From contig NC_009664.2 in assembly GCF_000017305.1 (NCBI RefSeq), positions 4,710,001 to 4,742,000 on the forward strand: 32,000 nt of DNA, given 5' to 3'. Positions 1-32,000 of this stretch are shown here, in pieces. The notes below the pieces were generated by a model. That model did no database searches. It had not been told where the DNA came from and saw nothing but the letters and a program-made list of their open reading frames with translations. Source of the DNA: Kineococcus radiotolerans SRS30216 = ATCC BAA-149. Lineage in GTDB: Bacteria; Actinomycetota; Actinomycetes; Actinomycetales; Kineococcaceae. The position numbers and the translations under genes were made by a program. Each line of letters starts with the position of its first letter. Positions within the stretch are counted from its first letter, which is position 1.

Positions 1-20
1 GGCGCTGGATGGGGTGAGGA

Positions 21-833
21 ATGAACCAGGACGACAGCTTCCAGCTGAGGGATCTGCTGGAGCAGGCCGGTGGCGCCGGGCTTTCGCAGGGTGAGGCCGA
101 GACCGTCTTCGCGCAGGCGTGGGCCCGGATCGAGGAGGGCATCGCTCGAGAGCCGGGCGACACGGCCGAGAAGTCGGCTTCTGCCCGGCGACTGGACGTC
201 CTGGCGCTGCAGCCGCAGCGTCGCCGCAGGAGGGCGCGGGCCATCGTCATCACGTCGGCGGTCCTGCTGGCCGGCGCGAGCAGCGCAGCGGCCGCGGAGT
301 ACATCGCCGCCCGCACCGGGCAGCACCTGAACGGCTGGGAGCTGGGCGCCGCGGGTCCGGGTGAGGTCCTCGACCAGGGCGGCAGCGACTACCGCCAGGT
401 CCTGGAGGACTCCGTTGCCGGCATCCCCTTCGCCCCCGGCTACGAGGCCCAGCGCGCTGACACCCTGACCCAGGGCATGCTCCAGGCAGAAGCGGGCTCT
501 CAGCTCACTGAGGGCGCGGCACGAGCGCAGTTTGCCCGCAACGCCTTGTGTACCTGGGCCGACGCCTGGGTCGTGGCCCAGGCCGCCGGGAACACCACCG
601 CACAGGCGCAGGCTGTCGCGACGCTGGCCGCGGCCCACGACTGGCCCGACGTCCAGGCCCTCGACGAGTACGGCCCCGCCACGAGCTTCGCGTGGCTCGC
701 ACCGCTGGAGAGCGCCGCCCGGGCGGGTGACCGCCAAGGCGTGCTGGACGCCGTCACCGACAGCAGCCGCTGCCGCCCCGACCTGGCTCCGGCCATCGCC
801 GCCGACCCCGCCTTCCAAGGCTTCAGCAGGTGA
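21..833 (+). CDS. Single-pass membrane protein, possible anti-sigma-type partner of the overlapping ECF sigma gene
   Basis: 270-aa ORF from ATG 21. Arg-rich QRRRRRAR is followed by one hydrophobic helix AIVITSAVLLAGASSAAAA. TGA 831-833 overlaps GTG 830 of the next ORF (GTGA coupling). Function is context inference only. Confidence 0.5.
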   Translation: MNQDDSFQLRDLLEQAGGAGLSQGEAETVFAQAWARIEEGIAREPGDTAEKSASARRLDVLALQPQRRRRRARAIVITSAVLLAGASSAAAAEYIAARTGQHLNGWELGAAGPGEVLDQGGSDYRQVLEDSVAGIPFAPGYEAQRADTLTQGMLQAEAGSQLTEGAARAQFARNALCTWADAWVVAQAAGNTTAQAQAVATLAAAHDWPDVQALDEYGPATSFAWLAPLESAARAGDRQGVLDAVTDSSRCRPDLAPAIAADPAFQGFSR

Positions 834-1375
834 GCTCCGTGCAGTCCGCCGCCACCGGTGAGGAGCTGGCGGCTTTCGAGCAGGTCTACCGCGACACCCG
901 CCAGGCGCTGCTGGCCTACCTGCACCGCCGCGCCCCCGCCGACGCCGCCGATCTGCTCGCCGAGGTCTACCTCGTGGCATGGCGGCGCCGTGACGTCCTC
1001 CCGGCCGGTGAGCAGCAGCGCCTGTGGCTGTACGGCATCGCCCGCCGCCTCCTGGCCGAGCACCACCGCACCCGGGCAGATCACGCTTCTCTCGACACCG
1101 TGGGTGAAGCCGTCTTAACCCCCTGGCGGGAGGGCCGCGACGGCGAGACGCCGAGGGCCGCGGCAGTGCGGCAGGTGCTGGCGGAGCTAAACGACACCGA
1201 CCGCGAACTGCTGACCCTGACCACCTGGGAGCACCTCAGCACCACCGACGCCGCCCACGTCGTTGGCATCACCGCCGGGTCGGCGCGTGTGCGCCTGCAC
1301 CGCGCCCGCCGCAAGCTCCGTGAGCATCCGAGCCTGCGCACCCTGCTCGACGAACCCTCACCCCATCTCGCCTGA
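830..1375 (+). CDS. ECF-type sigma-70 family RNA polymerase sigma factor
   Basis: 181-aa ORF with region-2-like DLLAEVYLVAWRRR and region-4 HTH LSTTDAAHVVGITAGSARVRLHRARRKL, the usual ECF sigma layout. Confidence 0.85.
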   Translation: MSSVQSAATGEELAAFEQVYRDTRQALLAYLHRRAPADAADLLAEVYLVAWRRRDVLPAGEQQRLWLYGIARRLLAEHHRTRADHASLDTVGEAVLTPWREGRDGETPRAAAVRQVLAELNDTDRELLTLTTWEHLSTTDAAHVVGITAGSARVRLHRARRKLREHPSLRTLLDEPSPHLA

Positions 1376-1410
1376 GCTCCGACGTCTACGCCGTGCACCA
1401 GTACGCGCTC

Positions 1411-1476
1411 CTCGCCAGAAGCGTGAAGTTGCCGGCCGCCGACGACCGTCCGCACCGCGGGATAACCGCGCAGTCG
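1411..1476 (+). repeat. Array repeat R1 (long form, degenerate core)
   Basis: ctcgccagaagcgtgaagttgccggccgcc...cgcaccgcGGGATAACCgcgcagtcg. The left arm is almost identical to that of R19. Confidence 0.7.
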
Positions 1477-1515
1477 AGCAAGCTGCGCCAGGGGCGTGGT
1501 GGCAGGCTTGGTGAC

Positions 1516-1809
1516 ATGGCACCCCTCGTCGAGACCAACGACGTCGTTGAGGCGTTGGAGTTGTACGACGGTGACGTGATCAAGCACCCCGTCACTGGGG
1601 CGGTCATGACGATTACCGCCCACATGCACCTGAACCCCCACTACCTCGACCTCATCCCGGGCATCGTCCGGTTCGACGTCTACAGCGGTCTCAACGTGGA
1701 GGGCCCGCTGGAGTGGGAGGGGCCCGAGGAGCAGTTGGTCATCGGTCCTGGCATGCGCATCCGCCGGCTGTACCAGTACACGCTGCCGCCGGGAACCCGC
1801 ATCAAGTGA
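1516..1809 (+). CDS. Hypothetical small protein
   Basis: 97 codons from ATG 1516. The six-frame ORF opens at 1393, but its first codons are repeat copy R1, so the internal ATG is preferred. No motif recognised. Confidence 0.45.
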   Translation: MAPLVETNDVVEALELYDGDVIKHPVTGAVMTITAHMHLNPHYLDLIPGIVRFDVYSGLNVEGPLEWEGPEEQLVIGPGMRIRRLYQYTLPPGTRIK

Positions 1810-1890
1810 CGCCTCACGTGGTGCAGGACCGGATGATCACACGACAGCGTCCGCTCGTGAACTGCGCCCGTCCGCTCGTCGGCGGCAGGT

Positions 1891-1970
1891 GCGGACGTCA
1901 CCGGATGTCCATGATCGTGCACCGCGGGATGACCGTGCACTTCGCGCGCACCGCGGGATGACCGTGCGTT
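1891..1970 (+). repeat. Array repeat R2 (degenerate left arm + two cores)
   Basis: GCACCGCGGGATGACCGTGC occurs at 1919-1938 and again at 1948-1967 (29-bp period). Confidence 0.85.
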
Positions 1971-2047
1971 CTGATTGAGGTGTCACAGAGAAGCGCCCGC
2001 CGGTTGAGGCGGAGGTCTTGAACCTGCAGCGCGGGTGGGGAGACGCT

Positions 2048-2437
2048 TTAGATCGCGGTGAGGAGGGTGAAGGCTCCCACCGCGGCGAGGAGGAGGATGG
2101 CCATGCCCACGACGAGGAGACTGCCCAGCAGGAGGCGCTCACGCCGGGACTCCTTGACCTCCTGCACCGGCTCAGGAGCCGGCAGCGGCTGCTGCAGCCA
2201 CTGAGCGGCATGGTCCTGGCTGCAGAAGATGCCGCCAAGGTAGTCGGTGAACGAGTGCTCTTCCCCGTCTGTTGCTGGTGTTGGTCGCGACACCTCGATA
2301 CCTAGCCAGGCCGTCTCTGAGACGGGTTGACCGCAGAGATCGCAGAGCGCCTGCTCATCGACAGGTGGCGAGGACTCTGGATGGTGCATGGCCATCGACG
2401 CTACCTGAGCTGCTCGAGGCGGGCTCTCAGTGGACAT
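2048..2437 (-). CDS. Hypothetical tail-anchored membrane protein with Cys/His pairs
   Basis: 129-aa ORF from ATG 2437. C-terminal hydrophobic helix LLLGSLLVVGMAILLLAAVGAFTLLTAI. CDLCG ... CSQDH suggests a small zinc-binding module. No family recognised. Confidence 0.55.
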   Translation of the reverse strand: MSTESPPRAAQVASMAMHHPESSPPVDEQALCDLCGQPVSETAWLGIEVSRPTPATDGEEHSFTDYLGGIFCSQDHAAQWLQQPLPAPEPVQEVKESRRERLLLGSLLVVGMAILLLAAVGAFTLLTAI

Positions 2438-2465
2438 CGGTTGCCATCCAGCGATGGCGCCTTTG

Positions 2466-2514
2466 CCGGCTGCGGGATGACCTTGAAGTCACGCACACCG
2501 CGGGATGACCGTGA
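2466..2514 (+). repeat. Array repeat R3, left part (two cores; second core cut by IS3 element)
   Basis: GGGATGACC at 2474 and 2502 (28-bp period). The second copy ends ...GACCGTGA at the IS boundary. Confidence 0.85.
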
Positions 2515-2556
2515 GGGTCTGCCCCTACTTCAGTTGACCCTCGTCAGTAGGGGCGG

Positions 2557-3429
2557 TCAGGCCGCGTGAGCGGCTTGCAGGAGTGTCTCGTACTCGATGG
2601 GTGTCAGTCGACCCAGCGCTTGCTGACGACGGCGGCGGTGATAGGTCCCCTCGATCCACGAGACGATGGCCAGGCGCAGCTCCTCCCGACTGGCCCAGCG
2701 CCGGCGGTTGAGGACGTTCTTCTGCAGCAGGCTGAAGAACGACTCCATGGCGGCGTTGTCCGCGCAGGTCCCGACCCGACCCATCGACCCACGCGCTTGC
2801 CCTGCCGAAAGAGCGCGAAGGTAGCGGTGGGAACGAAATTGGGCTCCGCGGTCCGAGTGGACCACGAGCTCAAGGACATCGGTCCCACCGCGCAGTGCCA
2901 GCGCGTTCGACAGGGCTTGGACGGCGAGGTCGGCAGTCATGCGGGCATCGATGGAGTAGCCGACGATGCGGTTGGAGCAGGCGTCCTTGACCGCGCAGAG
3001 GTAGAGCTTGCCTTCGGCGATGGGATGTTCGGTGATGTCGGTTAGCCAGAGGGCGTTCGGCTTCTCAGCGGTGAACTTACGGCGGACGAGGTCGTCGTGC
3101 ACGGGTGGTCCCGGCCGGCGCCCGGCGCCGCGTCTGCGGGCGTGGGCTGAGAACAGCTTCTGCAGGCTGCACAAGCGCTGGACGCGGTTGCGCGAGGTCC
3201 TGACGCCCTGCTGCTGCAGCTCGTCGGCGATGAAGCGGTAGCCGAACTCGGGGTCGTCGTGGTGGATGTCGACGGCGGCGTTGAGGAGGTGAGCGTCGTT
3301 CCAGTCCCGGTCGGTGACCGGAGCGGCGCGCCACTTGAAGTAAGCCTGCTTGGAGAAGCCCAGCACCCGACAGGTCACCGCGACGGGGATCCCGTCGCCG
3401 GCAAGGTCACGGACCAGCGGGTAGATCAT
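2557..3429 (-). CDS. IS3-family transposase OrfB (DDE / rve integrase core)
   Basis: 290 aa. Motifs LWLTDITE, VVHSDRGAQFRS and CADNAAMESFFSLLQ match the D, D, E regions of rve-domain IS3 transposases. It lies in the -1 frame relative to orfA, and its ATG overlaps the orfA stop. Confidence 0.9.
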   Translation of the reverse strand: MIYPLVRDLAGDGIPVAVTCRVLGFSKQAYFKWRAAPVTDRDWNDAHLLNAAVDIHHDDPEFGYRFIADELQQQGVRTSRNRVQRLCSLQKLFSAHARRRGAGRRPGPPVHDDLVRRKFTAEKPNALWLTDITEHPIAEGKLYLCAVKDACSNRIVGYSIDARMTADLAVQALSNALALRGGTDVLELVVHSDRGAQFRSHRYLRALSAGQARGSMGRVGTCADNAAMESFFSLLQKNVLNRRRWASREELRLAIVSWIEGTYHRRRRQQALGRLTPIEYETLLQAAHAA

Positions 3430-3734
3430 TTTGGCAACGTGTCACGGGCGAAGTACGCCGTCGCCCGCCGCAGGATCTCGTTCTCCTGCTCCAGCTGCTT
3501 GGCCCGCTTACGCAGCTCCCGGTTCTCCGCCTCGAGGTCCACGCCCACGGCAGGCGTGCTGTTGGACGCCGTCTTGCCGTCCTCGCGGTCAGCGATCCTC
3601 AGCCAGCGACCCAGGCAGGACTCGGAGATCCCGAAGCTGCTAGCGATCTTCGCTCGGGTCTGCCCGCCTTGGCGGGCGACGGCGATCACGTCGCGGCGGA
3701 ACTCGTCGGGGTAGCGCTTGTGCACGGTGCTCAT
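3426..3734 (-). CDS. IS3-family transposase OrfA (HTH)
   Basis: MSTVHKRYPDEFRRDVIAVARQGGQTRAKIASSFGISESCLGRWLR is a typical IS3/IS911 OrfA HTH N-terminus, with a coiled-coil-like C-terminus (ELRKRAKQLEQENEILRRA). The ORF stays open up to GTG 3761. Confidence 0.8.
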   Translation of the reverse strand: MSTVHKRYPDEFRRDVIAVARQGGQTRAKIASSFGISESCLGRWLRIADREDGKTASNSTPAVGVDLEAENRELRKRAKQLEQENEILRRATAYFARDTLPK

Positions 3735-3793
3735 CCTTCCAGCGAGGACCATGATCCTCACAGGTCGGAGTCAACCAAAGCGGGGGCAGACCC

Positions 3794-3805
3794 TGAAGTC
3801 GCTGG
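3794..3805 (+). repeat. Array repeat R3, right fragment after the IS
   Basis: TGAAGTCGCTGG. Joined to 2502-2511, it restores the consensus GGGATGACCGTGAAGTCG. Confidence 0.7.
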
Positions 3806-3842
3806 CGGTGGGTGAGGCTCGAATCGACATGCGATGGACACC

Positions 3843-4274
3843 TCAGTCGCTCCCGGCAGGGCTGGTCGAGGTAGATCGCAGGTGGATGAGTCCGGCTTCG
3901 GTGTGGGTGAAGCCGCAGGCGTCGAAGTAGAAGGGCGCCAGCTCGGGGCCGAAGTCGACGAACAGCCACTCACAACCGGCCGCGGCGGCGTTGAGCACCG
4001 CGACCCGCACCAGCTCCCGGCCGATGCCTCGGCGTTGGTGGCTGCCTCGGGTCTTGGTGTCGATGAGGAAGGCGTGATCCCCGCCGTCCCAGGCGACGTT
4101 GACGAAACCGACGAGCAGTCCGTCATGGTCGCGGGCGCTGCCCCAGCCCAGGCTGTGGTTACGGATCTGCGGCCACCACCCGGTGCTCGGGCGGCCTCCG
4201 TGGGAGAGGACCAGGTCCACCATCTCCTCGTCGGCGATGGGGGCTTTCCAGGAGTAGTCGATCCCGTTCGTCAT
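3843..4274 (-). CDS. GNAT-family N-acetyltransferase
   Basis: 143 codons from ATG 4274 (ORF open to TTG 4283). Acetyl-CoA binding motif HQRRGIGRELV (Q/R-x-x-G-x-G/A) and a beta-strand pattern typical of the GNAT fold. Confidence 0.8.
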   Translation of the reverse strand: MTNGIDYSWKAPIADEEMVDLVLSHGGRPSTGWWPQIRNHSLGWGSARDHDGLLVGFVNVAWDGGDHAFLIDTKTRGSHQRRGIGRELVRVAVLNAAAAGCEWLFVDFGPELAPFYFDACGFTHTEAGLIHLRSTSTSPAGSD

Positions 4275-4356
4275 GCAGGTCAACGTCGTGCATCAAGACG
4301 GGGGGGCCACTGCTTTGTCGGGGATCGCAGCTACCGGATGTGGTGATCTTGAGACC

Positions 4357-4423
4357 ATCGTCAAGACCGCGACGTCGCCGGCCGCCAGCGACAGCGCGCA
4401 CAACGCGGGATGACCGTGACGTC
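4357..4423 (+). repeat. Array repeat R4 (long form)
   Basis: atcgtcaagaccgcgacgtcgccggccgccagcgacagcgcgcacaacgcGGGATGACCgtgacgtc. It differs from R25 at only 3 positions/indels. Confidence 0.9.
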
Positions 4424-4488
4424 TCCCGTGTCCTCTCCTGGCTTTCCGAACTCCGCCCTCGGGAGCCTGCCAGTGCTTCACTGGTGGT

Positions 4489-4986
4489 GTGGCTACCGTG
4501 CGATCTGGCTGTCTGGCTCTCATGGCCGCTGTGGGGCTTTGGGCGGCTTCGGGTTGTTCCGACGATGCGCCGGCACCGACTGCGTCGTCGGCACCGACCA
4601 GCACAAGCCCGGCAGCGACGACTCCAGAGCAAAGCGCCACCGTCGAGACCCCCGCTTCTGAGGGAGCTCCGGCGGCGTTCCGGGAACGCTTTGCCCTCCC
4701 ACAGTGCGCCCCGATCACCGTCGACCAGGGGCGGGTCGATCCGGCGGCTCTGCAGGACTGCCTGCTCAGCTCCGACGCGCAGCGCGAGGGGGCTGAGGTC
4801 CTCGTGACGTCTAACACCGTGGAAGGGGACCCGATCAAGACGTACTACCGGGCGTTACCCGGTGAGGGCTTGGAGGTCTTTACCGACGCCACCGCGGACT
4901 CCTTCGGGTCGGAGGGATGGCGCCACGTGCGCTGTGTCGATGTCGCTGCTGCGGTGGAGAACCTGGACAGCTGCCAGGAGGCATGA
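4489..4986 (+). CDS. Putative lipoprotein
   Basis: 165-aa ORF from GTG 4489. Signal peptide with lipobox LWAASG/C (Cys23), followed by a Pro/Ala/Ser/Thr-rich linker. Confidence 0.6.
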   Translation: MATVRSGCLALMAAVGLWAASGCSDDAPAPTASSAPTSTSPAATTPEQSATVETPASEGAPAAFRERFALPQCAPITVDQGRVDPAALQDCLLSSDAQREGAEVLVTSNTVEGDPIKTYYRALPGEGLEVFTDATADSFGSEGWRHVRCVDVAAAVENLDSCQEA

Positions 4987-5000
4987 CCAGGGTCCACGAC

Positions 5001-5067
5001 ATCGGCACGACCGCGAGGTCCAGCCGGCTGTGGCCGCGCCCGTATCGCGGGATGACCGCGAACACGG
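5001..5067 (+). repeat. Array repeat R5 (long form)
   Basis: atcggcacgaccgcgaggtcc...cgtatcgcGGGATGACCgcgaacacgg, followed immediately by ATG 5068. Confidence 0.8.
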
Positions 5068-5733
5068 ATGGCGTTGTCCAGCGCTTACCCCGACGGCGAG
5101 ACTGCAAGGATGGCTCTCCCTGTGAGCGTGGCCGCCGCCTTGGCTGCGCTCGTTCCCCACGACGCGCTGAGCAACGCCTTCGGTGGACGCAGCCGGGACC
5201 CGGGCAGCTTGTCCTGGCGCCATGAGCTCATCGACGAACCGGAGGCGGCGAGGCTGCTGGGGGCTGCGGTGCCCGTCCTGCCCGCTCTCCGGGCGCCCGA
5301 GGTGGTGGAACGTGTCTCCGTCCACCGGGGCCTGCGCAGTGAGTCGCTGGAGTCTCAGCTCGCCGCGGGGTTCCTGCTGCTGCACCTGCGCGTCACCTAC
5401 CTGCCTGTGGACCAAGCTTGGGAGCAGGCGTTGACGTGGCCGGTCCTGCGCCGGGGTGGCTCGGTCCTGGACGTGCGGGAGCAGGACCCTGATCCGCAGC
5501 GGCGCCGGCCCTGGCCGCAGCGGGTGGCCAGCAGCCGCGACGCCGGCAGTGGGGACTACGCCGTGGTCACCGTGGAGGGGGTGGAGGTGGGGGTGCAGGT
5601 CGACACCTCTGGTGTGGTGCACCTGACGTGGCGGGTCTCGCGTGGGAGTCGGGTGCTGCTGGTGGGGTTGTTGACGCGTCGGGGTCCGCGGGCTGCGGTG
5701 GAGCTGGTCGCTGAGGGTGGATTGCTGACCTGA
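5068..5733 (+). CDS. Hypothetical protein
   Basis: 221-aa ORF. ATG 5068 directly follows repeat R5. The C-terminal block VTVEGVEVGVQVDTSGVVHLTW resembles the next ORF. Confidence 0.55.
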   Translation: MALSSAYPDGETARMALPVSVAAALAALVPHDALSNAFGGRSRDPGSLSWRHELIDEPEAARLLGAAVPVLPALRAPEVVERVSVHRGLRSESLESQLAAGFLLLHLRVTYLPVDQAWEQALTWPVLRRGGSVLDVREQDPDPQRRRPWPQRVASSRDAGSGDYAVVTVEGVEVGVQVDTSGVVHLTWRVSRGSRVLLVGLLTRRGPRAAVELVAEGGLLT

Positions 5734-5736
5734 TGG

Positions 5737-5787
5737 CTGCGGGGTGATCGAGACCCGCCCGGACTGCGGGATGACCGTGACGTCGCC
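5737..5787 (+). repeat. Array repeat R6 (degenerate core + core)
   Basis: gctgcggggtgatcgagacc, then ctgcGGGATGACCgtgacgtcgcc (core at 5768). Confidence 0.8.
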
Positions 5788-5799
5788 TCAGCAGGCACA

Positions 5800-6435
5800 G
5801 TGGTGACCGTGAGCGAATCGGTAGGGGTGGATTTCGGGCCACTGGACGCGCTGCCGTTGCCGCCGGGGCTGCAGGTGCTGCTGCGGTCCTTCCGGCCCGG
5901 CCACCCGCACACCCCGTCCCCGCCCGGCTCGCTGGCCCAGCTGTACCACCGTCATGACCGCGGACGAGCGGAGCAGACCTTGGGGTTCCCGCTGCCGAGG
6001 CTGTCAGCGTTGCTCGATGCCGGGCAGGTGGAGCTGGTGGCCACCGCGGGTGTCGCAGAGGTGGTCGCACCCGGGCAGAGGGGCGGGAGTGGTCCGGTGA
6101 CGGTGCTGTACCTGCCGGACGAGGACGTCCTGCAGTCGTCGCTCAGGGAAGCAGAGGGGCGTGGGTTGAGCACGGTCGAGGTGGACTACGGGGTGTCCTG
6201 GCCGTCGACGCCGCCGGAGACGCTGCGTTCACTGGGCAGCGGAGACGCCACGATGATCGATGTGCGCGGGCAGCACGTGGGGGTCCAGCACACGCGAACG
6301 GGACAGACCCGCCTGGCCTGGCAGCAACGTCTGGCTGAGGTGGAGTGCAACATCGCGGTGTACCTGCCTCATCCACCCCTGCAGGCGGTTGAACTCCTGG
6401 TGCGGTGCGATGTCCCGAGCGTGTCACGCCCTTGA
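5800..6435 (+). CDS. Hypothetical protein, distant paralogue of 5068..5733
   Basis: 211-aa ORF from GTG 5800. The C-terminal block IDVRGQHVGVQHTRTGQTRLAW and AVELLV echo the previous ORF. Its stop, TGA 6433-6435, lies at the edge of repeat R7. Confidence 0.55.
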   Translation: MVTVSESVGVDFGPLDALPLPPGLQVLLRSFRPGHPHTPSPPGSLAQLYHRHDRGRAEQTLGFPLPRLSALLDAGQVELVATAGVAEVVAPGQRGGSGPVTVLYLPDEDVLQSSLREAEGRGLSTVEVDYGVSWPSTPPETLRSLGSGDATMIDVRGQHVGVQHTRTGQTRLAWQQRLAEVECNIAVYLPHPPLQAVELLVRCDVPSVSRP

Positions 6436-6470
6436 CAGCGCACGCACCTCGCGGGATGACCGGTAGGTCG
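6434..6470 (+). repeat. Array repeat R7 (medium form)
   Basis: gacagcgcacgcacctcgcGGGATGACCggtaggtcg. Confidence 0.8.
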
Positions 6471-6475
6471 TCGTC

Positions 6476-6805
6476 GTGGGGTTGTCGGCGGCACTCTCGG
6501 AGTGGCTAGGGGAAAGATCAGGGACCTTCCTGATGCCTGCCGACCCGCGCTCTGGGCATCCTCATCGCACATCGCGACGGAGGAGGACGAGGTTGAACGC
6601 TGACAGCTTGTCTCGGGAGCATCTGGGGTCTCGCGTACGGATCACCCGGCAGTACGGGTATGGGCCGCACAGTGTGCTCGGGGAGTTGAAGCGCATCGCC
6701 CACGGCCAGGAGACGACCGGGCTGGACTTGAACGTCTTGGGCGAGGACCTGCACGTCGAGGTGGAGGCTGATGATGAGGTGGAGGTCTTGACGTCAGGCG
6801 GCTGA
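6476..6805 (+). CDS. Small hypothetical acidic protein (start uncertain)
   Basis: 109-aa ORF from GTG 6476. A shorter start, TTG 6593, is preceded by GGAGGAGGA (6579-6587) at 5-nt spacing. No family recognised. Confidence 0.4.
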   Translation: MGLSAALSEWLGERSGTFLMPADPRSGHPHRTSRRRRTRLNADSLSREHLGSRVRITRQYGYGPHSVLGELKRIAHGQETTGLDLNVLGEDLHVEVEADDEVEVLTSGG

Positions 6806-6842
6806 TCGCCGTCGGTGCCGGGGTCACCACCGTGGCCCCGGC

Positions 6843-6918
6843 GTCGATGACGGCCGCCTGCCCGCGACGTCGCTGGCCGTCCGCGACCGCCCAGATCGCG
6901 GGATGACCGTGACGTCGC
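6843..6918 (+). repeat. Array repeat R8 (long form)
   Basis: ...cccgcgacgtcgctggccgtccgcgaccgcccagatcgcGGGATGACCgtgacgtcgc. Confidence 0.8.
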
Positions 6919-7096
6919 ATGTGGCGCGGCCTGATCACGAGCTGGTGGACTCATTCACAGCAGTGCGGGACCGGCCAGCACCGACGACGCCGGCCGCGCC
7001 TCTACCAAGCAGCGAGTCGGGCAGCGCGTGGTACCGGCGTTCTCAAGCCAAGCACCGCAGGTAGGTGTGAGGCATGGAAAGACCTGAGGCCCTACC

Positions 7097-7792
7097 TCAC
7101 ATGATCCAGATGTCCTGTCCGGGGGTGGCTCCGCACTCCGTCAGTGCCTGGGCTGCTTCCTCCGACAGGTCGGCGGTCTCCGTCGTGGAGTTGCCGCCAC
7201 CGATCTTCATCTCATCGCCCAACCGGGTGGTGCTGCCGTCAGGGAGGGTGAGCGTGGACGTGGCGGCGTCCCACGTCGTCCCCGCGGACCAGATCACCAG
7301 GATGTCGCGCACGCCGATGCAGGAGCCGACCCGCGACAGCGGGCCCTGTAGCGCGGCGGCCATGTGGCCGCGCTCGTCGTGGGAGGCGACGACGATCTCG
7401 CCCTGCCGGGATGCGTCGAAGGGCTGCCGCGCGGCGTCAGGGTCGGCGTCGGTAGCGATGGCGGTGGTGGTGTCGCTGGGTGCGGTGGCCGGCACCACCC
7501 GGACGCTGGAGCCGCCTCCGTTCAGGTGCGCCCAGCCCACCCCGGCCGCTACGACCGCGCAGGCTGCGGCAGCGCTGGTGAGGCCGACCCTGAGACGGCG
7601 GTGGTGGCGCTGGCGCTGTTCGTCGGTGCTCAGGCGCTGCTGCAGACGGGCCCAGTCCTCAGCGCCGGCTACCCGGCGGCTGGCGGTGGCGGCAGCGGCC
7701 CGGGAGGCGTCCAACTGCGCCTGCAGGTGCGCAGCGCGCTCATCACGCTCGTGGGTGTCATGGGCGTCGTGGCGGTGGTCGGGGGCGCTCAT
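7097..7792 (-). CDS. Membrane protein, putative anti-sigma factor
   Basis: 231-aa ORF. Its start overlaps the stop of the upstream ECF sigma gene by 4 nt. One TM helix LTSAAAACAVVAAGVGWA separates an N-terminal cytoplasmic part from an extracytoplasmic C-terminal part. Confidence 0.6.
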   Translation of the reverse strand: MSAPDHRHDAHDTHERDERAAHLQAQLDASRAAAATASRRVAGAEDWARLQQRLSTDEQRQRHHRRLRVGLTSAAAACAVVAAGVGWAHLNGGGSSVRVVPATAPSDTTTAIATDADPDAARQPFDASRQGEIVVASHDERGHMAAALQGPLSRVGSCIGVRDILVIWSAGTTWDAATSTLTLPDGSTTRLGDEMKIGGGNSTTETADLSEEAAQALTECGATPGQDIWIM

Positions 7793-8379
7793 GCCAGGTC
7801 CTCCAGTCGGGTAGCCAGGGCGCGCTGGGCGCGGGAGATGTCCGACTTCGCGGTCCCCAGCGGGATCTGCAGGGCCTCGGCGATCTCGGCGACGGGCAGG
7901 TCCATCCAGTAGCGCAGGATCAGGGCGTGGCGCTGGCGCCGCGGCAGGCGTTGCACGGCAGCGAGGAGGTGGTCGACGCGTTCGGCGGCCAGGGCGCTGT
8001 CCTCGGCGGAGGCGTGCACGCGGGTGGCGTCGCCGGGGGTGCGGCGCACGACCCGCAGGTGGCGCAGGCGTGAGGTGGTGAGGTTGGCGGTGGTGCGCCG
8101 CAGGTAGGCGAGAGCGGCGGTCGGCTCGTGCAGGCGGTGATGGTGGCGGTGCAGGCGGACGAAGGCTTCCTGGGCGACGTCTTCGGGGTCGTCGGCGCCG
8201 AGGAGGCGGGCGAGGCGGACGGTGGGGTGGAAGTGCTGCTCGAACAGGGCGCGGTAGCCGGGGTCGTCGCCGGTGTCGTCGCCGCTGCCGCTGGTGTCCC
8301 AGCCCGCTTCGGTGCCCGCGGACGACCTCGCGGGCCTATCGGGGCGGGCTCGCCCGTTGGCGACGTCGTCGGCTCTCAC
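7789..8379 (-). CDS. ECF-type sigma-70 family sigma factor
   Basis: Region 2 (DVAQEAFVRLHRH) and region 4 (LPRRQRHALILRYWMDLPVAEIAEALQIPLGTAKSDISRAQRAL). The six-frame ORF runs to 8568, but that extension reads through repeat R9. GTG 8379 gives a typical 196-aa ECF size. The start is uncertain. Confidence 0.8.
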   Translation of the reverse strand: MRADDVANGRARPDRPARSSAGTEAGWDTSGSGDDTGDDPGYRALFEQHFHPTVRLARLLGADDPEDVAQEAFVRLHRHHHRLHEPTAALAYLRRTTANLTTSRLRHLRVVRRTPGDATRVHASAEDSALAAERVDHLLAAVQRLPRRQRHALILRYWMDLPVAEIAEALQIPLGTAKSDISRAQRALATRLEDLA

Positions 8380-8461
8380 ACTGCTTAGACGCCTCACGGA
8401 CCTGAACGTTGCACACGGGGTGGGCTCAGGGTCGGTGCCGGCGGTACGCAGCACCTGTCTT

Positions 8462-8516
8462 GAGACCGGTGCGGGACCCTTCACAGAACCCAGATCGCGG
8501 GATGACCGTGATGTCG
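8462..8516 (+). repeat. Array repeat R9
   Basis: gagaccggtgcgggaccc...cccagatcgcGGGATGACCgtgatgtcg. Confidence 0.75.
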
Positions 8517-8533
8517 AGTCCCCGCCCTGGGAC

Positions 8534-8842
8534 GTGAATGCAGAAGATGCATGGCACGCTCTGGGCATGAACGGCCCCGCCTACGCCCTGCTCGGGCTCT
8601 TAGGCTGCGTCGGTTTCGGCTACATCGTCACCGTCGTTCATGCCTGGCCTCAGCGCCGAGACCCCCAGCACCGCAAGTGGCGGCTGGTCAGCGTCTTGCT
8701 CGTGATTGCTTGGGTCATCGGACTCGCTTGCATCGTCATTTTCGCGCGCCCCGGAAGTCAGCCCGTCCTCACAGGAGCGGTGACCGCTCTTGGCGTCCTC
8801 ATGGTGACCGGGGGGATGAGCAACGCCCGCAGCGCGGGATGA
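8534..8842 (+). CDS. Small integral membrane protein
   Basis: Three hydrophobic segments (AYALLGLLGCVGFGYIVTVV, WRLVSVLLVIAWVIGLACIVIF, VLTGAVTALGVLMVTGG). Start is GTG 8534 or ATG 8567. The stop, TGA 8840-8842, is the TGA inside the repeat core GGGATGACC. Confidence 0.55.
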   Translation: MNAEDAWHALGMNGPAYALLGLLGCVGFGYIVTVVHAWPQRRDPQHRKWRLVSVLLVIAWVIGLACIVIFARPGSQPVLTGAVTALGVLMVTGGMSNARSAG

Positions 8843-8855
8843 CCGTGAAGTCGCG
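8813..8855 (+). repeat. Array repeat R10 (two cores, 23-bp period)
   Basis: GGGATGAGCaacgcccgcagcgcGGGATGACCgtgaagtcgcg. It overlaps the 3' end of CDS 8534..8842. Confidence 0.8.
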
Positions 8856-8888
8856 CGTAGCGCGGCACGGTGAGCGGGACTGCTGGTT

Positions 8889-9863
8889 TCAGGTGCTGGT
8901 GGGCTCGTGCAGGTTCGGCAGTCCCATGACGCCGGCGGCGTAGGCCGTGAAGGGCTCCTCGTCGGGTCGACGCAGTCCCAGCTGGAAGTCCTCGTCGCTC
9001 AGACCACGGCCTCGCAACGGAACGAACGCCGCCTCCAGGCTCGGGTGCCCGCGCAGGACAGCGACCTCCTCCTCGGAGAAGACCCGCCGGGTGATGCTGA
9101 CCTGGCGCAGTCGAGGGGCTGCGGCCAGCCCGGCGAGGCCTGCGGTCAGGGGCAGGTTGTCCATCTTCACGTGCTGCAGGGACACCGCGGTGGAGAAGTC
9201 CGGCAGCTCGGCGCGGCGCAGGCTTTCCAGGTACAGCACCTCCAGGGTGGGTGAGGCCGCTACCGGTGTCAGGTCGCTCAGTCCCCGTACTTGCCATGCC
9301 TCGAAGAAGCGCAGGGCCGTCAGGTCGGCGAGGCCATCCAGGCTGGTGATGCTGCCGACCTTCAAGGCCAGGCCCGTGAGCTTGGGCAGGGACGCCAGAT
9401 CCTCGAGGGAGGGCATCTTGGTGCCGTACAGGATCAGGTGCTCCAGCTGCCTCAGGTGGGCGAGGGCTTCGGGCACGTCGCGGACGGCGGGTCGTCCGGA
9501 CCTACTGAGGTACAGCTGGCGCAGCGCGTGCAGCTGGGCCAGCGGCTGCACGGTGACCGGGTGCCAGCCCAGCATCAGTTCGAGGGTCTGCAGGGTCTTC
9601 GCGTGATAGGCGATGGCGTCAACTGTCTTGACGGCGCTGTAGAGGACACGAAGGTCATGCAGCGGGGGCAGGTCGGTGAGGAAGGTGAGATCGGTGTCCT
9701 CGACCTCGAAGACGACCAGCTGAGCCCGGTCTGCTCCAGCGAGCCGGGAAGCTGCTGACCGCACGGTTGCTGGGGTCACAGTGCCGGTGAGCCGAATCCA
9801 CGTGTCTGTCTCTTCCTCCACGGGGAGGAGTCTGTCCGACGTCGTCCTGTCGCGGGGGGACAT
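8889..9863 (-). CDS. Leucine-rich repeat (LRR) domain protein
   Basis: 324 aa from ATG 9863. About 8-10 iterations of an LxxLxxLxL-type repeat of about 22 aa (LRQLYLSRS, LRQLEHLILYGT, LPKLTGLALKVG, LTALRFFEAWQV, LEVLYLESL, LQHVKMDNL). Confidence 0.75.
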   Translation of the reverse strand: MSPRDRTTSDRLLPVEEETDTWIRLTGTVTPATVRSAASRLAGADRAQLVVFEVEDTDLTFLTDLPPLHDLRVLYSAVKTVDAIAYHAKTLQTLELMLGWHPVTVQPLAQLHALRQLYLSRSGRPAVRDVPEALAHLRQLEHLILYGTKMPSLEDLASLPKLTGLALKVGSITSLDGLADLTALRFFEAWQVRGLSDLTPVAASPTLEVLYLESLRRAELPDFSTAVSLQHVKMDNLPLTAGLAGLAAAPRLRQVSITRRVFSEEEVAVLRGHPSLEAAFVPLRGRGLSDEDFQLGLRRPDEEPFTAYAAGVMGLPNLHEPTST

Positions 9864-9915
9864 AGGGCAGCGGGGCCAGGGCCGGCCCTAGCACCGCCTG
9901 TCCGCTCGCGCGGCC

Positions 9916-9975
9916 TTCGACGAGACCGTGAGGTCCGCGGCCGCCAGCGCGCATACCGCGGGATGACCGGATGGC
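9916..9975 (+). repeat. Array repeat R11 (long form, GGATG right-end variant)
   Basis: ttcgacgagaccgtgaggtccgcggccgccagcgcgcataccgcGGGATGACCggatggc. Confidence 0.8.
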
Positions 9976-10052
9976 ACACAGGTGGGTAGGTCAGGACTTG
10001 AGGCTCAAGCTCGTGAGGGTACGTGCCGATAGGGGCATCACCCGGTCAGCGC

Positions 10053-10058
10053 AAGGAG
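10053..10058 (+). promoter_or_regulatory. Shine-Dalgarno AAGGAG for the 10065 start
   Basis: AAGGAG lies 6 nt upstream of GTG 10065. Confidence 0.6.
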
Positions 10059-10064
10059 ATCAGC

Positions 10065-10379
10065 GTGAAGCACCCCCGCCGCGCAGCGGCCATCGTCACC
10101 AGCGTGGCCGGCGTCGTGGCGGTGTCGGCCTGCGTCGTCGTCGGTCAGGTCGCTGAGACTTCAACGCCGGGCTCGACGGCGGTGCCAGCGCTGGCCCCCG
10201 CGGTGGCTCAGGCGACGGCCAGCCCTTCGGCTGAGTTCGTCGTCCCGCTGTACGTACCGGCACCGCCGACCGGTGTCCTGGGCCCCGGGGACGGCAGCGA
10301 CGTGCTCACACCGGGCAACGTGATCCCCCCGAGCCCGACTCCGACCGCGCCACCTCGCGCCGTGATCCGCCCCGCCTGA
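10065..10379 (+). CDS. Small secreted protein / possible lipoprotein, Pro-rich
   Basis: 104 codons from GTG 10065 with a strong SD. N-terminus VKHPRRAAAIVTSVAGVVAVSAC has a signal-peptide shape with a lipobox-like VSAC. Pro/Ala-rich C-terminus. Confidence 0.6.
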   Translation: MKHPRRAAAIVTSVAGVVAVSACVVVGQVAETSTPGSTAVPALAPAVAQATASPSAEFVVPLYVPAPPTGVLGPGDGSDVLTPGNVIPPSPTPTAPPRAVIRPA

Positions 10380-10400
10380 CATCAACCGCTGTCCAAGCTC

Positions 10401-10456
10401 GCGCTGTCTACGGGATGACCGTGCGCCCGCGCACCGCGGGATGACCGTGAAGTCGG
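10401..10456 (+). repeat. Array repeat R12 (two cores, 26-bp period)
   Basis: ctacGGGATGACCgtgcgcccgcgcaccgcGGGATGACCgtgaagtcgg. The linker is the palindrome GTGCGC-CC-GCGCAC. Confidence 0.9.
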
Positions 10457-10491
10457 TGGCGGGGAGCTAGACGTCTAGCCATGCTCGATCC

Positions 10492-11148
10492 GTGGCTCAC
10501 CGAGAAGACCTCGCCGTCCCGCCAAACGCGAAGGGATGGGGTGACCCTCGCCCCTGGTCGGAAGTGGAGCAGGCCACCACGACGGTGCTGGCCTCGATGA
10601 TCGCCCTGGACCCGGCGGGCTGCGGCTTCACCCTGGCCTACGTGCCCTACAGCCGGCTGGGCGAGGACAAGGGAGTCGACCTGTCCTGGGAGGTGAACTT
10701 CGGTCTTCCCCACTCCAGTGAGGACGCCTACGAGCTGGCCGGCCACCCCGCCGCGGTGATCGAGGAGCTCGCCAAGACCCTCTCCACCGCAGGTCAGGTC
10801 ACGGTGCCGAGCGGGGTGCACGACCTCGTTCAGGAGGCCGCCTGGTCCTGGCGTGGGTGGTCGCAGCTGCTGGCAGACGTGGCCCGGTTGTGCTGCCACC
10901 TGCCCGACGACGACGCCGGGGTGGACGTGAGCATCGGGTACACCCCGAGCGGAGAGCGCGGGGTGTGGAGCTGGACGCTGGCGATCCCGGTGCCGGGAAC
11001 GGAGTACCCGGCGAGTGAGTGGGAAGGGAGCAGTCCCACAGAGGTGCTGGGGGCCGCGCTGGAGGAGGCGGACATCTGGCTGCAGGGGCTACCGGCTGGG
11101 CACCTACGTGTCCTCTTGGCCCAGGAGACCAACCGGTCGCTCACCTGA
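10492..11148 (+). CDS. Hypothetical protein
   Basis: 218-aa ORF from GTG 10492, filling the whole interval between repeats R12 and R13. No family recognised. Confidence 0.55.
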   Translation: MAHREDLAVPPNAKGWGDPRPWSEVEQATTTVLASMIALDPAGCGFTLAYVPYSRLGEDKGVDLSWEVNFGLPHSSEDAYELAGHPAAVIEELAKTLSTAGQVTVPSGVHDLVQEAAWSWRGWSQLLADVARLCCHLPDDDAGVDVSIGYTPSGERGVWSWTLAIPVPGTEYPASEWEGSSPTEVLGAALEEADIWLQGLPAGHLRVLLAQETNRSLT

Positions 11149-11170
11149 CTCTCCTCCGTCGGGCATGGGT

Positions 11171-11229
11171 CGCGCGCACCGCGGGATGACCGTGATGTCG
11201 CCCGCAGGGCGTCATGACCGCGACGTCGT
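11171..11229 (+). repeat. Array repeat R13 (core + extra box, 28-bp period)
   Basis: cgcgcgcaccgcGGGATGACCgtgatgtcgcccgcagggcgtcATGACCGCGACGTCGtg. Confidence 0.85.
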
Positions 11230-11278
11230 GGAACCGGCCAAGGGGCAGGCAGCGGGACCCTCTGTGGAGGACGGGGCT

Positions 11279-11713
11279 TCAGTCGAGGCAGAACTCGTTG
11301 CCCTCGACGTCCTGCATGACCAAGCAGGACTCGTTCCACCCATCGGCCAGCAGCAACCGGACCCGCACCGCGCCGAGGGCGATCAGTCGGGCGCACTCGG
11401 CTTCGAGCGCAGTGACCCGCTCGGCACCGACCAGGCCGGTGGCGATCCGCACGTCCAGGTGCAGCCGGTTCTTGACGATCTTGCCTTCGGGGACGCGCTG
11501 GAAGAACAGCCGTGGACCCGACCCCGCCGGGTCCAGGCACGCAGCCGCCGCCCCACGCCGCTCCAGCGGCAACGTGCGCTCGAAGTCCTCCCACGTGGCG
11601 AAGCCACCGGGTGGTGGCGGCAGGACGTAACCCAGCACCTGGCACCAGAAGTCAGCCAGACGCCGCGGGTCAGCGCAGTCGAAGGTGACCTGGACCTGCC
11701 GCACCGTCGTCAT
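11279..11713 (-). CDS. VOC / glyoxalase-like domain protein
   Basis: 144 aa from ATG 11713. QVTFDCADPRRLADFWCQVLGY ... KNRLHLDV ... VMQDVEGNEFCL is the pattern of small actinobacterial glyoxalase-like (VOC) proteins. Confidence 0.8.
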   Translation of the reverse strand: MTTVRQVQVTFDCADPRRLADFWCQVLGYVLPPPPGGFATWEDFERTLPLERRGAAAACLDPAGSGPRLFFQRVPEGKIVKNRLHLDVRIATGLVGAERVTALEAECARLIALGAVRVRLLLADGWNESCLVMQDVEGNEFCLD

Positions 11714-11860
11714 CGACGCAGGCTAGGGCGCGCGGGTGCTCGGTCGCACCGGCTTACCCAGTCCAATGAGCAGTCGGTGAGACCAGCTGCGGTGAGGGGC
11801 CGATCGGGCGCTCGACCTGGTCGCCGCAGGCGGGTGAGTGCTCACACTGGCCACTCGCTC

Positions 11861-11955
11861 ATCGGCAGGACCGCGACGTCGCCAGCCGCCAACGACAGCG
11901 CACACAACGCGAGATGACCGTGCGCCTGCGCACCGCGGGATGAGCGCGATGAGTC
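11861..11955 (+). repeat. Array repeat R14 (long form + extra core; three boxes)
   Basis: atcggcaggaccgcgacgtcgccagccgccaacgacagcgcacacaacgcGAGATGACCgtgcgcctgcgcaccgcGGGATGAGCgcgatgagtc. Confidence 0.85.
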
Positions 11956-12001
11956 AGCCAGAGCCAAGGACCTCGCCCTGCAACGGTGGTTGCCCGTGTC
12001 G

Positions 12002-12607
12002 TCACCGAGCCGGGAATGGCGTGATGTCGCTGCTCCACTGCTGCGCTGCCGTGAGCAGCTGGGCGCGGTCGACCCGAAACGGGATGCTGTACTCGTAGAT
12101 GCGGGGCTTGGGACCCGCCGACCAGTCGGGCTTGCCGGCCACCGCTTCCAGGGACAGGTGCACGCGCAGCATCGTCTGCTCGCCCTCGACCGCGGCCACG
12201 CTGAAGGCCAGGTTGGGCTCAATGAACATCAGCGTGCTCGTCACCATGTCAGAGCCGGGGTCGTCACTCGGCTCAAGGCGTCCTTCGGCCGCGGCGTGCA
12301 GCCAGTCCAGCAGCTCCTGCGCCTCCCACGTGGTCAGGCTCGGGTCGTCGAAGGTCCATATCTCACCGGCGGCGGTGCGGACCGTCCCGTGCACGATGAG
12401 CCAGTTGGCATCCAGTTCGCCAGCAGTGGTGAGGTCTGGGTACTCGTAGCCGTTGGGACGTAGCTCGAACACGGCGCCGTCGGTGGAGGTGAGCTGCACC
12501 TGGTGAGTCTCCCGCGTCCGCGCTGGGGGGACGCTCGGCGCGGTGCTTTGGTCCAGCTGCGATCGTGGTGCTCGAGACCGCTCGGCCTTCGGCAAACGCG
12601 CGAACAT
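12002..12607 (-). CDS. Hypothetical protein with an immunity-protein-like (WapI-like) signature, tentative
   Basis: The core FELRPNGYEYPDLTTAGELDANWLIVHGTV...WTFDDPSLTTWEAQELLDWL...FIEPNLAF matches my recollection of the WapI-family immunity motif (YEFP..D.NWL..W..L..E...L..WL; EPNL.F). Start is ATG 12607 (3 nt from repeat R15) or GTG 12499. The 352-aa six-frame ORF is an artefactual extension through repeats. Confidence 0.55.
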   Translation of the reverse strand: MFARLPKAERSRAPRSQLDQSTAPSVPPARTRETHQVQLTSTDGAVFELRPNGYEYPDLTTAGELDANWLIVHGTVRTAAGEIWTFDDPSLTTWEAQELLDWLHAAAEGRLEPSDDPGSDMVTSTLMFIEPNLAFSVAAVEGEQTMLRVHLSLEAVAGKPDWSAGPKPRIYEYSIPFRVDRAQLLTAAQQWSSDITPFPAR

Positions 12608-12652
12608 CGTGGGATGACCTTGCGCCCGCGCACCGCGGGATGACCGGATGCT
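12608..12652 (+). repeat. Array repeat R15 (two cores, 26-bp period, GGATG variant)
   Basis: cgtGGGATGACCttgcgcccgcgcaccgcGGGATGACCggatgc. Confidence 0.85.
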
Positions 12653-12724
12653 TCCAGCGCCGATGAAGGCTGGGGGCTGGCGCAGTCCATGAGTGGACCG
12701 GTTCGCTCTCGAGAGGAAGTTCCC

Positions 12725-12941
12725 ATGTCCATGCCGTCCGTCCCGGACTCCTCGTCGCTGCCTGCTCGCATCGGCCGCCCGGCGCTGCGGGCGCTGACCG
12801 CCGCCGGAGTCACCTCTCTCCACGACTTGAGCCAGTGGCGAGAGCGACCTGATGCAGCTGCACGGCGTGGGGGCACGGGCCGTGTCCCTGCTGTGTGAAG
12901 CCTTGGAGGATGAAGGACTATCGCTGCGCCAGGACCGCTGA
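12725..12941 (+). pseudogene. Frameshifted small helix-hairpin-helix-type DNA-binding protein gene
   Basis: Frame A (12725-12898) reads ...IGRPALRALTAAGVTSLHDLSQW and then turns to nonsense. The +1 frame from about 12846 reads DLMQLHGVGARAVSLLCEALEDEGLSLRQDR and stops at 12939-12941. Deleting 1 nt near 12838 restores one about 70-aa ORF. Confidence 0.45.
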
Positions 12942-12949
12942 GATGCTTG

Positions 12950-13031
12950 GACGAGACGACTGGGCAGTCGCCTGCGTGTCAGACGTGCGACGTGGTGGAT
13001 CGCCCTGAGCGCGGGATGACCGTGAAGTCGG
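12950..13031 (+). repeat. Array repeat R16 (core clear, left arm degenerate)
   Basis: ...gacgagacgactgggcagtcgcc...ccctgagcgcGGGATGACCgtgaagtcgg. Confidence 0.7.
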
Positions 13032-13206
13032 GGTGTTGTCGCCTCCGGGCGTGCAGTCACGCCGCCCAGTGGGGCAGGGTGAGGTCGTGTCCTTGACCCT
13101 GCCCGCGGGAGAGCCCGCTGCCGGCCCGTGGTGAGCCGCGCCTGAAGAAGAGCTCGTCCGCCTGCTGCTGCATGCGGCCGGGACGCCGACGGGACGGCCC
13201 CGGGTC

Positions 13207-13755
13207 GTGGCCGTGGACGGTCGTGGCGCGTCGGGGAAGTCCACGCTGGCCGAGCGCCTGCGCCGGAGGGTGAGCCGGTCGGTGGTCGTCCACACCGACG
13301 ACGTCGCCTGGTACGAGTCCTTCTTCGGGTGGGGAGGTCTGCTGGCGGAGCACGTCCTGCGCCCCGTGCGCGGCGGGGAGGCGGTGTACTTCCGTCCGCC
13401 GGCGTGGACGAGGGAGGGACGAGAGGGAGCGATCGAGGTCCCTTCCGGCCTGGACCTCGTCATCGTCGAGGGCGTCGGAGCCGCTCAACGGGAGCTGGCC
13501 GATGTCATCGATGCCACGGTGTGGGTGCAGTCCGACTTCGCTCAGGCCGAGGAGCGGGGCATTGCCCGTGACAGCGCGCTGGGCGTCAACGGGGATCCGG
13601 TGGAGACCGTTGCATTCTGGCATGAGTGGATGGCCGAGGAGTTGCGCTTCCTGCAGCAGCAGCGGCCGTGGGAACGGGCCTGTCTGATCGTCGCCGGAAC
13701 CCCGCTCATCCCGTTGGACGATAACCAGGTCGCTGTCGCATCCGGCCCCCTGTGA
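13207..13755 (+). CDS. Small P-loop kinase-like protein (uridine-kinase-like fold, tentative)
   Basis: Walker A GRGASGKST, VVVHTDD and LVIVEGVG blocks. The first canonical start is GTG 13207, right at the P-loop. In-frame codons 13135-13206 (PEEELVRLLLHAAGTPTGRPRV) look like the native N-terminus but lack a start and follow a TGA at 13132, so the 5' end may be damaged. Confidence 0.65.
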   Translation: MAVDGRGASGKSTLAERLRRRVSRSVVVHTDDVAWYESFFGWGGLLAEHVLRPVRGGEAVYFRPPAWTREGREGAIEVPSGLDLVIVEGVGAAQRELADVIDATVWVQSDFAQAEERGIARDSALGVNGDPVETVAFWHEWMAEELRFLQQQRPWERACLIVAGTPLIPLDDNQVAVASGPL

Positions 13756-13766
13756 ACCACGCGGCC

Positions 13767-13833
13767 ATCGACAGGTCAGGACGTTCAGGGCCGGCCATGA
13801 TCGCGCGCTGAGTGCGGGATGACCGGATGTTGG
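13767..13833 (+). repeat. Array repeat R17 (long form, GGATG variant)
   Basis: atcgacaggtcaggacgttcagggccggccatgatcgcgcgctgagtgcGGGATGACCggatgttgg. Confidence 0.75.
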
Positions 13834-13930
13834 TGGGGGCGCGATCGCACCGCCCCTGCCACCCTGCAGGCGGGGACCGATGAGGTTAAACGACATGGGC
13901 AGTCTGCCCGTCACCACCACATCAACCCCC

Positions 13931-13935
13931 AGGAG
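13931..13935 (+). promoter_or_regulatory. Shine-Dalgarno AGGAG for the 13942 start
   Basis: AGGAG lies 6 nt upstream of ATG 13942. Confidence 0.55.
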
Positions 13936-13941
13936 TTCGAC

Positions 13942-14229
13942 ATGATCATCGTCGCTGGTCACCTCGGCGTCGCCCACGAGGAGCGCGAGGCGTACTTGGC
14001 TGGCTGCTGTGACGTGGTGCAGCGGGCTCGGGGTGCTGAGGGCTGCCTGGATTTCACCATCGCAGCGGACCTCGTGGACGCCGGTCGGATCAACGTCTTC
14101 GAGCGTTGGGCGTCGCAGGCAGCCGTGGAGGCCTTCCGTGGCAGCGGTCCGAGCGAGGAGCAGGGCGCGGCGATCCGGTCGGCCTCGGTGGCCGAGTACG
14201 ACGTGTCCAGGGCACGCTTCTTGACGTGA
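13942..14229 (+). CDS. Antibiotic-biosynthesis-monooxygenase (ABM) domain protein
   Basis: 95 aa from ATG 13942 with an SD. MIIVAGHL...REAYL...GCLDF....D..D.GRINVFERWASQAAVEAF is the ABM / quinol monooxygenase-like ferredoxin-fold pattern. Confidence 0.75.
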   Translation: MIIVAGHLGVAHEEREAYLAGCCDVVQRARGAEGCLDFTIAADLVDAGRINVFERWASQAAVEAFRGSGPSEEQGAAIRSASVAEYDVSRARFLT

Positions 14230-14254
14230 CGGCGTGCGCGTGGCCCACGCGGGC

Positions 14255-14323
14255 ATCGGCGAGACCGTGACGTCCCGGGCGGCGGCGAAAGCGCGCACAA
14301 CGCGGGATGTGCGGATGTTTGCC
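14255..14323 (+). repeat. Array repeat R18 (long form, mutated core)
   Basis: atcggcgagaccgtgacgtcccgggcggcggcgaaagcgcgcacaacgcGGGATGTGCggatgtttgcc. Confidence 0.7.
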
Positions 14324-14329
14324 CGGGCC

Positions 14330-14821
14330 TCAGAGGTTGCGGGCGAAGCGGGTGACGAAGGGCTCGAACCCCAGGCGCTGGAAGAAGACGTGCGCCTCTT
14401 CGTTGAACAGCCAGCTGTCCAGGCGTAAGCCGCTCAAGCCGTGGGTCCAAGCGTAGGTCTCCGCTGCGGCGAACATTGCTGAGCCCACGCCTTGCCGGCG
14501 TGCGACGGGGTGGACAGCCATGTGGTGGACGTAGAGGGTGTGCTGCTCGATGGTGAAGGGATTGGCGGCCCGGTGCGCTTCCGCTGCGTACAGGTAGCCC
14601 ACTGCCTGCCCACTCAGGTCGGCGATCCATGCGACAGCGTCCTGGCCGGCCAGCTGGGTGGCGAAGAAGGCCTGAGCGGCGGCGCGGTCGATGGGCGTGA
14701 ACTGCTCGGGTGCGGCCTGGAGGTGCAGGCGCTGCACATGCTCGTTCAAGGCGGCAATAGTCTCCGCGTCGTCCGCGGTGGCGCGGCGCAGATTGACCTC
14801 AGCATCGGTGATCGTCACCAC
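14330..14821 (-). CDS. GNAT-family N-acetyltransferase
   Basis: 163 aa from GTG 14821. LYVHHMAVHPVARRQGVGSAMF carries the R-x-x-G-x-G/A acetyl-CoA motif, and the C-terminus FFQRLGFEP is GNAT-like. The longer six-frame ORF runs into repeat R19. Confidence 0.8.
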   Translation of the reverse strand: MVTITDAEVNLRRATADDAETIAALNEHVQRLHLQAAPEQFTPIDRAAAQAFFATQLAGQDAVAWIADLSGQAVGYLYAAEAHRAANPFTIEQHTLYVHHMAVHPVARRQGVGSAMFAAAETYAWTHGLSGLRLDSWLFNEEAHVFFQRLGFEPFVTRFARNL

Positions 14822-14884
14822 AGGGATCCTGCCCGACGGACCGGCTGAAGATGACGCATTCCCCCGCTGGACTCGAGCTCGCTC

Positions 14885-14953
14885 ATCGCCAGAAGCGTGA
14901 AGTCGCCGGCCGCCGGCGATAGGGCGCACACCGCGGGATGACCGTGAGGTCAG
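14885..14953 (+). repeat. Array repeat R19 (long form)
   Basis: atcgccagaagcgtgaagtcgccggccgccggcgatagggcgcacaccgcGGGATGACCgtgaggtcag. It contains the perfect palindrome TCGCCGG-CCG-CCGGCGA (14903-14919). Confidence 0.9.
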
Positions 14954-14974
14954 TCAGCTCGAGGAGGCCTTCGT

Positions 14975-15448
14975 CTAAAGCTGGCCCAGGCGGGCTTGAG
15001 CGAGCGGGCGGATGCGGCGGGTGCGCCCGGAGTCGGCGAGGGCTCGTAGGTGCGGCGGTGAGTCGCTGTGGTGGGAGAGCTGGCGCTGGGTCCAGTCGTC
15101 GAGCTCGGCCAGGGACAGGGGCGTCTGCGGGTTCTGCTGCAGGTGCTTGAGGGTCAGCCACTGCTGGGCGCGGTGGTGGCAGTAGCTGTCGGCGGGGAAG
15201 AGGTCCTCGTGCTGTCGCAGCCAAGCGGTGAAGGACGCGGCGCTGGAGTGTTGCGCGGCGACGCGGTCGAGGTGGTCGACGGCGGCGGCGTCGCCGGCGA
15301 GCTGGTCGGGATCGTTGAGCGCTGCGGTGAGAGCGGCGTGGTCGTGGTCGGTGTCGACGCTGCGCAGTTGTTGCAGGTGGTGTTGGTAGGTGGCCACGTC
15401 GGGTGGCACGTCCTCGTCCGTCACTCTTTCAGCTTGCCTGACGGGCAC
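14975..15448 (-). CDS. Hypothetical helical protein
   Basis: 157-aa ORF from GTG 15448, which lies 12 nt from repeat R20. His/Gln-rich. No family recognised. Confidence 0.5.
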   Translation of the reverse strand: MPVRQAERVTDEDVPPDVATYQHHLQQLRSVDTDHDHAALTAALNDPDQLAGDAAAVDHLDRVAAQHSSAASFTAWLRQHEDLFPADSYCHHRAQQWLTLKHLQQNPQTPLSLAELDDWTQRQLSHHSDSPPHLRALADSGRTRRIRPLAQARLGQL

Positions 15449-15460
15449 GAGAGCCTCGAC

Positions 15461-15518
15461 ATCGCCTGATCAAGGTGCCCGCAACGTGCTGGCCAGCGGG
15501 ATGACCGTGACGTCGTCC
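15461..15518 (+). repeat. Array repeat R20
   Basis: atcgcctgatcaaggtgcccgcaacgtgctggccagcGGGATGACCgtgacgtcgtcc. Confidence 0.75.
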
Positions 15519-15571
15519 TGACCCACGTGCCGCCGTCACTTCGACGGTGCAGCCGGCCCGGTCACAAGTGT

Positions 15572-15913
15572 TCAACCCTCCATCGGAGGTGCCTCCTCAC
15601 CCGTCTTCCCGTCAACGACCCTGCGACCATCCAGGGGCTGCGACAGCACGACCTTCACGGGATCTTGGCAATCGTCGTCAGTGTCCCGCTTGGTCGAGAT
15701 TACGGTGATGACCACCTCGGCGTCGGACTCCTCCAGCGTGGTCTCGGGGTCTCCGTCGCAGGTGTCGACCCACAGGTTGAGTTCGTCGTCGGCGACGGAC
15801 CATCCCTCGATGCGCTGAGGACCCCTGCCTTCCCCGTCGGCGCAACCAGTGGCCAGGACAGCCAGCAGGCAGCCGCCCGCGAAGCGCATCAGACGAGGCC
15901 GCGTCGAGGTCAT
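15572..15913 (-). CDS. Putative lipoprotein
   Basis: 113 aa from ATG 15913. MTSTRPRLMRFAGGCLLAVLATG/C is a signal peptide with lipobox LATGC. The mature part is acidic. The longer six-frame ORF reads through repeat R21. Confidence 0.6.
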   Translation of the reverse strand: MTSTRPRLMRFAGGCLLAVLATGCADGEGRGPQRIEGWSVADDELNLWVDTCDGDPETTLEESDAEVVITVISTKRDTDDDCQDPVKVVLSQPLDGRRVVDGKTGEEAPPMEG

Positions 15914-15953
15914 CCGCAACGGTCTCAAGCTCGTGGCGTCAACGCAGCCGTCT

Positions 15954-16029
15954 CGCGGAATTCGACACGACCGCGAGTCACGACCGCCCCGGATCGCGCA
16001 CTGAGCGCGGGATGACCGTGAAGTCGTTG
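15954..16029 (+). repeat. Array repeat R21 (long form, GAATTCGACAC subfamily)
   Basis: cgcggaattcgacacgaccgcgagtcacgaccgccccggatcgcgcactgagcgcGGGATGACCgtgaagtcgttg. Confidence 0.85.
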
Positions 16030-16041
16030 AACTCTGGAGGA

Positions 16042-16454
16042 TCAGCGTGAGCGACGCCGATGCAGCCACCGACTGATCCGAGGGCCCCATCGCGACTCCT
16101 GACGAGCGCGTTGGGCAGCGAGCTCGGCGTTGACGAAGGCGTCGATGGCGGCCTGATTGGCGTCGGCCAGCTGAGGGCGCGTCTGCGCCAGGCGCGCTCT
16201 CAGCCCGGGCAGGTCGTAGAGGCCGGTAGGAGTGAACGCCACCCGCTCGTCCGCGCGGTGGACCTCTTGGACCTCGATGTGCAAGACCTCCGCGTCCTGG
16301 CTCCAAGCAACCTTCCCGTAGACGCCGTCAGTGACGTCGATAGCTTCCATCCAGGCCGCGGCGTCGGAGGGTCGGCAAAGACGAGGGGCTCACGGGTCTC
16401 GTCGAAGACGATGATGGCCCGGGCTGCTGGCGTCACCTGTTCATACTTGCTCAC
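16042..16454 (-). pseudogene. Hypothetical gene split by an apparent 1-nt frameshift
   Basis: ORF 16200..16454 (VSKYEQVTPAARAIIVFDETREPLVFADP...) and ORF 16042..16350 (MEAIDVTDGVYGKVAWSQDAEV...) overlap. The second frame is already open and sensible upstream (PSDAAAW-MEAID), so a 1-nt indel near 16363-16373 joins them into one about 137-aa protein. Confidence 0.45.
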
Positions 16455-16477
16455 GCGTCCGAGGCTGGAGTGCCGTT

Positions 16478-16509
16478 TCGCACGGACGGCGGGATGACCG
16501 GGAGGTCGT
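16478..16509 (+). repeat. Array repeat R22 (short form)
   Basis: tcgcacggacggcGGGATGACCgggaggtcg. Confidence 0.7.
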
Positions 16510-16574
16510 GACCTGAGTCCACATCTGTTCCACGACGTCAGTGCACGAACGGTAGTGTCCGTCGCGCGGTGGGC

Positions 16575-17051
16575 TCATCCACCTGCGCAGGTAGCAGCGG
16601 CGGCCGGGCTAGCGTCCCAGTAGTCGAACTGGTCAACGACATACTTGCCGTCATCGGTGGTGCTCATGTGGACGGCGGCGATGCGGGTGCCGCTCTCATC
16701 CAGTGCTTCGGTCTTGGTGGGGGATGCGAGCAGGGCCTCGATGGCGGCCAGGCGAGCTTCAGCGCCAGCAATTGCTTCGTCTCGTGCTGGTCCGCTGGGC
16801 TGGGTGCAGGTCTGCTCCAGGTAGGCCGTCTCCAGGTCTCGGTTCTCGATCAGCCAGTCCTCGACGCCGGTCACCGTCGTCGGACTGTTGTAGGCCGCGC
16901 CCATGAGGCACCCGGAGCTCGCATTGACCGCTGGCTGCTGGGTTGCGGCCTGCTCCGGAGGCGCGGAGCAGGCGGTGAGCAGGCCGGCGAAAACGGCCAG
17001 GCCGACACCAGTGTGCGCGGGCCGGCTCATGGCGCGTGGGGTAGTCCTCAT
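16575..17051 (-). CDS. Putative lipoprotein
   Basis: 158 aa from ATG 17051. MRTTPRAMSRPAHTGVGLAVFAGLLTA/C carries lipobox LLTAC. The longer six-frame ORF reads through repeat R23. Confidence 0.6.
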   Translation of the reverse strand: MRTTPRAMSRPAHTGVGLAVFAGLLTACSAPPEQAATQQPAVNASSGCLMGAAYNSPTTVTGVEDWLIENRDLETAYLEQTCTQPSGPARDEAIAGAEARLAAIEALLASPTKTEALDESGTRIAAVHMSTTDDGKYVVDQFDYWDASPAAAATCAGG

Positions 17052-17186
17052 ATCGACTCCGACGTGGCTAAGGAGCGGACGGCTCCCTCTGAGACAGGGG
17101 AGAACGAGAGCGTCACCCATGTGGATGCAGGGGGTGACTTCTTGACTGGTTGGCGGGTCGTTCACTCGGCCCGTGGACGTCACAAC

Positions 17187-17256
17187 ATCGACAAGGCCGT
17201 GACGTCGCGGGCCCCGGCGACAGCGCGCACAACGCGGGATGACCGGGAAGTCATGG
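17187..17256 (+). repeat. Array repeat R23 (long form)
   Basis: atcgacaaggccgtgacgtcgcgggccccggcgacagcgcgcacaacgcGGGATGACCgggaagtcatgg. Confidence 0.85.
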
Positions 17257-17431
17257 ACCCGCTCTGACCTGGGCGCCCACACCCGGTTCCCGACCACTCA
17301 CGATGGCGCCACGGGCGAGCGAGGGGTCTTCGATCTCGGCTGCTCCAGGCGATGGCACGTGGCGCCTGTCGCGGCGATGGCCAGCTCAGGGTGCGGTAGG
17401 AAGGGAGGGGGCTTAGAGGCCGCCCGTACCT

Positions 17432-17854
17432 ATGAGAGGAGTGCTTGCAAGGATGGCGATTCTGATGGTGGGCGTCGCTCAGCTGCCTCGTCACCTTGAG
17501 AAGAAGATCACGCCCAAGAACAAGCGGACACGACCGCCAGGTCGCATTCGCAAGCAGGTGATCCACGAAGAGGTGGACAACGCAGGCACTGACGACGGTC
17601 TGGCTACCTTCATTGAGCACTTCCGGCAGTGGCCTGCGGGAGTGGATCTTGGGGAGGTGCTCAGCTGGAACCCCTATGGGGCGACCCGGGTGTATGCGCC
17701 GGCTTCGCCGGAGGTTCTCCGGTTGCGGCAGGAGTTTGAGGCGGCTGTTCGTGTCGCACCTGCGGGCGTCATGCGGGAAGCCGTGGTGCGCGCGCTTGAG
17801 GTCGTCGAAGAGTGCCAGCGCAACGACTACTTCCTGCTCGTCTATCCCGACTGA
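17432..17854 (+). CDS. Hypothetical protein
   Basis: 140-aa ORF from ATG 17432. The Lys/Arg-rich N-terminal third has locally lower GC (about 57% in line 17461-17520). No family recognised. Confidence 0.5.
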   Translation: MRGVLARMAILMVGVAQLPRHLEKKITPKNKRTRPPGRIRKQVIHEEVDNAGTDDGLATFIEHFRQWPAGVDLGEVLSWNPYGATRVYAPASPEVLRLRQEFEAAVRVAPAGVMREAVVRALEVVEECQRNDYFLLVYPD

Positions 17855-17990
17855 TCATTGCAGGAGTGGGTGGAAGCCGCTCACATCCGGTGGGTCTTGT
17901 TCGTCAGCGCTGGCCCGGCAGGCGGGTTGCGGCTGGCTCACCAAGGTGCAGCAAGACGCACGGTTAGCGGTGATCATCACGATCCACGAT

Positions 17991-18069
17991 CGCGCGGAAT
18001 TCGACACGACCGCGGCGTTGCGGGCCGCCGGCGACAGCGCGCACAACGCGGGATGACCGTGAAGCCGAC
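17991..18069 (+). repeat. Array repeat R24 (long form, GAATTCGACAC subfamily)
   Basis: cgcgcggaattcgacacgaccgcggcgttgcgggccgccggcgacagcgcgcacaacgcGGGATGACCgtgaagccgac. Confidence 0.9.
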
Positions 18070-18176
18070 AACCTATCCAAGCGGCTGGTCAAGCAGGCGC
18101 CGATGAGTGGGTGCTGCTCCTGCAGCAGGGTGGCCTGCGGTGAACAATGGACACGGCTGCAGCGCCGCGGTAAGGG

Positions 18177-18362
18177 CTAGGGATCGGCTGGCAGGTGAGC
18201 TCTCCCGGGGAAGTGGTGCCGGGTCCGGCGGTGGTAAGAGCCGATGGTGTCGAGGTGTTTGGTGAGTCCTACGACTGATGCCGCAGTATGGATGACGGTT
18301 GCATCGGATCGCCCCCACTTGGTTGGGGCATGGCTGATGCCCGACCGCCCGTGCTCATCCAC
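18177..18362 (-). pseudogene. Possible remnant of an IS3-family transposase C-terminus
   Basis: The 61-aa ORF ends ...LDTIGSYHRRTRHHFPGRAHLPADP. This resembles the OrfB C-terminus of the intact IS in this window (WIEGTYHRRRRQQALGRLTPIEY). The upstream part is poorly alignable. Weak call. Confidence 0.3.
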
Positions 18363-18783
18363 CGTTGTTCGAGCCGGTCGACTTCACCGTCTGCCCCCGC
18401 CGTGATCGGCGGAGCGCAACGACGGAACACGTCAGGCCGGTGAGGAACGTGACGACGGCAAACGCGTTGGCCGCTACGACCATGAAGCCGAGGAGGATGA
18501 TCACGCCGAGGTTGTAGGACACCGCGTACCCCACGAGCCAGGCGACGGGCACGGAGCCGAGCAGCGTCACGGTGGCCATGAACGATACGTGCGCGACCAG
18601 GGCGGCTACGGGTCGTCGATCGGACCGGCGGATCAGTCTCAGCATGGCTACGATCCCGACGATCGAGGCGACCGCCACAGCGATCTGAGCGGGATAGGTG
18701 GCCGAGTAGTCGATCTGGCCTTCGTTAAGACTCAAGGGAGTCATTCGAAGATCATAAAGAGGGCTCACAGGCTGGACGTACAC
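18355..18783 (-). CDS. Integral membrane protein (about 4 TM helices)
   Basis: 142-aa ORF from GTG 18783, with AGGAG 5 nt upstream (18789-18793 on the - strand). Four long hydrophobic segments. Last gene of the sigma operon. Confidence 0.65.
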   Translation of the reverse strand: MYVQPVSPLYDLRMTPLSLNEGQIDYSATYPAQIAVAVASIVGIVAMLRLIRRSDRRPVAALVAHVSFMATVTLLGSVPVAWLVGYAVSYNLGVIILLGFMVVAANAFAVVTFLTGLTCSVVALRRSRRGQTVKSTGSNNGG

Positions 18784-19384
18784 GTAGGCTCCTGCGGCGG
18801 GAACGATCAGGCGGGCTGAGGCTCAGACCGGCTGAGCATGATCCACGCGACTGGACCACCCGATCTTGCTGCTCGGGTCGCAGGGGTTGAGTTTTCCGCC
18901 GGTCGCGCAGGTGATCCAGGTCCTCCACGCCGGCGGTGAGCAGGGCCGCGGGCTCACCGGAGCGGGCAGTGGCTGCCCCGGTGGTGGGCGCGGTCAGGGA
19001 TGCGCTCACGATGAGGTCTCTCACCCGAGCTGAGCCGGGGAGGTAGGACGGTGGCCCGCCGAGGTCGGCGGTCACCGCCCAGGACTGGTCCGCGCCGGGG
19101 GCGGTGAGGTTCACCGGCATCAGGTCCCTGGTCATCCTGCACGTCAGGGGACCGCTGGTGGCGGCGGCGTCGAACGTCGCCGCTTCGGTACCGGCCGGCC
19201 ATCCGGTGAACTGGAGGGTGACGGCGTCCTGGGTTGAGGTCTCCTCGGTCCACTGGAACGCGCGCCCGGCCACGCTGTACCCGGCCACGCTGTACTCGGC
19301 CACGTCGAGCAGATCAGCAGAGCCCCCAGCGCACCCCACCGGCGAAGCAAGAACGCCCCGTCGGGGTCCGCGGGTGTCGCTCAT
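18752..19384 (-). CDS. Hypothetical protein, paralogue of the C-terminal domain of the adjacent anti-sigma-like protein
   Basis: 210 aa. ATG 19384 overlaps the upstream stop (ATGA). GRAFQW...FDAAATSGPLTCR...APGADQSWAVTAD...GSARVRDLIV aligns with GRQITWW...FDALVANTGVCRF...VAGADQTWAAHTD...GAARVGDLIV of 19381..20454. Confidence 0.6.
   Translation of the reverse strand: MSDTRGPRRGVLASPVGCAGGSADLLDVAEYSVAGYSVAGRAFQWTEETSTQDAVTLQFTGWPAGTEAATFDAAATSGPLTCRMTRDLMPVNLTAPGADQSWAVTADLGGPPSYLPGSARVRDLIVSASLTAPTTGAATARSGEPAALLTAGVEDLDHLRDRRKTQPLRPEQQDRVVQSRGSCSAGLSLSPPDRSRRRSLRVRPACEPSL
18789..18793 (-). promoter_or_regulatory. Shine-Dalgarno AGGAG for the 18783 start
   Basis: The reverse complement of CTCCT at 18789-18793 is AGGAG, 5 nt upstream of GTG 18783. 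Confidence 0.5.
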
Positions 19385-20454
19385 CGTCCTTCGGCGGCCG
19401 GGAGCCCGCTGGCACGCAGGTCAGCGACCGCGGCCGTCAGCAAGGTGGTCAGTTCGCTGACCGCGTCCTGCGCGGGGTGCAGCACGGTGATGCCGACGAT
19501 GAGGTCCCCGACGCGGGCGGCGCCGGAGACGAAGGGCAGTCCGTTGCTGTCGGTGTGCGCGGCCCAGGTCTGGTCGGCTCCGGCGACGGTGATGGCGAAG
19601 GGTGTGGTCGGGTCGGTGAACCGGCAGACACCGGTGTTGGCGACGAGGGCGTCGAAGGCGATCGGTCCCCCGCCGGTGGCCCGGCCGGTGACGACCAGGT
19701 CCACGCTGGCCTGGTTCGGCCAGCGCTGGATCTCGTTCCACCAGGTGATTTGCCGCCCGGCCACCATCGGTGGGTCGAAGGGCCGTGAACTGCAGGCCTG
19801 CCCCATCACCGTCGGGCTCTTGGGGTACTGCCCGCGGTCGCCGAGGACCACTAGTCCGGCAGGCAGGGCTGCCCGGGTCCGTGTCATGTCGGGGATGTCG
19901 TAGGCGACGGGGACGTCCGGGTTGGCCAGCCCCACCGAGGAACCGGCTGTCGAGTCGACCGAAGGGGTGCTGGCTGGTGACTTGCTGAGGGTGGAAGTCC
20001 CCGCCGCCGTCTGCGCCGGAGTCTGCGCCGCGGTTGGTGCCGGGGTCTGGGTCGGGGTTCCGGTAGGTGTGGGCGTCAGCGAGGCCGCCGGGACGGTGCG
20101 CACGCTGGGCTCGGCGCTCCAGTGCAACCCTAGGGGGAGGGCGATGACAGCGGCCAGGGTGAAGGCGCCTGCGACGGCACGGGTGCGTCGGCGGTGCTGG
20201 ATGCGTCGGCGCAGCTGGTGGCGGGTGCCGGCGTGCAGGCTGGCCTCGTCAATGCGGCCGGCGTGGAGCTCCTCGTGCAGGGCGCTCTGCAGGTGGTGCT
20301 GCAGCTGGAGTAGGTCGTCGAGGTCAGCAAGCTCATCGTGGTCGGTGTCGGGGCGGTCGGTGTCGGCGCGGTCGGTGTTGGGGCGGTCGGTGTCGAGGTG
20401 GTCGGCGTCGTCCTCGCCGGGGGTGGGGTGCTGGTCACGAGGTCGCTGGGTCAT
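19381..20454 (-). CDS. Membrane protein, putative anti-sigma factor with extracytoplasmic domain
   Basis: 357 aa. Its start overlaps the ECF sigma stop by 4 nt. Acidic N-terminus with DTDRP-type pentapeptide repeats, one TM helix AVAGAFTLAAVIALPLGL, a Thr/Pro linker, and a C-terminal domain duplicated in the next gene. Confidence 0.65.
   Translation of the reverse strand: MTQRPRDQHPTPGEDDADHLDTDRPNTDRADTDRPDTDHDELADLDDLLQLQHHLQSALHEELHAGRIDEASLHAGTRHQLRRRIQHRRRTRAVAGAFTLAAVIALPLGLHWSAEPSVRTVPAASLTPTPTGTPTQTPAPTAAQTPAQTAAGTSTLSKSPASTPSVDSTAGSSVGLANPDVPVAYDIPDMTRTRAALPAGLVVLGDRGQYPKSPTVMGQACSSRPFDPPMVAGRQITWWNEIQRWPNQASVDLVVTGRATGGGPIAFDALVANTGVCRFTDPTTPFAITVAGADQTWAAHTDSNGLPFVSGAARVGDLIVGITVLHPAQDAVSELTTLLTAAVADLRASGLPAAEGR
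20341..20410. repeat. 15-bp tandem repeat (about 4.5 units) inside the CDS
   Basis: GTCGGTGTCGGGGCG / GTCGGTGTCGGCGCG / GTCGGTGTTGGGGCG / GTCGGTGTCGAGGTG / GTCGGCGTCG. On the - strand this encodes HLDTDRPNTDRADTDRPDTDH. Confidence 0.8.
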
Positions 20455-21020
20455 CGGGACTCCTTCGCGGCGTCGGTGTTGTGGTCCAGGAGGCGACGCA
20501 GGTTGCGCAGGCCGCGGTAGGCGTGGCTGCGGACGGTGGCTTGGGAGCAGTGCAGGAGGTTGGCGATCTCGGCGTCGGGCAGGCCTTCGTACAGGCGCAG
20601 GACGAGGGTGGCCCGTTGCGCGTCGGGTAGGCGGCGCAGCAACGTGAGGTAGTGCTGCCGGTCGCCGTAGCCGGCGCTGTCATCGAGGAGGGGAGCATCG
20701 GGCAGGTCGGCGGGGTCGCTGACCTGCTCGCGGCGCCAGGGGCGGCGGTGGTGGGAGACGACGGCGTTGACGACCATGCGGTTCAAGTAGGCCGAGGGGT
20801 CTTCGACGGCCTGGATGCGTGACCACTTCAGGACGCAGCGGGCCAGGACGTCCTGGACGACGTCCTCAGCTTGGTGGGGGTCTTTGAGCAGGCCGCGGGC
20901 GAGGCGGACCATCTCGGGGCCCTTCCAGGTGACCAGGGAGTCCAGGTCCCAGACCCCGGCTTGTGCCGGTTCAGGGCGCGAGGAGGCGTCGGCTCCGGCG
21001 GGACCTTGCGAACGTCTCAC
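20451..21020 (-). CDS. ECF-type sigma-70 family sigma factor (SigE-like subgroup)
   Basis: 189 aa from GTG 21020. Region 2 is AEDVVQDVLARCVLKW and region 4 is LPDAQRATLVLRLYEGLPDAEIANLLHCSQATVRSHAYRGLRNLR. Confidence 0.85.
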   Translation of the reverse strand: MRRSQGPAGADASSRPEPAQAGVWDLDSLVTWKGPEMVRLARGLLKDPHQAEDVVQDVLARCVLKWSRIQAVEDPSAYLNRMVVNAVVSHHRRPWRREQVSDPADLPDAPLLDDSAGYGDRQHYLTLLRRLPDAQRATLVLRLYEGLPDAEIANLLHCSQATVRSHAYRGLRNLRRLLDHNTDAAKESR

Positions 21021-21113
21021 ACTCTCCTAACGCTGCCCGGAAGCGGGCTGTTGCGGTTGGAAGGACTTCGTTTTGACGTCACTTCCGCTGTCGACTTCCG
21101 GCACCCCTGGGTC

Positions 21114-21182
21114 ATCGACAAGACCGCGACGTCGCCGGCCGCCAGCGACAGCGCACAACGCGGGATGACCGTGAAGTCGTAG
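21114..21182 (+). repeat. Array repeat R25 (long form; last clear copy)
   Basis: atcgacaagaccgcgacgtcgccggccgccagcgacagcgcacaacgcGGGATGACCgtgaagtcgtag. Confidence 0.9.
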
Positions 21183-21183
21183 A

Positions 21184-21241
21184 CCGGACGTGACCGCGCC
21201 CGGACGTGACCGCGCCCGGACGCGACCAGGCCGGACGTCGC
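21184..21241. repeat. 16-bp tandem repeat (about 3.5 units) immediately after R25
   Basis: CCGGACGTGACCGCGC (21184-21199) and CCGGACGTGACCGCGC (21200-21215), then CCGGACGCGACCAGG and CCGGACGTCGC. It shares TGACCGCG/GACGT with the repeat box. Confidence 0.8.
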
Positions 21242-21263
21242 TCCTCGCTCCGCCGCCTGGCTC

Positions 21264-21845
21264 TCAGCTGCCGTCTGGCTGGCAGAAGCGCAGGACGTTG
21301 CCGTAGGGGTCGATGACCTCCATGGTTGGCCCGCCGGGGAACTCGAGGTCCACGCCTGGTCGCAAGGGCGCGGCGGAGTGGGAGTGCAGCTCCGTGTGCA
21401 GGGCGTGGACGTCGGCCACCGCGATCCACACGACGCCGTGAGGACTGCCGTCACCGTGGTGCTCGGACAGGTGCAGGACCATCTGCCCGCGCGAGACCTG
21501 CACGTACAGCGGGAAGCCGGCCTCGAAGCGGTGTTCCCAGTCCAGGGTGAAGCCGAGGTAGTCCCGGTAGAAGCCCAACGCCACCTCCGCGGACATCACC
21601 CGCAGCACCGGGACGCCGGGGGCGAACGCCGGCGCCTGCGCGGGCGGCTGCACGGGTGCGGGCGCGGCCGCAGTGTGCGCGCCTGCCGTGGCGGCGAGGG
21701 TGTTCCAGTCCCGGGCGCCGTGCTGGTGGGCGATGAGTTCCAGCGCCAGGGAGTGGGGGACGTCGATGCCGGCGGCGGCCAGGTCGCTGCGCAGCAGCTT
21801 GGCCAGGTCCTTGGCACGGGCAACAGGGGTTGGGGGCGGGGTCAT
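21264..21845 (-). CDS. Glyoxalase/bleomycin-resistance superfamily protein with N-terminal helical domain
   Basis: 193 aa from ATG 21845. The N-terminus AKDLAKLLRSDLAAAGIDVPHSLALELIAHQHGARDWNTL is followed by a VOC domain: PVLRVMSAEVALGFYRDYLGFTLDWEHRF...YVQVSRGQMVLHLSEHHGD...MEVIDPYGNVLRF. Confidence 0.8.
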   Translation of the reverse strand: MTPPPTPVARAKDLAKLLRSDLAAAGIDVPHSLALELIAHQHGARDWNTLAATAGAHTAAAPAPVQPPAQAPAFAPGVPVLRVMSAEVALGFYRDYLGFTLDWEHRFEAGFPLYVQVSRGQMVLHLSEHHGDGSPHGVVWIAVADVHALHTELHSHSAAPLRPGVDLEFPGGPTMEVIDPYGNVLRFCQPDGS

Positions 21846-22020
21846 GGTGCGCCTTCCTGCGCGGCAGGTGCTGTGCCGGGTGCTCGCGTTGCCGGCTGCT
21901 GCCGCGTCCGGGAAGCCGCGGGAGGCTGGACCCAGCGGTGCATTCACCAGACCACCGAGGGGGCGCGAGCGGCAGGCTGCACCGAGCCACCAGCAGGGTA
22001 GCCACCGCCGCTGCGCCTGC

Positions 22021-22070
22021 CCAGATCGACGACCGCACAACATCCGCAGATCGACATGACCGCAAAATTG
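22021..22070 (+). repeat. Possible degenerate terminal copy of the array repeat (R26)
   Basis: ccagatcgacgaccgcacaacatccgcagatcgacATGACCGCaaaattg. It keeps ATCGAC-GACCGC, GCACAAC and ATGACCG in the right order, but the GCGGG core is lost. Confidence 0.3.
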
Positions 22071-22164
22071 CTGGAGGCAATGGTTGCGGTAGCTGCCGCT
22101 GAGCCTTGTCGGCGCTCGGGGACTCCTGACTGCCTATGGCGGGGTAGACGCTGTGGGGCCGACG

Positions 22165-23133
22165 TCAACGGCGGCCCCTGCTCAGCTTGTGCTGCGTCTC
22201 AGGCGCACCCCGCCGGAGCCCATCCTGTTGGCCTCGTCGCTGCTGAATCTTTAACCGCTGGTGCTGCTCGCGGCGCTCACAGAAGGTCGCCAGGTGCTCG
22301 GCGGCCTTGGCCGCGGTGTCCAGCGGCAGGGCCTGGTCAGGACTCGTCGGGCCGGCCATGACCGGTCGCCAGGTGTCGCTGTCACGGAAAGCGACGATGA
22401 GGACGCCGTCGCGGTCGACGACCTGGCTGTGGAGGTTGGGGGCGCCGGGTCCGGCGAGGACGAGGACGGGCCGGACGGGCGTGTGGATGCCGTGGCTGCG
22501 CAGCAGGGCTGCGGTCTTGGTGGCGCCTTGGCGGGCTTGGCGGAGCTTGGACTCCAAGCCGTAGGTGTCTTCCAGGCTCTGCTGGCGGCTGAAGAGGGCT
22601 TTGACTTCGAGGGCGAAGCAGCCTTTGGGGGCCAGGACGACGTGGTCGACGTCGAAGTGCTCGAAGGGGATCGCGCTGATGACGCCGTACACGCCGTCGG
22701 TGGTGCGCAGCTCGTCCCCGACGTCGCCCTCGACGCCGCGGCCGAGCCGGGCCAGGAGGCTGCCGTCGGCCAGGGCAAGGAAGCCGGCCCAGCCGACGGC
22801 GGCGGCGCCGAGGAAGACGCCGAGGATGCCGGCCTGCAGCTGCGGGTGCTCCCGGGCGCCGTAGCTGAAGGAGACAGCCGCGAGAGCGAAGGCGGCGAGG
22901 AGCTTGGTGAGGTCACGCCAGTTAGCGCGCAGCAGGTGCCGGCGGCGTGCGCGGAGGTCCTGCTCGAGCCAGGAGGCGCGTCGGCGTCGGTAGCGAGGGT
23001 AGGGCAGGCGCAGCTGGCCGTATCCGCGGCGATCACGCAGCCATCTCACCAGCGCAGCATCGACGTGGTGCGGGCTGTGCTTGAGGTCTACACCCTCACC
23101 CGCGTCGGTCTCTCGTCCCCGCTGGTCTTTCAC
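22165..23133 (-). CDS. NERD (nuclease-related domain) protein with N-terminal TM helices
   Basis: 322 aa from GTG 23133. Two hydrophobic helices (LLAAFALAAVSF, GILGVFLGAAAVGWAGFLAL) precede FEHFDVDHVVLAPKGCFALEVK (22621-22670 region). This matches the NERD pattern D.DH.vi.p.G.f.iE.K. Confidence 0.7.
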   Translation of the reverse strand: MKDQRGRETDAGEGVDLKHSPHHVDAALVRWLRDRRGYGQLRLPYPRYRRRRASWLEQDLRARRRHLLRANWRDLTKLLAAFALAAVSFSYGAREHPQLQAGILGVFLGAAAVGWAGFLALADGSLLARLGRGVEGDVGDELRTTDGVYGVISAIPFEHFDVDHVVLAPKGCFALEVKALFSRQQSLEDTYGLESKLRQARQGATKTAALLRSHGIHTPVRPVLVLAGPGAPNLHSQVVDRDGVLIVAFRDSDTWRPVMAGPTSPDQALPLDTAAKAAEHLATFCERREQHQRLKIQQRRGQQDGLRRGAPETQHKLSRGRR

Positions 23134-23228
23134 CTACCCGGGACCTCTCGCCCGCACTGGCGCTCCGCCCCTGTACAGCGCTCGCGACAGGACGCAAACG
23201 CCCGTAGAAGTCAGCCCGTTGGGACAAG

Positions 23229-25028
23229 ATGAGACGCGTGGATGCTCATGTCTCCCTGGCCTTGGCCTTGCAGTCCGGCCCCGGCACGGTCGCTGCCTTG
23301 CTCGGGGCCGGTGCGTCGGCGTCGGCGGGGCTGCCCACGGCGTGGGAGGTGCGGCAGGAGCTGATCCGCCGGGCCGCGCTCGCTGCCGGTGAGGCGGTGC
23401 CGACCGACCCCGAAGCATGGTGGTCTGATCGCGGTGGCAGCGCAGGCTACGACGGGCTGCTGGCGGAGCTGGCGCCCACGCCGGCGGGGCGGCGCGACTT
23501 GCTGCGGGGCTTCTTCGAGCCCACCGAGGACGGGCGCGAACGGGGGGAGAAGCGTCCCGGTGCGGTGCACCACGCGCTGGCCCAGCTGGTGGTCACTGGC
23601 GCGGTGCGGGTGGTACTGACGTTGAACTTCGACCGCCTCATCGAGACCGCGCTGCGCGAGGCGGGTATCGAGCCGGTCGTCATCGACTCTCCGGCCGCGG
23701 TGGAGGGGATGGAACCGCTGCAGCACCAGCGAGCGGTGGTGGTGCACCTGCACGGTGACTACCTCTCACCCGCGACGCTGAACACCCCCGAGGAGCTCAA
23801 TACCTACCCGGCTGCGCTCAACGCCTTGATCGATGAGGTCTTCGACCGTTATGGCCTGCTCGTCATCGGCTGGTCAGCGACGTGGGACAACGCCCTCCGA
23901 GCGCGCCTGCAGGCCGCCCGCAGCCCCCGCTACGGCACCTGGTGGATCGACCAGTTCCCCCTAAGCGGGCACGCCCAGGACCTGGCCAGCGCCCGTCGGG
24001 CCGCGGTGGCTATCGCAGATGCGGGGGTAGAGCTGGCGCGGGTGGTCGACGCGCTGCAGGCGCTCGCGGAACAGCGCCTGCAGGATCCCGTGGGGCCGCC
24101 CGCGGCTGTGGCCTTCGCCAAGCGAGCCCTGGCCGGGGCGAATGTGGCCATTGGTTTGCATGACACCCTCAGCCGGGAGACCGACCGGGTAGCGAACCTC
24201 GACGCTGTCCGCTCAAATGAGTTCAACGTGGGCGGTAATCAGCTGGCGGCCGTGTACGCCCGTCGTCGGGATCAGATTCTCGCCGGCACCGCCACGTTAA
24301 GCGCGCTGGTGGCTACCAGCGCTTACTGGGGAAATGAGCGCACCGATGCTTGGTGGTTACCCACCATCACCCGCTCGGTGCCACGCGAGATCGTCGGTGG
24401 ACTCACGCCGTTGATCGGCCTGCGTTTGGGAGTGGCGACGCTGCTGACCCACGCCGCCGGCATCGCTGCCACCGCCGTCCGTCGCGACGAGCTGGTTGCC
24501 CACTTGGCCGCCGGTAACCGCCTCACGTGGAATGACCAAATCCTAGAGGCGGCTGCGGTGCTGACCCCGGCGGTGTTGTGGGCAGAAGACGGCGCCGACG
24601 CCGAACTGCGCCTGCGAGAGTACTTGCGGCCGCTGCTGCAGAACCACCTCGCCCTCGGCGCCGCCGGGTATGAGCACGCGTGGGAGGACTGGGCCGCAGT
24701 GTGTTACCTCACCCGGCGGCAGGCGGGCACCACTGTGGCTGCTCCCCTCATGGTCATCGACGGCAACGAACCGTACGCGCCGGCCTTGAAGCGACTCAAA
24801 GGGCGAATCAAGGATTTACCGGAGAACACGGGCCTGTTCGCTCATGGCAATCTTGGCGGCAGGATCGGGCTGGCGTGGCCGCTCCTCGAACGCTACGAGA
24901 GTCAGGTCGCCGAGTGGGCCAAGGAGCTCGACCGGAACCACATTACTCCCTTTGGTGCCGGCATCGGAGGAGGCGTCATTCCTACAGGGCCGCGTTACCC
25001 CGGTCGTCCTGATTTGGCGTGGCGCTGA
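23229..25028 (+). CDS. SIR2-like (SIR2_2 type) domain protein, probable NADase-type defence effector
   Basis: 599 aa. LLGAGASASAGLPTAWEV (23301-23339), VVLTLNFDRLIE (Asn at 23625-23627) and VVHLHGDY (His at 23751-23753) reproduce the GAG.S..GlP.W / TTNYD / hLHG blocks of prokaryotic SIR2 defence proteins. The C-terminal roughly 350 aa is unrecognised. Confidence 0.8.
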   Translation: MRRVDAHVSLALALQSGPGTVAALLGAGASASAGLPTAWEVRQELIRRAALAAGEAVPTDPEAWWSDRGGSAGYDGLLAELAPTPAGRRDLLRGFFEPTEDGRERGEKRPGAVHHALAQLVVTGAVRVVLTLNFDRLIETALREAGIEPVVIDSPAAVEGMEPLQHQRAVVVHLHGDYLSPATLNTPEELNTYPAALNALIDEVFDRYGLLVIGWSATWDNALRARLQAARSPRYGTWWIDQFPLSGHAQDLASARRAAVAIADAGVELARVVDALQALAEQRLQDPVGPPAAVAFAKRALAGANVAIGLHDTLSRETDRVANLDAVRSNEFNVGGNQLAAVYARRRDQILAGTATLSALVATSAYWGNERTDAWWLPTITRSVPREIVGGLTPLIGLRLGVATLLTHAAGIAATAVRRDELVAHLAAGNRLTWNDQILEAAAVLTPAVLWAEDGADAELRLREYLRPLLQNHLALGAAGYEHAWEDWAAVCYLTRRQAGTTVAAPLMVIDGNEPYAPALKRLKGRIKDLPENTGLFAHGNLGGRIGLAWPLLERYESQVAEWAKELDRNHITPFGAGIGGGVIPTGPRYPGRPDLAWR

Positions 25029-25164
25029 CGGCAGCAGGATCCGACCAGCCTGTGGAAATCAGCAGTGACTGACGCGGTGACTAGGGCCCAGATGCTGCGC
25101 CTGTAGTCGTCCTGATGCTCAACGCTTTGGTCTGCGGTGCACCTCGCACGACGTCGGACTCTGC

Positions 25165-28100
25165 TTACTGCTCCAGCTCCTTCTGGACAAGGATCGCCAC
25201 TGACGACCCGCGTCGAGCGAGGTTGTCGACCAGTTGCAGTAGAGCCCGACGCAGCGATCCAGGTTCGTGCTCCTCCCGCACCACATCTCGCAACCAGGTC
25301 TCGACGTATTGACTACGCCCCAGAATCCGAGACCCGTCGGGCCCAATCATCCTCAGGACGAGGCCCATTGCCTGGGGCGTACGTTCCAGCGCGTTGGCGG
25401 CCAGGCAGAGCAGCAGCCGGTCGACGAGGTCGGGGGACGGTTCGGACGCCGTCACCCAGCGATCGATCACGCGGGCGTACTCATCTGGCGGCCAGGAGGC
25501 TCCGGACTGCGGTATCGGTAGTAGCGCTTCGTCCAGTTTACGTCTCGATGCTTCTTGTCGGGACCGGCGTGATGCTTCCCGTGCAGACCGCGCCGCGGGC
25601 AGCAGCTGATCAAGCAGTCTGGGCCAGACCTCGAACGACCGTTGTCCCTGCGTGGTCGACACGGCCTGGAGCGCGAGTGACTCAACGACAAAAGCCAGCT
25701 CCTCGGGGGCAGGGGTGAACGCCGTGAGATAGCGGTCGAGGATGTCGTCATTGCCGTCGAGCACCGCGGAGGAGACCCAGAGACTGATCTGCTGACACCA
25801 GTAACGCGATCCGCGAAACCCGCGGGGGATCGCATCGGTGGGTCTACGCCTTAGGTCATACTCGACAAGCGCGGCCAGCGTTCGTCGAGCGCCCTCGCCG
25901 TGCGGGCAGTCACAACGTGCCGCCGCCCTTAGCCCGGGTAGCGCGTCCGCGGCGGTGTCGTAGTTCAACAGGGTGTCGGGATCGGTAAGCGCCTCCTCAA
26001 GAGGTTGCCTCAAACGCTTGCGGGGACGTTCTTGACCGTTCCACGGACCAACTCCTGCAGCCAGGATCCACTCAAGGTAGACGGCCATGGCGGTGGTGTG
26101 TCGTGCGTGAGTCCTCTGCTTCGTGCAGTCGGTGTCGTTCCACGCTGCGGCCAGCCCTTGCAGGAGGCGGTCTCTGACCTGGCGGGACTGACTGGCCGAC
26201 AGCATCTCTACTATGGAGGTGAACTGATCCTTATCTTTGCCGCATGCATCCAGGAGGAGGTCGTCGCTGAGCAGGCGGGTGATCGCGGTCGCGAGTGACC
26301 GGTCGGCGCCGAAGTCCCAACTCATGTCGCGGTCAGCGTCCGCGAATTTGGGCGTGTTCTCGTTCACGAGGCGGAGAAGTGTTTCCACGGCGGTGGGCAG
26401 CATCTGTAGTTCTGCCTCGCCGCCACGGGCCGCCTGCACTACGACGGCGGCCGCAGCCATCGCCAAGGTCTCGGCAGGGTTGAAGGCGATGCCGAGCTCG
26501 GAGTCGCTGCCCTCGTCGCGCACCATGGTCCCAACGGTGGTGTACAGCTGCGCTGCCGAGCCGGGCTGGTCTACTGATTCGTCGCGGATCTTCATGGCGG
26601 CGAACAGGTGGTTGGACAGCTCGAGACGGGTGCGGGCCTCACGGCCGCCGCCTTCTTCCAGTTGCTGTTGAAGATCAGAGGGCAACTCGACTGAAACCTC
26701 CAGCTGGTTCGGCTGGTTCTCGACCGGGTTGAGCCGGTAGTACTCGATCCGAAACATGGACGCGCGCCGCCGAGCGACGGCCAGCTCCGGGGAGCCCTCA
26801 GCGGGTTCACCTTGGCGAGCACGGGAGTTTGTCAAGAACCGTTCACCGGTCGCTTCGAGTTCACGGCGACGTTCCTCGTCGCCACCTAGTACGAGCTGTA
26901 TGACGACACCGTCGACCTGGGTGCTCAGCCCGGGCTCGCCGGTGTCCCACCCTGCACCACCACCGAAGATTCGGGACGTTTCCATGTCCCAGACGTCCGG
27001 CTCTTGGAGGAAGGGGTCTAGCAGTGCACCGGAAGTCGATGGGTTAATGAGCAGGAGGGAGTACCCCACGGCTGCCAGTGCCGGACTCACACCTGCGAGC
27101 AGGACATCGTCCAGGATTTGTTCTAGAGGCCGCTTGCTCACCTGTGCAACTGCCCATCGGCGCAGCGCCATTAGAGCCGACATGGCCGGGTAGGGCCCGG
27201 TACCAGCCCGCTGGTACCACCCCCAGGCAGAAGCGGGACCGCGATAGGTGCGGGCGTTCGACCAGTGCGGGAAGGTGAGTTCGAGAGCCAGTGGACGCTG
27301 CGGCCTGGAGAACGAAGCTTCTTCGCGTCCTCGGTGCCGGGTGGCGGCATCGACGACGGCACCCACCAGCCTCAGACCGTGGGCAGGTGAGTGGTCCAAC
27401 AGGACAGCGAAGGGCCCCCAGTCGGGCCCAGTCAAACCGAAACCGCGGCGGCGTGCGGTGCGGTGCGAGTGGTCGCGGATACCGTCCTCGTCGCCTGGAA
27501 CGCCCAGCCGTCGGCGGCCTCGCAGGGTGCGGCGCGGGGTCATCGGGAGCCGGCCTCGTGCACCATCCATGTCCAGCGGCCAGTCGAGGTAGTAGCAGCC
27601 AGCCAGTTCCAAGAGCAGATCGGGGTTGTCTCGGGCCAACGCGGCTGCAACGTCCGGATCTTCGATGATTGCTTCGAGGTCGTCGCCGCGTTCGACAGCT
27701 CGCTCGAGAAGCGGGCTGGCTTCGGCGGGGAGGTTCTGGCCGAGCAAGCCGAGGACGGCAAGGGCGGACTCGTAACGCTGCCCATACGTGGCATCCCCAG
27801 CCCAGCTGACCGTCGCGGCGCACAACCGCGATGAGTCGATGCCGAAGTCGCCCGGCCGCAGGCGGTGGAGTTCCAGACTGCGGAGCCATCGTTCCGTCAG
27901 CAACACGGCGGACGCTGCCAACCCTTCCGACAACTCCGCGGCGGTAGCGATCAGCAGTCCGATCACCGGGGCAGCCAGCACGCTGTTGAGAACGAGACTG
28001 GCACCATCGAGCGTCATGCGGTCGGGCGTCGTACGGTCGGTCGTCGCGAAACGAGTCGTCACCGCGATGAGCCGCGCGACATCCAAAAGACGCGGTTGTC

Positions 28101-30261
28101 CGGCGGTGTTGGGGACCAGCTCCTGTAGGTCGAGCCGCTGCAGACCGAGCCCCTGCAGGACAACCCCGGGGTCAGCCAAAGACAAAGCCGACTCGTACGG
28201 GACGTCACTCCAGCGGTCGCCGTCGCGGGCCGCGAGCCGTTCACAGACTGACAGTTGCTGCTTCCAGACAGCGCGCAGCTCTGCCGGGTCGCTCGCTGCG
28301 GACAGGGTGCGTTGTCCGGCCAAGCGGACTGCTCGCAACAGCGGACGAGGGGAGTGAACCTGTTCCAAAAGCGCCGGATCGTCGGCCAGGACCATGGCTG
28401 CTGCGTAGTCGGCCAGGACGTCGTGGGAAAACCGGTACGTCCGGCCGTGGCGCGTCAGGACGTCGTCGCTGACGAGGCCGCCCACTGCGGGGCCAGGAAC
28501 CGTTGACAGGGATGTGCTGCCCGTGCCGGTGATGACGGCTTCCGCCGCCTCCTCCCAGGCGCGGCTTCGCTCATGGGGTAATCCCTGCCCTGGACGCATC
28601 CCCTCGGAGCGTCGGACGACCGTGTTGTAGAAGAGGTCGAGGATGGTTTCCTCACCGATCGGGTCCTGCTCGGGCAGGGCACTGCCTGACCGGACGATGA
28701 GATCGACGAGGTACGGCCGGCGCAGGAGCTGATTACTGCGAGGGTGACGCAGAAGAGGCGCCAGGAGAGGGAAGGCCTGCTCCACCTCGTTCATCTCGTC
28801 ATCGGTGAGGTCGCCCACCGGCACGTGTGAAGTCAATCGATCACCGAGATGATGGGTCAGAGGGTCGGCAGCTTCTCGGCGGCAGGTGATGACGACGGTC
28901 CATGGCGGACTCTTCCGTCCGCCCGTGGGTGCCGCGTCCAGCAGGAACTCCAGCAGCCGTCCTGCGTCGGCCAGGGCGTTCTCGGCCCCGTCAATGAGCA
29001 GGATGCGAGACCCCGCGGTGGGTGCGGCTGCCAGCGCTGTGGGCAGGTGGGGGATACCCAGCTCGTCCTGAAGGCTGGTGGGACTGTCGCCGCCTCGCAC
29101 AGCAAGATTGATGGCCACCACCGTCGCGTTCTCGCCCTGCTCTTGCACACAGCGACGAGCCAGGACCGATTTACCCACACCGGCGCTTCCTGAGATCAGC
29201 ACCAGCCCACCGCCCGCAACAGCCCGGTCGATCTGATCGACAACGCGTGCGCGTTCCAGGCGCAGGGTCCCGCCGATCTGGTCGACGGTGCGTGCCAGCT
29301 CATCCGCCGACGCGGTGAGGACACGCTCGAGCTCGTGCCTGTGCTGGGGAGCGGTGTCCAGGGCGACACCTGCGGCCAGGAGGGCGGCCCGGAGCATGGG
29401 CACGTTGATGACGCCCGCGTTCGGTCCCCAGCCTTCAGCCAGCGTACGCAGCTGCGCGAAGAGCGAGCGCACCGACGGCGCCGCGGAGGGGAAGACCTGC
29501 GCGAGGCGGCTCAAAGTGTCAAGGAAGTCGCGCCCGTCCTCACCGATCTCCATGATCCACACGTGCAGATGACGCAGAAGGTCGTGGACGAGCCGGTCCA
29601 CCCCCAGCTCGTCGACCTCTAGGCCCTGTCCGGTGCTTTCCTGGTCGCCTCGTTCGGCTAGGACCCGCTCGACGGCGGCCTTGACGTGGTCGTACCGACC
29701 ACGGACCTCGGCGCTCATCGCTCCCGGCATGAGCAGCCCGAGGAAGGTGTCAACGCTGGTATGAGCCCGGGCGATGACGGTCAACCGGTGCAGCTCTTCC
29801 AGCTGGGCCCTCGGGCCGCCGGCGGCGAGGCCTAGACGGAGGCTGCCTGCGTCCAGCTCGTCGTGTCGGGTGGACAGCTCCTGCAGACACTGTCCCAAGA
29901 CGTCGAGGAACGCGCGGTCTGAGGGGGTGGGAGCCGCCCGGCGCTTGACCTGGTAGTCGATGCTCGATGGCGATGCGCCCTGATTGGAGGTCAGGACCAG
30001 GTCGTCCAGAGCGTGGCCTGCTACGCGCCGCTGTAGGGCGATGCTGGTGGGGGCTGTGTCCAGCCCTGGCATCAAGTCCCCGGTCAGCAACCGTCCCAGC
30101 GCGAGTGCGGCGAGGGTGTACTCCTCGATCGTGCCCGCCCCGCCGGTTGCCTCAGGCGACACCTGTGCCACACCCACTCGCCCCCCGTGAACGACCACAT
30201 GACCTGCTCTGATCGGCGACCCGTCCGATGGGGCGGGCCGCCAAGCCCTACGACAGATCAT
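25165..30261 (-). CDS. Giant STAND/NACHT-type P-loop NTPase with nuclease-like N-terminal domain and long helical C-terminal region
   Basis: Walker A LISGSAGVGKSVLA (29167-29190), Walker B RILLIDGAENAL (28981-29007) and VVITCRRE (NACHT-like hhhTSR). The N-terminus reads GGAGTIEEYTLAALALGRLL...ALDDLVLTS...IDYQVKRR (29941-30015), a PD-(D/E)xK / Cap4-DUF4297-like pattern. About 1,100 aa of helical sequence lie downstream. The ORF is open to 30414. ATG 30261 or GTG 30171/30177 (after GGGGGG) are more plausible starts. Confidence 0.8.
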   Translation of the reverse strand: MICRRAWRPAPSDGSPIRAGHVVVHGGRVGVAQVSPEATGGAGTIEEYTLAALALGRLLTGDLMPGLDTAPTSIALQRRVAGHALDDLVLTSNQGASPSSIDYQVKRRAAPTPSDRAFLDVLGQCLQELSTRHDELDAGSLRLGLAAGGPRAQLEELHRLTVIARAHTSVDTFLGLLMPGAMSAEVRGRYDHVKAAVERVLAERGDQESTGQGLEVDELGVDRLVHDLLRHLHVWIMEIGEDGRDFLDTLSRLAQVFPSAAPSVRSLFAQLRTLAEGWGPNAGVINVPMLRAALLAAGVALDTAPQHRHELERVLTASADELARTVDQIGGTLRLERARVVDQIDRAVAGGGLVLISGSAGVGKSVLARRCVQEQGENATVVAINLAVRGGDSPTSLQDELGIPHLPTALAAAPTAGSRILLIDGAENALADAGRLLEFLLDAAPTGGRKSPPWTVVITCRREAADPLTHHLGDRLTSHVPVGDLTDDEMNEVEQAFPLLAPLLRHPRSNQLLRRPYLVDLIVRSGSALPEQDPIGEETILDLFYNTVVRRSEGMRPGQGLPHERSRAWEEAAEAVITGTGSTSLSTVPGPAVGGLVSDDVLTRHGRTYRFSHDVLADYAAAMVLADDPALLEQVHSPRPLLRAVRLAGQRTLSAASDPAELRAVWKQQLSVCERLAARDGDRWSDVPYESALSLADPGVVLQGLGLQRLDLQELVPNTAGQPRLLDVARLIAVTTRFATTDRTTPDRMTLDGASLVLNSVLAAPVIGLLIATAAELSEGLAASAVLLTERWLRSLELHRLRPGDFGIDSSRLCAATVSWAGDATYGQRYESALAVLGLLGQNLPAEASPLLERAVERGDDLEAIIEDPDVAAALARDNPDLLLELAGCYYLDWPLDMDGARGRLPMTPRRTLRGRRRLGVPGDEDGIRDHSHRTARRRGFGLTGPDWGPFAVLLDHSPAHGLRLVGAVVDAATRHRGREEASFSRPQRPLALELTFPHWSNARTYRGPASAWGWYQRAGTGPYPAMSALMALRRWAVAQVSKRPLEQILDDVLLAGVSPALAAVGYSLLLINPSTSGALLDPFLQEPDVWDMETSRIFGGGAGWDTGEPGLSTQVDGVVIQLVLGGDEERRRELEATGERFLTNSRARQGEPAEGSPELAVARRRASMFRIEYYRLNPVENQPNQLEVSVELPSDLQQQLEEGGGREARTRLELSNHLFAAMKIRDESVDQPGSAAQLYTTVGTMVRDEGSDSELGIAFNPAETLAMAAAAVVVQAARGGEAELQMLPTAVETLLRLVNENTPKFADADRDMSWDFGADRSLATAITRLLSDDLLLDACGKDKDQFTSIVEMLSASQSRQVRDRLLQGLAAAWNDTDCTKQRTHARHTTAMAVYLEWILAAGVGPWNGQERPRKRLRQPLEEALTDPDTLLNYDTAADALPGLRAAARCDCPHGEGARRTLAALVEYDLRRRPTDAIPRGFRGSRYWCQQISLWVSSAVLDGNDDILDRYLTAFTPAPEELAFVVESLALQAVSTTQGQRSFEVWPRLLDQLLPAARSAREASRRSRQEASRRKLDEALLPIPQSGASWPPDEYARVIDRWVTASEPSPDLVDRLLLCLAANALERTPQAMGLVLRMIGPDGSRILGRSQYVETWLRDVVREEHEPGSLRRALLQLVDNLARRGSSVAILVQKELEQ

Positions 30262-30285
30262 CTTGCCCGAGGGGCTCCGTCTTGA

Positions 30286-31243
30286 CGCCCTCATCCCAGA
30301 TACGTCCACGATCGACGCGGTTGTCTCGATGAGCGCGCCCAACGGCACGAGCAGGCCGCCGTGTGGGCGGTGGGGGACCGCTACGCCGCGGCGCGCGGCA
30401 TCGCGGACGGGCATCCCGCTGGGTCAGCTGATCCTGGTCGGGCACCACAGCGAGGGCCGGGCCCGGCGAGACGCGGCCCGGATGGGCGCGCACATGGATG
30501 CCAGCGTGGCCCACACCGACGCAGCCGAGGAGGCGCGGCGGGCGGCGCGGATCGCGAAGGCGGCCACCGATGCCCGCTACAACCCGGTGACGGTGGCGAA
30601 GCGAGTGGAGCGGTTGACCCCCAGGGTGGGGGCCGAGGAGAAGGCGCTCGCGCACTGCGAGCGCGCGGTCGCTGCCGGGCAGGCCGCTGCTGCGGCCCTG
30701 AGCGCGGTTGGCGGCCCGGACTCAGACCTGGATCGGGGGCAGGTGCAGCCCGACCGTCCTCGGGCTGGGGAGAGCGCGCAGGGGGCCGCGGTGCGGTATG
30801 GGCTGAACATGGCCGCCCACGCGGCCGCAGTCGCTGAGCGGTTGCAGGCGCACCGTGCCGACCTGGCCCACTGGCAGGCGGTGCGTGCCCGGCAGGTCGC
30901 GGATGGGACGGCCACCGGCGTCGGCCGGCACAACGTGGCGGCCGGGGATCAGGTGCGGGTGCGTGGGCACTGCTACGAGGTGGTGCGGGCGAACGCGAAG
31001 ACGGTGACGGTGCTCGGCATGTTCGGGCCCCGCGCGACCCTGTGGCAGGAGGTCCAGGAGCACCGGCGGGGAGCAGGCGGGACCGGTGACCAGGCGAGGG
31101 CGGGGGGGGTGACTCAACCCCTGTTCACGGCCCGTCAACCTCCGGCCGCGTCGGGGCCGGGCGTCCCGGCCGCGCAGTCGTGGCCCTGTGACGATCCAAA
31201 TTTCTTCGGTACCTCCCGCGCCTGCGCATCTGCGGGACCCTGA
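30286..31243 (+). pseudogene. DUF3560-like gene, 5'-truncated and frameshifted
   Basis: IPLGQLILVGHHSEGRARRDAARM...ARYNPVTVAKRVERL matches the conserved GQPILVGHHSE..R / Y.P.TVA.RI..L core of DUF3560 proteins. The N-terminal about 130 aa of the family is absent. The sensible upstream sequence (LDERAQRHEQAAVWAVGDRYAAARGIADG) is in another frame, with a 1-nt shift near 30410. Confidence 0.5.
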
Positions 31244-31862
31244 GACAAACGGGCGGGCCGCGTGGAATTGTGACCGAGTGCAACAGCTCATCACTGCGCC
31301 CTTCTTCCGGCGACTGGCCGCCCGGCTCATCGACCTCGGCTTCGCCCTGGTCCTGACCTTCGCCCTGGCCGTGGTCGTGGGCCTGATCTCAGGTCTCGTG
31401 ACCGCCTTCAGCGGTGGCCTCGACGAGGATGGACTGGCGATCGCGCTGCTGGTCTGGCTCTGCTACTTCCTGGCCTACGTCGCGCTGGAGTGGTTTCTGG
31501 TGGTCAACCGCGGCGGGCAGACGCTGGGCAAGGGGCTGATGGGCATCAGGGTGGTCCGTGCATCGGGCACCGGCGTCGCCCCCGCTTCGTCCTTCGTTCG
31601 CCTTTTCGTGTTCTTCATCCCGTTCTTCTTCGCCTCGCAGGCTGGGGGGTCGACGTCGGCCGGGTGGGAGGCGCTGGCCACTATCGGGTTCTTGTGGTCC
31701 ACAGCCACACTGATCATGGTGTGCATCCGGCCAGGCGGTCGGCGTGGGGTTCACGACTACTTGTCGGGCACTCGGGTCGTGCTCGCTCCGAGGCGCAAAG
31801 TGAACCTGCGGAAGGACATTCCGATGATGGTGCCTAGGCGGGTTGACCTCACCAAGCGCTGA
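31188..31862 (+). CDS. RDD-family membrane protein
   Basis: APFFRRLAARLIDLGFALVLTFALAVVVGLI ... LVVNRGGQTLGKGLMGIRVV ... GRRGVHDYLSGTRVV is the RDD-domain pattern with 3 TM helices. The start is uncertain: GTG 31188 overlaps the previous ORF by 56 nt, and GTG 31278 is more compact. Confidence 0.7.
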   Translation: MTIQISSVPPAPAHLRDPETNGRAAWNCDRVQQLITAPFFRRLAARLIDLGFALVLTFALAVVVGLISGLVTAFSGGLDEDGLAIALLVWLCYFLAYVALEWFLVVNRGGQTLGKGLMGIRVVRASGTGVAPASSFVRLFVFFIPFFFASQAGGSTSAGWEALATIGFLWSTATLIMVCIRPGGRRGVHDYLSGTRVVLAPRRKVNLRKDIPMMVPRRVDLTKR

Positions 31863-32000
31863 CCGCGAAGTGTCACCATTCCCTCGACCAGTAGCGCCGT
31901 GGCTTGGTCGTCGTGCGGACGGTGGCGCCGCGGCTGGGATTGCAGGTGGTGAGGAGGAGCTGGTCGGCTTGGGTTCCGCCATGTGCTCGGGCGAGGGTGT

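Follow-up and report, generated by a model that had tools for sequence, protein, structure and literature searches.

Complete integrons have been reported as absent from the Actinobacteria (PMC4889954), and we found no earlier description in the literature of a cassette array such as the one considered here. The stretch analyzed (hereafter, the window) comprises 32,000 nt from Kineococcus radiotolerans SRS30216 (contig NC_009664.2, positions 4,710,001 to 4,742,000), of which positions 1-22062 probably belong to a chromosomal array made up of mobile gene cassettes. The reading that best accounts for its organization, and one that we regard as likely on the basis of sequence comparisons, is that of a double-strand, site-specific cassette platform with a presumed dedicated catalyst.

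The array is built on a short repeat. Exact matches to the 9-mer GGGATGACC occur 26 times between positions 1926 and 21170, all on the + strand, against a chance level of 0.35 (maximum, 2 in 100 shuffles), and none occurs on the - strand or anywhere past 21170 in the window. This exact recount agrees with an initial annotation of the region, whose conserved flanks and long-form consensus were also as it described them. Its estimate of about seven one-mismatch copies stands only in part: the window holds 17 such 9-mers (11 on the + strand and 6 on the - strand), of which context marks only those at 1459, 11911, and 11937 as true copies, with 8813 a possible fourth. In addition, positions 14250-14307 carry a truncated long form, and the terminal site, at 22026-22062, is a hybrid; with degenerate copies included, the total reaches ~31 (31 by profile, 31/31 on the + strand). 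The invariant block of the site is GCGGGATGACCG, and the core, in its double-stranded form, spans ~29 bp (GCGCACmrCGC-GGGATGACC-GTGAnGTCG) and has weak dyad symmetry only. Each cassette starts with (G)TGAnGTCG, directly 3' of the GCGGGATGACCG of one site, and ends with a left arm that is its own and partly specific to that cassette, followed by the next GCGGGATGACCG. In about half of the cassettes, this left arm takes a long form, in which another core-like box (GACCGYGAnGTCG) lies 45-47 bp upstream, the two boxes being direct rather than inverted repeats. These sites delimit ~26 gene-bearing units and five empty mini-units of 26-29 bp, as follows (window coordinates and strand):

1-1404, +: leftmost unit, beginning before position 1; ORF 21-833 (270 aa) coupled to an ECF sigma gene, 830-1375
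1405-1476, +: site 1, long form with degenerate core GGGATAACC (profile, 20.1 bits), the right end of the preceding unit
1477-1913, +: unit with ORF 1393-1809; this maximal ORF overlaps site 1, so its true start is probably 3' of that site
1914-1972, +: sites 2 and 3, a tandem pair (cores 1926 and 1955) with an empty 29-bp mini-unit between
1973-2461, -: unit with ORF 2048-2437 (129 aa), no Pfam match
2462-2514, +: sites 4 and 5, a tandem pair (cores 2474 and 2502) with a 28-bp mini-unit; site 5 is interrupted by the IS3 insertion directly after GGGATGACCG-TGA
2515-3792, -: IS3-family insertion sequence (orfB 2557-3429, orfA 3426-3761) with terminal inverted repeats GGGTCTGCCCC and a 3-bp duplication, TGA; its end matches another locus (L102) at 93%
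3793-4416, -: GNAT acetyltransferase cassette (gene 3843-4283) with long-form site 6 at its end (4352-4424, core 4407); 80% to locus L053, with equal polarity
4417-5058, +: cassette with weak ORF 4489-4986, ending in long-form site 7 (core 5049); the entire unit is 84% identical to one in Kineococcus sp. SYSU DK001 NODE_4, which has unrelated neighbors there
5059-5777, +: cassette with ORF 5068-5733 (221 aa; no Pfam match; family also in loci L098 and L113), ending in site 8 (core 5768)
5778-6462, +: cassette with ORF 5800-6435 (211 aa; family also in loci L038 and L039), ending in site 9 (core 6453)
6463-6909, +: cassette with ORF 6476-6805 (109 aa); site 10 (core 6900), partial long form
6910-8508, -: two-gene cassette, ORF 7097-7792 and ECF sigma gene 7789-8568, overlapping by 4 nt; site 11 (core 8499)
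8509-8845, +: 337-bp unit without a convincing ORF; site 12 (core 8836)
8846-9969, -: leucine-rich-repeat protein cassette (gene 8889-9863); long-form site 13 (core 9960)
9970-10447, +: unit with weak ORF 10023-10379, then sites 14 and 15 (cores 10412 and 10438) bracketing a 26-bp mini-unit
10448-11192, +: cassette with ORF 10492-11148 (218 aa); site 16 (core 11183); also in K. halophytocola (84%) and Kineococcus sp. DHX-1 (90%), where the DNA upstream is unrelated
11193-11946, -: Glyoxalase_6 cassette (gene 11279-11713); long-form site 17 (GAGATGACC at 11911) and site 18 (GGGATGAGC at 11937), separated by a 26-bp mini-unit
11947-12646, -: WapI-like immunity-domain cassette (~12013-12493), ending in sites 19 and 20 (cores 12611 and 12637), which bracket a 26-bp mini-unit; 86% identical to a unit in SYSU DK002
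12647-13022, +: 376-bp unit without a confirmed gene; site 21 (core 13013)
13023-13825, +: cassette with ORF 13207-13755 (182 aa); site 22 (core 13816), variant long form
13826-14307, +: ABM monooxygenase-like cassette (gene 13819-14229, its ATG within the core), with the truncated long-form site 14250-14307 (...GCGCACAACGCGGGATG/TGCGG) at its right end
14308-14944, -: GNAT cassette (gene 14330-14929); long-form site 24 (core 14935)
14945-15507, -: cassette with ORF 14975-15448 (157 aa); site 25 (core 15498)
15508-16018, +: unit with short weak ORFs only, possibly decayed; long-form site 26 (core 16009)
16019-16500, -: cassette with ORF 16042-16350 (102 aa); site 27 (core 16491)
16501-17245, -: unit with weak ORF 16575-17297; long-form site 28 (core 17236)
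17246-18059, +: unit with weak ORF 17432-17854; long-form site 29 (core 18050)
18060-21171, -: 3.1-kb operon cassette of overlapping genes, all on the - strand (ECF sigma 20451-21020, then 19381-20454, 18752-19384, and 18355-18783); long-form site 30 (core 21162)
21172-22062, -: last cassette (Glyoxalase_7/8 gene 21264-22043), ending in the hybrid site 22026-22062 (...ATCGACGACCGCACAACATCCGCAGATCGACATGACCG/CAAAATTG); 89-91% identical to a unit lying inside the SYSU DK001 NODE_6 array

The initial annotation had counted about 26 units of one gene or operon each; some 26 gene-bearing units are indeed present, and five of its "units" proved to be the empty 26-29-bp tandem duplications. Gene strands are balanced (~12 + versus ~12 -), matching its statement that half of the genes run antisense to the repeat. 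Of the cargo it named, Pfam supports three ECF sigma factors, a pair of GNATs, and the ABM, LRR, and WapI-like immunity-domain proteins, together with two or three proteins of the glyoxalase/VOC type. The hybrid terminal site forms the right boundary. The suspected continuation upstream was borne out by a Logan contig of the same sequence, which carries another site ~80-130 bp before position 1 and itself begins within yet another. The upstream DNA had also been suggested as a place to look for a recombinase; no site-specific recombinase was found in the 690 bp before position 1 or, as had been claimed, in the window, which does hold one transposase, that of the IS3 element. This element is an intruder in a core site, not cargo.

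Co-oriented single-gene units, with each site being part of the cassette 5' to it, an integron-type cargo, and an insertion sequence within a site, which can be likened to IS1111-attC elements, would all suit a divergent classical integron or CALIN whose attC sites are too atypical to be recognized by eye. The sites themselves argue otherwise: RYYYAAC...GTTRRRY pairs number zero on both strands of the array, GTTRRRY lies near only 2/31 sites, the long-form boxes are direct, and no significant hairpin was found at the sites (fold z-scores, -1.7 to +0.4 on both strands). Further, gene orientation is 50/50, the candidate recombinase described below reaches 53 bits where the integron integrase cutoff is 265, aligns colinearly with XerD and lacks the IntI insertion, and matched no IntI structure, and complete integrons are, as noted, reported missing from the phylum. 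With no attC core pairs, no significant hairpin, and no IntI, an integron identity is effectively refuted, in line with the initial annotation, which had argued against a classical integron.

Comparison with related genomes indicates that units move one by one at the site. In a genome-collection scan, the exact site form was found only in Kineococcus among the matches listed, and the profile located 343 sites across 63 Kineococcus loci, with 96% facing the same way as the majority at their locus. Between genomes, 121 homologous segments were 250 bp or longer, and none exceeded 1.4 kb; polarity relative to the site was kept in 117, and segment ends fell ≤40 bp from a site in 35% of cases, versus 5% at random. 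Single units of the window match other genomes at 84-91%, with both flanks unrelated. When the left cassette is shared (34 pairs), identity stays above baseline through position -3 and is at baseline from +10 onward, and pairs sharing the right cassette (52) show the reverse pattern; the homology switch therefore falls within the invariant GCGGGATGACCG. The hybrid terminal site departs from its DK001 counterpart directly after GACCG. In Kineococcus sp. DHX-1, 95% identical copies of a 430-bp cassette lie in two arrays 2.5 Mb apart, with edges exactly at the cores and unrelated flanks. Across arrays, the cargo is of a kind usual in cassette banks and includes toxin-antitoxin and APH genes as well as GNAT, VOC, and immunity genes. 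Neither excised circles nor empty sites were seen. The initial annotation held that a dispersed repeat or fully conserved synteny would undo its proposal and had called for a comparison of the locus with relatives; in the loci compared, copies are clustered and locally co-oriented, unit-level synteny is not conserved, and units occur in unrelated contexts with breakpoints inside the core.

These shared cassettes also bear on the view that the repeat acts as a fixed signal, either regulatory or architectural (for example, a terminator, an insulator, a nucleoid-protein site, or an ECF-sigma promoter), and takes no part in gene movement. Its intergenic position, directionality, and high conservation fit such a signal, as do the three ECF sigma genes of the window. 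However, site orientation is independent of gene strand, neither an Rfam match for the repeat nor a stable stem with a T-run was found, and the core breakpoints of shared cassettes and the core-bounded duplicates would go unexplained, making this view very improbable.

A candidate enzyme for the cassette platform is encoded inside such arrays in six Kineococcus genomes. It is a Xer-like tyrosine recombinase of ~310 aa, all catalytic residues of which align to XerD, and its gene is antisense to the sites in every one of the six, is flanked by sites on both sides, and is present in one copy per locus, being 83-90% conserved across species amid surroundings that are all variable. Homologues with 70-83% identity in Cellulomonas, Motilibacter, Jatrophihabitans, Spirillospora, Actinomadura, and a MAG adjoin related GCGGCATG cores, and in 5/6 of these non-Kineococcus loci, a core lies antisense, 46-111 bp upstream of the recombinase start. 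The pairing of recombinase and core is kept across six actinobacterial genera with differing core variants, among loci selected for containing the site or the recombinase, so that the association is a biased estimate. Sites face both ways in the Jatrophihabitans locus; the Spirillospora, Actinomadura, and MAG loci have few cores only; and Motilibacter has 17 empty tandem mini-units, which overall measure 26-34 bp. From this association in other genomes, we infer that the recombinase acts on the site, as anticipated by the earlier proposal of a recombinase-serviced, non-attC array with its recombinase outside the window.

Alternatively, the recombinase might be an unrelated passenger and the site a selfish or neutral REP/MITE-like Kineococcus repeat, with unit-level mosaicism arising by homologous recombination among the repeat copies. 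The repeat is short, intergenic, and very abundant, its exact form is confined to one genus among the matches listed, tandem duplications of it alone exist, the window lacks a recombinase, and 30 bp of identity could allow some RecA-dependent exchange. We nonetheless consider this explanation unlikely, given that 96% local co-orientation differs from REP/BIME/REPIN organization, that a significant hairpin and, within recurrent families, any RAYT-type gene are absent, that the cassette-specific left arm moves together with its cassette, and that the recombinase and core remain paired in six genera while core variants differ.

It is also conceivable, if quite improbable, that there is no dedicated platform and that tiny integrative elements accrete beside an existing att site, with an integrase supplied by a resident element or prophage, as in CIME/ICE accretion or satellite islands. 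Every unit is flanked by direct-repeat att sites with cargo in either direction, the recombinase is bracketed like one more element, and the phage proteins most closely related to it (45% identity) are simple integrases from Arthrobacter and Gordonia phages. Yet the units are of 0.3-1.3 kb and one gene, without mobility or replication functions; dozens of them occur per array, with several arrays per genome; the single-copy recombinase is conserved while its surroundings vary; and phage or conjugation genes were not seen within the arrays. Mechanistically, accretion overlaps our preferred explanation, the main difference being whether the array is a selected platform.

In the cassette platform that we favor, the Xer-like recombinase, encoded elsewhere in such arrays, would bind the ~29-bp double-stranded core, with strand exchange inside the invariant block. 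A cassette would be released as a circle when two co-oriented sites recombine, and the reverse reaction would insert it at another site, such that, over time, cassettes could be shuffled, duplicated, and replaced between arrays and, following horizontal transfer, among genomes. Since orientation would be fixed only relative to the site, cassette genes face either way and would need their own expression signals. This model leaves the empty 26-34-bp tandem mini-units without explanation. The bracketing of the recombinase gene by sites, through which its own excision would be possible, differs from the intI/attI arrangement; if the model is correct, the array would represent integron-like behavior in a phylum reported to be without complete integrons.

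Our scan of the window recovered 26 exact copies of the 9-mer GGGATGACC, 26 of 26 on the + strand and spanning 1926-21170, compared with a mean of 0.35 and a maximum of 2 in dinucleotide-preserving shuffles of the window. No exact copy lay past 21170 and the reverse complement was absent from the window, all as the initial annotation had stated. The roughly seven one-mismatch copies claimed alongside them survived in part: by context alignment, three (1459, 11911, and 11937) are genuine sites, and the others were rejected as chance matches by context alignment and the core profile. This profile matched 31 window positions, all on the + strand; one of them is the long form at 14250-14307, which is truncated. 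In 312 Kineococcus sites taken together, conservation extends over about 29 bp (GCGCGCACCGC-GGGATGACC-GTGAnGTCG), with background composition outside it. About half of the window sites, and 23% of all Kineococcus sites, are long forms, which carry an upstream box (GACCGYGAnGTCG, 45-47 bp upstream) that directly repeats the right part of the core; a small GTCGC...GCGAC stem lies between box and core. Folding of both strands, a check that the initial annotation had proposed, gave z values of -1.7 to +0.4 for six sites folded as DNA, no better than shuffles, and an attC-like or REP-like single-strand hairpin site was rejected on that basis. In three units (4410, 13819, and 17239, the second being the ABM gene at 13819-14229), the ATG inside GGGATGACC begins an ORF, and some + strand cassettes may take their start codon from the site. 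As a general start codon, the core ATG or the long-form CAT was rejected, being found for only a few ORFs.

In the window, where GC content is 64-74%, the sites separate about 26 gene-bearing units of 337-1905 bp, apart from one 3.1-kb operon unit, and five empty mini-units of 26-29 bp, in which the site is simply doubled in tandem. Longer runs of empty units occur in the fetched comparison loci, with 4-5 tandem copies of 26-29 bp in Kineococcus (L081 6595-6676 and L091 847-957) and 17 tandem copies of a 34-bp unit in Motilibacter peucedani (L123 14954-15551). A GC3-based gene call combined with Pfam gave the following array contents:

Three ECF sigma factors, of which two are each in an operon with an uncharacterised partner
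Two GNAT acetyltransferases
Glyoxalase_6 and Glyoxalase_7/8 proteins
13819-14229, an ABM-domain protein
One LRR protein
One WapI-like immunity domain among the approximately 26 cassettes

Many other array ORFs had no Pfam family match. The cargo is thus accessory in type, as had been proposed, and the cassette genes divide into about 12 on the + strand and about 12 on the - strand, in agreement with the claim that half are antisense to the repeat. Rfam (gathering thresholds) and tRNA scans of the window gave no match. One unit is enlarged by an IS3-family element (2515-3792, orfA/orfB), whose inverted repeats and 3-bp TGA duplication place the insertion exactly within a core, which reads GGGATGACCG-TGA before the element and TGA-AGTCG after it. 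This single case resembles the IS elements that target integron attC sites.

The array continues upstream of position 1, as the initial annotation had thought possible: a public contig whose sequence is the same as the beginning of the window has a further site about 80-130 bp before that position and itself starts inside yet another site. The right end, at 22062, is a hybrid site in which ...GACATGACCG is joined to CAAAATTG; its counterpart in Kineococcus strain DK001 has ...GCCCTGACCG joined to TGACGTCG, followed by further cassettes. The DNA directly to the right of the array (22165-30414) resembles a defence island, and the genes beyond the array's end are as follows:

22165-23133, - strand, NERD-domain protein
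23229-25028, + strand, SIR2-like protein (PADLOC candidate PDC-S65, E 1.7e-141)
25165-30414, - strand, 1749-aa AAA/STAND-like ATPase with weak Avs4/PDC-M54A similarity
Also beyond the right end, DUF3560 and RDD genes

None of these is a recombinase, and the right flank was rejected as the recombinase/attI side. Neither an attI nor an integrase was found in the window; as the initial annotation had noted, it holds no site-specific recombinase, and its only transposase is that of the IS3 element.

Scanning one genome per species for exact GCGGGATGACCGTGAnGTCG returned at least 120 stretches. Among the matches listed, 63 of 120 were from Kineococcus (at least 15 species, with many contigs per draft genome), and the non-Kineococcus matches were single hits in unrelated taxa. 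Within Kineococcus, the sites form local arrays with a spacing of 0.3-2 kb in DNA of 67-73% GC, and 328 of 343 profile matches (96%) in the 63 loci follow the majority orientation of their own locus. The copies are clustered, not evenly spread, because on the complete chromosome of strain DHX-1 the matches listed are confined to 2.160-2.200 Mb (three blocks in a series of five, each of 8 kb) and 4.704-4.712 Mb. This distribution bears on a repeat of the REP/BIME/REPIN kind, which would likewise be short, abundant, intergenic, and lineage-specific; REPs, however, are palindromes that typically come in inverted pairs, are scattered over the whole genome, and are associated with HUH (RAYT) enzymes. 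No HUH gene was among the recurrent ORF families of the Kineococcus loci. The REP/RAYT or MITE explanation is unlikely given this absence, the lack of a significant hairpin, the 96% uniform orientation, the clustering among the matches listed, and the cassette-specific left arm of the site. The genome-wide, bidirectional REP/MITE-type repeat that the initial annotation had set against its own reading is therefore not what we observed, given the local co-orientation and clustering of the matches listed.

The units between the sites behave as cassettes. Several window units have counterparts in other Kineococcus genomes (84-91% identical) that stop at the sites and lie among unrelated neighbours:

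4417-5058, shared with DK001 (contig NODE_4)
10448-11192, shared with K. halophytocola and DHX-1
11947-12620, shared with strain DK002
21172-22062, shared with DK001 (contig NODE_6)

Across the Kineococcus loci and the window, the segments of 250 bp or more that are homologous between genomes number 121, and none is longer than 1.4 kb, although the loci were 8 kb long. Orientation relative to site polarity was kept in 117 of the 121, and 35% of segment ends fell within 40 bp of a site, versus 5% for random points. Where two sites share the left cassette (34 pairs), identity lies above the site-to-site baseline as far as -3 and at baseline from +10; where they share the right cassette (52 pairs), the profile is the mirror image. 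It follows from these profiles that the left arm, including the long form, moves with the left cassette, and GTGAnGTCG with the right. As read from these alignments, the homology switch lies inside the invariant GCGGGATGACCG. The overlap region of a tyrosine recombinase requires an invariant exchange block, and we infer that GCGGGATGACCG is that region here. Further, DHX-1 carries a 430-bp cassette that is 95% identical between its 2.19-Mb and 4.70-Mb arrays, with exact core bounds and unrelated flanks, and another cassette that is present twice within one array. In the 24 kb compared of the DK001 array containing the window's last cassette, at most three of about 20 units are in common with the window. 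At the level of sequence, then, the sites are co-oriented with cassette-specific left arms, breakpoints lie in the core, polarity is conserved, and cassettes are shared and duplicated in unrelated contexts. A cassette encoding an APH-family phosphotransferase (L078 4890-5834 in DHX-1, with L053 and L108) is common to three Kineococcus genomes at 86-94% identity and is possible antibiotic-modifying cargo.

Recurrent neighbours of the sites were sought by clustering all ORFs of the Kineococcus loci, and three families emerged: an IS110 transposase, a 455-aa protein, and a tyrosine recombinase of about 310 aa. The recombinase occurs once per locus in Kineococcus DHX-1, vitellinus, TRM81007, DK001 (truncated), DK019, and endophyticus, in every case inside the array and antisense to the sites. 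Its genes are 83-90% identical at the DNA level among Kineococcus, while the DNA on either side differs, and a conserved core-like box, gTCATCGnCAGATGAGTGAAGTCGG, abuts the stop codon. The protein (301-330 aa) has Phage_integrase and SAM-like N-terminal domains in Pfam. It scores like a distant Xer, with 116-126 bits versus cutoffs of 279-335 (330-335 for the XerC/XerD equivalogs, far above its scores), and with integron integrase models only 53.5 bits versus 265 (TIGR02249) and 25 versus 435 (PRK15417). The closest solved structure is E. coli XerD (1A0P), and no IntI structure was matched at E<=1e-5. The recombinase is colinear with XerD, all six catalytic residues (R-K-H-R-H-Y) align, and there is no IntI-type insertion; with core-binding and catalytic domains and no arm-binding domain, it has the makeup of a simple (Xer-like) tyrosine recombinase. 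A plasmid location was rejected, as 72,556 plasmids contained no close homologue (best 40%). Among phages, the closest relatives (45% identity) are simple integrases from Arthrobacter and Gordonia phages. Comparative evidence thus supports the earlier suggestion of a recombinase-serviced array with a non-attC site.

IS110 transposases were rejected as the servicing enzyme and treated as intruders, since their array positions and copy numbers vary. These IS110-family (RNA-guided) transposases lie inside arrays in five Kineococcus loci (L006, L056, L067, L087, and L106) and in loci of other genera (L122 2002-3240 and 6143-7213; three copies in L128; L129 20514-20927); IS1111-attC elements are known to target attC. 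The 455-aa family (L070 2503-3870, L009, L046, L068, and L083) is found in five Kineococcus genomes, once one unit from the recombinase, and had no match in Pfam, NCBIfam, PADLOC, or PDB sequences; we treat it as putative cargo.

The association extends beyond Kineococcus. Recombinase homologues with 70-83% amino-acid identity are present in Cellulomonas, Motilibacter, Jatrophihabitans, Actinomadura, Spirillospora, and many soil-metagenome contigs, and the fetched loci carry related cores, GCGGCATG(A/T)..., on the strand opposite the recombinase. Specifically, cores on the opposite versus the same strand number 9 versus 2 in Cellulomonas and 12 versus 3 in Motilibacter; Spirillospora, Actinomadura, and MAG loci have fewer cores, and those of Jatrophihabitans are in mixed orientation. 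In five of six non-Kineococcus loci, a core precedes the recombinase start codon by 46-111 bp, where attI lies in integrons. Jatrophihabitans cassettes have a long form of their own that follows the box1-box2 logic seen in Kineococcus, and there too such a box abuts the recombinase stop codon. Small accessory genes once more make up the cargo nearby, among them glyoxalases, ECF sigma factors, toxin-antitoxin pairs, immunity proteins (SMI1_KNR4 and Imm8), and IS110 elements. Judged from these sequences, an Xer-like recombinase with intact catalytic residues is conserved and embedded in such arrays across genera.

Some further arrangements were seen around the recombinase gene. Immediately beside it, Cellulomonas and Motilibacter have toxin-antitoxin pairs (PhdYeFM/ParE, and RHH plus partner; L122 11055-11578, L123 11028-11542, and L128 4861-5450), which recall the stabilising TA cassettes of chromosomal integrons. 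Three 28-bp site copies lie directly upstream of the Motilibacter gene, and Actinomadura geliboluensis (L129) has two tyrosine recombinase genes (7342-8253 and 10001-10927) on the same strand, 1.7 kb apart.

Taken together, we consider it likely that a site-specific cassette-platform mechanism explains the array. The recombinase would bind the duplex core and cleave within GCGGGATGACCG, and cassettes would be excised as circles and then reinserted at other cores. The long-form upstream box may be an accessory or second binding site, and the degenerate box beside the recombinase stop codon could guard that gene against excision. By analogy, the system appears to operate as an integron does, having a bank of cassettes, a site borne on the cassette, and an associated tyrosine recombinase. 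Slightly better than evenly balanced, in our estimate, is the broader reading that Actinomycetota carry an independently evolved, widespread integron analogue, in which a conserved Xer-like recombinase (70-83% across orders and abundant in soil metagenomes) captures, excises, and shuffles single-gene cassettes at a duplex core of about 29 bp. Kineococcus would represent an expansion to several arrays per genome and dozens to hundreds of cassettes, which carry part of the site, including the optional second box, and need no common promoter.

If this broader reading is true, the lack of complete integrons in all Actinobacteria genomes analysed by Cury et al. (PMC4889954) would be answered by a non-homologous system in the same role. 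Cassette platforms would then have evolved at least twice from Xer-like recombinases, with folded single-strand sites in one case and ordinary duplex sites in the other. The recombinase and GCGGSATG core offer a searchable signature for a large unannotated accessory-gene pool in soil actinobacteria, comprising acetyltransferases, VOC/bleomycin-type proteins, phosphotransferases, immunity proteins, and toxin-antitoxin pairs, and a compact recombinase and site pair could serve the engineering of high-GC Gram-positive bacteria. Many array contigs are only 1-5 kb in short-read assemblies, which the repeats break up, so the system is probably under-represented in present genome analyses. Our literature search, of incomplete coverage, found no description of the repeat or the system, which is weak evidence of novelty.

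Among known systems, the likeness to integrons is extensive. Both have long arrays of mostly single-gene units that are bounded by co-oriented recombination sites and mobile as such, a site owned by the 5'-side cassette with the crossover at its 3' end, sharing, duplication, and reshuffling of cassettes, a tyrosine recombinase, additional arrays without one, cargo in which GNAT, VOC, toxin-antitoxin, and immunity genes are frequent, and IS elements inserted into sites. Identity as an integron was nevertheless rejected on three grounds. First, the recombinase is Xer-like and lacks the IntI-specific insertion. Second, the repeat has no attC core sites, as originally stated: RYYYAAC...GTTRRRY pairs number 0 on either strand of 1-22070, and 2 of the 31 sites have GTTRRRY nearby. 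Whereas attC is an imperfect palindrome, hairpin-folding and sequence-variable, the long-form boxes are direct repeats and the conserved core, of about 29 bp, is of a double-strand type with an invariant 12-bp exchange block. Third, promoterless cassettes co-oriented with a common Pc beside attI are lacking, because the genes face either way (about 12 + and 12 -) and the window has neither attI nor integrase. The Kineococcus recombinase gene also has sites on both sides, and the host phylum is Actinomycetota. We rate the system as a site-specific cassette platform with a non-homologous recombinase lineage and another type of site.

Other systems share narrower features. The rAID-1 arrays of Bacteroidales, reportedly described by Ross et al. 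(Nature 2019) as recombinase-associated acquired interbacterial defence arrays, likewise combine a tyrosine recombinase with small accessory genes and conserved repeats between them, and immunity genes occur here too, with the one WapI-like cassette in the window and SMI1_KNR4 and Imm8 in related loci. Compared by description only, they differ from ours in phylum, repeat, and recombinase lineage, and in carrying mainly orphan immunity genes, whereas the cargo here is broad. The pdif modules of Acinetobacter plasmids, which are XerC/XerD-dependent and have sites of about 28 bp in alternating inverted orientation, are also small accessory-gene modules bounded by Xer-type sites in various contexts; here, in contrast, the sites are direct throughout, the location is chromosomal, and a third, dedicated Xer-like recombinase, far under the XerC/XerD cutoffs, would act in place of host XerC/XerD. 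In the ICESt1/CIME model, integrative elements and CIMEs accrete in tandem at att sites, such that co-oriented att sites bound recombinase-less units, excisable singly or jointly by an integrase in cis or trans. The Kineococcus units are 10-100 times smaller, far more numerous, free of transfer functions, and organised as several arrays per genome. Besides integrons, the system resembles elements without an integrase that accrete in tandem; its likeness to rAID-1 arrays and pdif modules is looser.

Follow-up and report, generated by a model that had tools for sequence, protein, structure and literature searches.

Three neighbouring defence-type genes of Kineococcus radiotolerans as a probable island of stand-alone immune genes

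ORF calling across the window, a 32,000-nucleotide stretch of Kineococcus radiotolerans SRS30216 (NC_009664.2:4710001-4742000), indicated that three genes noted in an earlier reading made from the sequence alone (hereafter the sequence-only reading) are all real and are oriented and spaced as described there. These are a gene for a NERD-domain protein on the minus strand (longest ORF 22165-23133, 322 aa), a gene for a SIR2-domain protein on the plus strand (23229-25028, 599 aa), and a gene for a giant P-loop protein on the minus strand (longest ORF 25165-30414). The SIR2 gene and the giant gene converge on a gap of 136 bp between their stop codons (25029-25164), just as previously given, and no terminator-like site was called in this gap. 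The NERD and SIR2 genes diverge from an intergenic region (23050-23228) whose reported length of 95 bp holds for the longest NERD ORF but not for the start favoured by homology, a GTG at 23049, with which the region measures 179 bp; a scan that omits actinobacterial promoter types found no sigma-70-type consensus in it. Allowing up to 2 mismatches, the array repeat GCGGGATGACCGTGA occurs in 24 copies, all on the plus strand and positioned from 1924 to 21174, and none of these lies in 22165-30414, where 0.2 would be expected by chance, in agreement with the earlier description of the region as free of array repeats. Neither an integrase nor a tRNA bounding a mobile island was found in the window.

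The NERD gene (22165-23049, minus strand) encodes 294 aa when read from the GTG at 23049, which lies 28 codons later than the start of the longest ORF and is the start used by most homologues; the protein in the NCBI entry P0121 also has this length (28 homologues compared). The predicted protein begins with an Arg-rich N-terminus, continues with two hydrophobic helices and ends with the NERD domain (Pfam PF08378, E = 2.1e-8, 35.1 bits against a gathering score of 22.1). Hydropathy analysis placed the hydrophobic segments at residues ~75-93 and 101-123, where they account for the two transmembrane helices originally proposed, and both are kept in 15 of 17 homologues. The catalytic core, DVDHVVLAPKGCFALEVK (22600-22653, minus strand), contains a D..ExK motif, and alignment showed E135, D163, H164 and E176 to be invariant and K178 to be conserved in at least 90% of sequences. 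We found no PADLOC family matching the protein at E 0.01 or better, HEC-02-type models included. HEC-02 (ABC ATPase plus NERD; Payne et al.) resembles the gene described here in having a NERD PD-(D/E)xK domain in a defence-island context; here, by contrast, an Arg-rich N-terminus and a membrane hairpin of two helices precede the NERD domain in the same protein, and an ATPase or helicase partner is lacking.

The SIR2 gene (23229-25028, plus strand) encodes a SIR2_2-domain protein (Pfam, E = 1.8e-10, over the gathering score) that matches PDLC05061, the model for PADLOC candidate PDC-S65, with an E-value of 1.7e-141 (residues 3-559 on profile positions 15-585 of 592), as well as PDLC05060 (E = 5e-91). 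The statement in the sequence-only reading that no named system could be recognised is thus half right, as the SIR2 gene corresponds to this single-gene, guilt-by-embedding candidate, from which it shows no family-level difference. The PADLOC check suggested at that time gave a full-length match for the SIR2 gene, an Avs4 match far under the cut-off for the giant protein and no match for NERD. The SIR2 domain spans residues ~20-290 and is accompanied by a conserved C-terminal domain of ~300 aa, presumed to be a sensor or regulatory domain. Across 21 aligned SIR2 sequences the Rossmann GAG (G26-A27-G28) is invariant, as are N133, D135 and H175 of the active-site stretch TLNFD...HLHG (23619-23756, plus strand). 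These last three residues form a conserved catalytic core that the protein has in common with SIR2-APAZ (short pAgo), ThsA (Thoeris), DSR1/DSR2 and SIR2-HerA, although the matches to these systems end with the SIR2 domain. DSR proteins, moreover, are longer than 1000 aa, whereas the protein described here has ~600 aa.

The best PDB sequence relative of the SIR2 protein is a 'Sir2 superfamily protein' of 584-587 aa (8jkz/8in8, E = 7e-13), presumably pAgo-associated, with the match confined to the SIR2 domain, and the PADLOC sub-families nearest to the SIR2 core are pAgo-associated SIR2 models (E = 1e-23). We rejected assignment to Thoeris, SIR2-HerA or short pAgo SIR2-APAZ systems, as the PADLOC ThsA and Aga_SIR2 matches span only residues ~108-242; no pAgo, ThsB/TIR or HerA family was detected among those genes of the window that were compared with Pfam. 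We also rejected identity with the housekeeping deacetylase CobB, against whose NCBIfam model the protein scores 21.5 bits versus a required 320; it contains a single Cys and therefore lacks the Zn-ribbon (Cys4) of deacetylase sirtuins. Relatives of the SIR2 protein, like PDC-S65, sit inside type I RM operons, being embedded as hsdM-hsdS-SIR2-hsdR at 6 of 80 genome loci, and embedding within such operons is what defines PDC candidates (bioRxiv 10.1101/2024.01.29.577857). A further 26 relatives are found on IMG/VR viral contigs. Clustering of neighbouring genes revealed no conserved partner: the top clusters, present at no more than 7 of the 80 loci, are type I RM subunits. Taken together, these comparisons suggest that PDC-S65, a candidate already catalogued, acts as a single gene without a conserved partner.

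The giant protein, as annotated here, is encoded by 25165-30198 on the minus strand and has 1677 aa when translated from a GTG at 30198, an extent that draws on a Logan contig gene call, a family of ~1650-aa proteins and Foldseek matches. The start more likely lies at this GTG, the one in the Logan gene call, or at ~30168 than at the ATG at 30261 first proposed, because alignments of homologues open at 'VSPEATGG'. Homologue searches and alignment placed the protein in a full-length family of ~1650-aa actinobacterial proteins, and the close full-length homologues named there are all actinobacterial. A STAND NTPase module (28249-29268, minus strand; residues ~311-650), delimited by alignment and by Avs4 profile matches, contains the Walker A motif GSAGVGKS (29167-29190, minus strand; G337-K343), the Walker B motif LLIDGAE (D403-E406), a sensor-1 residue, R440, and a winged-helix motif, F590-x-H592-D593; G337-K343, D403-E406, R440 and H592 are invariant across 24 homologues. 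The label NACHT-type given by the sequence-only reading was not borne out by Pfam for the giant protein itself, which misses the NACHT gathering score (E = 0.08, 13.2 bits versus 26.7) and whose P-loop yields AAA_16 and AAA_22 matches under cut-off. NACHT is matched by 22 of the 24 relatives (best E = 1.2e-6) and the various STAND/NACHT/nSTAND families by 17-23 of them, with matches to nSTAND3/5, AAA_16 and AAA_22 that are equally good, so that no one clade within STAND is singled out.

Several lines of evidence indicate that Avs4-like STAND NTPase is a better description of the giant protein than generically NACHT-type. Avs4 (AVAST type 4; EcAvs4, PDB 8dgf) is a portal-sensing antiviral STAND protein with an N-terminal Mrr-like nuclease, and is the best PDB match of the giant protein by profile (E = 7e-5; a second weak stretch falls within the sensor) and, for both halves, by fold. 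The AF2 model of the N-terminal half (pLDDT 86) has 8dgf as its top Foldseek match (E = 2e-12, 709 columns). That of the C-terminal half (pLDDT 83.6), in which residues 651-1677 (25168-28248, minus strand) form a predicted alpha-solenoid sensor of Avs4 type, matches 8dgf_A with an E-value of 4.5e-11 and a TM-score of 0.57 over 1163 columns; generic solenoids come next in the list, at E = 7e-5 or weaker and TM ~0.23. Intermediate and distant relatives of the giant protein also match the PADLOC Avs4 model at positions 716-929, within its sensor region (E = 1e-13 to 4e-7). The sensor thus appears, by predicted fold and remote homology, to be homologous to the Avs4 portal-binding domain, although a similar fold is no proof of a shared ligand. 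The two proteins are also similar in size (1677 aa versus 1587 aa for EcAvs4) and share a three-part layout of N-terminal effector, STAND NTPase and large alpha-solenoid sensor. They differ in that aligned identity is ~12%, that the region preceding the NTPase is ~120 residues longer in the giant protein, and that its effector domain has no Mrr or Cap4 family match by sequence. Matches of the giant protein itself to the NCBIfam Avs4 model (NF041815; E = 1.1e-6, 26.2 bits against a cut-off of 1500, NTPase region only) and to PADLOC Avs4 (E = 6e-4, 15 bits) lie far under the family cut-offs, and the protein therefore seems to represent a divergent actinobacterial Avs4-like clade.

The N-terminal effector domain of the giant protein (29794-30165, minus strand; residues 12-135) is a predicted PD-(D/E)xK-like nuclease. 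Its invariant residues in the alignment of homologues are E26, D65-D66 and Q83-x-K85, of which the DD..QVK stretch is encoded at 29944-30006 (minus strand), and its AF2 topology is helix-strand-strand-strand-helix, with pLDDT above 80. Because the domain has no Pfam or PDB sequence match, even with a 28-sequence profile, and belongs to no Mrr or Cap4 family detected in this way, we only infer that it is a nuclease. In a distant clade of relatives the QxK motif is swapped for (A/G)xR, a change not easily reconciled with this domain being a nuclease throughout. Together with the membrane NERD family, the effector domain is the least charted part of the island.

It is conceivable that one or more of the three genes have nothing to do with immunity and cluster by coincidence, the NERD protein being a housekeeping membrane nuclease involved, for example, in DNA uptake or repair and the giant protein an NTPase that serves in signalling or regulation, like many STAND proteins of actinobacteria. 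The absence of a PADLOC match for NERD, its native-like codon composition (third-position GC of 0.86) and the location of some of its relatives next to ordinary metabolic genes are consistent with this possibility. Among ~10 distinct neighbourhoods from which the defence association of NERD is drawn, some contain ordinary genes such as those for aconitase or an ABC transporter; relatives also adjoin QatABCD, NACHT and TacAT genes, type IIG RM and TIR-SLATT genes, a CBASS E1-E2 gene (E = 3e-212), and genes for an OLD/Gabija-like ATPase, Rhs toxins and integrases. Members of the NERD family are few and patchy in distribution and reside mostly in variable regions where defence genes abound, a pattern unlike that of a housekeeping gene. 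For the giant protein, a regulatory role is at odds with the lack of a DNA-binding or other regulatory output domain and with a sensor whose predicted fold matches Avs4 specifically. Its homologues adjoin genes for integrases, PIN, Fic, AbiJ, a serine recombinase and type I RM, such that mobile or defence genes are present in all four contexts. We consider a non-immune role for any of the three genes unlikely. The proposal of a defence island in the sequence-only reading is instead supported, by guilt by association.

We asked how often the three genes occur together at 107 SIR2 loci (80 genome loci, 26 viral contigs and the locus of the closest homologue), 19 NERD loci and 4 giant-protein loci, and found no co-occurrence of any two of them. 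Specifically, at none of the 80 genome loci does a giant-protein or NERD relative come within 10 kb of the SIR2 relative, and the same is true of the 26 viral contigs and of the closest homologue's locus; nor is SIR2 found beside any of the 4 giant-protein homologues or at the 19 NERD loci. A neighbourhood of SIR2, NACHT and NERD genes conserved across genomes, which the sequence-only reading had proposed to look for, was thus absent from the loci examined. It had entertained SIR2 and NACHT as a sensor/effector pair, which would be a two-gene system where phage is sensed by the giant STAND protein and the SIR2 NADase is switched on in trans. The genes are adjacent across only 136 bp, and SIR2 domains are reported to serve as effectors in fusion with Avs proteins, Avs5 among them (PMC11897194). 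However, the SIR2 and giant genes are convergent and therefore not co-transcribed as an operon, giant-protein relatives occur within 8-10 kb at 0 of 107 SIR2 loci, the giant protein has a conserved effector-like domain of its own, and the SIR2 protein matches the single-gene candidate PDC-S65 over its full length. We regard such a pair as very improbable. Equally hard to credit is a divergent module in which NERD nuclease and SIR2 NADase share one regulatory region: the short common intergenic region of 95-179 bp would suit it, but NERD relatives are absent from all 107 SIR2 loci, SIR2 relatives are absent from all 19 NERD loci, and the third-position GC of the two genes is unlike (0.86 versus 0.81). 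Because no pair co-occurs, a SIR2 and STAND pair is not supported and the other arrangement put forward at the outset, three single-gene systems, is.

The observed domain content, conserved catalytic residues, likeness of fold and absence of conserved linkage are consistent with a small defence island of three independent, stand-alone immune genes that are neighbours by chance in a Kineococcus radiotolerans-type chromosome, a reading to which we assign a probability of roughly 0.7. The 8-kb island is an ordinary defence island and holds no new three-gene system. The triggers, activities and defence phenotype that we infer for the three stand-alone genes would be as follows. In Avs4, sensing of the portal leads to tetramerisation, which switches on the Mrr nuclease (bioRxiv 10.64898/2026.04.30.721860; bioRxiv 10.64898/2026.08.25.746987). 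By analogy, the giant protein may be a divergent Avs4-like pattern-recognition receptor that would use its C-terminal alpha-solenoid to bind some conserved structural protein of the phage, the portal being the leading candidate. Binding would then permit ATP-dependent tetramerisation through the STAND NTPase, and the tetramer would gather the N-terminal domains, switching on a PD-(D/E)xK-type nuclease that could degrade DNA and so abort infection. The SIR2 protein (PDC-S65) may be a single-chain sensor-effector in which the C-terminal domain keeps SIR2 inactive until a phage cue releases it to hydrolyse NAD+, leaving the infected cell no longer able to support replication. The NERD nuclease, whose helical hairpin presumably anchors it to the membrane on the cytoplasmic side, could cleave phage or plasmid DNA as it enters the cell, or could serve as an abortive-infection effector.

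Base composition differs among the three genes. The sequence-only reading had pointed to a low GC content of the island on the strength of sampled 60-nt lines. Those lines had been measured correctly (0.60, 0.583 and 0.567 for the lines at 24181, 26221 and 27001, and 0.75 for the array line at 7441, when remeasured) but the three from the island are not representative of it, and the real contrast is far smaller, with a mean GC of 67.4% for lines inside the island versus 69.1% outside (Mann-Whitney p = 0.001). GC per gene is 0.713 for NERD, 0.689 for SIR2 and 0.663 for the giant gene, and third-position GC is 0.86, 0.81 and 0.75, respectively, compared with 0.85-0.88 for flanking genes. Atypical composition is confined to the giant gene and, less markedly, the SIR2 gene.

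The three open reading frames that the sequence-only reading had proposed are present on the strands claimed: a NERD-domain gene on the minus strand (from 22165), a SIR2-like gene on the plus strand (23229–25028) and a giant gene on the minus strand. The 136-bp gap across which the SIR2 and giant genes converge was likewise confirmed. The 95-bp gap described between the divergent NERD and SIR2 genes holds for the longest NERD reading frame, but becomes 179 bp with the better-supported start, which lies 28 codons further in, is favored by most of 16 homologues as well as by the NCBI annotation, and yields a protein of 294 aa. The giant gene had been opened at an ATG at 30261, a choice that is probably too far upstream because 24 homologues align only from 'VSPEATGG' onwards; the gene is called as 1677 aa starting from a GTG at 30198. 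NCBI entries from Kineococcus radiotolerans include proteins with 100% identity to SIR2 and to NERD, and several Logan assemblies carry the same locus. We note that the 90%-identity cluster of the giant protein contains Logan-derived sequences only, whereas SIR2 and NERD have their K. radiotolerans NCBI entries; the giant gene may be annotated differently in the reference genome, or as a pseudogene.

A word-indexed search with the giant protein returned 48 relatives, approximately 36 of them full-length at about 1650 aa, and those that carry a name are all actinobacterial (Sphaerisporangium, Kitasatospora, Kineosporia, Couchioplanes, Saccharothrix, Lentzea and Streptomyces; 33–52% identity). 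Invariant among 24 homologues are a Walker A motif (G337-x-A-G-x-G-K343, encoded at 29167–29190), a Walker B motif (D403-G-A-E406), R440 and the winged-helix residues F590-x-H592-D593, which together identify the protein as a STAND NTPase; individual family members give weak matches to NACHT, nSTAND3, nSTAND5 and AAA_16. When a profile of the family was compared with solved structures, the best sequence match was Avs4 (8dgf, E 7e-5), with a second weak stretch falling within the sensor. AlphaFold2 models of residues 1–720 (pLDDT 86) and 651–1677 (pLDDT 84) were then compared with solved folds using Foldseek, and portal-bound Avs4 (8dgf) ranked first for both. Specifically, the first model matched it over 709 columns with an E of 2e-12, ahead of Avs3 and animal NLRs, and the second with an E of 4.5e-11 and a TM of 0.57, followed only by generic solenoids (E 7e-5 or weaker, TM about 0.23). 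An exhaustive phmmer search of 1.84 billion representatives with the sensor gave 329 matches, most of them proteins of 1600–1750 aa in which the sensor is placed alike. Among six distant sensor relatives tested, four match the PADLOC Avs4 model within its sensor (positions 716–929; E 1e-13 to 4e-7), and in three the region comprising the N-terminus and NTPase matches PDC-M54A. Taken together, these sequence, fold and transitive matches make the giant protein remotely homologous to Avs4 over its entire length. By every curated threshold, however, it falls outside Avs4 (the NCBIfam Avs4 model covers the NTPase only and scores 26 bits, its cut-off being 1500), and it is a divergent new member among Avs4-type receptors.

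Standard annotation thus overlooks a pattern-recognition receptor of the Avs4 type in a radiation-resistant actinobacterium, the PADLOC and NCBIfam scores both being far under threshold. The range of portal-sensor-like STAND proteins is thereby extended to the high-GC Gram-positive bacteria, whose phage-defence biology has, to our knowledge, been little studied, and E. coli Avs4 offers a comparison for the phage ligand of the giant protein. What Avs4 recognises is the phage portal, and tetramerisation through its ATPase gathers and activates N-terminal nuclease domains (bioRxiv 10.64898/2026.04.30.721860; 10.64898/2026.08.25.746987). By analogy, a ligand-triggered tetramer of the giant protein would activate its own predicted N-terminal nuclease. 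Since Lee et al. 2026 count 589 STAND clades (198 of them linked to defence), 684 sensor clusters and no fewer than 90 Avs families (PMC13581612), the giant-protein family may already be present in their tables.

The N-terminal domain (residues 12–135) is common to 111 of the 292 proteins collected, distant ones included. It is modelled as a helix, three strands and a helix, with E26 in the first helix, D65-D66 opening one strand and Q83-x-K85 on the next, the layout of a PD-(D/E)xK nuclease of the 'QxK' kind found in Mrr and Cap4. Nothing credible was found for this domain in Pfam (E up to 10; single sequences, 28 members) or in the PDB (phmmer and a 28-sequence profile). In the alignment of this domain (A7), a distant clade keeps TGGGG, E, FQ and VDD and has (A/G)xR in place of QxK; there, either Arg has taken the place of the catalytic Lys or the domain has some role other than that of a nuclease. 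Because Pfam and PDB gave no match and the distant clade carries (A/G)xR, we infer a nuclease from the model at roughly even odds.

Four neighborhoods of giant-protein homologues hold genes for integrases, PIN, Fic, AbiJ, a serine recombinase, SUKH immunity and type I restriction-modification (RM); a SIR2 or NERD gene occurs in none of the four. Directly downstream of the Saccharothrix homologue (locus L008, 11910–16628) is a 1572-aa P-loop protein that is unrelated to that homologue by phmmer and has an N-terminal 'VDD...LLQAKR' motif of its own, and this locus may hold two STAND-like predicted nuclease proteins in tandem.

The SIR2 gene is an already catalogued candidate. Its product matches Pfam SIR2_2 above threshold, and the PADLOC model PDC-S65 fits it over its full length (E 1.7e-141). 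The PDC set comprises 145 candidates defined by their embedding within operons of BREX, DISARM or type I RM (bioRxiv 10.1101/2024.01.29.577857); the term PDC-S65 was not found in the literature searched, including the supplements of that paper. Alignment of 21 relatives shows no variation in the GAG motif or at N133, D135 and H175, indicating an intact NAD-binding and catalytic core. A deacetylase-type sirtuin can be ruled out, as the protein has a single Cys and fails the CobB models. Among solved structures, the closest in sequence is a 584–587-aa 'Sir2 superfamily protein' (8jkz/8in8, E 7e-13), with an alignment restricted to the SIR2 domain; we take this protein to be pAgo-associated, which fits the PADLOC Aga_SIR2 and pAgo matches of the SIR2 protein. 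Residues ~300–599 are conserved (H311, D312, Y366-W367-G368, W376, R419 and W485) and match nothing. By analogy, this C-terminal domain would sense a phage cue that releases an autoinhibited NADase.

A scan of one genome per species identified 584 SIR2 relatives, and the best 80 of the 584 loci span many phyla. Clustering of the neighbors at these 80 loci gave no conserved partner gene, and six of the loci have the arrangement hsdM-hsdS-SIR2-hsdR. At these loci (L033, L046, L066, L069, L072 and L074, about 7000–15000 in each) a PDC-S65-like SIR2 gene sits between hsdS and hsdR of a type I RM operon, in proteobacterial, acidobacterial and other genomes. Viral contigs of IMG/VR carry 26 SIR2 relatives. 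The closest homologue outside Kineococcus, from Geodermatophilus (64% identity), is flanked by two integrases, with neither a NERD gene nor a giant-protein gene nearby.

The NERD protein matches Pfam NERD above threshold and none of the PADLOC models. Its family is small (28 matches with an E of 1e-5 or lower), and members that carry a name are actinobacterial. The two transmembrane helices first noticed in the sequence are borne out by two hydrophobic segments in 15 of 17 sequences, and they follow an Arg-rich N-terminus of net charge +12 and precede the nuclease core, in a layout that is conserved. D163, H164 and E176 are invariant within the nuclease core DVDH...EVK (22600–22653). The nuclease domain is predicted to face the cytoplasm, given the positive N-terminus and the helical hairpin, and as a membrane-tethered nuclease it would, by analogy, act on entering DNA. 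Genes adjoining the relatives include QatABCD together with NACHT, TacAT and an IS element; a type IIG RM gene and TIR-SLATT; and, elsewhere, type IIG RM genes again, integrases, Rhs toxins, an OLD/Gabija-like ATPase and a CBASS E1-E2 gene (E 3e-212). Some relatives adjoin aconitase or an ABC transporter. None of 19 NERD loci holds a SIR2 or giant-protein relative. The membrane NERD family is uncatalogued, and its neighborhoods are what link it to defence. A NERD paralogue of 88% identity (P0122) is found in K. radiotolerans on a second replicon-sized contig of 182,572 bp, probably a large plasmid.

It had been suggested that the SIR2 and NACHT/STAND proteins might form a sensor/effector pair. 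Neither this pair nor a NERD and SIR2 pair recurs in 130 loci, which leaves the sensor/effector proposal unsupported and led us to reject both as functional pairs. The other suggestion made from the sequence, of three independent single-gene systems, fits the evidence, and the region is best described as a putative defence island whose three single-gene modules are unlinked. The trio does not in itself constitute a system, and the locus reveals no new multi-gene system; what it offers is three single-gene constructs, namely a PDC-S65 candidate, a divergent Avs4-like protein and a membrane-tethered NERD nuclease. Our tentative proposal, to which we give a probability of about 0.3, is that the two-helix membrane NERD family (~28 homologues, the named ones actinobacterial) is an uncatalogued stand-alone defence protein that destroys incoming phage or plasmid DNA at the inner membrane face and, separately, that the giant-protein N-terminal 'TGGxG...E...DD...QxK' domain is an effector module, hitherto unclassified, in an Avs4-like superfamily with ~300 representative clusters.

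The three low GC values sampled in the sequence-only reading are correct but unrepresentative of the island. The window has a GC content of ~69%, and the mean of 60-nt lines is 0.674 inside the island and 0.691 outside. A strong GC island is ruled out, as the overall difference is 1.7 percentage points and only the giant gene stands out. Third-position GC is 0.86 in the NERD gene, 0.81 in SIR2 and 0.75 in the giant gene, compared with 0.85–0.88 in flanking genes, and a foreign look is limited to the giant gene and, mildly, SIR2. Location on a plasmid or phage was also rejected: PLSDB held neither a close match to the DNA nor one to the NERD protein, and no relative of the giant protein was found on the viral contigs of IMG/VR. 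To the right of the island lie genes for a DUF3560 protein (30263–31243) and a membrane protein of the RDD family (31188–31862), of which DUF3560 typically belongs to conjugative elements of actinobacteria; no integrase was found among the flanking genes scanned. Promoter and terminator scans of the island gave nothing above shuffle expectation, and neither a tRNA gene nor an Rfam family was found in the window.

As had been claimed, the island is free of the array repeat to its left, the core of which (GCGGGATGACCGTGA) has 24 copies, all on the plus strand between 1924 and 21174, and none inside the island. The full element of ~70 nt, with a consensus that includes CATCGnCAAGACCGCGACGTCGCCGGCCGCCGGCGACAGCGCGCACAACGCGGGATGACCGTGAAGTCG, is present in at least 24 copies, all on the plus strand (1400–21180), and sits between short genes of both strands. 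A hairpin or attC-like site and a known RNA were considered and rejected (folding z -0.8 to +1.4; no Rfam match). Within the array are an IS3-type transposase (2557–3429), ECF sigma factors (830–1375, 7789–8568 and 20451–21020), an LRR protein (8889–9863) and a WapI-like immunity protein (12002–13060), a content that hints at an array of immunity cassettes for polymorphic toxins or of some similar conflict system. Inside a 357-aa open reading frame on the minus strand (19381–20454), GGTCGGTGTCGGGGC is repeated in tandem as a 15-nt unit in 4.7 copies (20340–20428). This reading frame shares 4 nt with the ECF sigma gene at 20451–21020, overlapping its stop codon, and may encode an anti-sigma factor with a repetitive linker.

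What the first reader, a model, noticed from the sequence alone, without database searches (positions are those of the whole stretch)
25165..30261. Giant tripartite protein: PD-(D/E)xK-like N-terminus, NACHT-like P-loop core, and about 1,100 aa of helical repeats
Seen:
- The N-terminal block reads GGAGTIEEYTLAALALGRLL ... IALQRRVAGHALDDLVLTS ... IDYQVKRR. It has the spacing of Cap4/DUF4297-type endonuclease domains (x-DD ... QxK), but with Gln where the first acidic residue is expected.
- Walker A is GSAGVGKS (29167-29190), Walker B is ILLIDGAE, and VVITCRRE follows.
- A very long Leu/Ala/Arg-rich region follows, suggestive of a TPR/HEAT-like sensor.
Established: the architecture effector - STAND NTPase - repeat sensor defines Avs and bacterial NACHT anti-phage proteins.
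Inference: this is an Avs/bNACHT-like sensor with a nuclease-type (possibly degenerate) effector.
The start codon is unresolved between 30162 and 30414. The longest ORF would overlap the DUF3560 remnant.
Basis: partly seen in the sequence, partly recalled or inferred. Interest (0 to 1): 0.6.

Follow-up and report, generated by a model that had tools for sequence, protein, structure and literature searches.

The report
Avs4-like antiviral STAND nuclease gene
This intact gene of about 1,670 codons encodes an NLR-like bacterial immune protein with a predicted DNA-cutting head, an ATP-driven switch and a long helical sensor predicted to fold like that of the phage-portal sensor Avs4, so it is a divergent member of a known antiviral family and not a new kind of system.

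Summary

- **Core (residues about 296-600).** It is a STAND NTPase. The best solved-structure matches are Avs4 and Avs3, then NLRC4, NLRP3, NOD2 and CED-4.
- **Tail (about 1,070 aa).** A confident model (pLDDT 82) matches the Avs4 portal sensor specifically (Foldseek E 1.8e-12, TM 0.58). Generic solenoids score TM 0.16-0.3. There is no sequence-level similarity.
- **Head.** It has the alpha-beta-beta-beta-alpha-beta topology of PD-(D/E)xK nucleases, with invariant E18, Q48, D57, D58, Q75 and K77. It has no Pfam match. Profile comparison links it to the head of PADLOC PDC-M54A and Avs2 proteins (97%), and those to Cap4/DUF4297 (78%). Gln48 replaces the Cap4 strand Glu, and Glu18 replaces the Cap4 helix Gln. 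I read this as a swap, not decay.

Neighbours are not conserved, and the gene was not found in 12 congeners.

Verdict: a single-gene, Avs4-like defence protein and a new member of a known kind. It fails the curated Avs4 cut-off. The scan has already noted comparable PDC-M54A-like STAND genes on other DNA.

The parts
25165..30198 (-). Whole gene: Avs4-like STAND protein of 1,666-1,677 aa depending on which GTG is used (30198, 30177, 30171 or 30162). The stop codon is at 25165-25167. Residue numbers in this report count from the codon at 30174.
   Evidence: (P0002, 1677 aa, 100% identical).
29755..30159 (-). N-terminal PD-(D/E)xK / Cap4-like nuclease-type domain (residues 6-140). Invariant residues: E18 (30121-30123), Q48 (30031-30033), D57-D58 (30001-30006) and Q75-V-K77-R78 (29941-29952).
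   Evidence: AF2 topology H12-31, E44-47, E59-63, E70-77, H87-102, E112-118 at pLDDT 85-95. Invariant columns. hhalign 97% to PDC-M54A/Avs2-type heads. In-register alignment with Cap4.
29290..29754 (-). Helical domain between head and NTPase (residues 141-295). It travels with the head as a module of about 300 aa.
   Evidence: AF2 helices 141-294. The same module of about 300 aa appears in proteins of about 300 aa and joined to other C-termini.
28375..29289 (-). STAND NTPase module (nucleotide-binding, helical and winged-helix domains, residues 296-600).
   Evidence: Foldseek top hits Avs4 8dgf, Avs3 8dgc, NLRP14, NLRC4, NLRP3, NOD2 and CED-4. Profile against PDB: 8dgf E 1.3e-4. NCBIfam Avs4 E 1.1e-6.
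29167..29190 (-). Walker A motif GSAGVGKS (G329-S336).
28981..29004 (-). Walker B motif ILLIDGAE (D395, G396, A397 and E398 are invariant).
28873..28896 (-). VVITCRRE: strand followed by the invariant Arg432, in the position of the STAND sensor-1 'hhhTxR' motif.
   Evidence: (E426-432). The motif assignment rests on general knowledge of STAND NTPases.
28705..28728 (-). LLRRPYLV: the nearly invariant P487-Y488-L489, in the position of the STAND 'GxP / GLPL' motif of the helical domain.
   Evidence: The motif assignment is an inference.
28405..28431 (-). FSHDVLADY: winged-helix motif with F582, D585 and D589 invariant and H584 and Y590 nearly invariant. It resembles the NACHT 'FxHxSxQEYLAA' and NB-ARC 'MHD' histidine motifs.
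   Evidence: The motif assignment is an inference.
25168..28374 (-). C-terminal sensor (residues 601-1669): irregular alpha-solenoid with three beta-hairpins, predicted to adopt the Avs4 sensor fold.
   Evidence: AF2 pLDDT 82.4 and pTM 0.66. Foldseek 8dgf_A E 1.8e-12, TMq 0.58, 1220 columns; the next hits (CAND1, importins) have TM 0.16-0.3.

Best explanation
This is a one-gene antiviral STAND (Avs-type, NLR-like) immune protein.

**Shown**
- The gene is intact.
- It has an ordered three-part anatomy.
- The NTPase motifs are complete.
- The NTPase and sensor are predicted to fold most like Avs4.
- The head has PD-(D/E)xK topology and is distantly related to Cap4-type nucleases.
- The gene is strain-specific and sporadically distributed, and it lies among defence genes.

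**Inferred mechanism, by analogy with Avs3, Avs4 and Avs7**
1. In uninfected cells the protein is a closed, auto-inhibited monomer.
2. The C-terminal solenoid binds a conserved phage protein. The best single guess is the portal protein of actinophages, because the sensor fold is that of Avs4.
3. Binding opens the ATP-bound NTPase, which oligomerises.
4. Oligomerisation brings the N-terminal domains together into an active metal-dependent nuclease (E18, D57/D58, Q75, K77).
5. The nuclease degrades DNA and aborts the infection.
For: - **Gene integrity and family.**
- **NTPase.**
  - Walker A, Walker B, the Arg after strand 4, the PYL motif and the FxHD..DY motif are invariant or nearly so.
  - The PDB profile search gives only Avs4 below E 1e-3.
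  - Foldseek of a pLDDT 87.5 model puts Avs4 (1.2e-11) and Avs3 first, then NLR NACHT modules.
- **Sensor.** Foldseek gives Avs4 at E 1.8e-12 and TMq 0.58 over 1,220 columns. The next matches are seven orders of magnitude weaker.
- **Head.**
  - It has canonical alpha-beta-beta-beta-alpha-beta order with the conserved residues in the canonical places.
  - hhalign gives 97% (E 9e-11) to heads of PDC-M54A and of a bona fide Avs2.
  - Those heads match Pfam Cap4_nuclease members at 78% (E 2e-5).
  - All motifs align in register.
  - Related Cap4-like nucleases use a D...ExK triad and need oligomerisation (bioRxiv 10.1101/2024.10.24.620088; Lee et al.).
- **Modularity of the head.** It occurs in 2,239 clusters with many different C-termini.
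- **Context.**
  - In the window the neighbours are a SIR2 gene (PADLOC PDC-S65) and a NERD gene.
  - Homologues lie next to Avs2, AbiJ, Fic, PIN, integrase and methylase genes, with no conserved partner.
  - The gene was found in 4 of 400 other actinobacterial genomes and gave no DNA match in 12 congeners.
  - Its GC content is 66.3%, against 68.7% for the window.
Against: - Nothing here is experimental.
- The curated Avs4 model scores 26 bits against a cut-off of 1500, and PADLOC Avs4 gives E 6e-4.
- The sensor shows no HMM-level similarity to Avs4. Its identity in the structural alignment is 12-13%, so the ligand cannot be read off.
- The head has no direct hit to any Pfam or PDB sequence and none to Cap4 by direct hhalign.
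- I could not run a fold search on the excised head alone.
- About half of the head superfamily (class B, 'GVRR') lacks the Gln and Lys of QxK, so nuclease chemistry is not proven for the domain as a whole.
Confidence: 0.7

Rival explanations
1. The architecture and sensing are the same, but the head is not a nuclease. It would be an oligomerisation, DNA-binding or other enzymatic module, or a catalytically dead relic, and the killing activity would lie elsewhere or be absent.
For: - The head has no direct match to any nuclease family.
- Q48 stands where Cap4 has Glu.
- Class B relatives replace QxK by (G/A)xR.
- The same head also sits in front of a putative serine esterase in the retron type VIII accessory protein: PADLOC DUF626_VIII matches 17 of 40 modules (PMC7736814). 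In that protein another domain could be the effector.
Against: - E18, D57, D58, Q75 and K77 are invariant or nearly so in the full-length family, and they sit where PD-(D/E)xK catalytic residues sit.
- Across the wider 40-sequence sample only G14, E18, Q48, D57 and D58 stay invariant.
- The E18/Q48 pair mirrors the Q/E pair of Cap4, so the number of acidic residues is kept.
- A basic residue (K or R) is kept at position 77 even in class B.
- The protein carries no other effector-like domain.
Confidence: 0.15
2. The gene is one part of a three-gene system with the adjacent SIR2 (23229-25028) and NERD (22165-23133) genes. The STAND protein would sense, and the neighbours would execute.
For: The three genes are adjacent, all have defence-type domains, and all lie in a strain-specific stretch.
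Against: - Three homologue loci carry neither a SIR2 nor a NERD gene.
- The SIR2 gene is convergent with the giant gene, not co-transcribed.
- The SIR2 gene belongs to a catalogued single-gene candidate, PDC-S65 (E 1.7e-141).
- The NERD gene has a separate 88% identical copy on another contig.
- The giant protein has its own effector-type head.
Confidence: 0.05
3. It is a half of the two-gene PADLOC candidate PDC-M54 that has lost its partner, PDC-M54B.
For: PDC-M54A is the best PADLOC hit (E 1.7e-9). The lengths are similar (1621-1657 positions). The heads are homologous. Earlier notes of this scan filed similar genes that way.
Against: - The hit is only 34 bits and covers positions 190-392 of 1621. 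A real member scores 490 bits.
- PDC-M54B was not found in this genome or in two genomes that carry homologues. That search rang in no genome, controls included, so it is only weak evidence of absence.
- The sensor fold points to Avs4.
Confidence: 0.05
4. It is a non-defence STAND protein, for example a signal-transduction or transcription regulator of the MalT/AfsR type that is common in actinobacteria.
For: STAND regulators are frequent in actinobacteria. One distant relative (P0031) carries an N-terminal extension of about 90 aa that may be DNA-binding; I judged this by eye and did not test it.
Against: - This protein has no DNA-binding domain.
- It has a nuclease-type head and an Avs4-type sensor.
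- Its distribution is sporadic and strain-specific, and it lies in defence and mobile contexts.
Confidence: 0.05

Closest known systems
Avs4 (AVAST type 4; E. coli Avs4, PDB 8DGF, bound to the phage PhiV-1 portal)
   Same: - Single polypeptide of about 1,600 aa.
- Same order of parts: nuclease-type head, STAND NTPase, large helical sensor.
- Avs4 is the best PDB match for the NTPase by sequence profile (E 1.3e-4).
- Avs4 is also the best match by predicted fold for both halves: E 1.2e-11, and E 1.8e-12 with TM 0.58.
   Different: - Only 11-13% identity in the structural alignments.
- NCBIfam Avs4 scores 26 bits against a cut-off of 1500.
- No HMM-level match in the sensor or the head.
- The NTPase starts about 100 residues later because a helical domain of about 155 aa follows the head.
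- From my own recollection of Gao et al. 2022, the EcAvs4 head is described as Mrr-like. This one is Cap4-like.
- No model-passing Avs4 was found in 301 sampled actinobacterial genomes.
[quoted passage not shown]
   Same: The head is homologous (hhalign 97%, E 9e-11). The length and architecture are similar. PDC-M54A is the best PADLOC hit.
   Different: - The match is weak and partial: 34 bits, against 490 bits for a true member.
- The partner PDC-M54B was not found.
- Those heads carry Q (helix 1) and E (strand 1), where this family carries E18 and Q48.
Cap4 / DUF4297 nucleases (Pfam PF14130; CBASS Cap4, HerA-DUF4297, heads of SeAvs3 and SeAvs7)
   Same: - Same predicted core topology.
- Same order of motifs, aligned in register: G-rich loop plus helix 1, strand 1, D at strand 2, xVK in strand 3.
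- Used as an oligomerisation-activated effector in defence proteins.
   Different: - No Pfam hit, even at E 10.
- Direct hhalign gives 0.1-0.2%. The link holds only through the PDC-M54A-type intermediate (78%).
- The E/Q positions are swapped.
- The loop between strand 1 and the DD motif is 3-6 residues longer.
Retron type VIII accessory protein ('DUF626' putative serine esterase; PADLOC DUF626_VIII)
   Same: The first 140 or so positions of that model match the same head domain in 17 of 40 relatives (best E 1.1e-6).
   Different: The window protein itself does not reach the threshold. The rest of that protein is an esterase, not a STAND NTPase (PMC7736814).

Membership tests
Avs4 (NCBIfam NF041815 / PADLOC Avs4) | Score at or above the curated model cut-off over the full length | tested here: not met
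   NF041815 scores 26.2 bits against a cut-off of 1500, and only positions 181-470 are matched. PADLOC Avs4 gives E 6e-4 and 15 bits.
Avs4 (NCBIfam NF041815 / PADLOC Avs4) | Central STAND NTPase with Walker A, Walker B, sensor-1 Arg and winged-helix His | tested here: met
   Invariant or nearly invariant G329, G334, K335, S336, D395, G396, A397, E398, R432, F582, H584 and D585. The fold is closest to Avs4 and Avs3, then to NLRs.
Avs4 (NCBIfam NF041815 / PADLOC Avs4) | C-terminal sensor with the Avs4 fold | tested here: met
   The predicted structure (pLDDT 82) matches 8dgf_A at E 1.8e-12 and TMq 0.58 over 1,220 columns, and the next hits have TM of 0.31 or less. This holds by fold only; there is no HMM hit.
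Avs4 (NCBIfam NF041815 / PADLOC Avs4) | N-terminal nuclease effector (Mrr-like in EcAvs4) | tested here: inconclusive
   The head is nuclease-type by topology and motifs, but it relates to Cap4-type heads and shows no sequence match to the Avs4 head. A fold search on the head alone was not possible.
Avs4 (NCBIfam NF041815 / PADLOC Avs4) | Activation by phage portal protein, tetramerisation, anti-phage phenotype | not testable with these tools
   These need genetics and biochemistry.
Cap4_nuclease / DUF4297 (Pfam PF14130) | Match to the Pfam model | tested here: not met
   No hit at E up to 10 for 16 and for 40 family members.
Cap4_nuclease / DUF4297 (Pfam PF14130) | Profile-profile homology to bona fide members | tested here: inconclusive
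   The direct comparison gives 0.1-0.2%. Through PDC-M54A/Avs2-type heads it gives 97% and then 78%. The Cap4 alignment I used was a narrow Streptomyces clade.
PD-(D/E)xK phosphodiesterase fold | Alpha-beta-beta-beta-alpha-beta core with an acidic residue at the start of strand 2 and (D/E/Q)xK in strand 3 | tested here: met
   AF2 secondary structure H12-31, E44-47, E59-63, E70-77, H87-102, E112-118, with D57/D58 just before strand 2 and Q75-x-K77 in strand 3. These residues are invariant or nearly so. This is a prediction, not a solved structure.
NACHT (Pfam PF05729) / bNACHT | Match to the NACHT model above the gathering score | tested here: not met
   13.1 bits against 26.7, residues 404-429 (numbered on the 1,749-codon ORF, P0001) only. 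No bNACHT model appears among the PADLOC hits. NLR NACHT modules are nevertheless good fold matches.
PADLOC PDC-M54 (A + B) | Full-length match to PDC-M54A and an adjacent PDC-M54B gene | tested here: not met
   The A model gives 33.8 bits and a partial match. The B model was not found in this genome or in two genomes with homologues. The B model rang in no control genome either, so its absence is weakly established.
TPR / HEAT repeat sensors | Recognisable sequence repeats or Pfam repeat families | tested here: not met
   There are no TPR, HEAT or ARM hits in Pfam. The model is an irregular alpha-solenoid that matches HEAT proteins only at TM 0.16-0.3.

The most novel reading that the evidence does not exclude
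The N-terminal module of about 300 aa may define a very large, unclassified branch of the Cap4-like fold (at least 2,239 clusters at 50% identity, no Pfam family).

- In this branch the acidic residue has moved from strand 1 to helix 1 (E18/Q48 instead of Q/E).
- Half of the members (class B) have lost the QxK Gln and Lys.
- If this reflects chemistry or a substrate other than Mg-dependent dsDNA cleavage, the protein would carry a new effector type on an Avs4-type sensor.
- The sensor itself would then show that portal sensing by this fold extends to actinophages at about 13% identity.
Probability: 0.12. Interest if true: 0.55.

Novelty: new member of a known kind. Interest (0 to 1): 0.3.

Why it matters
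- **Reach of the Avs4 architecture.** It would extend the Avs4-type architecture to Actinobacteria. The curated Avs4 model found no passing member in 301 sampled genomes there, so annotation pipelines label these genes only 'ATP-binding' or 'hypothetical'.
- **A head domain for classification.** The head domain has no Pfam entry, yet it is present in thousands of protein clusters. These include heads related to those of Avs2 and PDC-M54A and of a retron accessory protein. A profile for it would improve defence-island annotation.
- **A testable idea.** The E18/Q48 swap relative to Cap4 offers a small, testable point about active-site plasticity.
- **Limits.** None of this changes the picture of how Avs proteins work.

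Tried and rejected
- **Sequence searches with the head.** Pfam, NCBIfam and PDB searches with the head alone, using 16 and then 40 members, gave nothing meaningful.
- **Direct hhalign to Cap4.** Comparing the head with an alignment of Pfam-confirmed Cap4 proteins failed (0.1-0.2%), as did a single Cap4 sequence. Only the detour through PDC-M54A/Avs2-type heads worked.
- **Viral structure library.** Searching it with the N-terminal model returned only AAA-type ATPases and said nothing about the head.
- **Sensor profile against PDB.** The HMM search found no Avs4 match.
- **Canonical Avs4 in the phylum.** I found none in 301 actinobacterial genomes, so no Avs4 sequence was available for profile comparison of the heads.
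- **Literature.** No supplementary tables of Lee et al. 2026 are held, so I could not look up whether this family has an Avs number. No paper in the library mentions PDC-M54.
- **Signals around the gene.** The promoter and terminator scan, tRNA scan and Rfam scan gave nothing.
- **Rejected: the 30414 start.** Homologues give it no support, and it overlaps the DUF3560 frame.
- **Rejected: a NERD-SIR2-STAND operon.** The context is not conserved.
- **Rejected: tandem paralogy in Saccharothrix.** The neighbouring giant gene is an unrelated Avs2 (BLASTP E 0.71; PADLOC Avs2 E 2.9e-240).
Full report
**The gene.** The minus strand is open from 30414 to the stop at 25165 (1749 codons). Homologues start 8-15 residues before the conserved SPEATGG motif. 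The real start is therefore one of four GTGs at 30198, 30177, 30171 or 30162. The catalogued product P0002 (1677 aa, 100% identical) uses 30198. A GGGGGG run at 30181-30186 lies 3 nt before 30177 and 9 nt before 30171. The stretch 30199-30414 has no homologue support, and it overlaps a plus-strand ORF with a Pfam DUF3560 match. I number residues from the codon at 30174.

**Family and distribution.** A search of 5.8 billion proteins returned 33 relatives, and every named one is from Actinobacteria: Sphaerisporangium, Kitasatospora, Kineosporia, Actinoplanes, Saccharothrix, Actinosynnema, Lentzea and Streptomyces. Most are 1,600-1,700 aa, 24-52% identical, and labelled 'ATP-binding' or 'hypothetical'. 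In whole genomes the family appeared in 4 of 400 other sampled actinobacterial genomes and in none of the same order. At DNA level, nothing between about 23087 and 30325 of the window matched any of 12 genomes of the same genus, while flanking segments did. The gene is slightly GC-poorer than its surroundings (66.3% against 68.7%). It is thus a sporadic, strain-specific accessory gene.

**The NTPase.** Pfam gives only sub-threshold AAA_16 and AAA_22 hits, and NACHT scores 13 bits on the P-loop. The family alignment shows a complete STAND motif set:
- Walker A, GSAGVGKS
- Walker B, ILLIDGAE
- an invariant Arg after the next strand (VVITCR-R432)
- a nearly invariant P-Y-L in the helical domain
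- a winged-helix FxHDxxxDY motif that resembles the NACHT and NB-ARC histidine motif

A profile of the family finds one PDB sequence below E 1e-3, E. coli Avs4 (8dgf, E 1.3e-4). A second, insignificant stretch in the sensor aligns W..YR...Y..S..MAL. NCBIfam Avs4 matches at E 1.1e-6, but with 26 bits against a cut-off of 1500. An AlphaFold2 model of residues 1-650, built with 14 sequences, has mean pLDDT 87.5 and pTM 0.85. Its best PDB fold matches are Avs4 (E 1.2e-11, 640 columns) and Avs3, followed by NLRP14, NLRC4, NLRP3, NOD2 and CED-4. The core is therefore a STAND NTPase nearest to Avs3 and Avs4. 'NACHT-like' holds only in that broad sense.

**The sensor.** The model of residues 600-1669 has pLDDT 82.4 and pTM 0.66. 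It is mainly helical, with three short hairpins and a few disordered loops. Foldseek against the PDB puts Avs4 chains first (E 1.8e-12, TM 0.58 normalised to the query, 1,220 columns). The next hits are generic solenoids (CAND1, transportins, importins) at E of about 1e-5 to 1e-4 and TM 0.16-0.3. No sequence profile similarity to Avs4 is detectable in this part, and Pfam sees no TPR or HEAT repeats. The tail is thus a predicted Avs4-type sensor, not a generic repeat array.

**The head.** Residues 6-140 are modelled with high confidence as helix 12-31, strands 44-47, 59-63 and 70-77, helix 87-102 and strand 112-118. This is the canonical PD-(D/E)xK order. E18 lies in helix 1, Q48 at the end of strand 1, D57-D58 just before strand 2, and Q75-V-K77-R78 in strand 3. 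All are invariant or nearly so in the family.
- *How widespread it is.* A profile of the head, run against 1.84 billion representative proteins, found 2,239 clusters at E of 1e-3 or less and 977 at 1e-10 or less. Protein lengths cluster around 1,650, 1,100, 940, 610-650 and 300 aa.
- *How modular it is.* The head and the following helical domain form a module that is joined to several different C-termini. This is the behaviour expected of an effector cassette.
- *Direct searches.* No Pfam or PDB sequence matches it. Direct hhalign to Pfam-confirmed Cap4_nuclease proteins fails.
- *The indirect link.* PADLOC models gave the lead. Of 40 modules, 17 match the N-terminus of the retron type VIII accessory protein model and 8 match PDC-M54A. 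I collected PDC-M54A-type heads from genomes and from an Avs2 protein that lies next to a homologue and aligned them. Against these, hhalign gives 97% probability (E 9e-11, 109 columns). That set in turn matches Cap4 at 78% (E 2e-5).
- *Motif equivalences.* A joint MAFFT alignment puts all motifs in register. Own E18 aligns with the Gln of the Cap4 'YQ' helix. Own Q48 aligns with the Glu of the 'CE' strand. DD aligns with ED, and QVK with SVK.

However, the change is reciprocal, and both residues are invariant in a 40-sequence sample of the superfamily. I read this as a relocated acidic residue, not a decayed site. One caveat remains: a large 'class B' of the superfamily has (G/A)-V-R-R instead of Q-V-K-R. 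The window's protein is class A.

**Context.** In the window the gene is convergent with a 599-aa SIR2_2 protein (PADLOC PDC-S65, E 1.7e-141), and beyond that lies a NERD protein. Three homologue loci have other neighbours and none in common:
- Fic, PIN and integrase genes
- AbiJ, endonuclease VII and an Avs2 gene 144 nt downstream
- a methylase and SUKH genes

PDC-M54B, the partner gene of the PADLOC candidate system, was not found in this genome or in two homologue-bearing genomes. That model rang nowhere, so this is weak evidence of absence. The gene behaves as a single-gene system sitting in defence or mobile islands.

**Mechanism (inferred).** The mechanism follows Avs3, Avs4 and Avs7 as described in the literature and from my own knowledge of Gao et al. 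2022.
1. The sensor binds a conserved phage protein.
2. The NTPase opens and oligomerises.
3. The heads are brought together into an active nuclease that destroys DNA.

The portal protein is the best single guess for the trigger, because the sensor fold is that of Avs4. At 12-13% identity I give that step about one chance in three.

**Comparison and novelty.** The protein works like Avs4 and shares its fold in two of three parts. It fails the curated Avs4 model, and its head is of a different type. The head is related to PDC-M54A, Avs2 and Cap4 heads, but it is in no family database. Effector swapping and sensor divergence are the rule in Avs families, and a recent census lists 589 STAND clades. 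I therefore class it as a new member of a known kind. Earlier notes of this scan describe comparable 1,651-aa and 1,663-aa PDC-M54A-like STAND genes in other genomes.

Noticed in passing
window 23229-25028 (+): A 599-aa SIR2_2 protein that matches the PADLOC single-gene candidate PDC-S65 over its full length (E 1.7e-141). It is convergent with the giant gene, with a gap of 136 nt. It is not found next to homologues of the giant gene.
   Followed up: partly
window 22165-23133 (-); G000 contig C2 8976-10012: The NERD-domain gene region (window about 22050-23086) has a second copy, 88% identical, on another contig of the same genome. That contig is possibly a plasmid.
   Followed up: no
window 21110-21179, 14877-14951, 15954-16028, 17187-17249, 17989-18067: A conserved element of about 70 bp, made of a GC-rich palindrome (GTCGCCGGCCGCCGGCGAC) plus the box GCGCACAACGCGGGATGACCGTGAAGTC. 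At least five copies lie in the window and dozens in genomes of the same genus at 80-94% identity. It has no Rfam match.
   Followed up: partly
L002 11910-16628 (Saccharothrix saharensis contig): A bona fide Avs2 (PADLOC E 2.9e-240) lies 144 nt downstream of the family member P0015 on the same strand. Its first 226 residues are a PDC-M54A-type head (E 1.8e-30). The result is two different Avs-type genes in tandem.
   Followed up: partly
proteins P0060, P0072, P0084, P0106 and many others: About half of the head-domain superfamily is a 'class B' with motifs GGGGTVLE / FQ / VDD / (G/A)VRR. It keeps E, Q and DD but replaces the Gln and Lys of QxK by Gly/Ala and Arg. Whether these proteins are active nucleases is open.
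   Followed up: no
proteins P0053, P0084, P0063, P0072: The same head module of about 300 aa is joined to other C-termini:
- a different P-loop (GSSTGKTRS), with a repeat-like tail in P0053
- a tail of about 800 aa without a P-loop (P0063)

It also occurs as proteins of about 300 aa.
   Followed up: no
proteins P0031 / P0069 (1749 aa): Distant family members carry an extra N-terminal extension of about 90 aa in front of the head. By eye it looks like a winged helix-turn-helix; I did not test this.
   Followed up: no
window 27490-27558 (-), residues 873-895: An Arg-rich loop (RGRLPMTPRRTLRGRRRLGVPG) is modelled as disordered. It is present at the same place in the closer homologues (absent in the most distant ones) and is followed by the well conserved EDGVRDH.
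   Followed up: no
window 30263-31243 (+): An ORF with a DUF3560 match covers only profile positions 34-112 of 124. Its 5' part shadows the upstream region of the giant gene. DNA of this gene is present in two genomes of the same genus at 78-84% identity, unlike the giant gene.
   Followed up: partly
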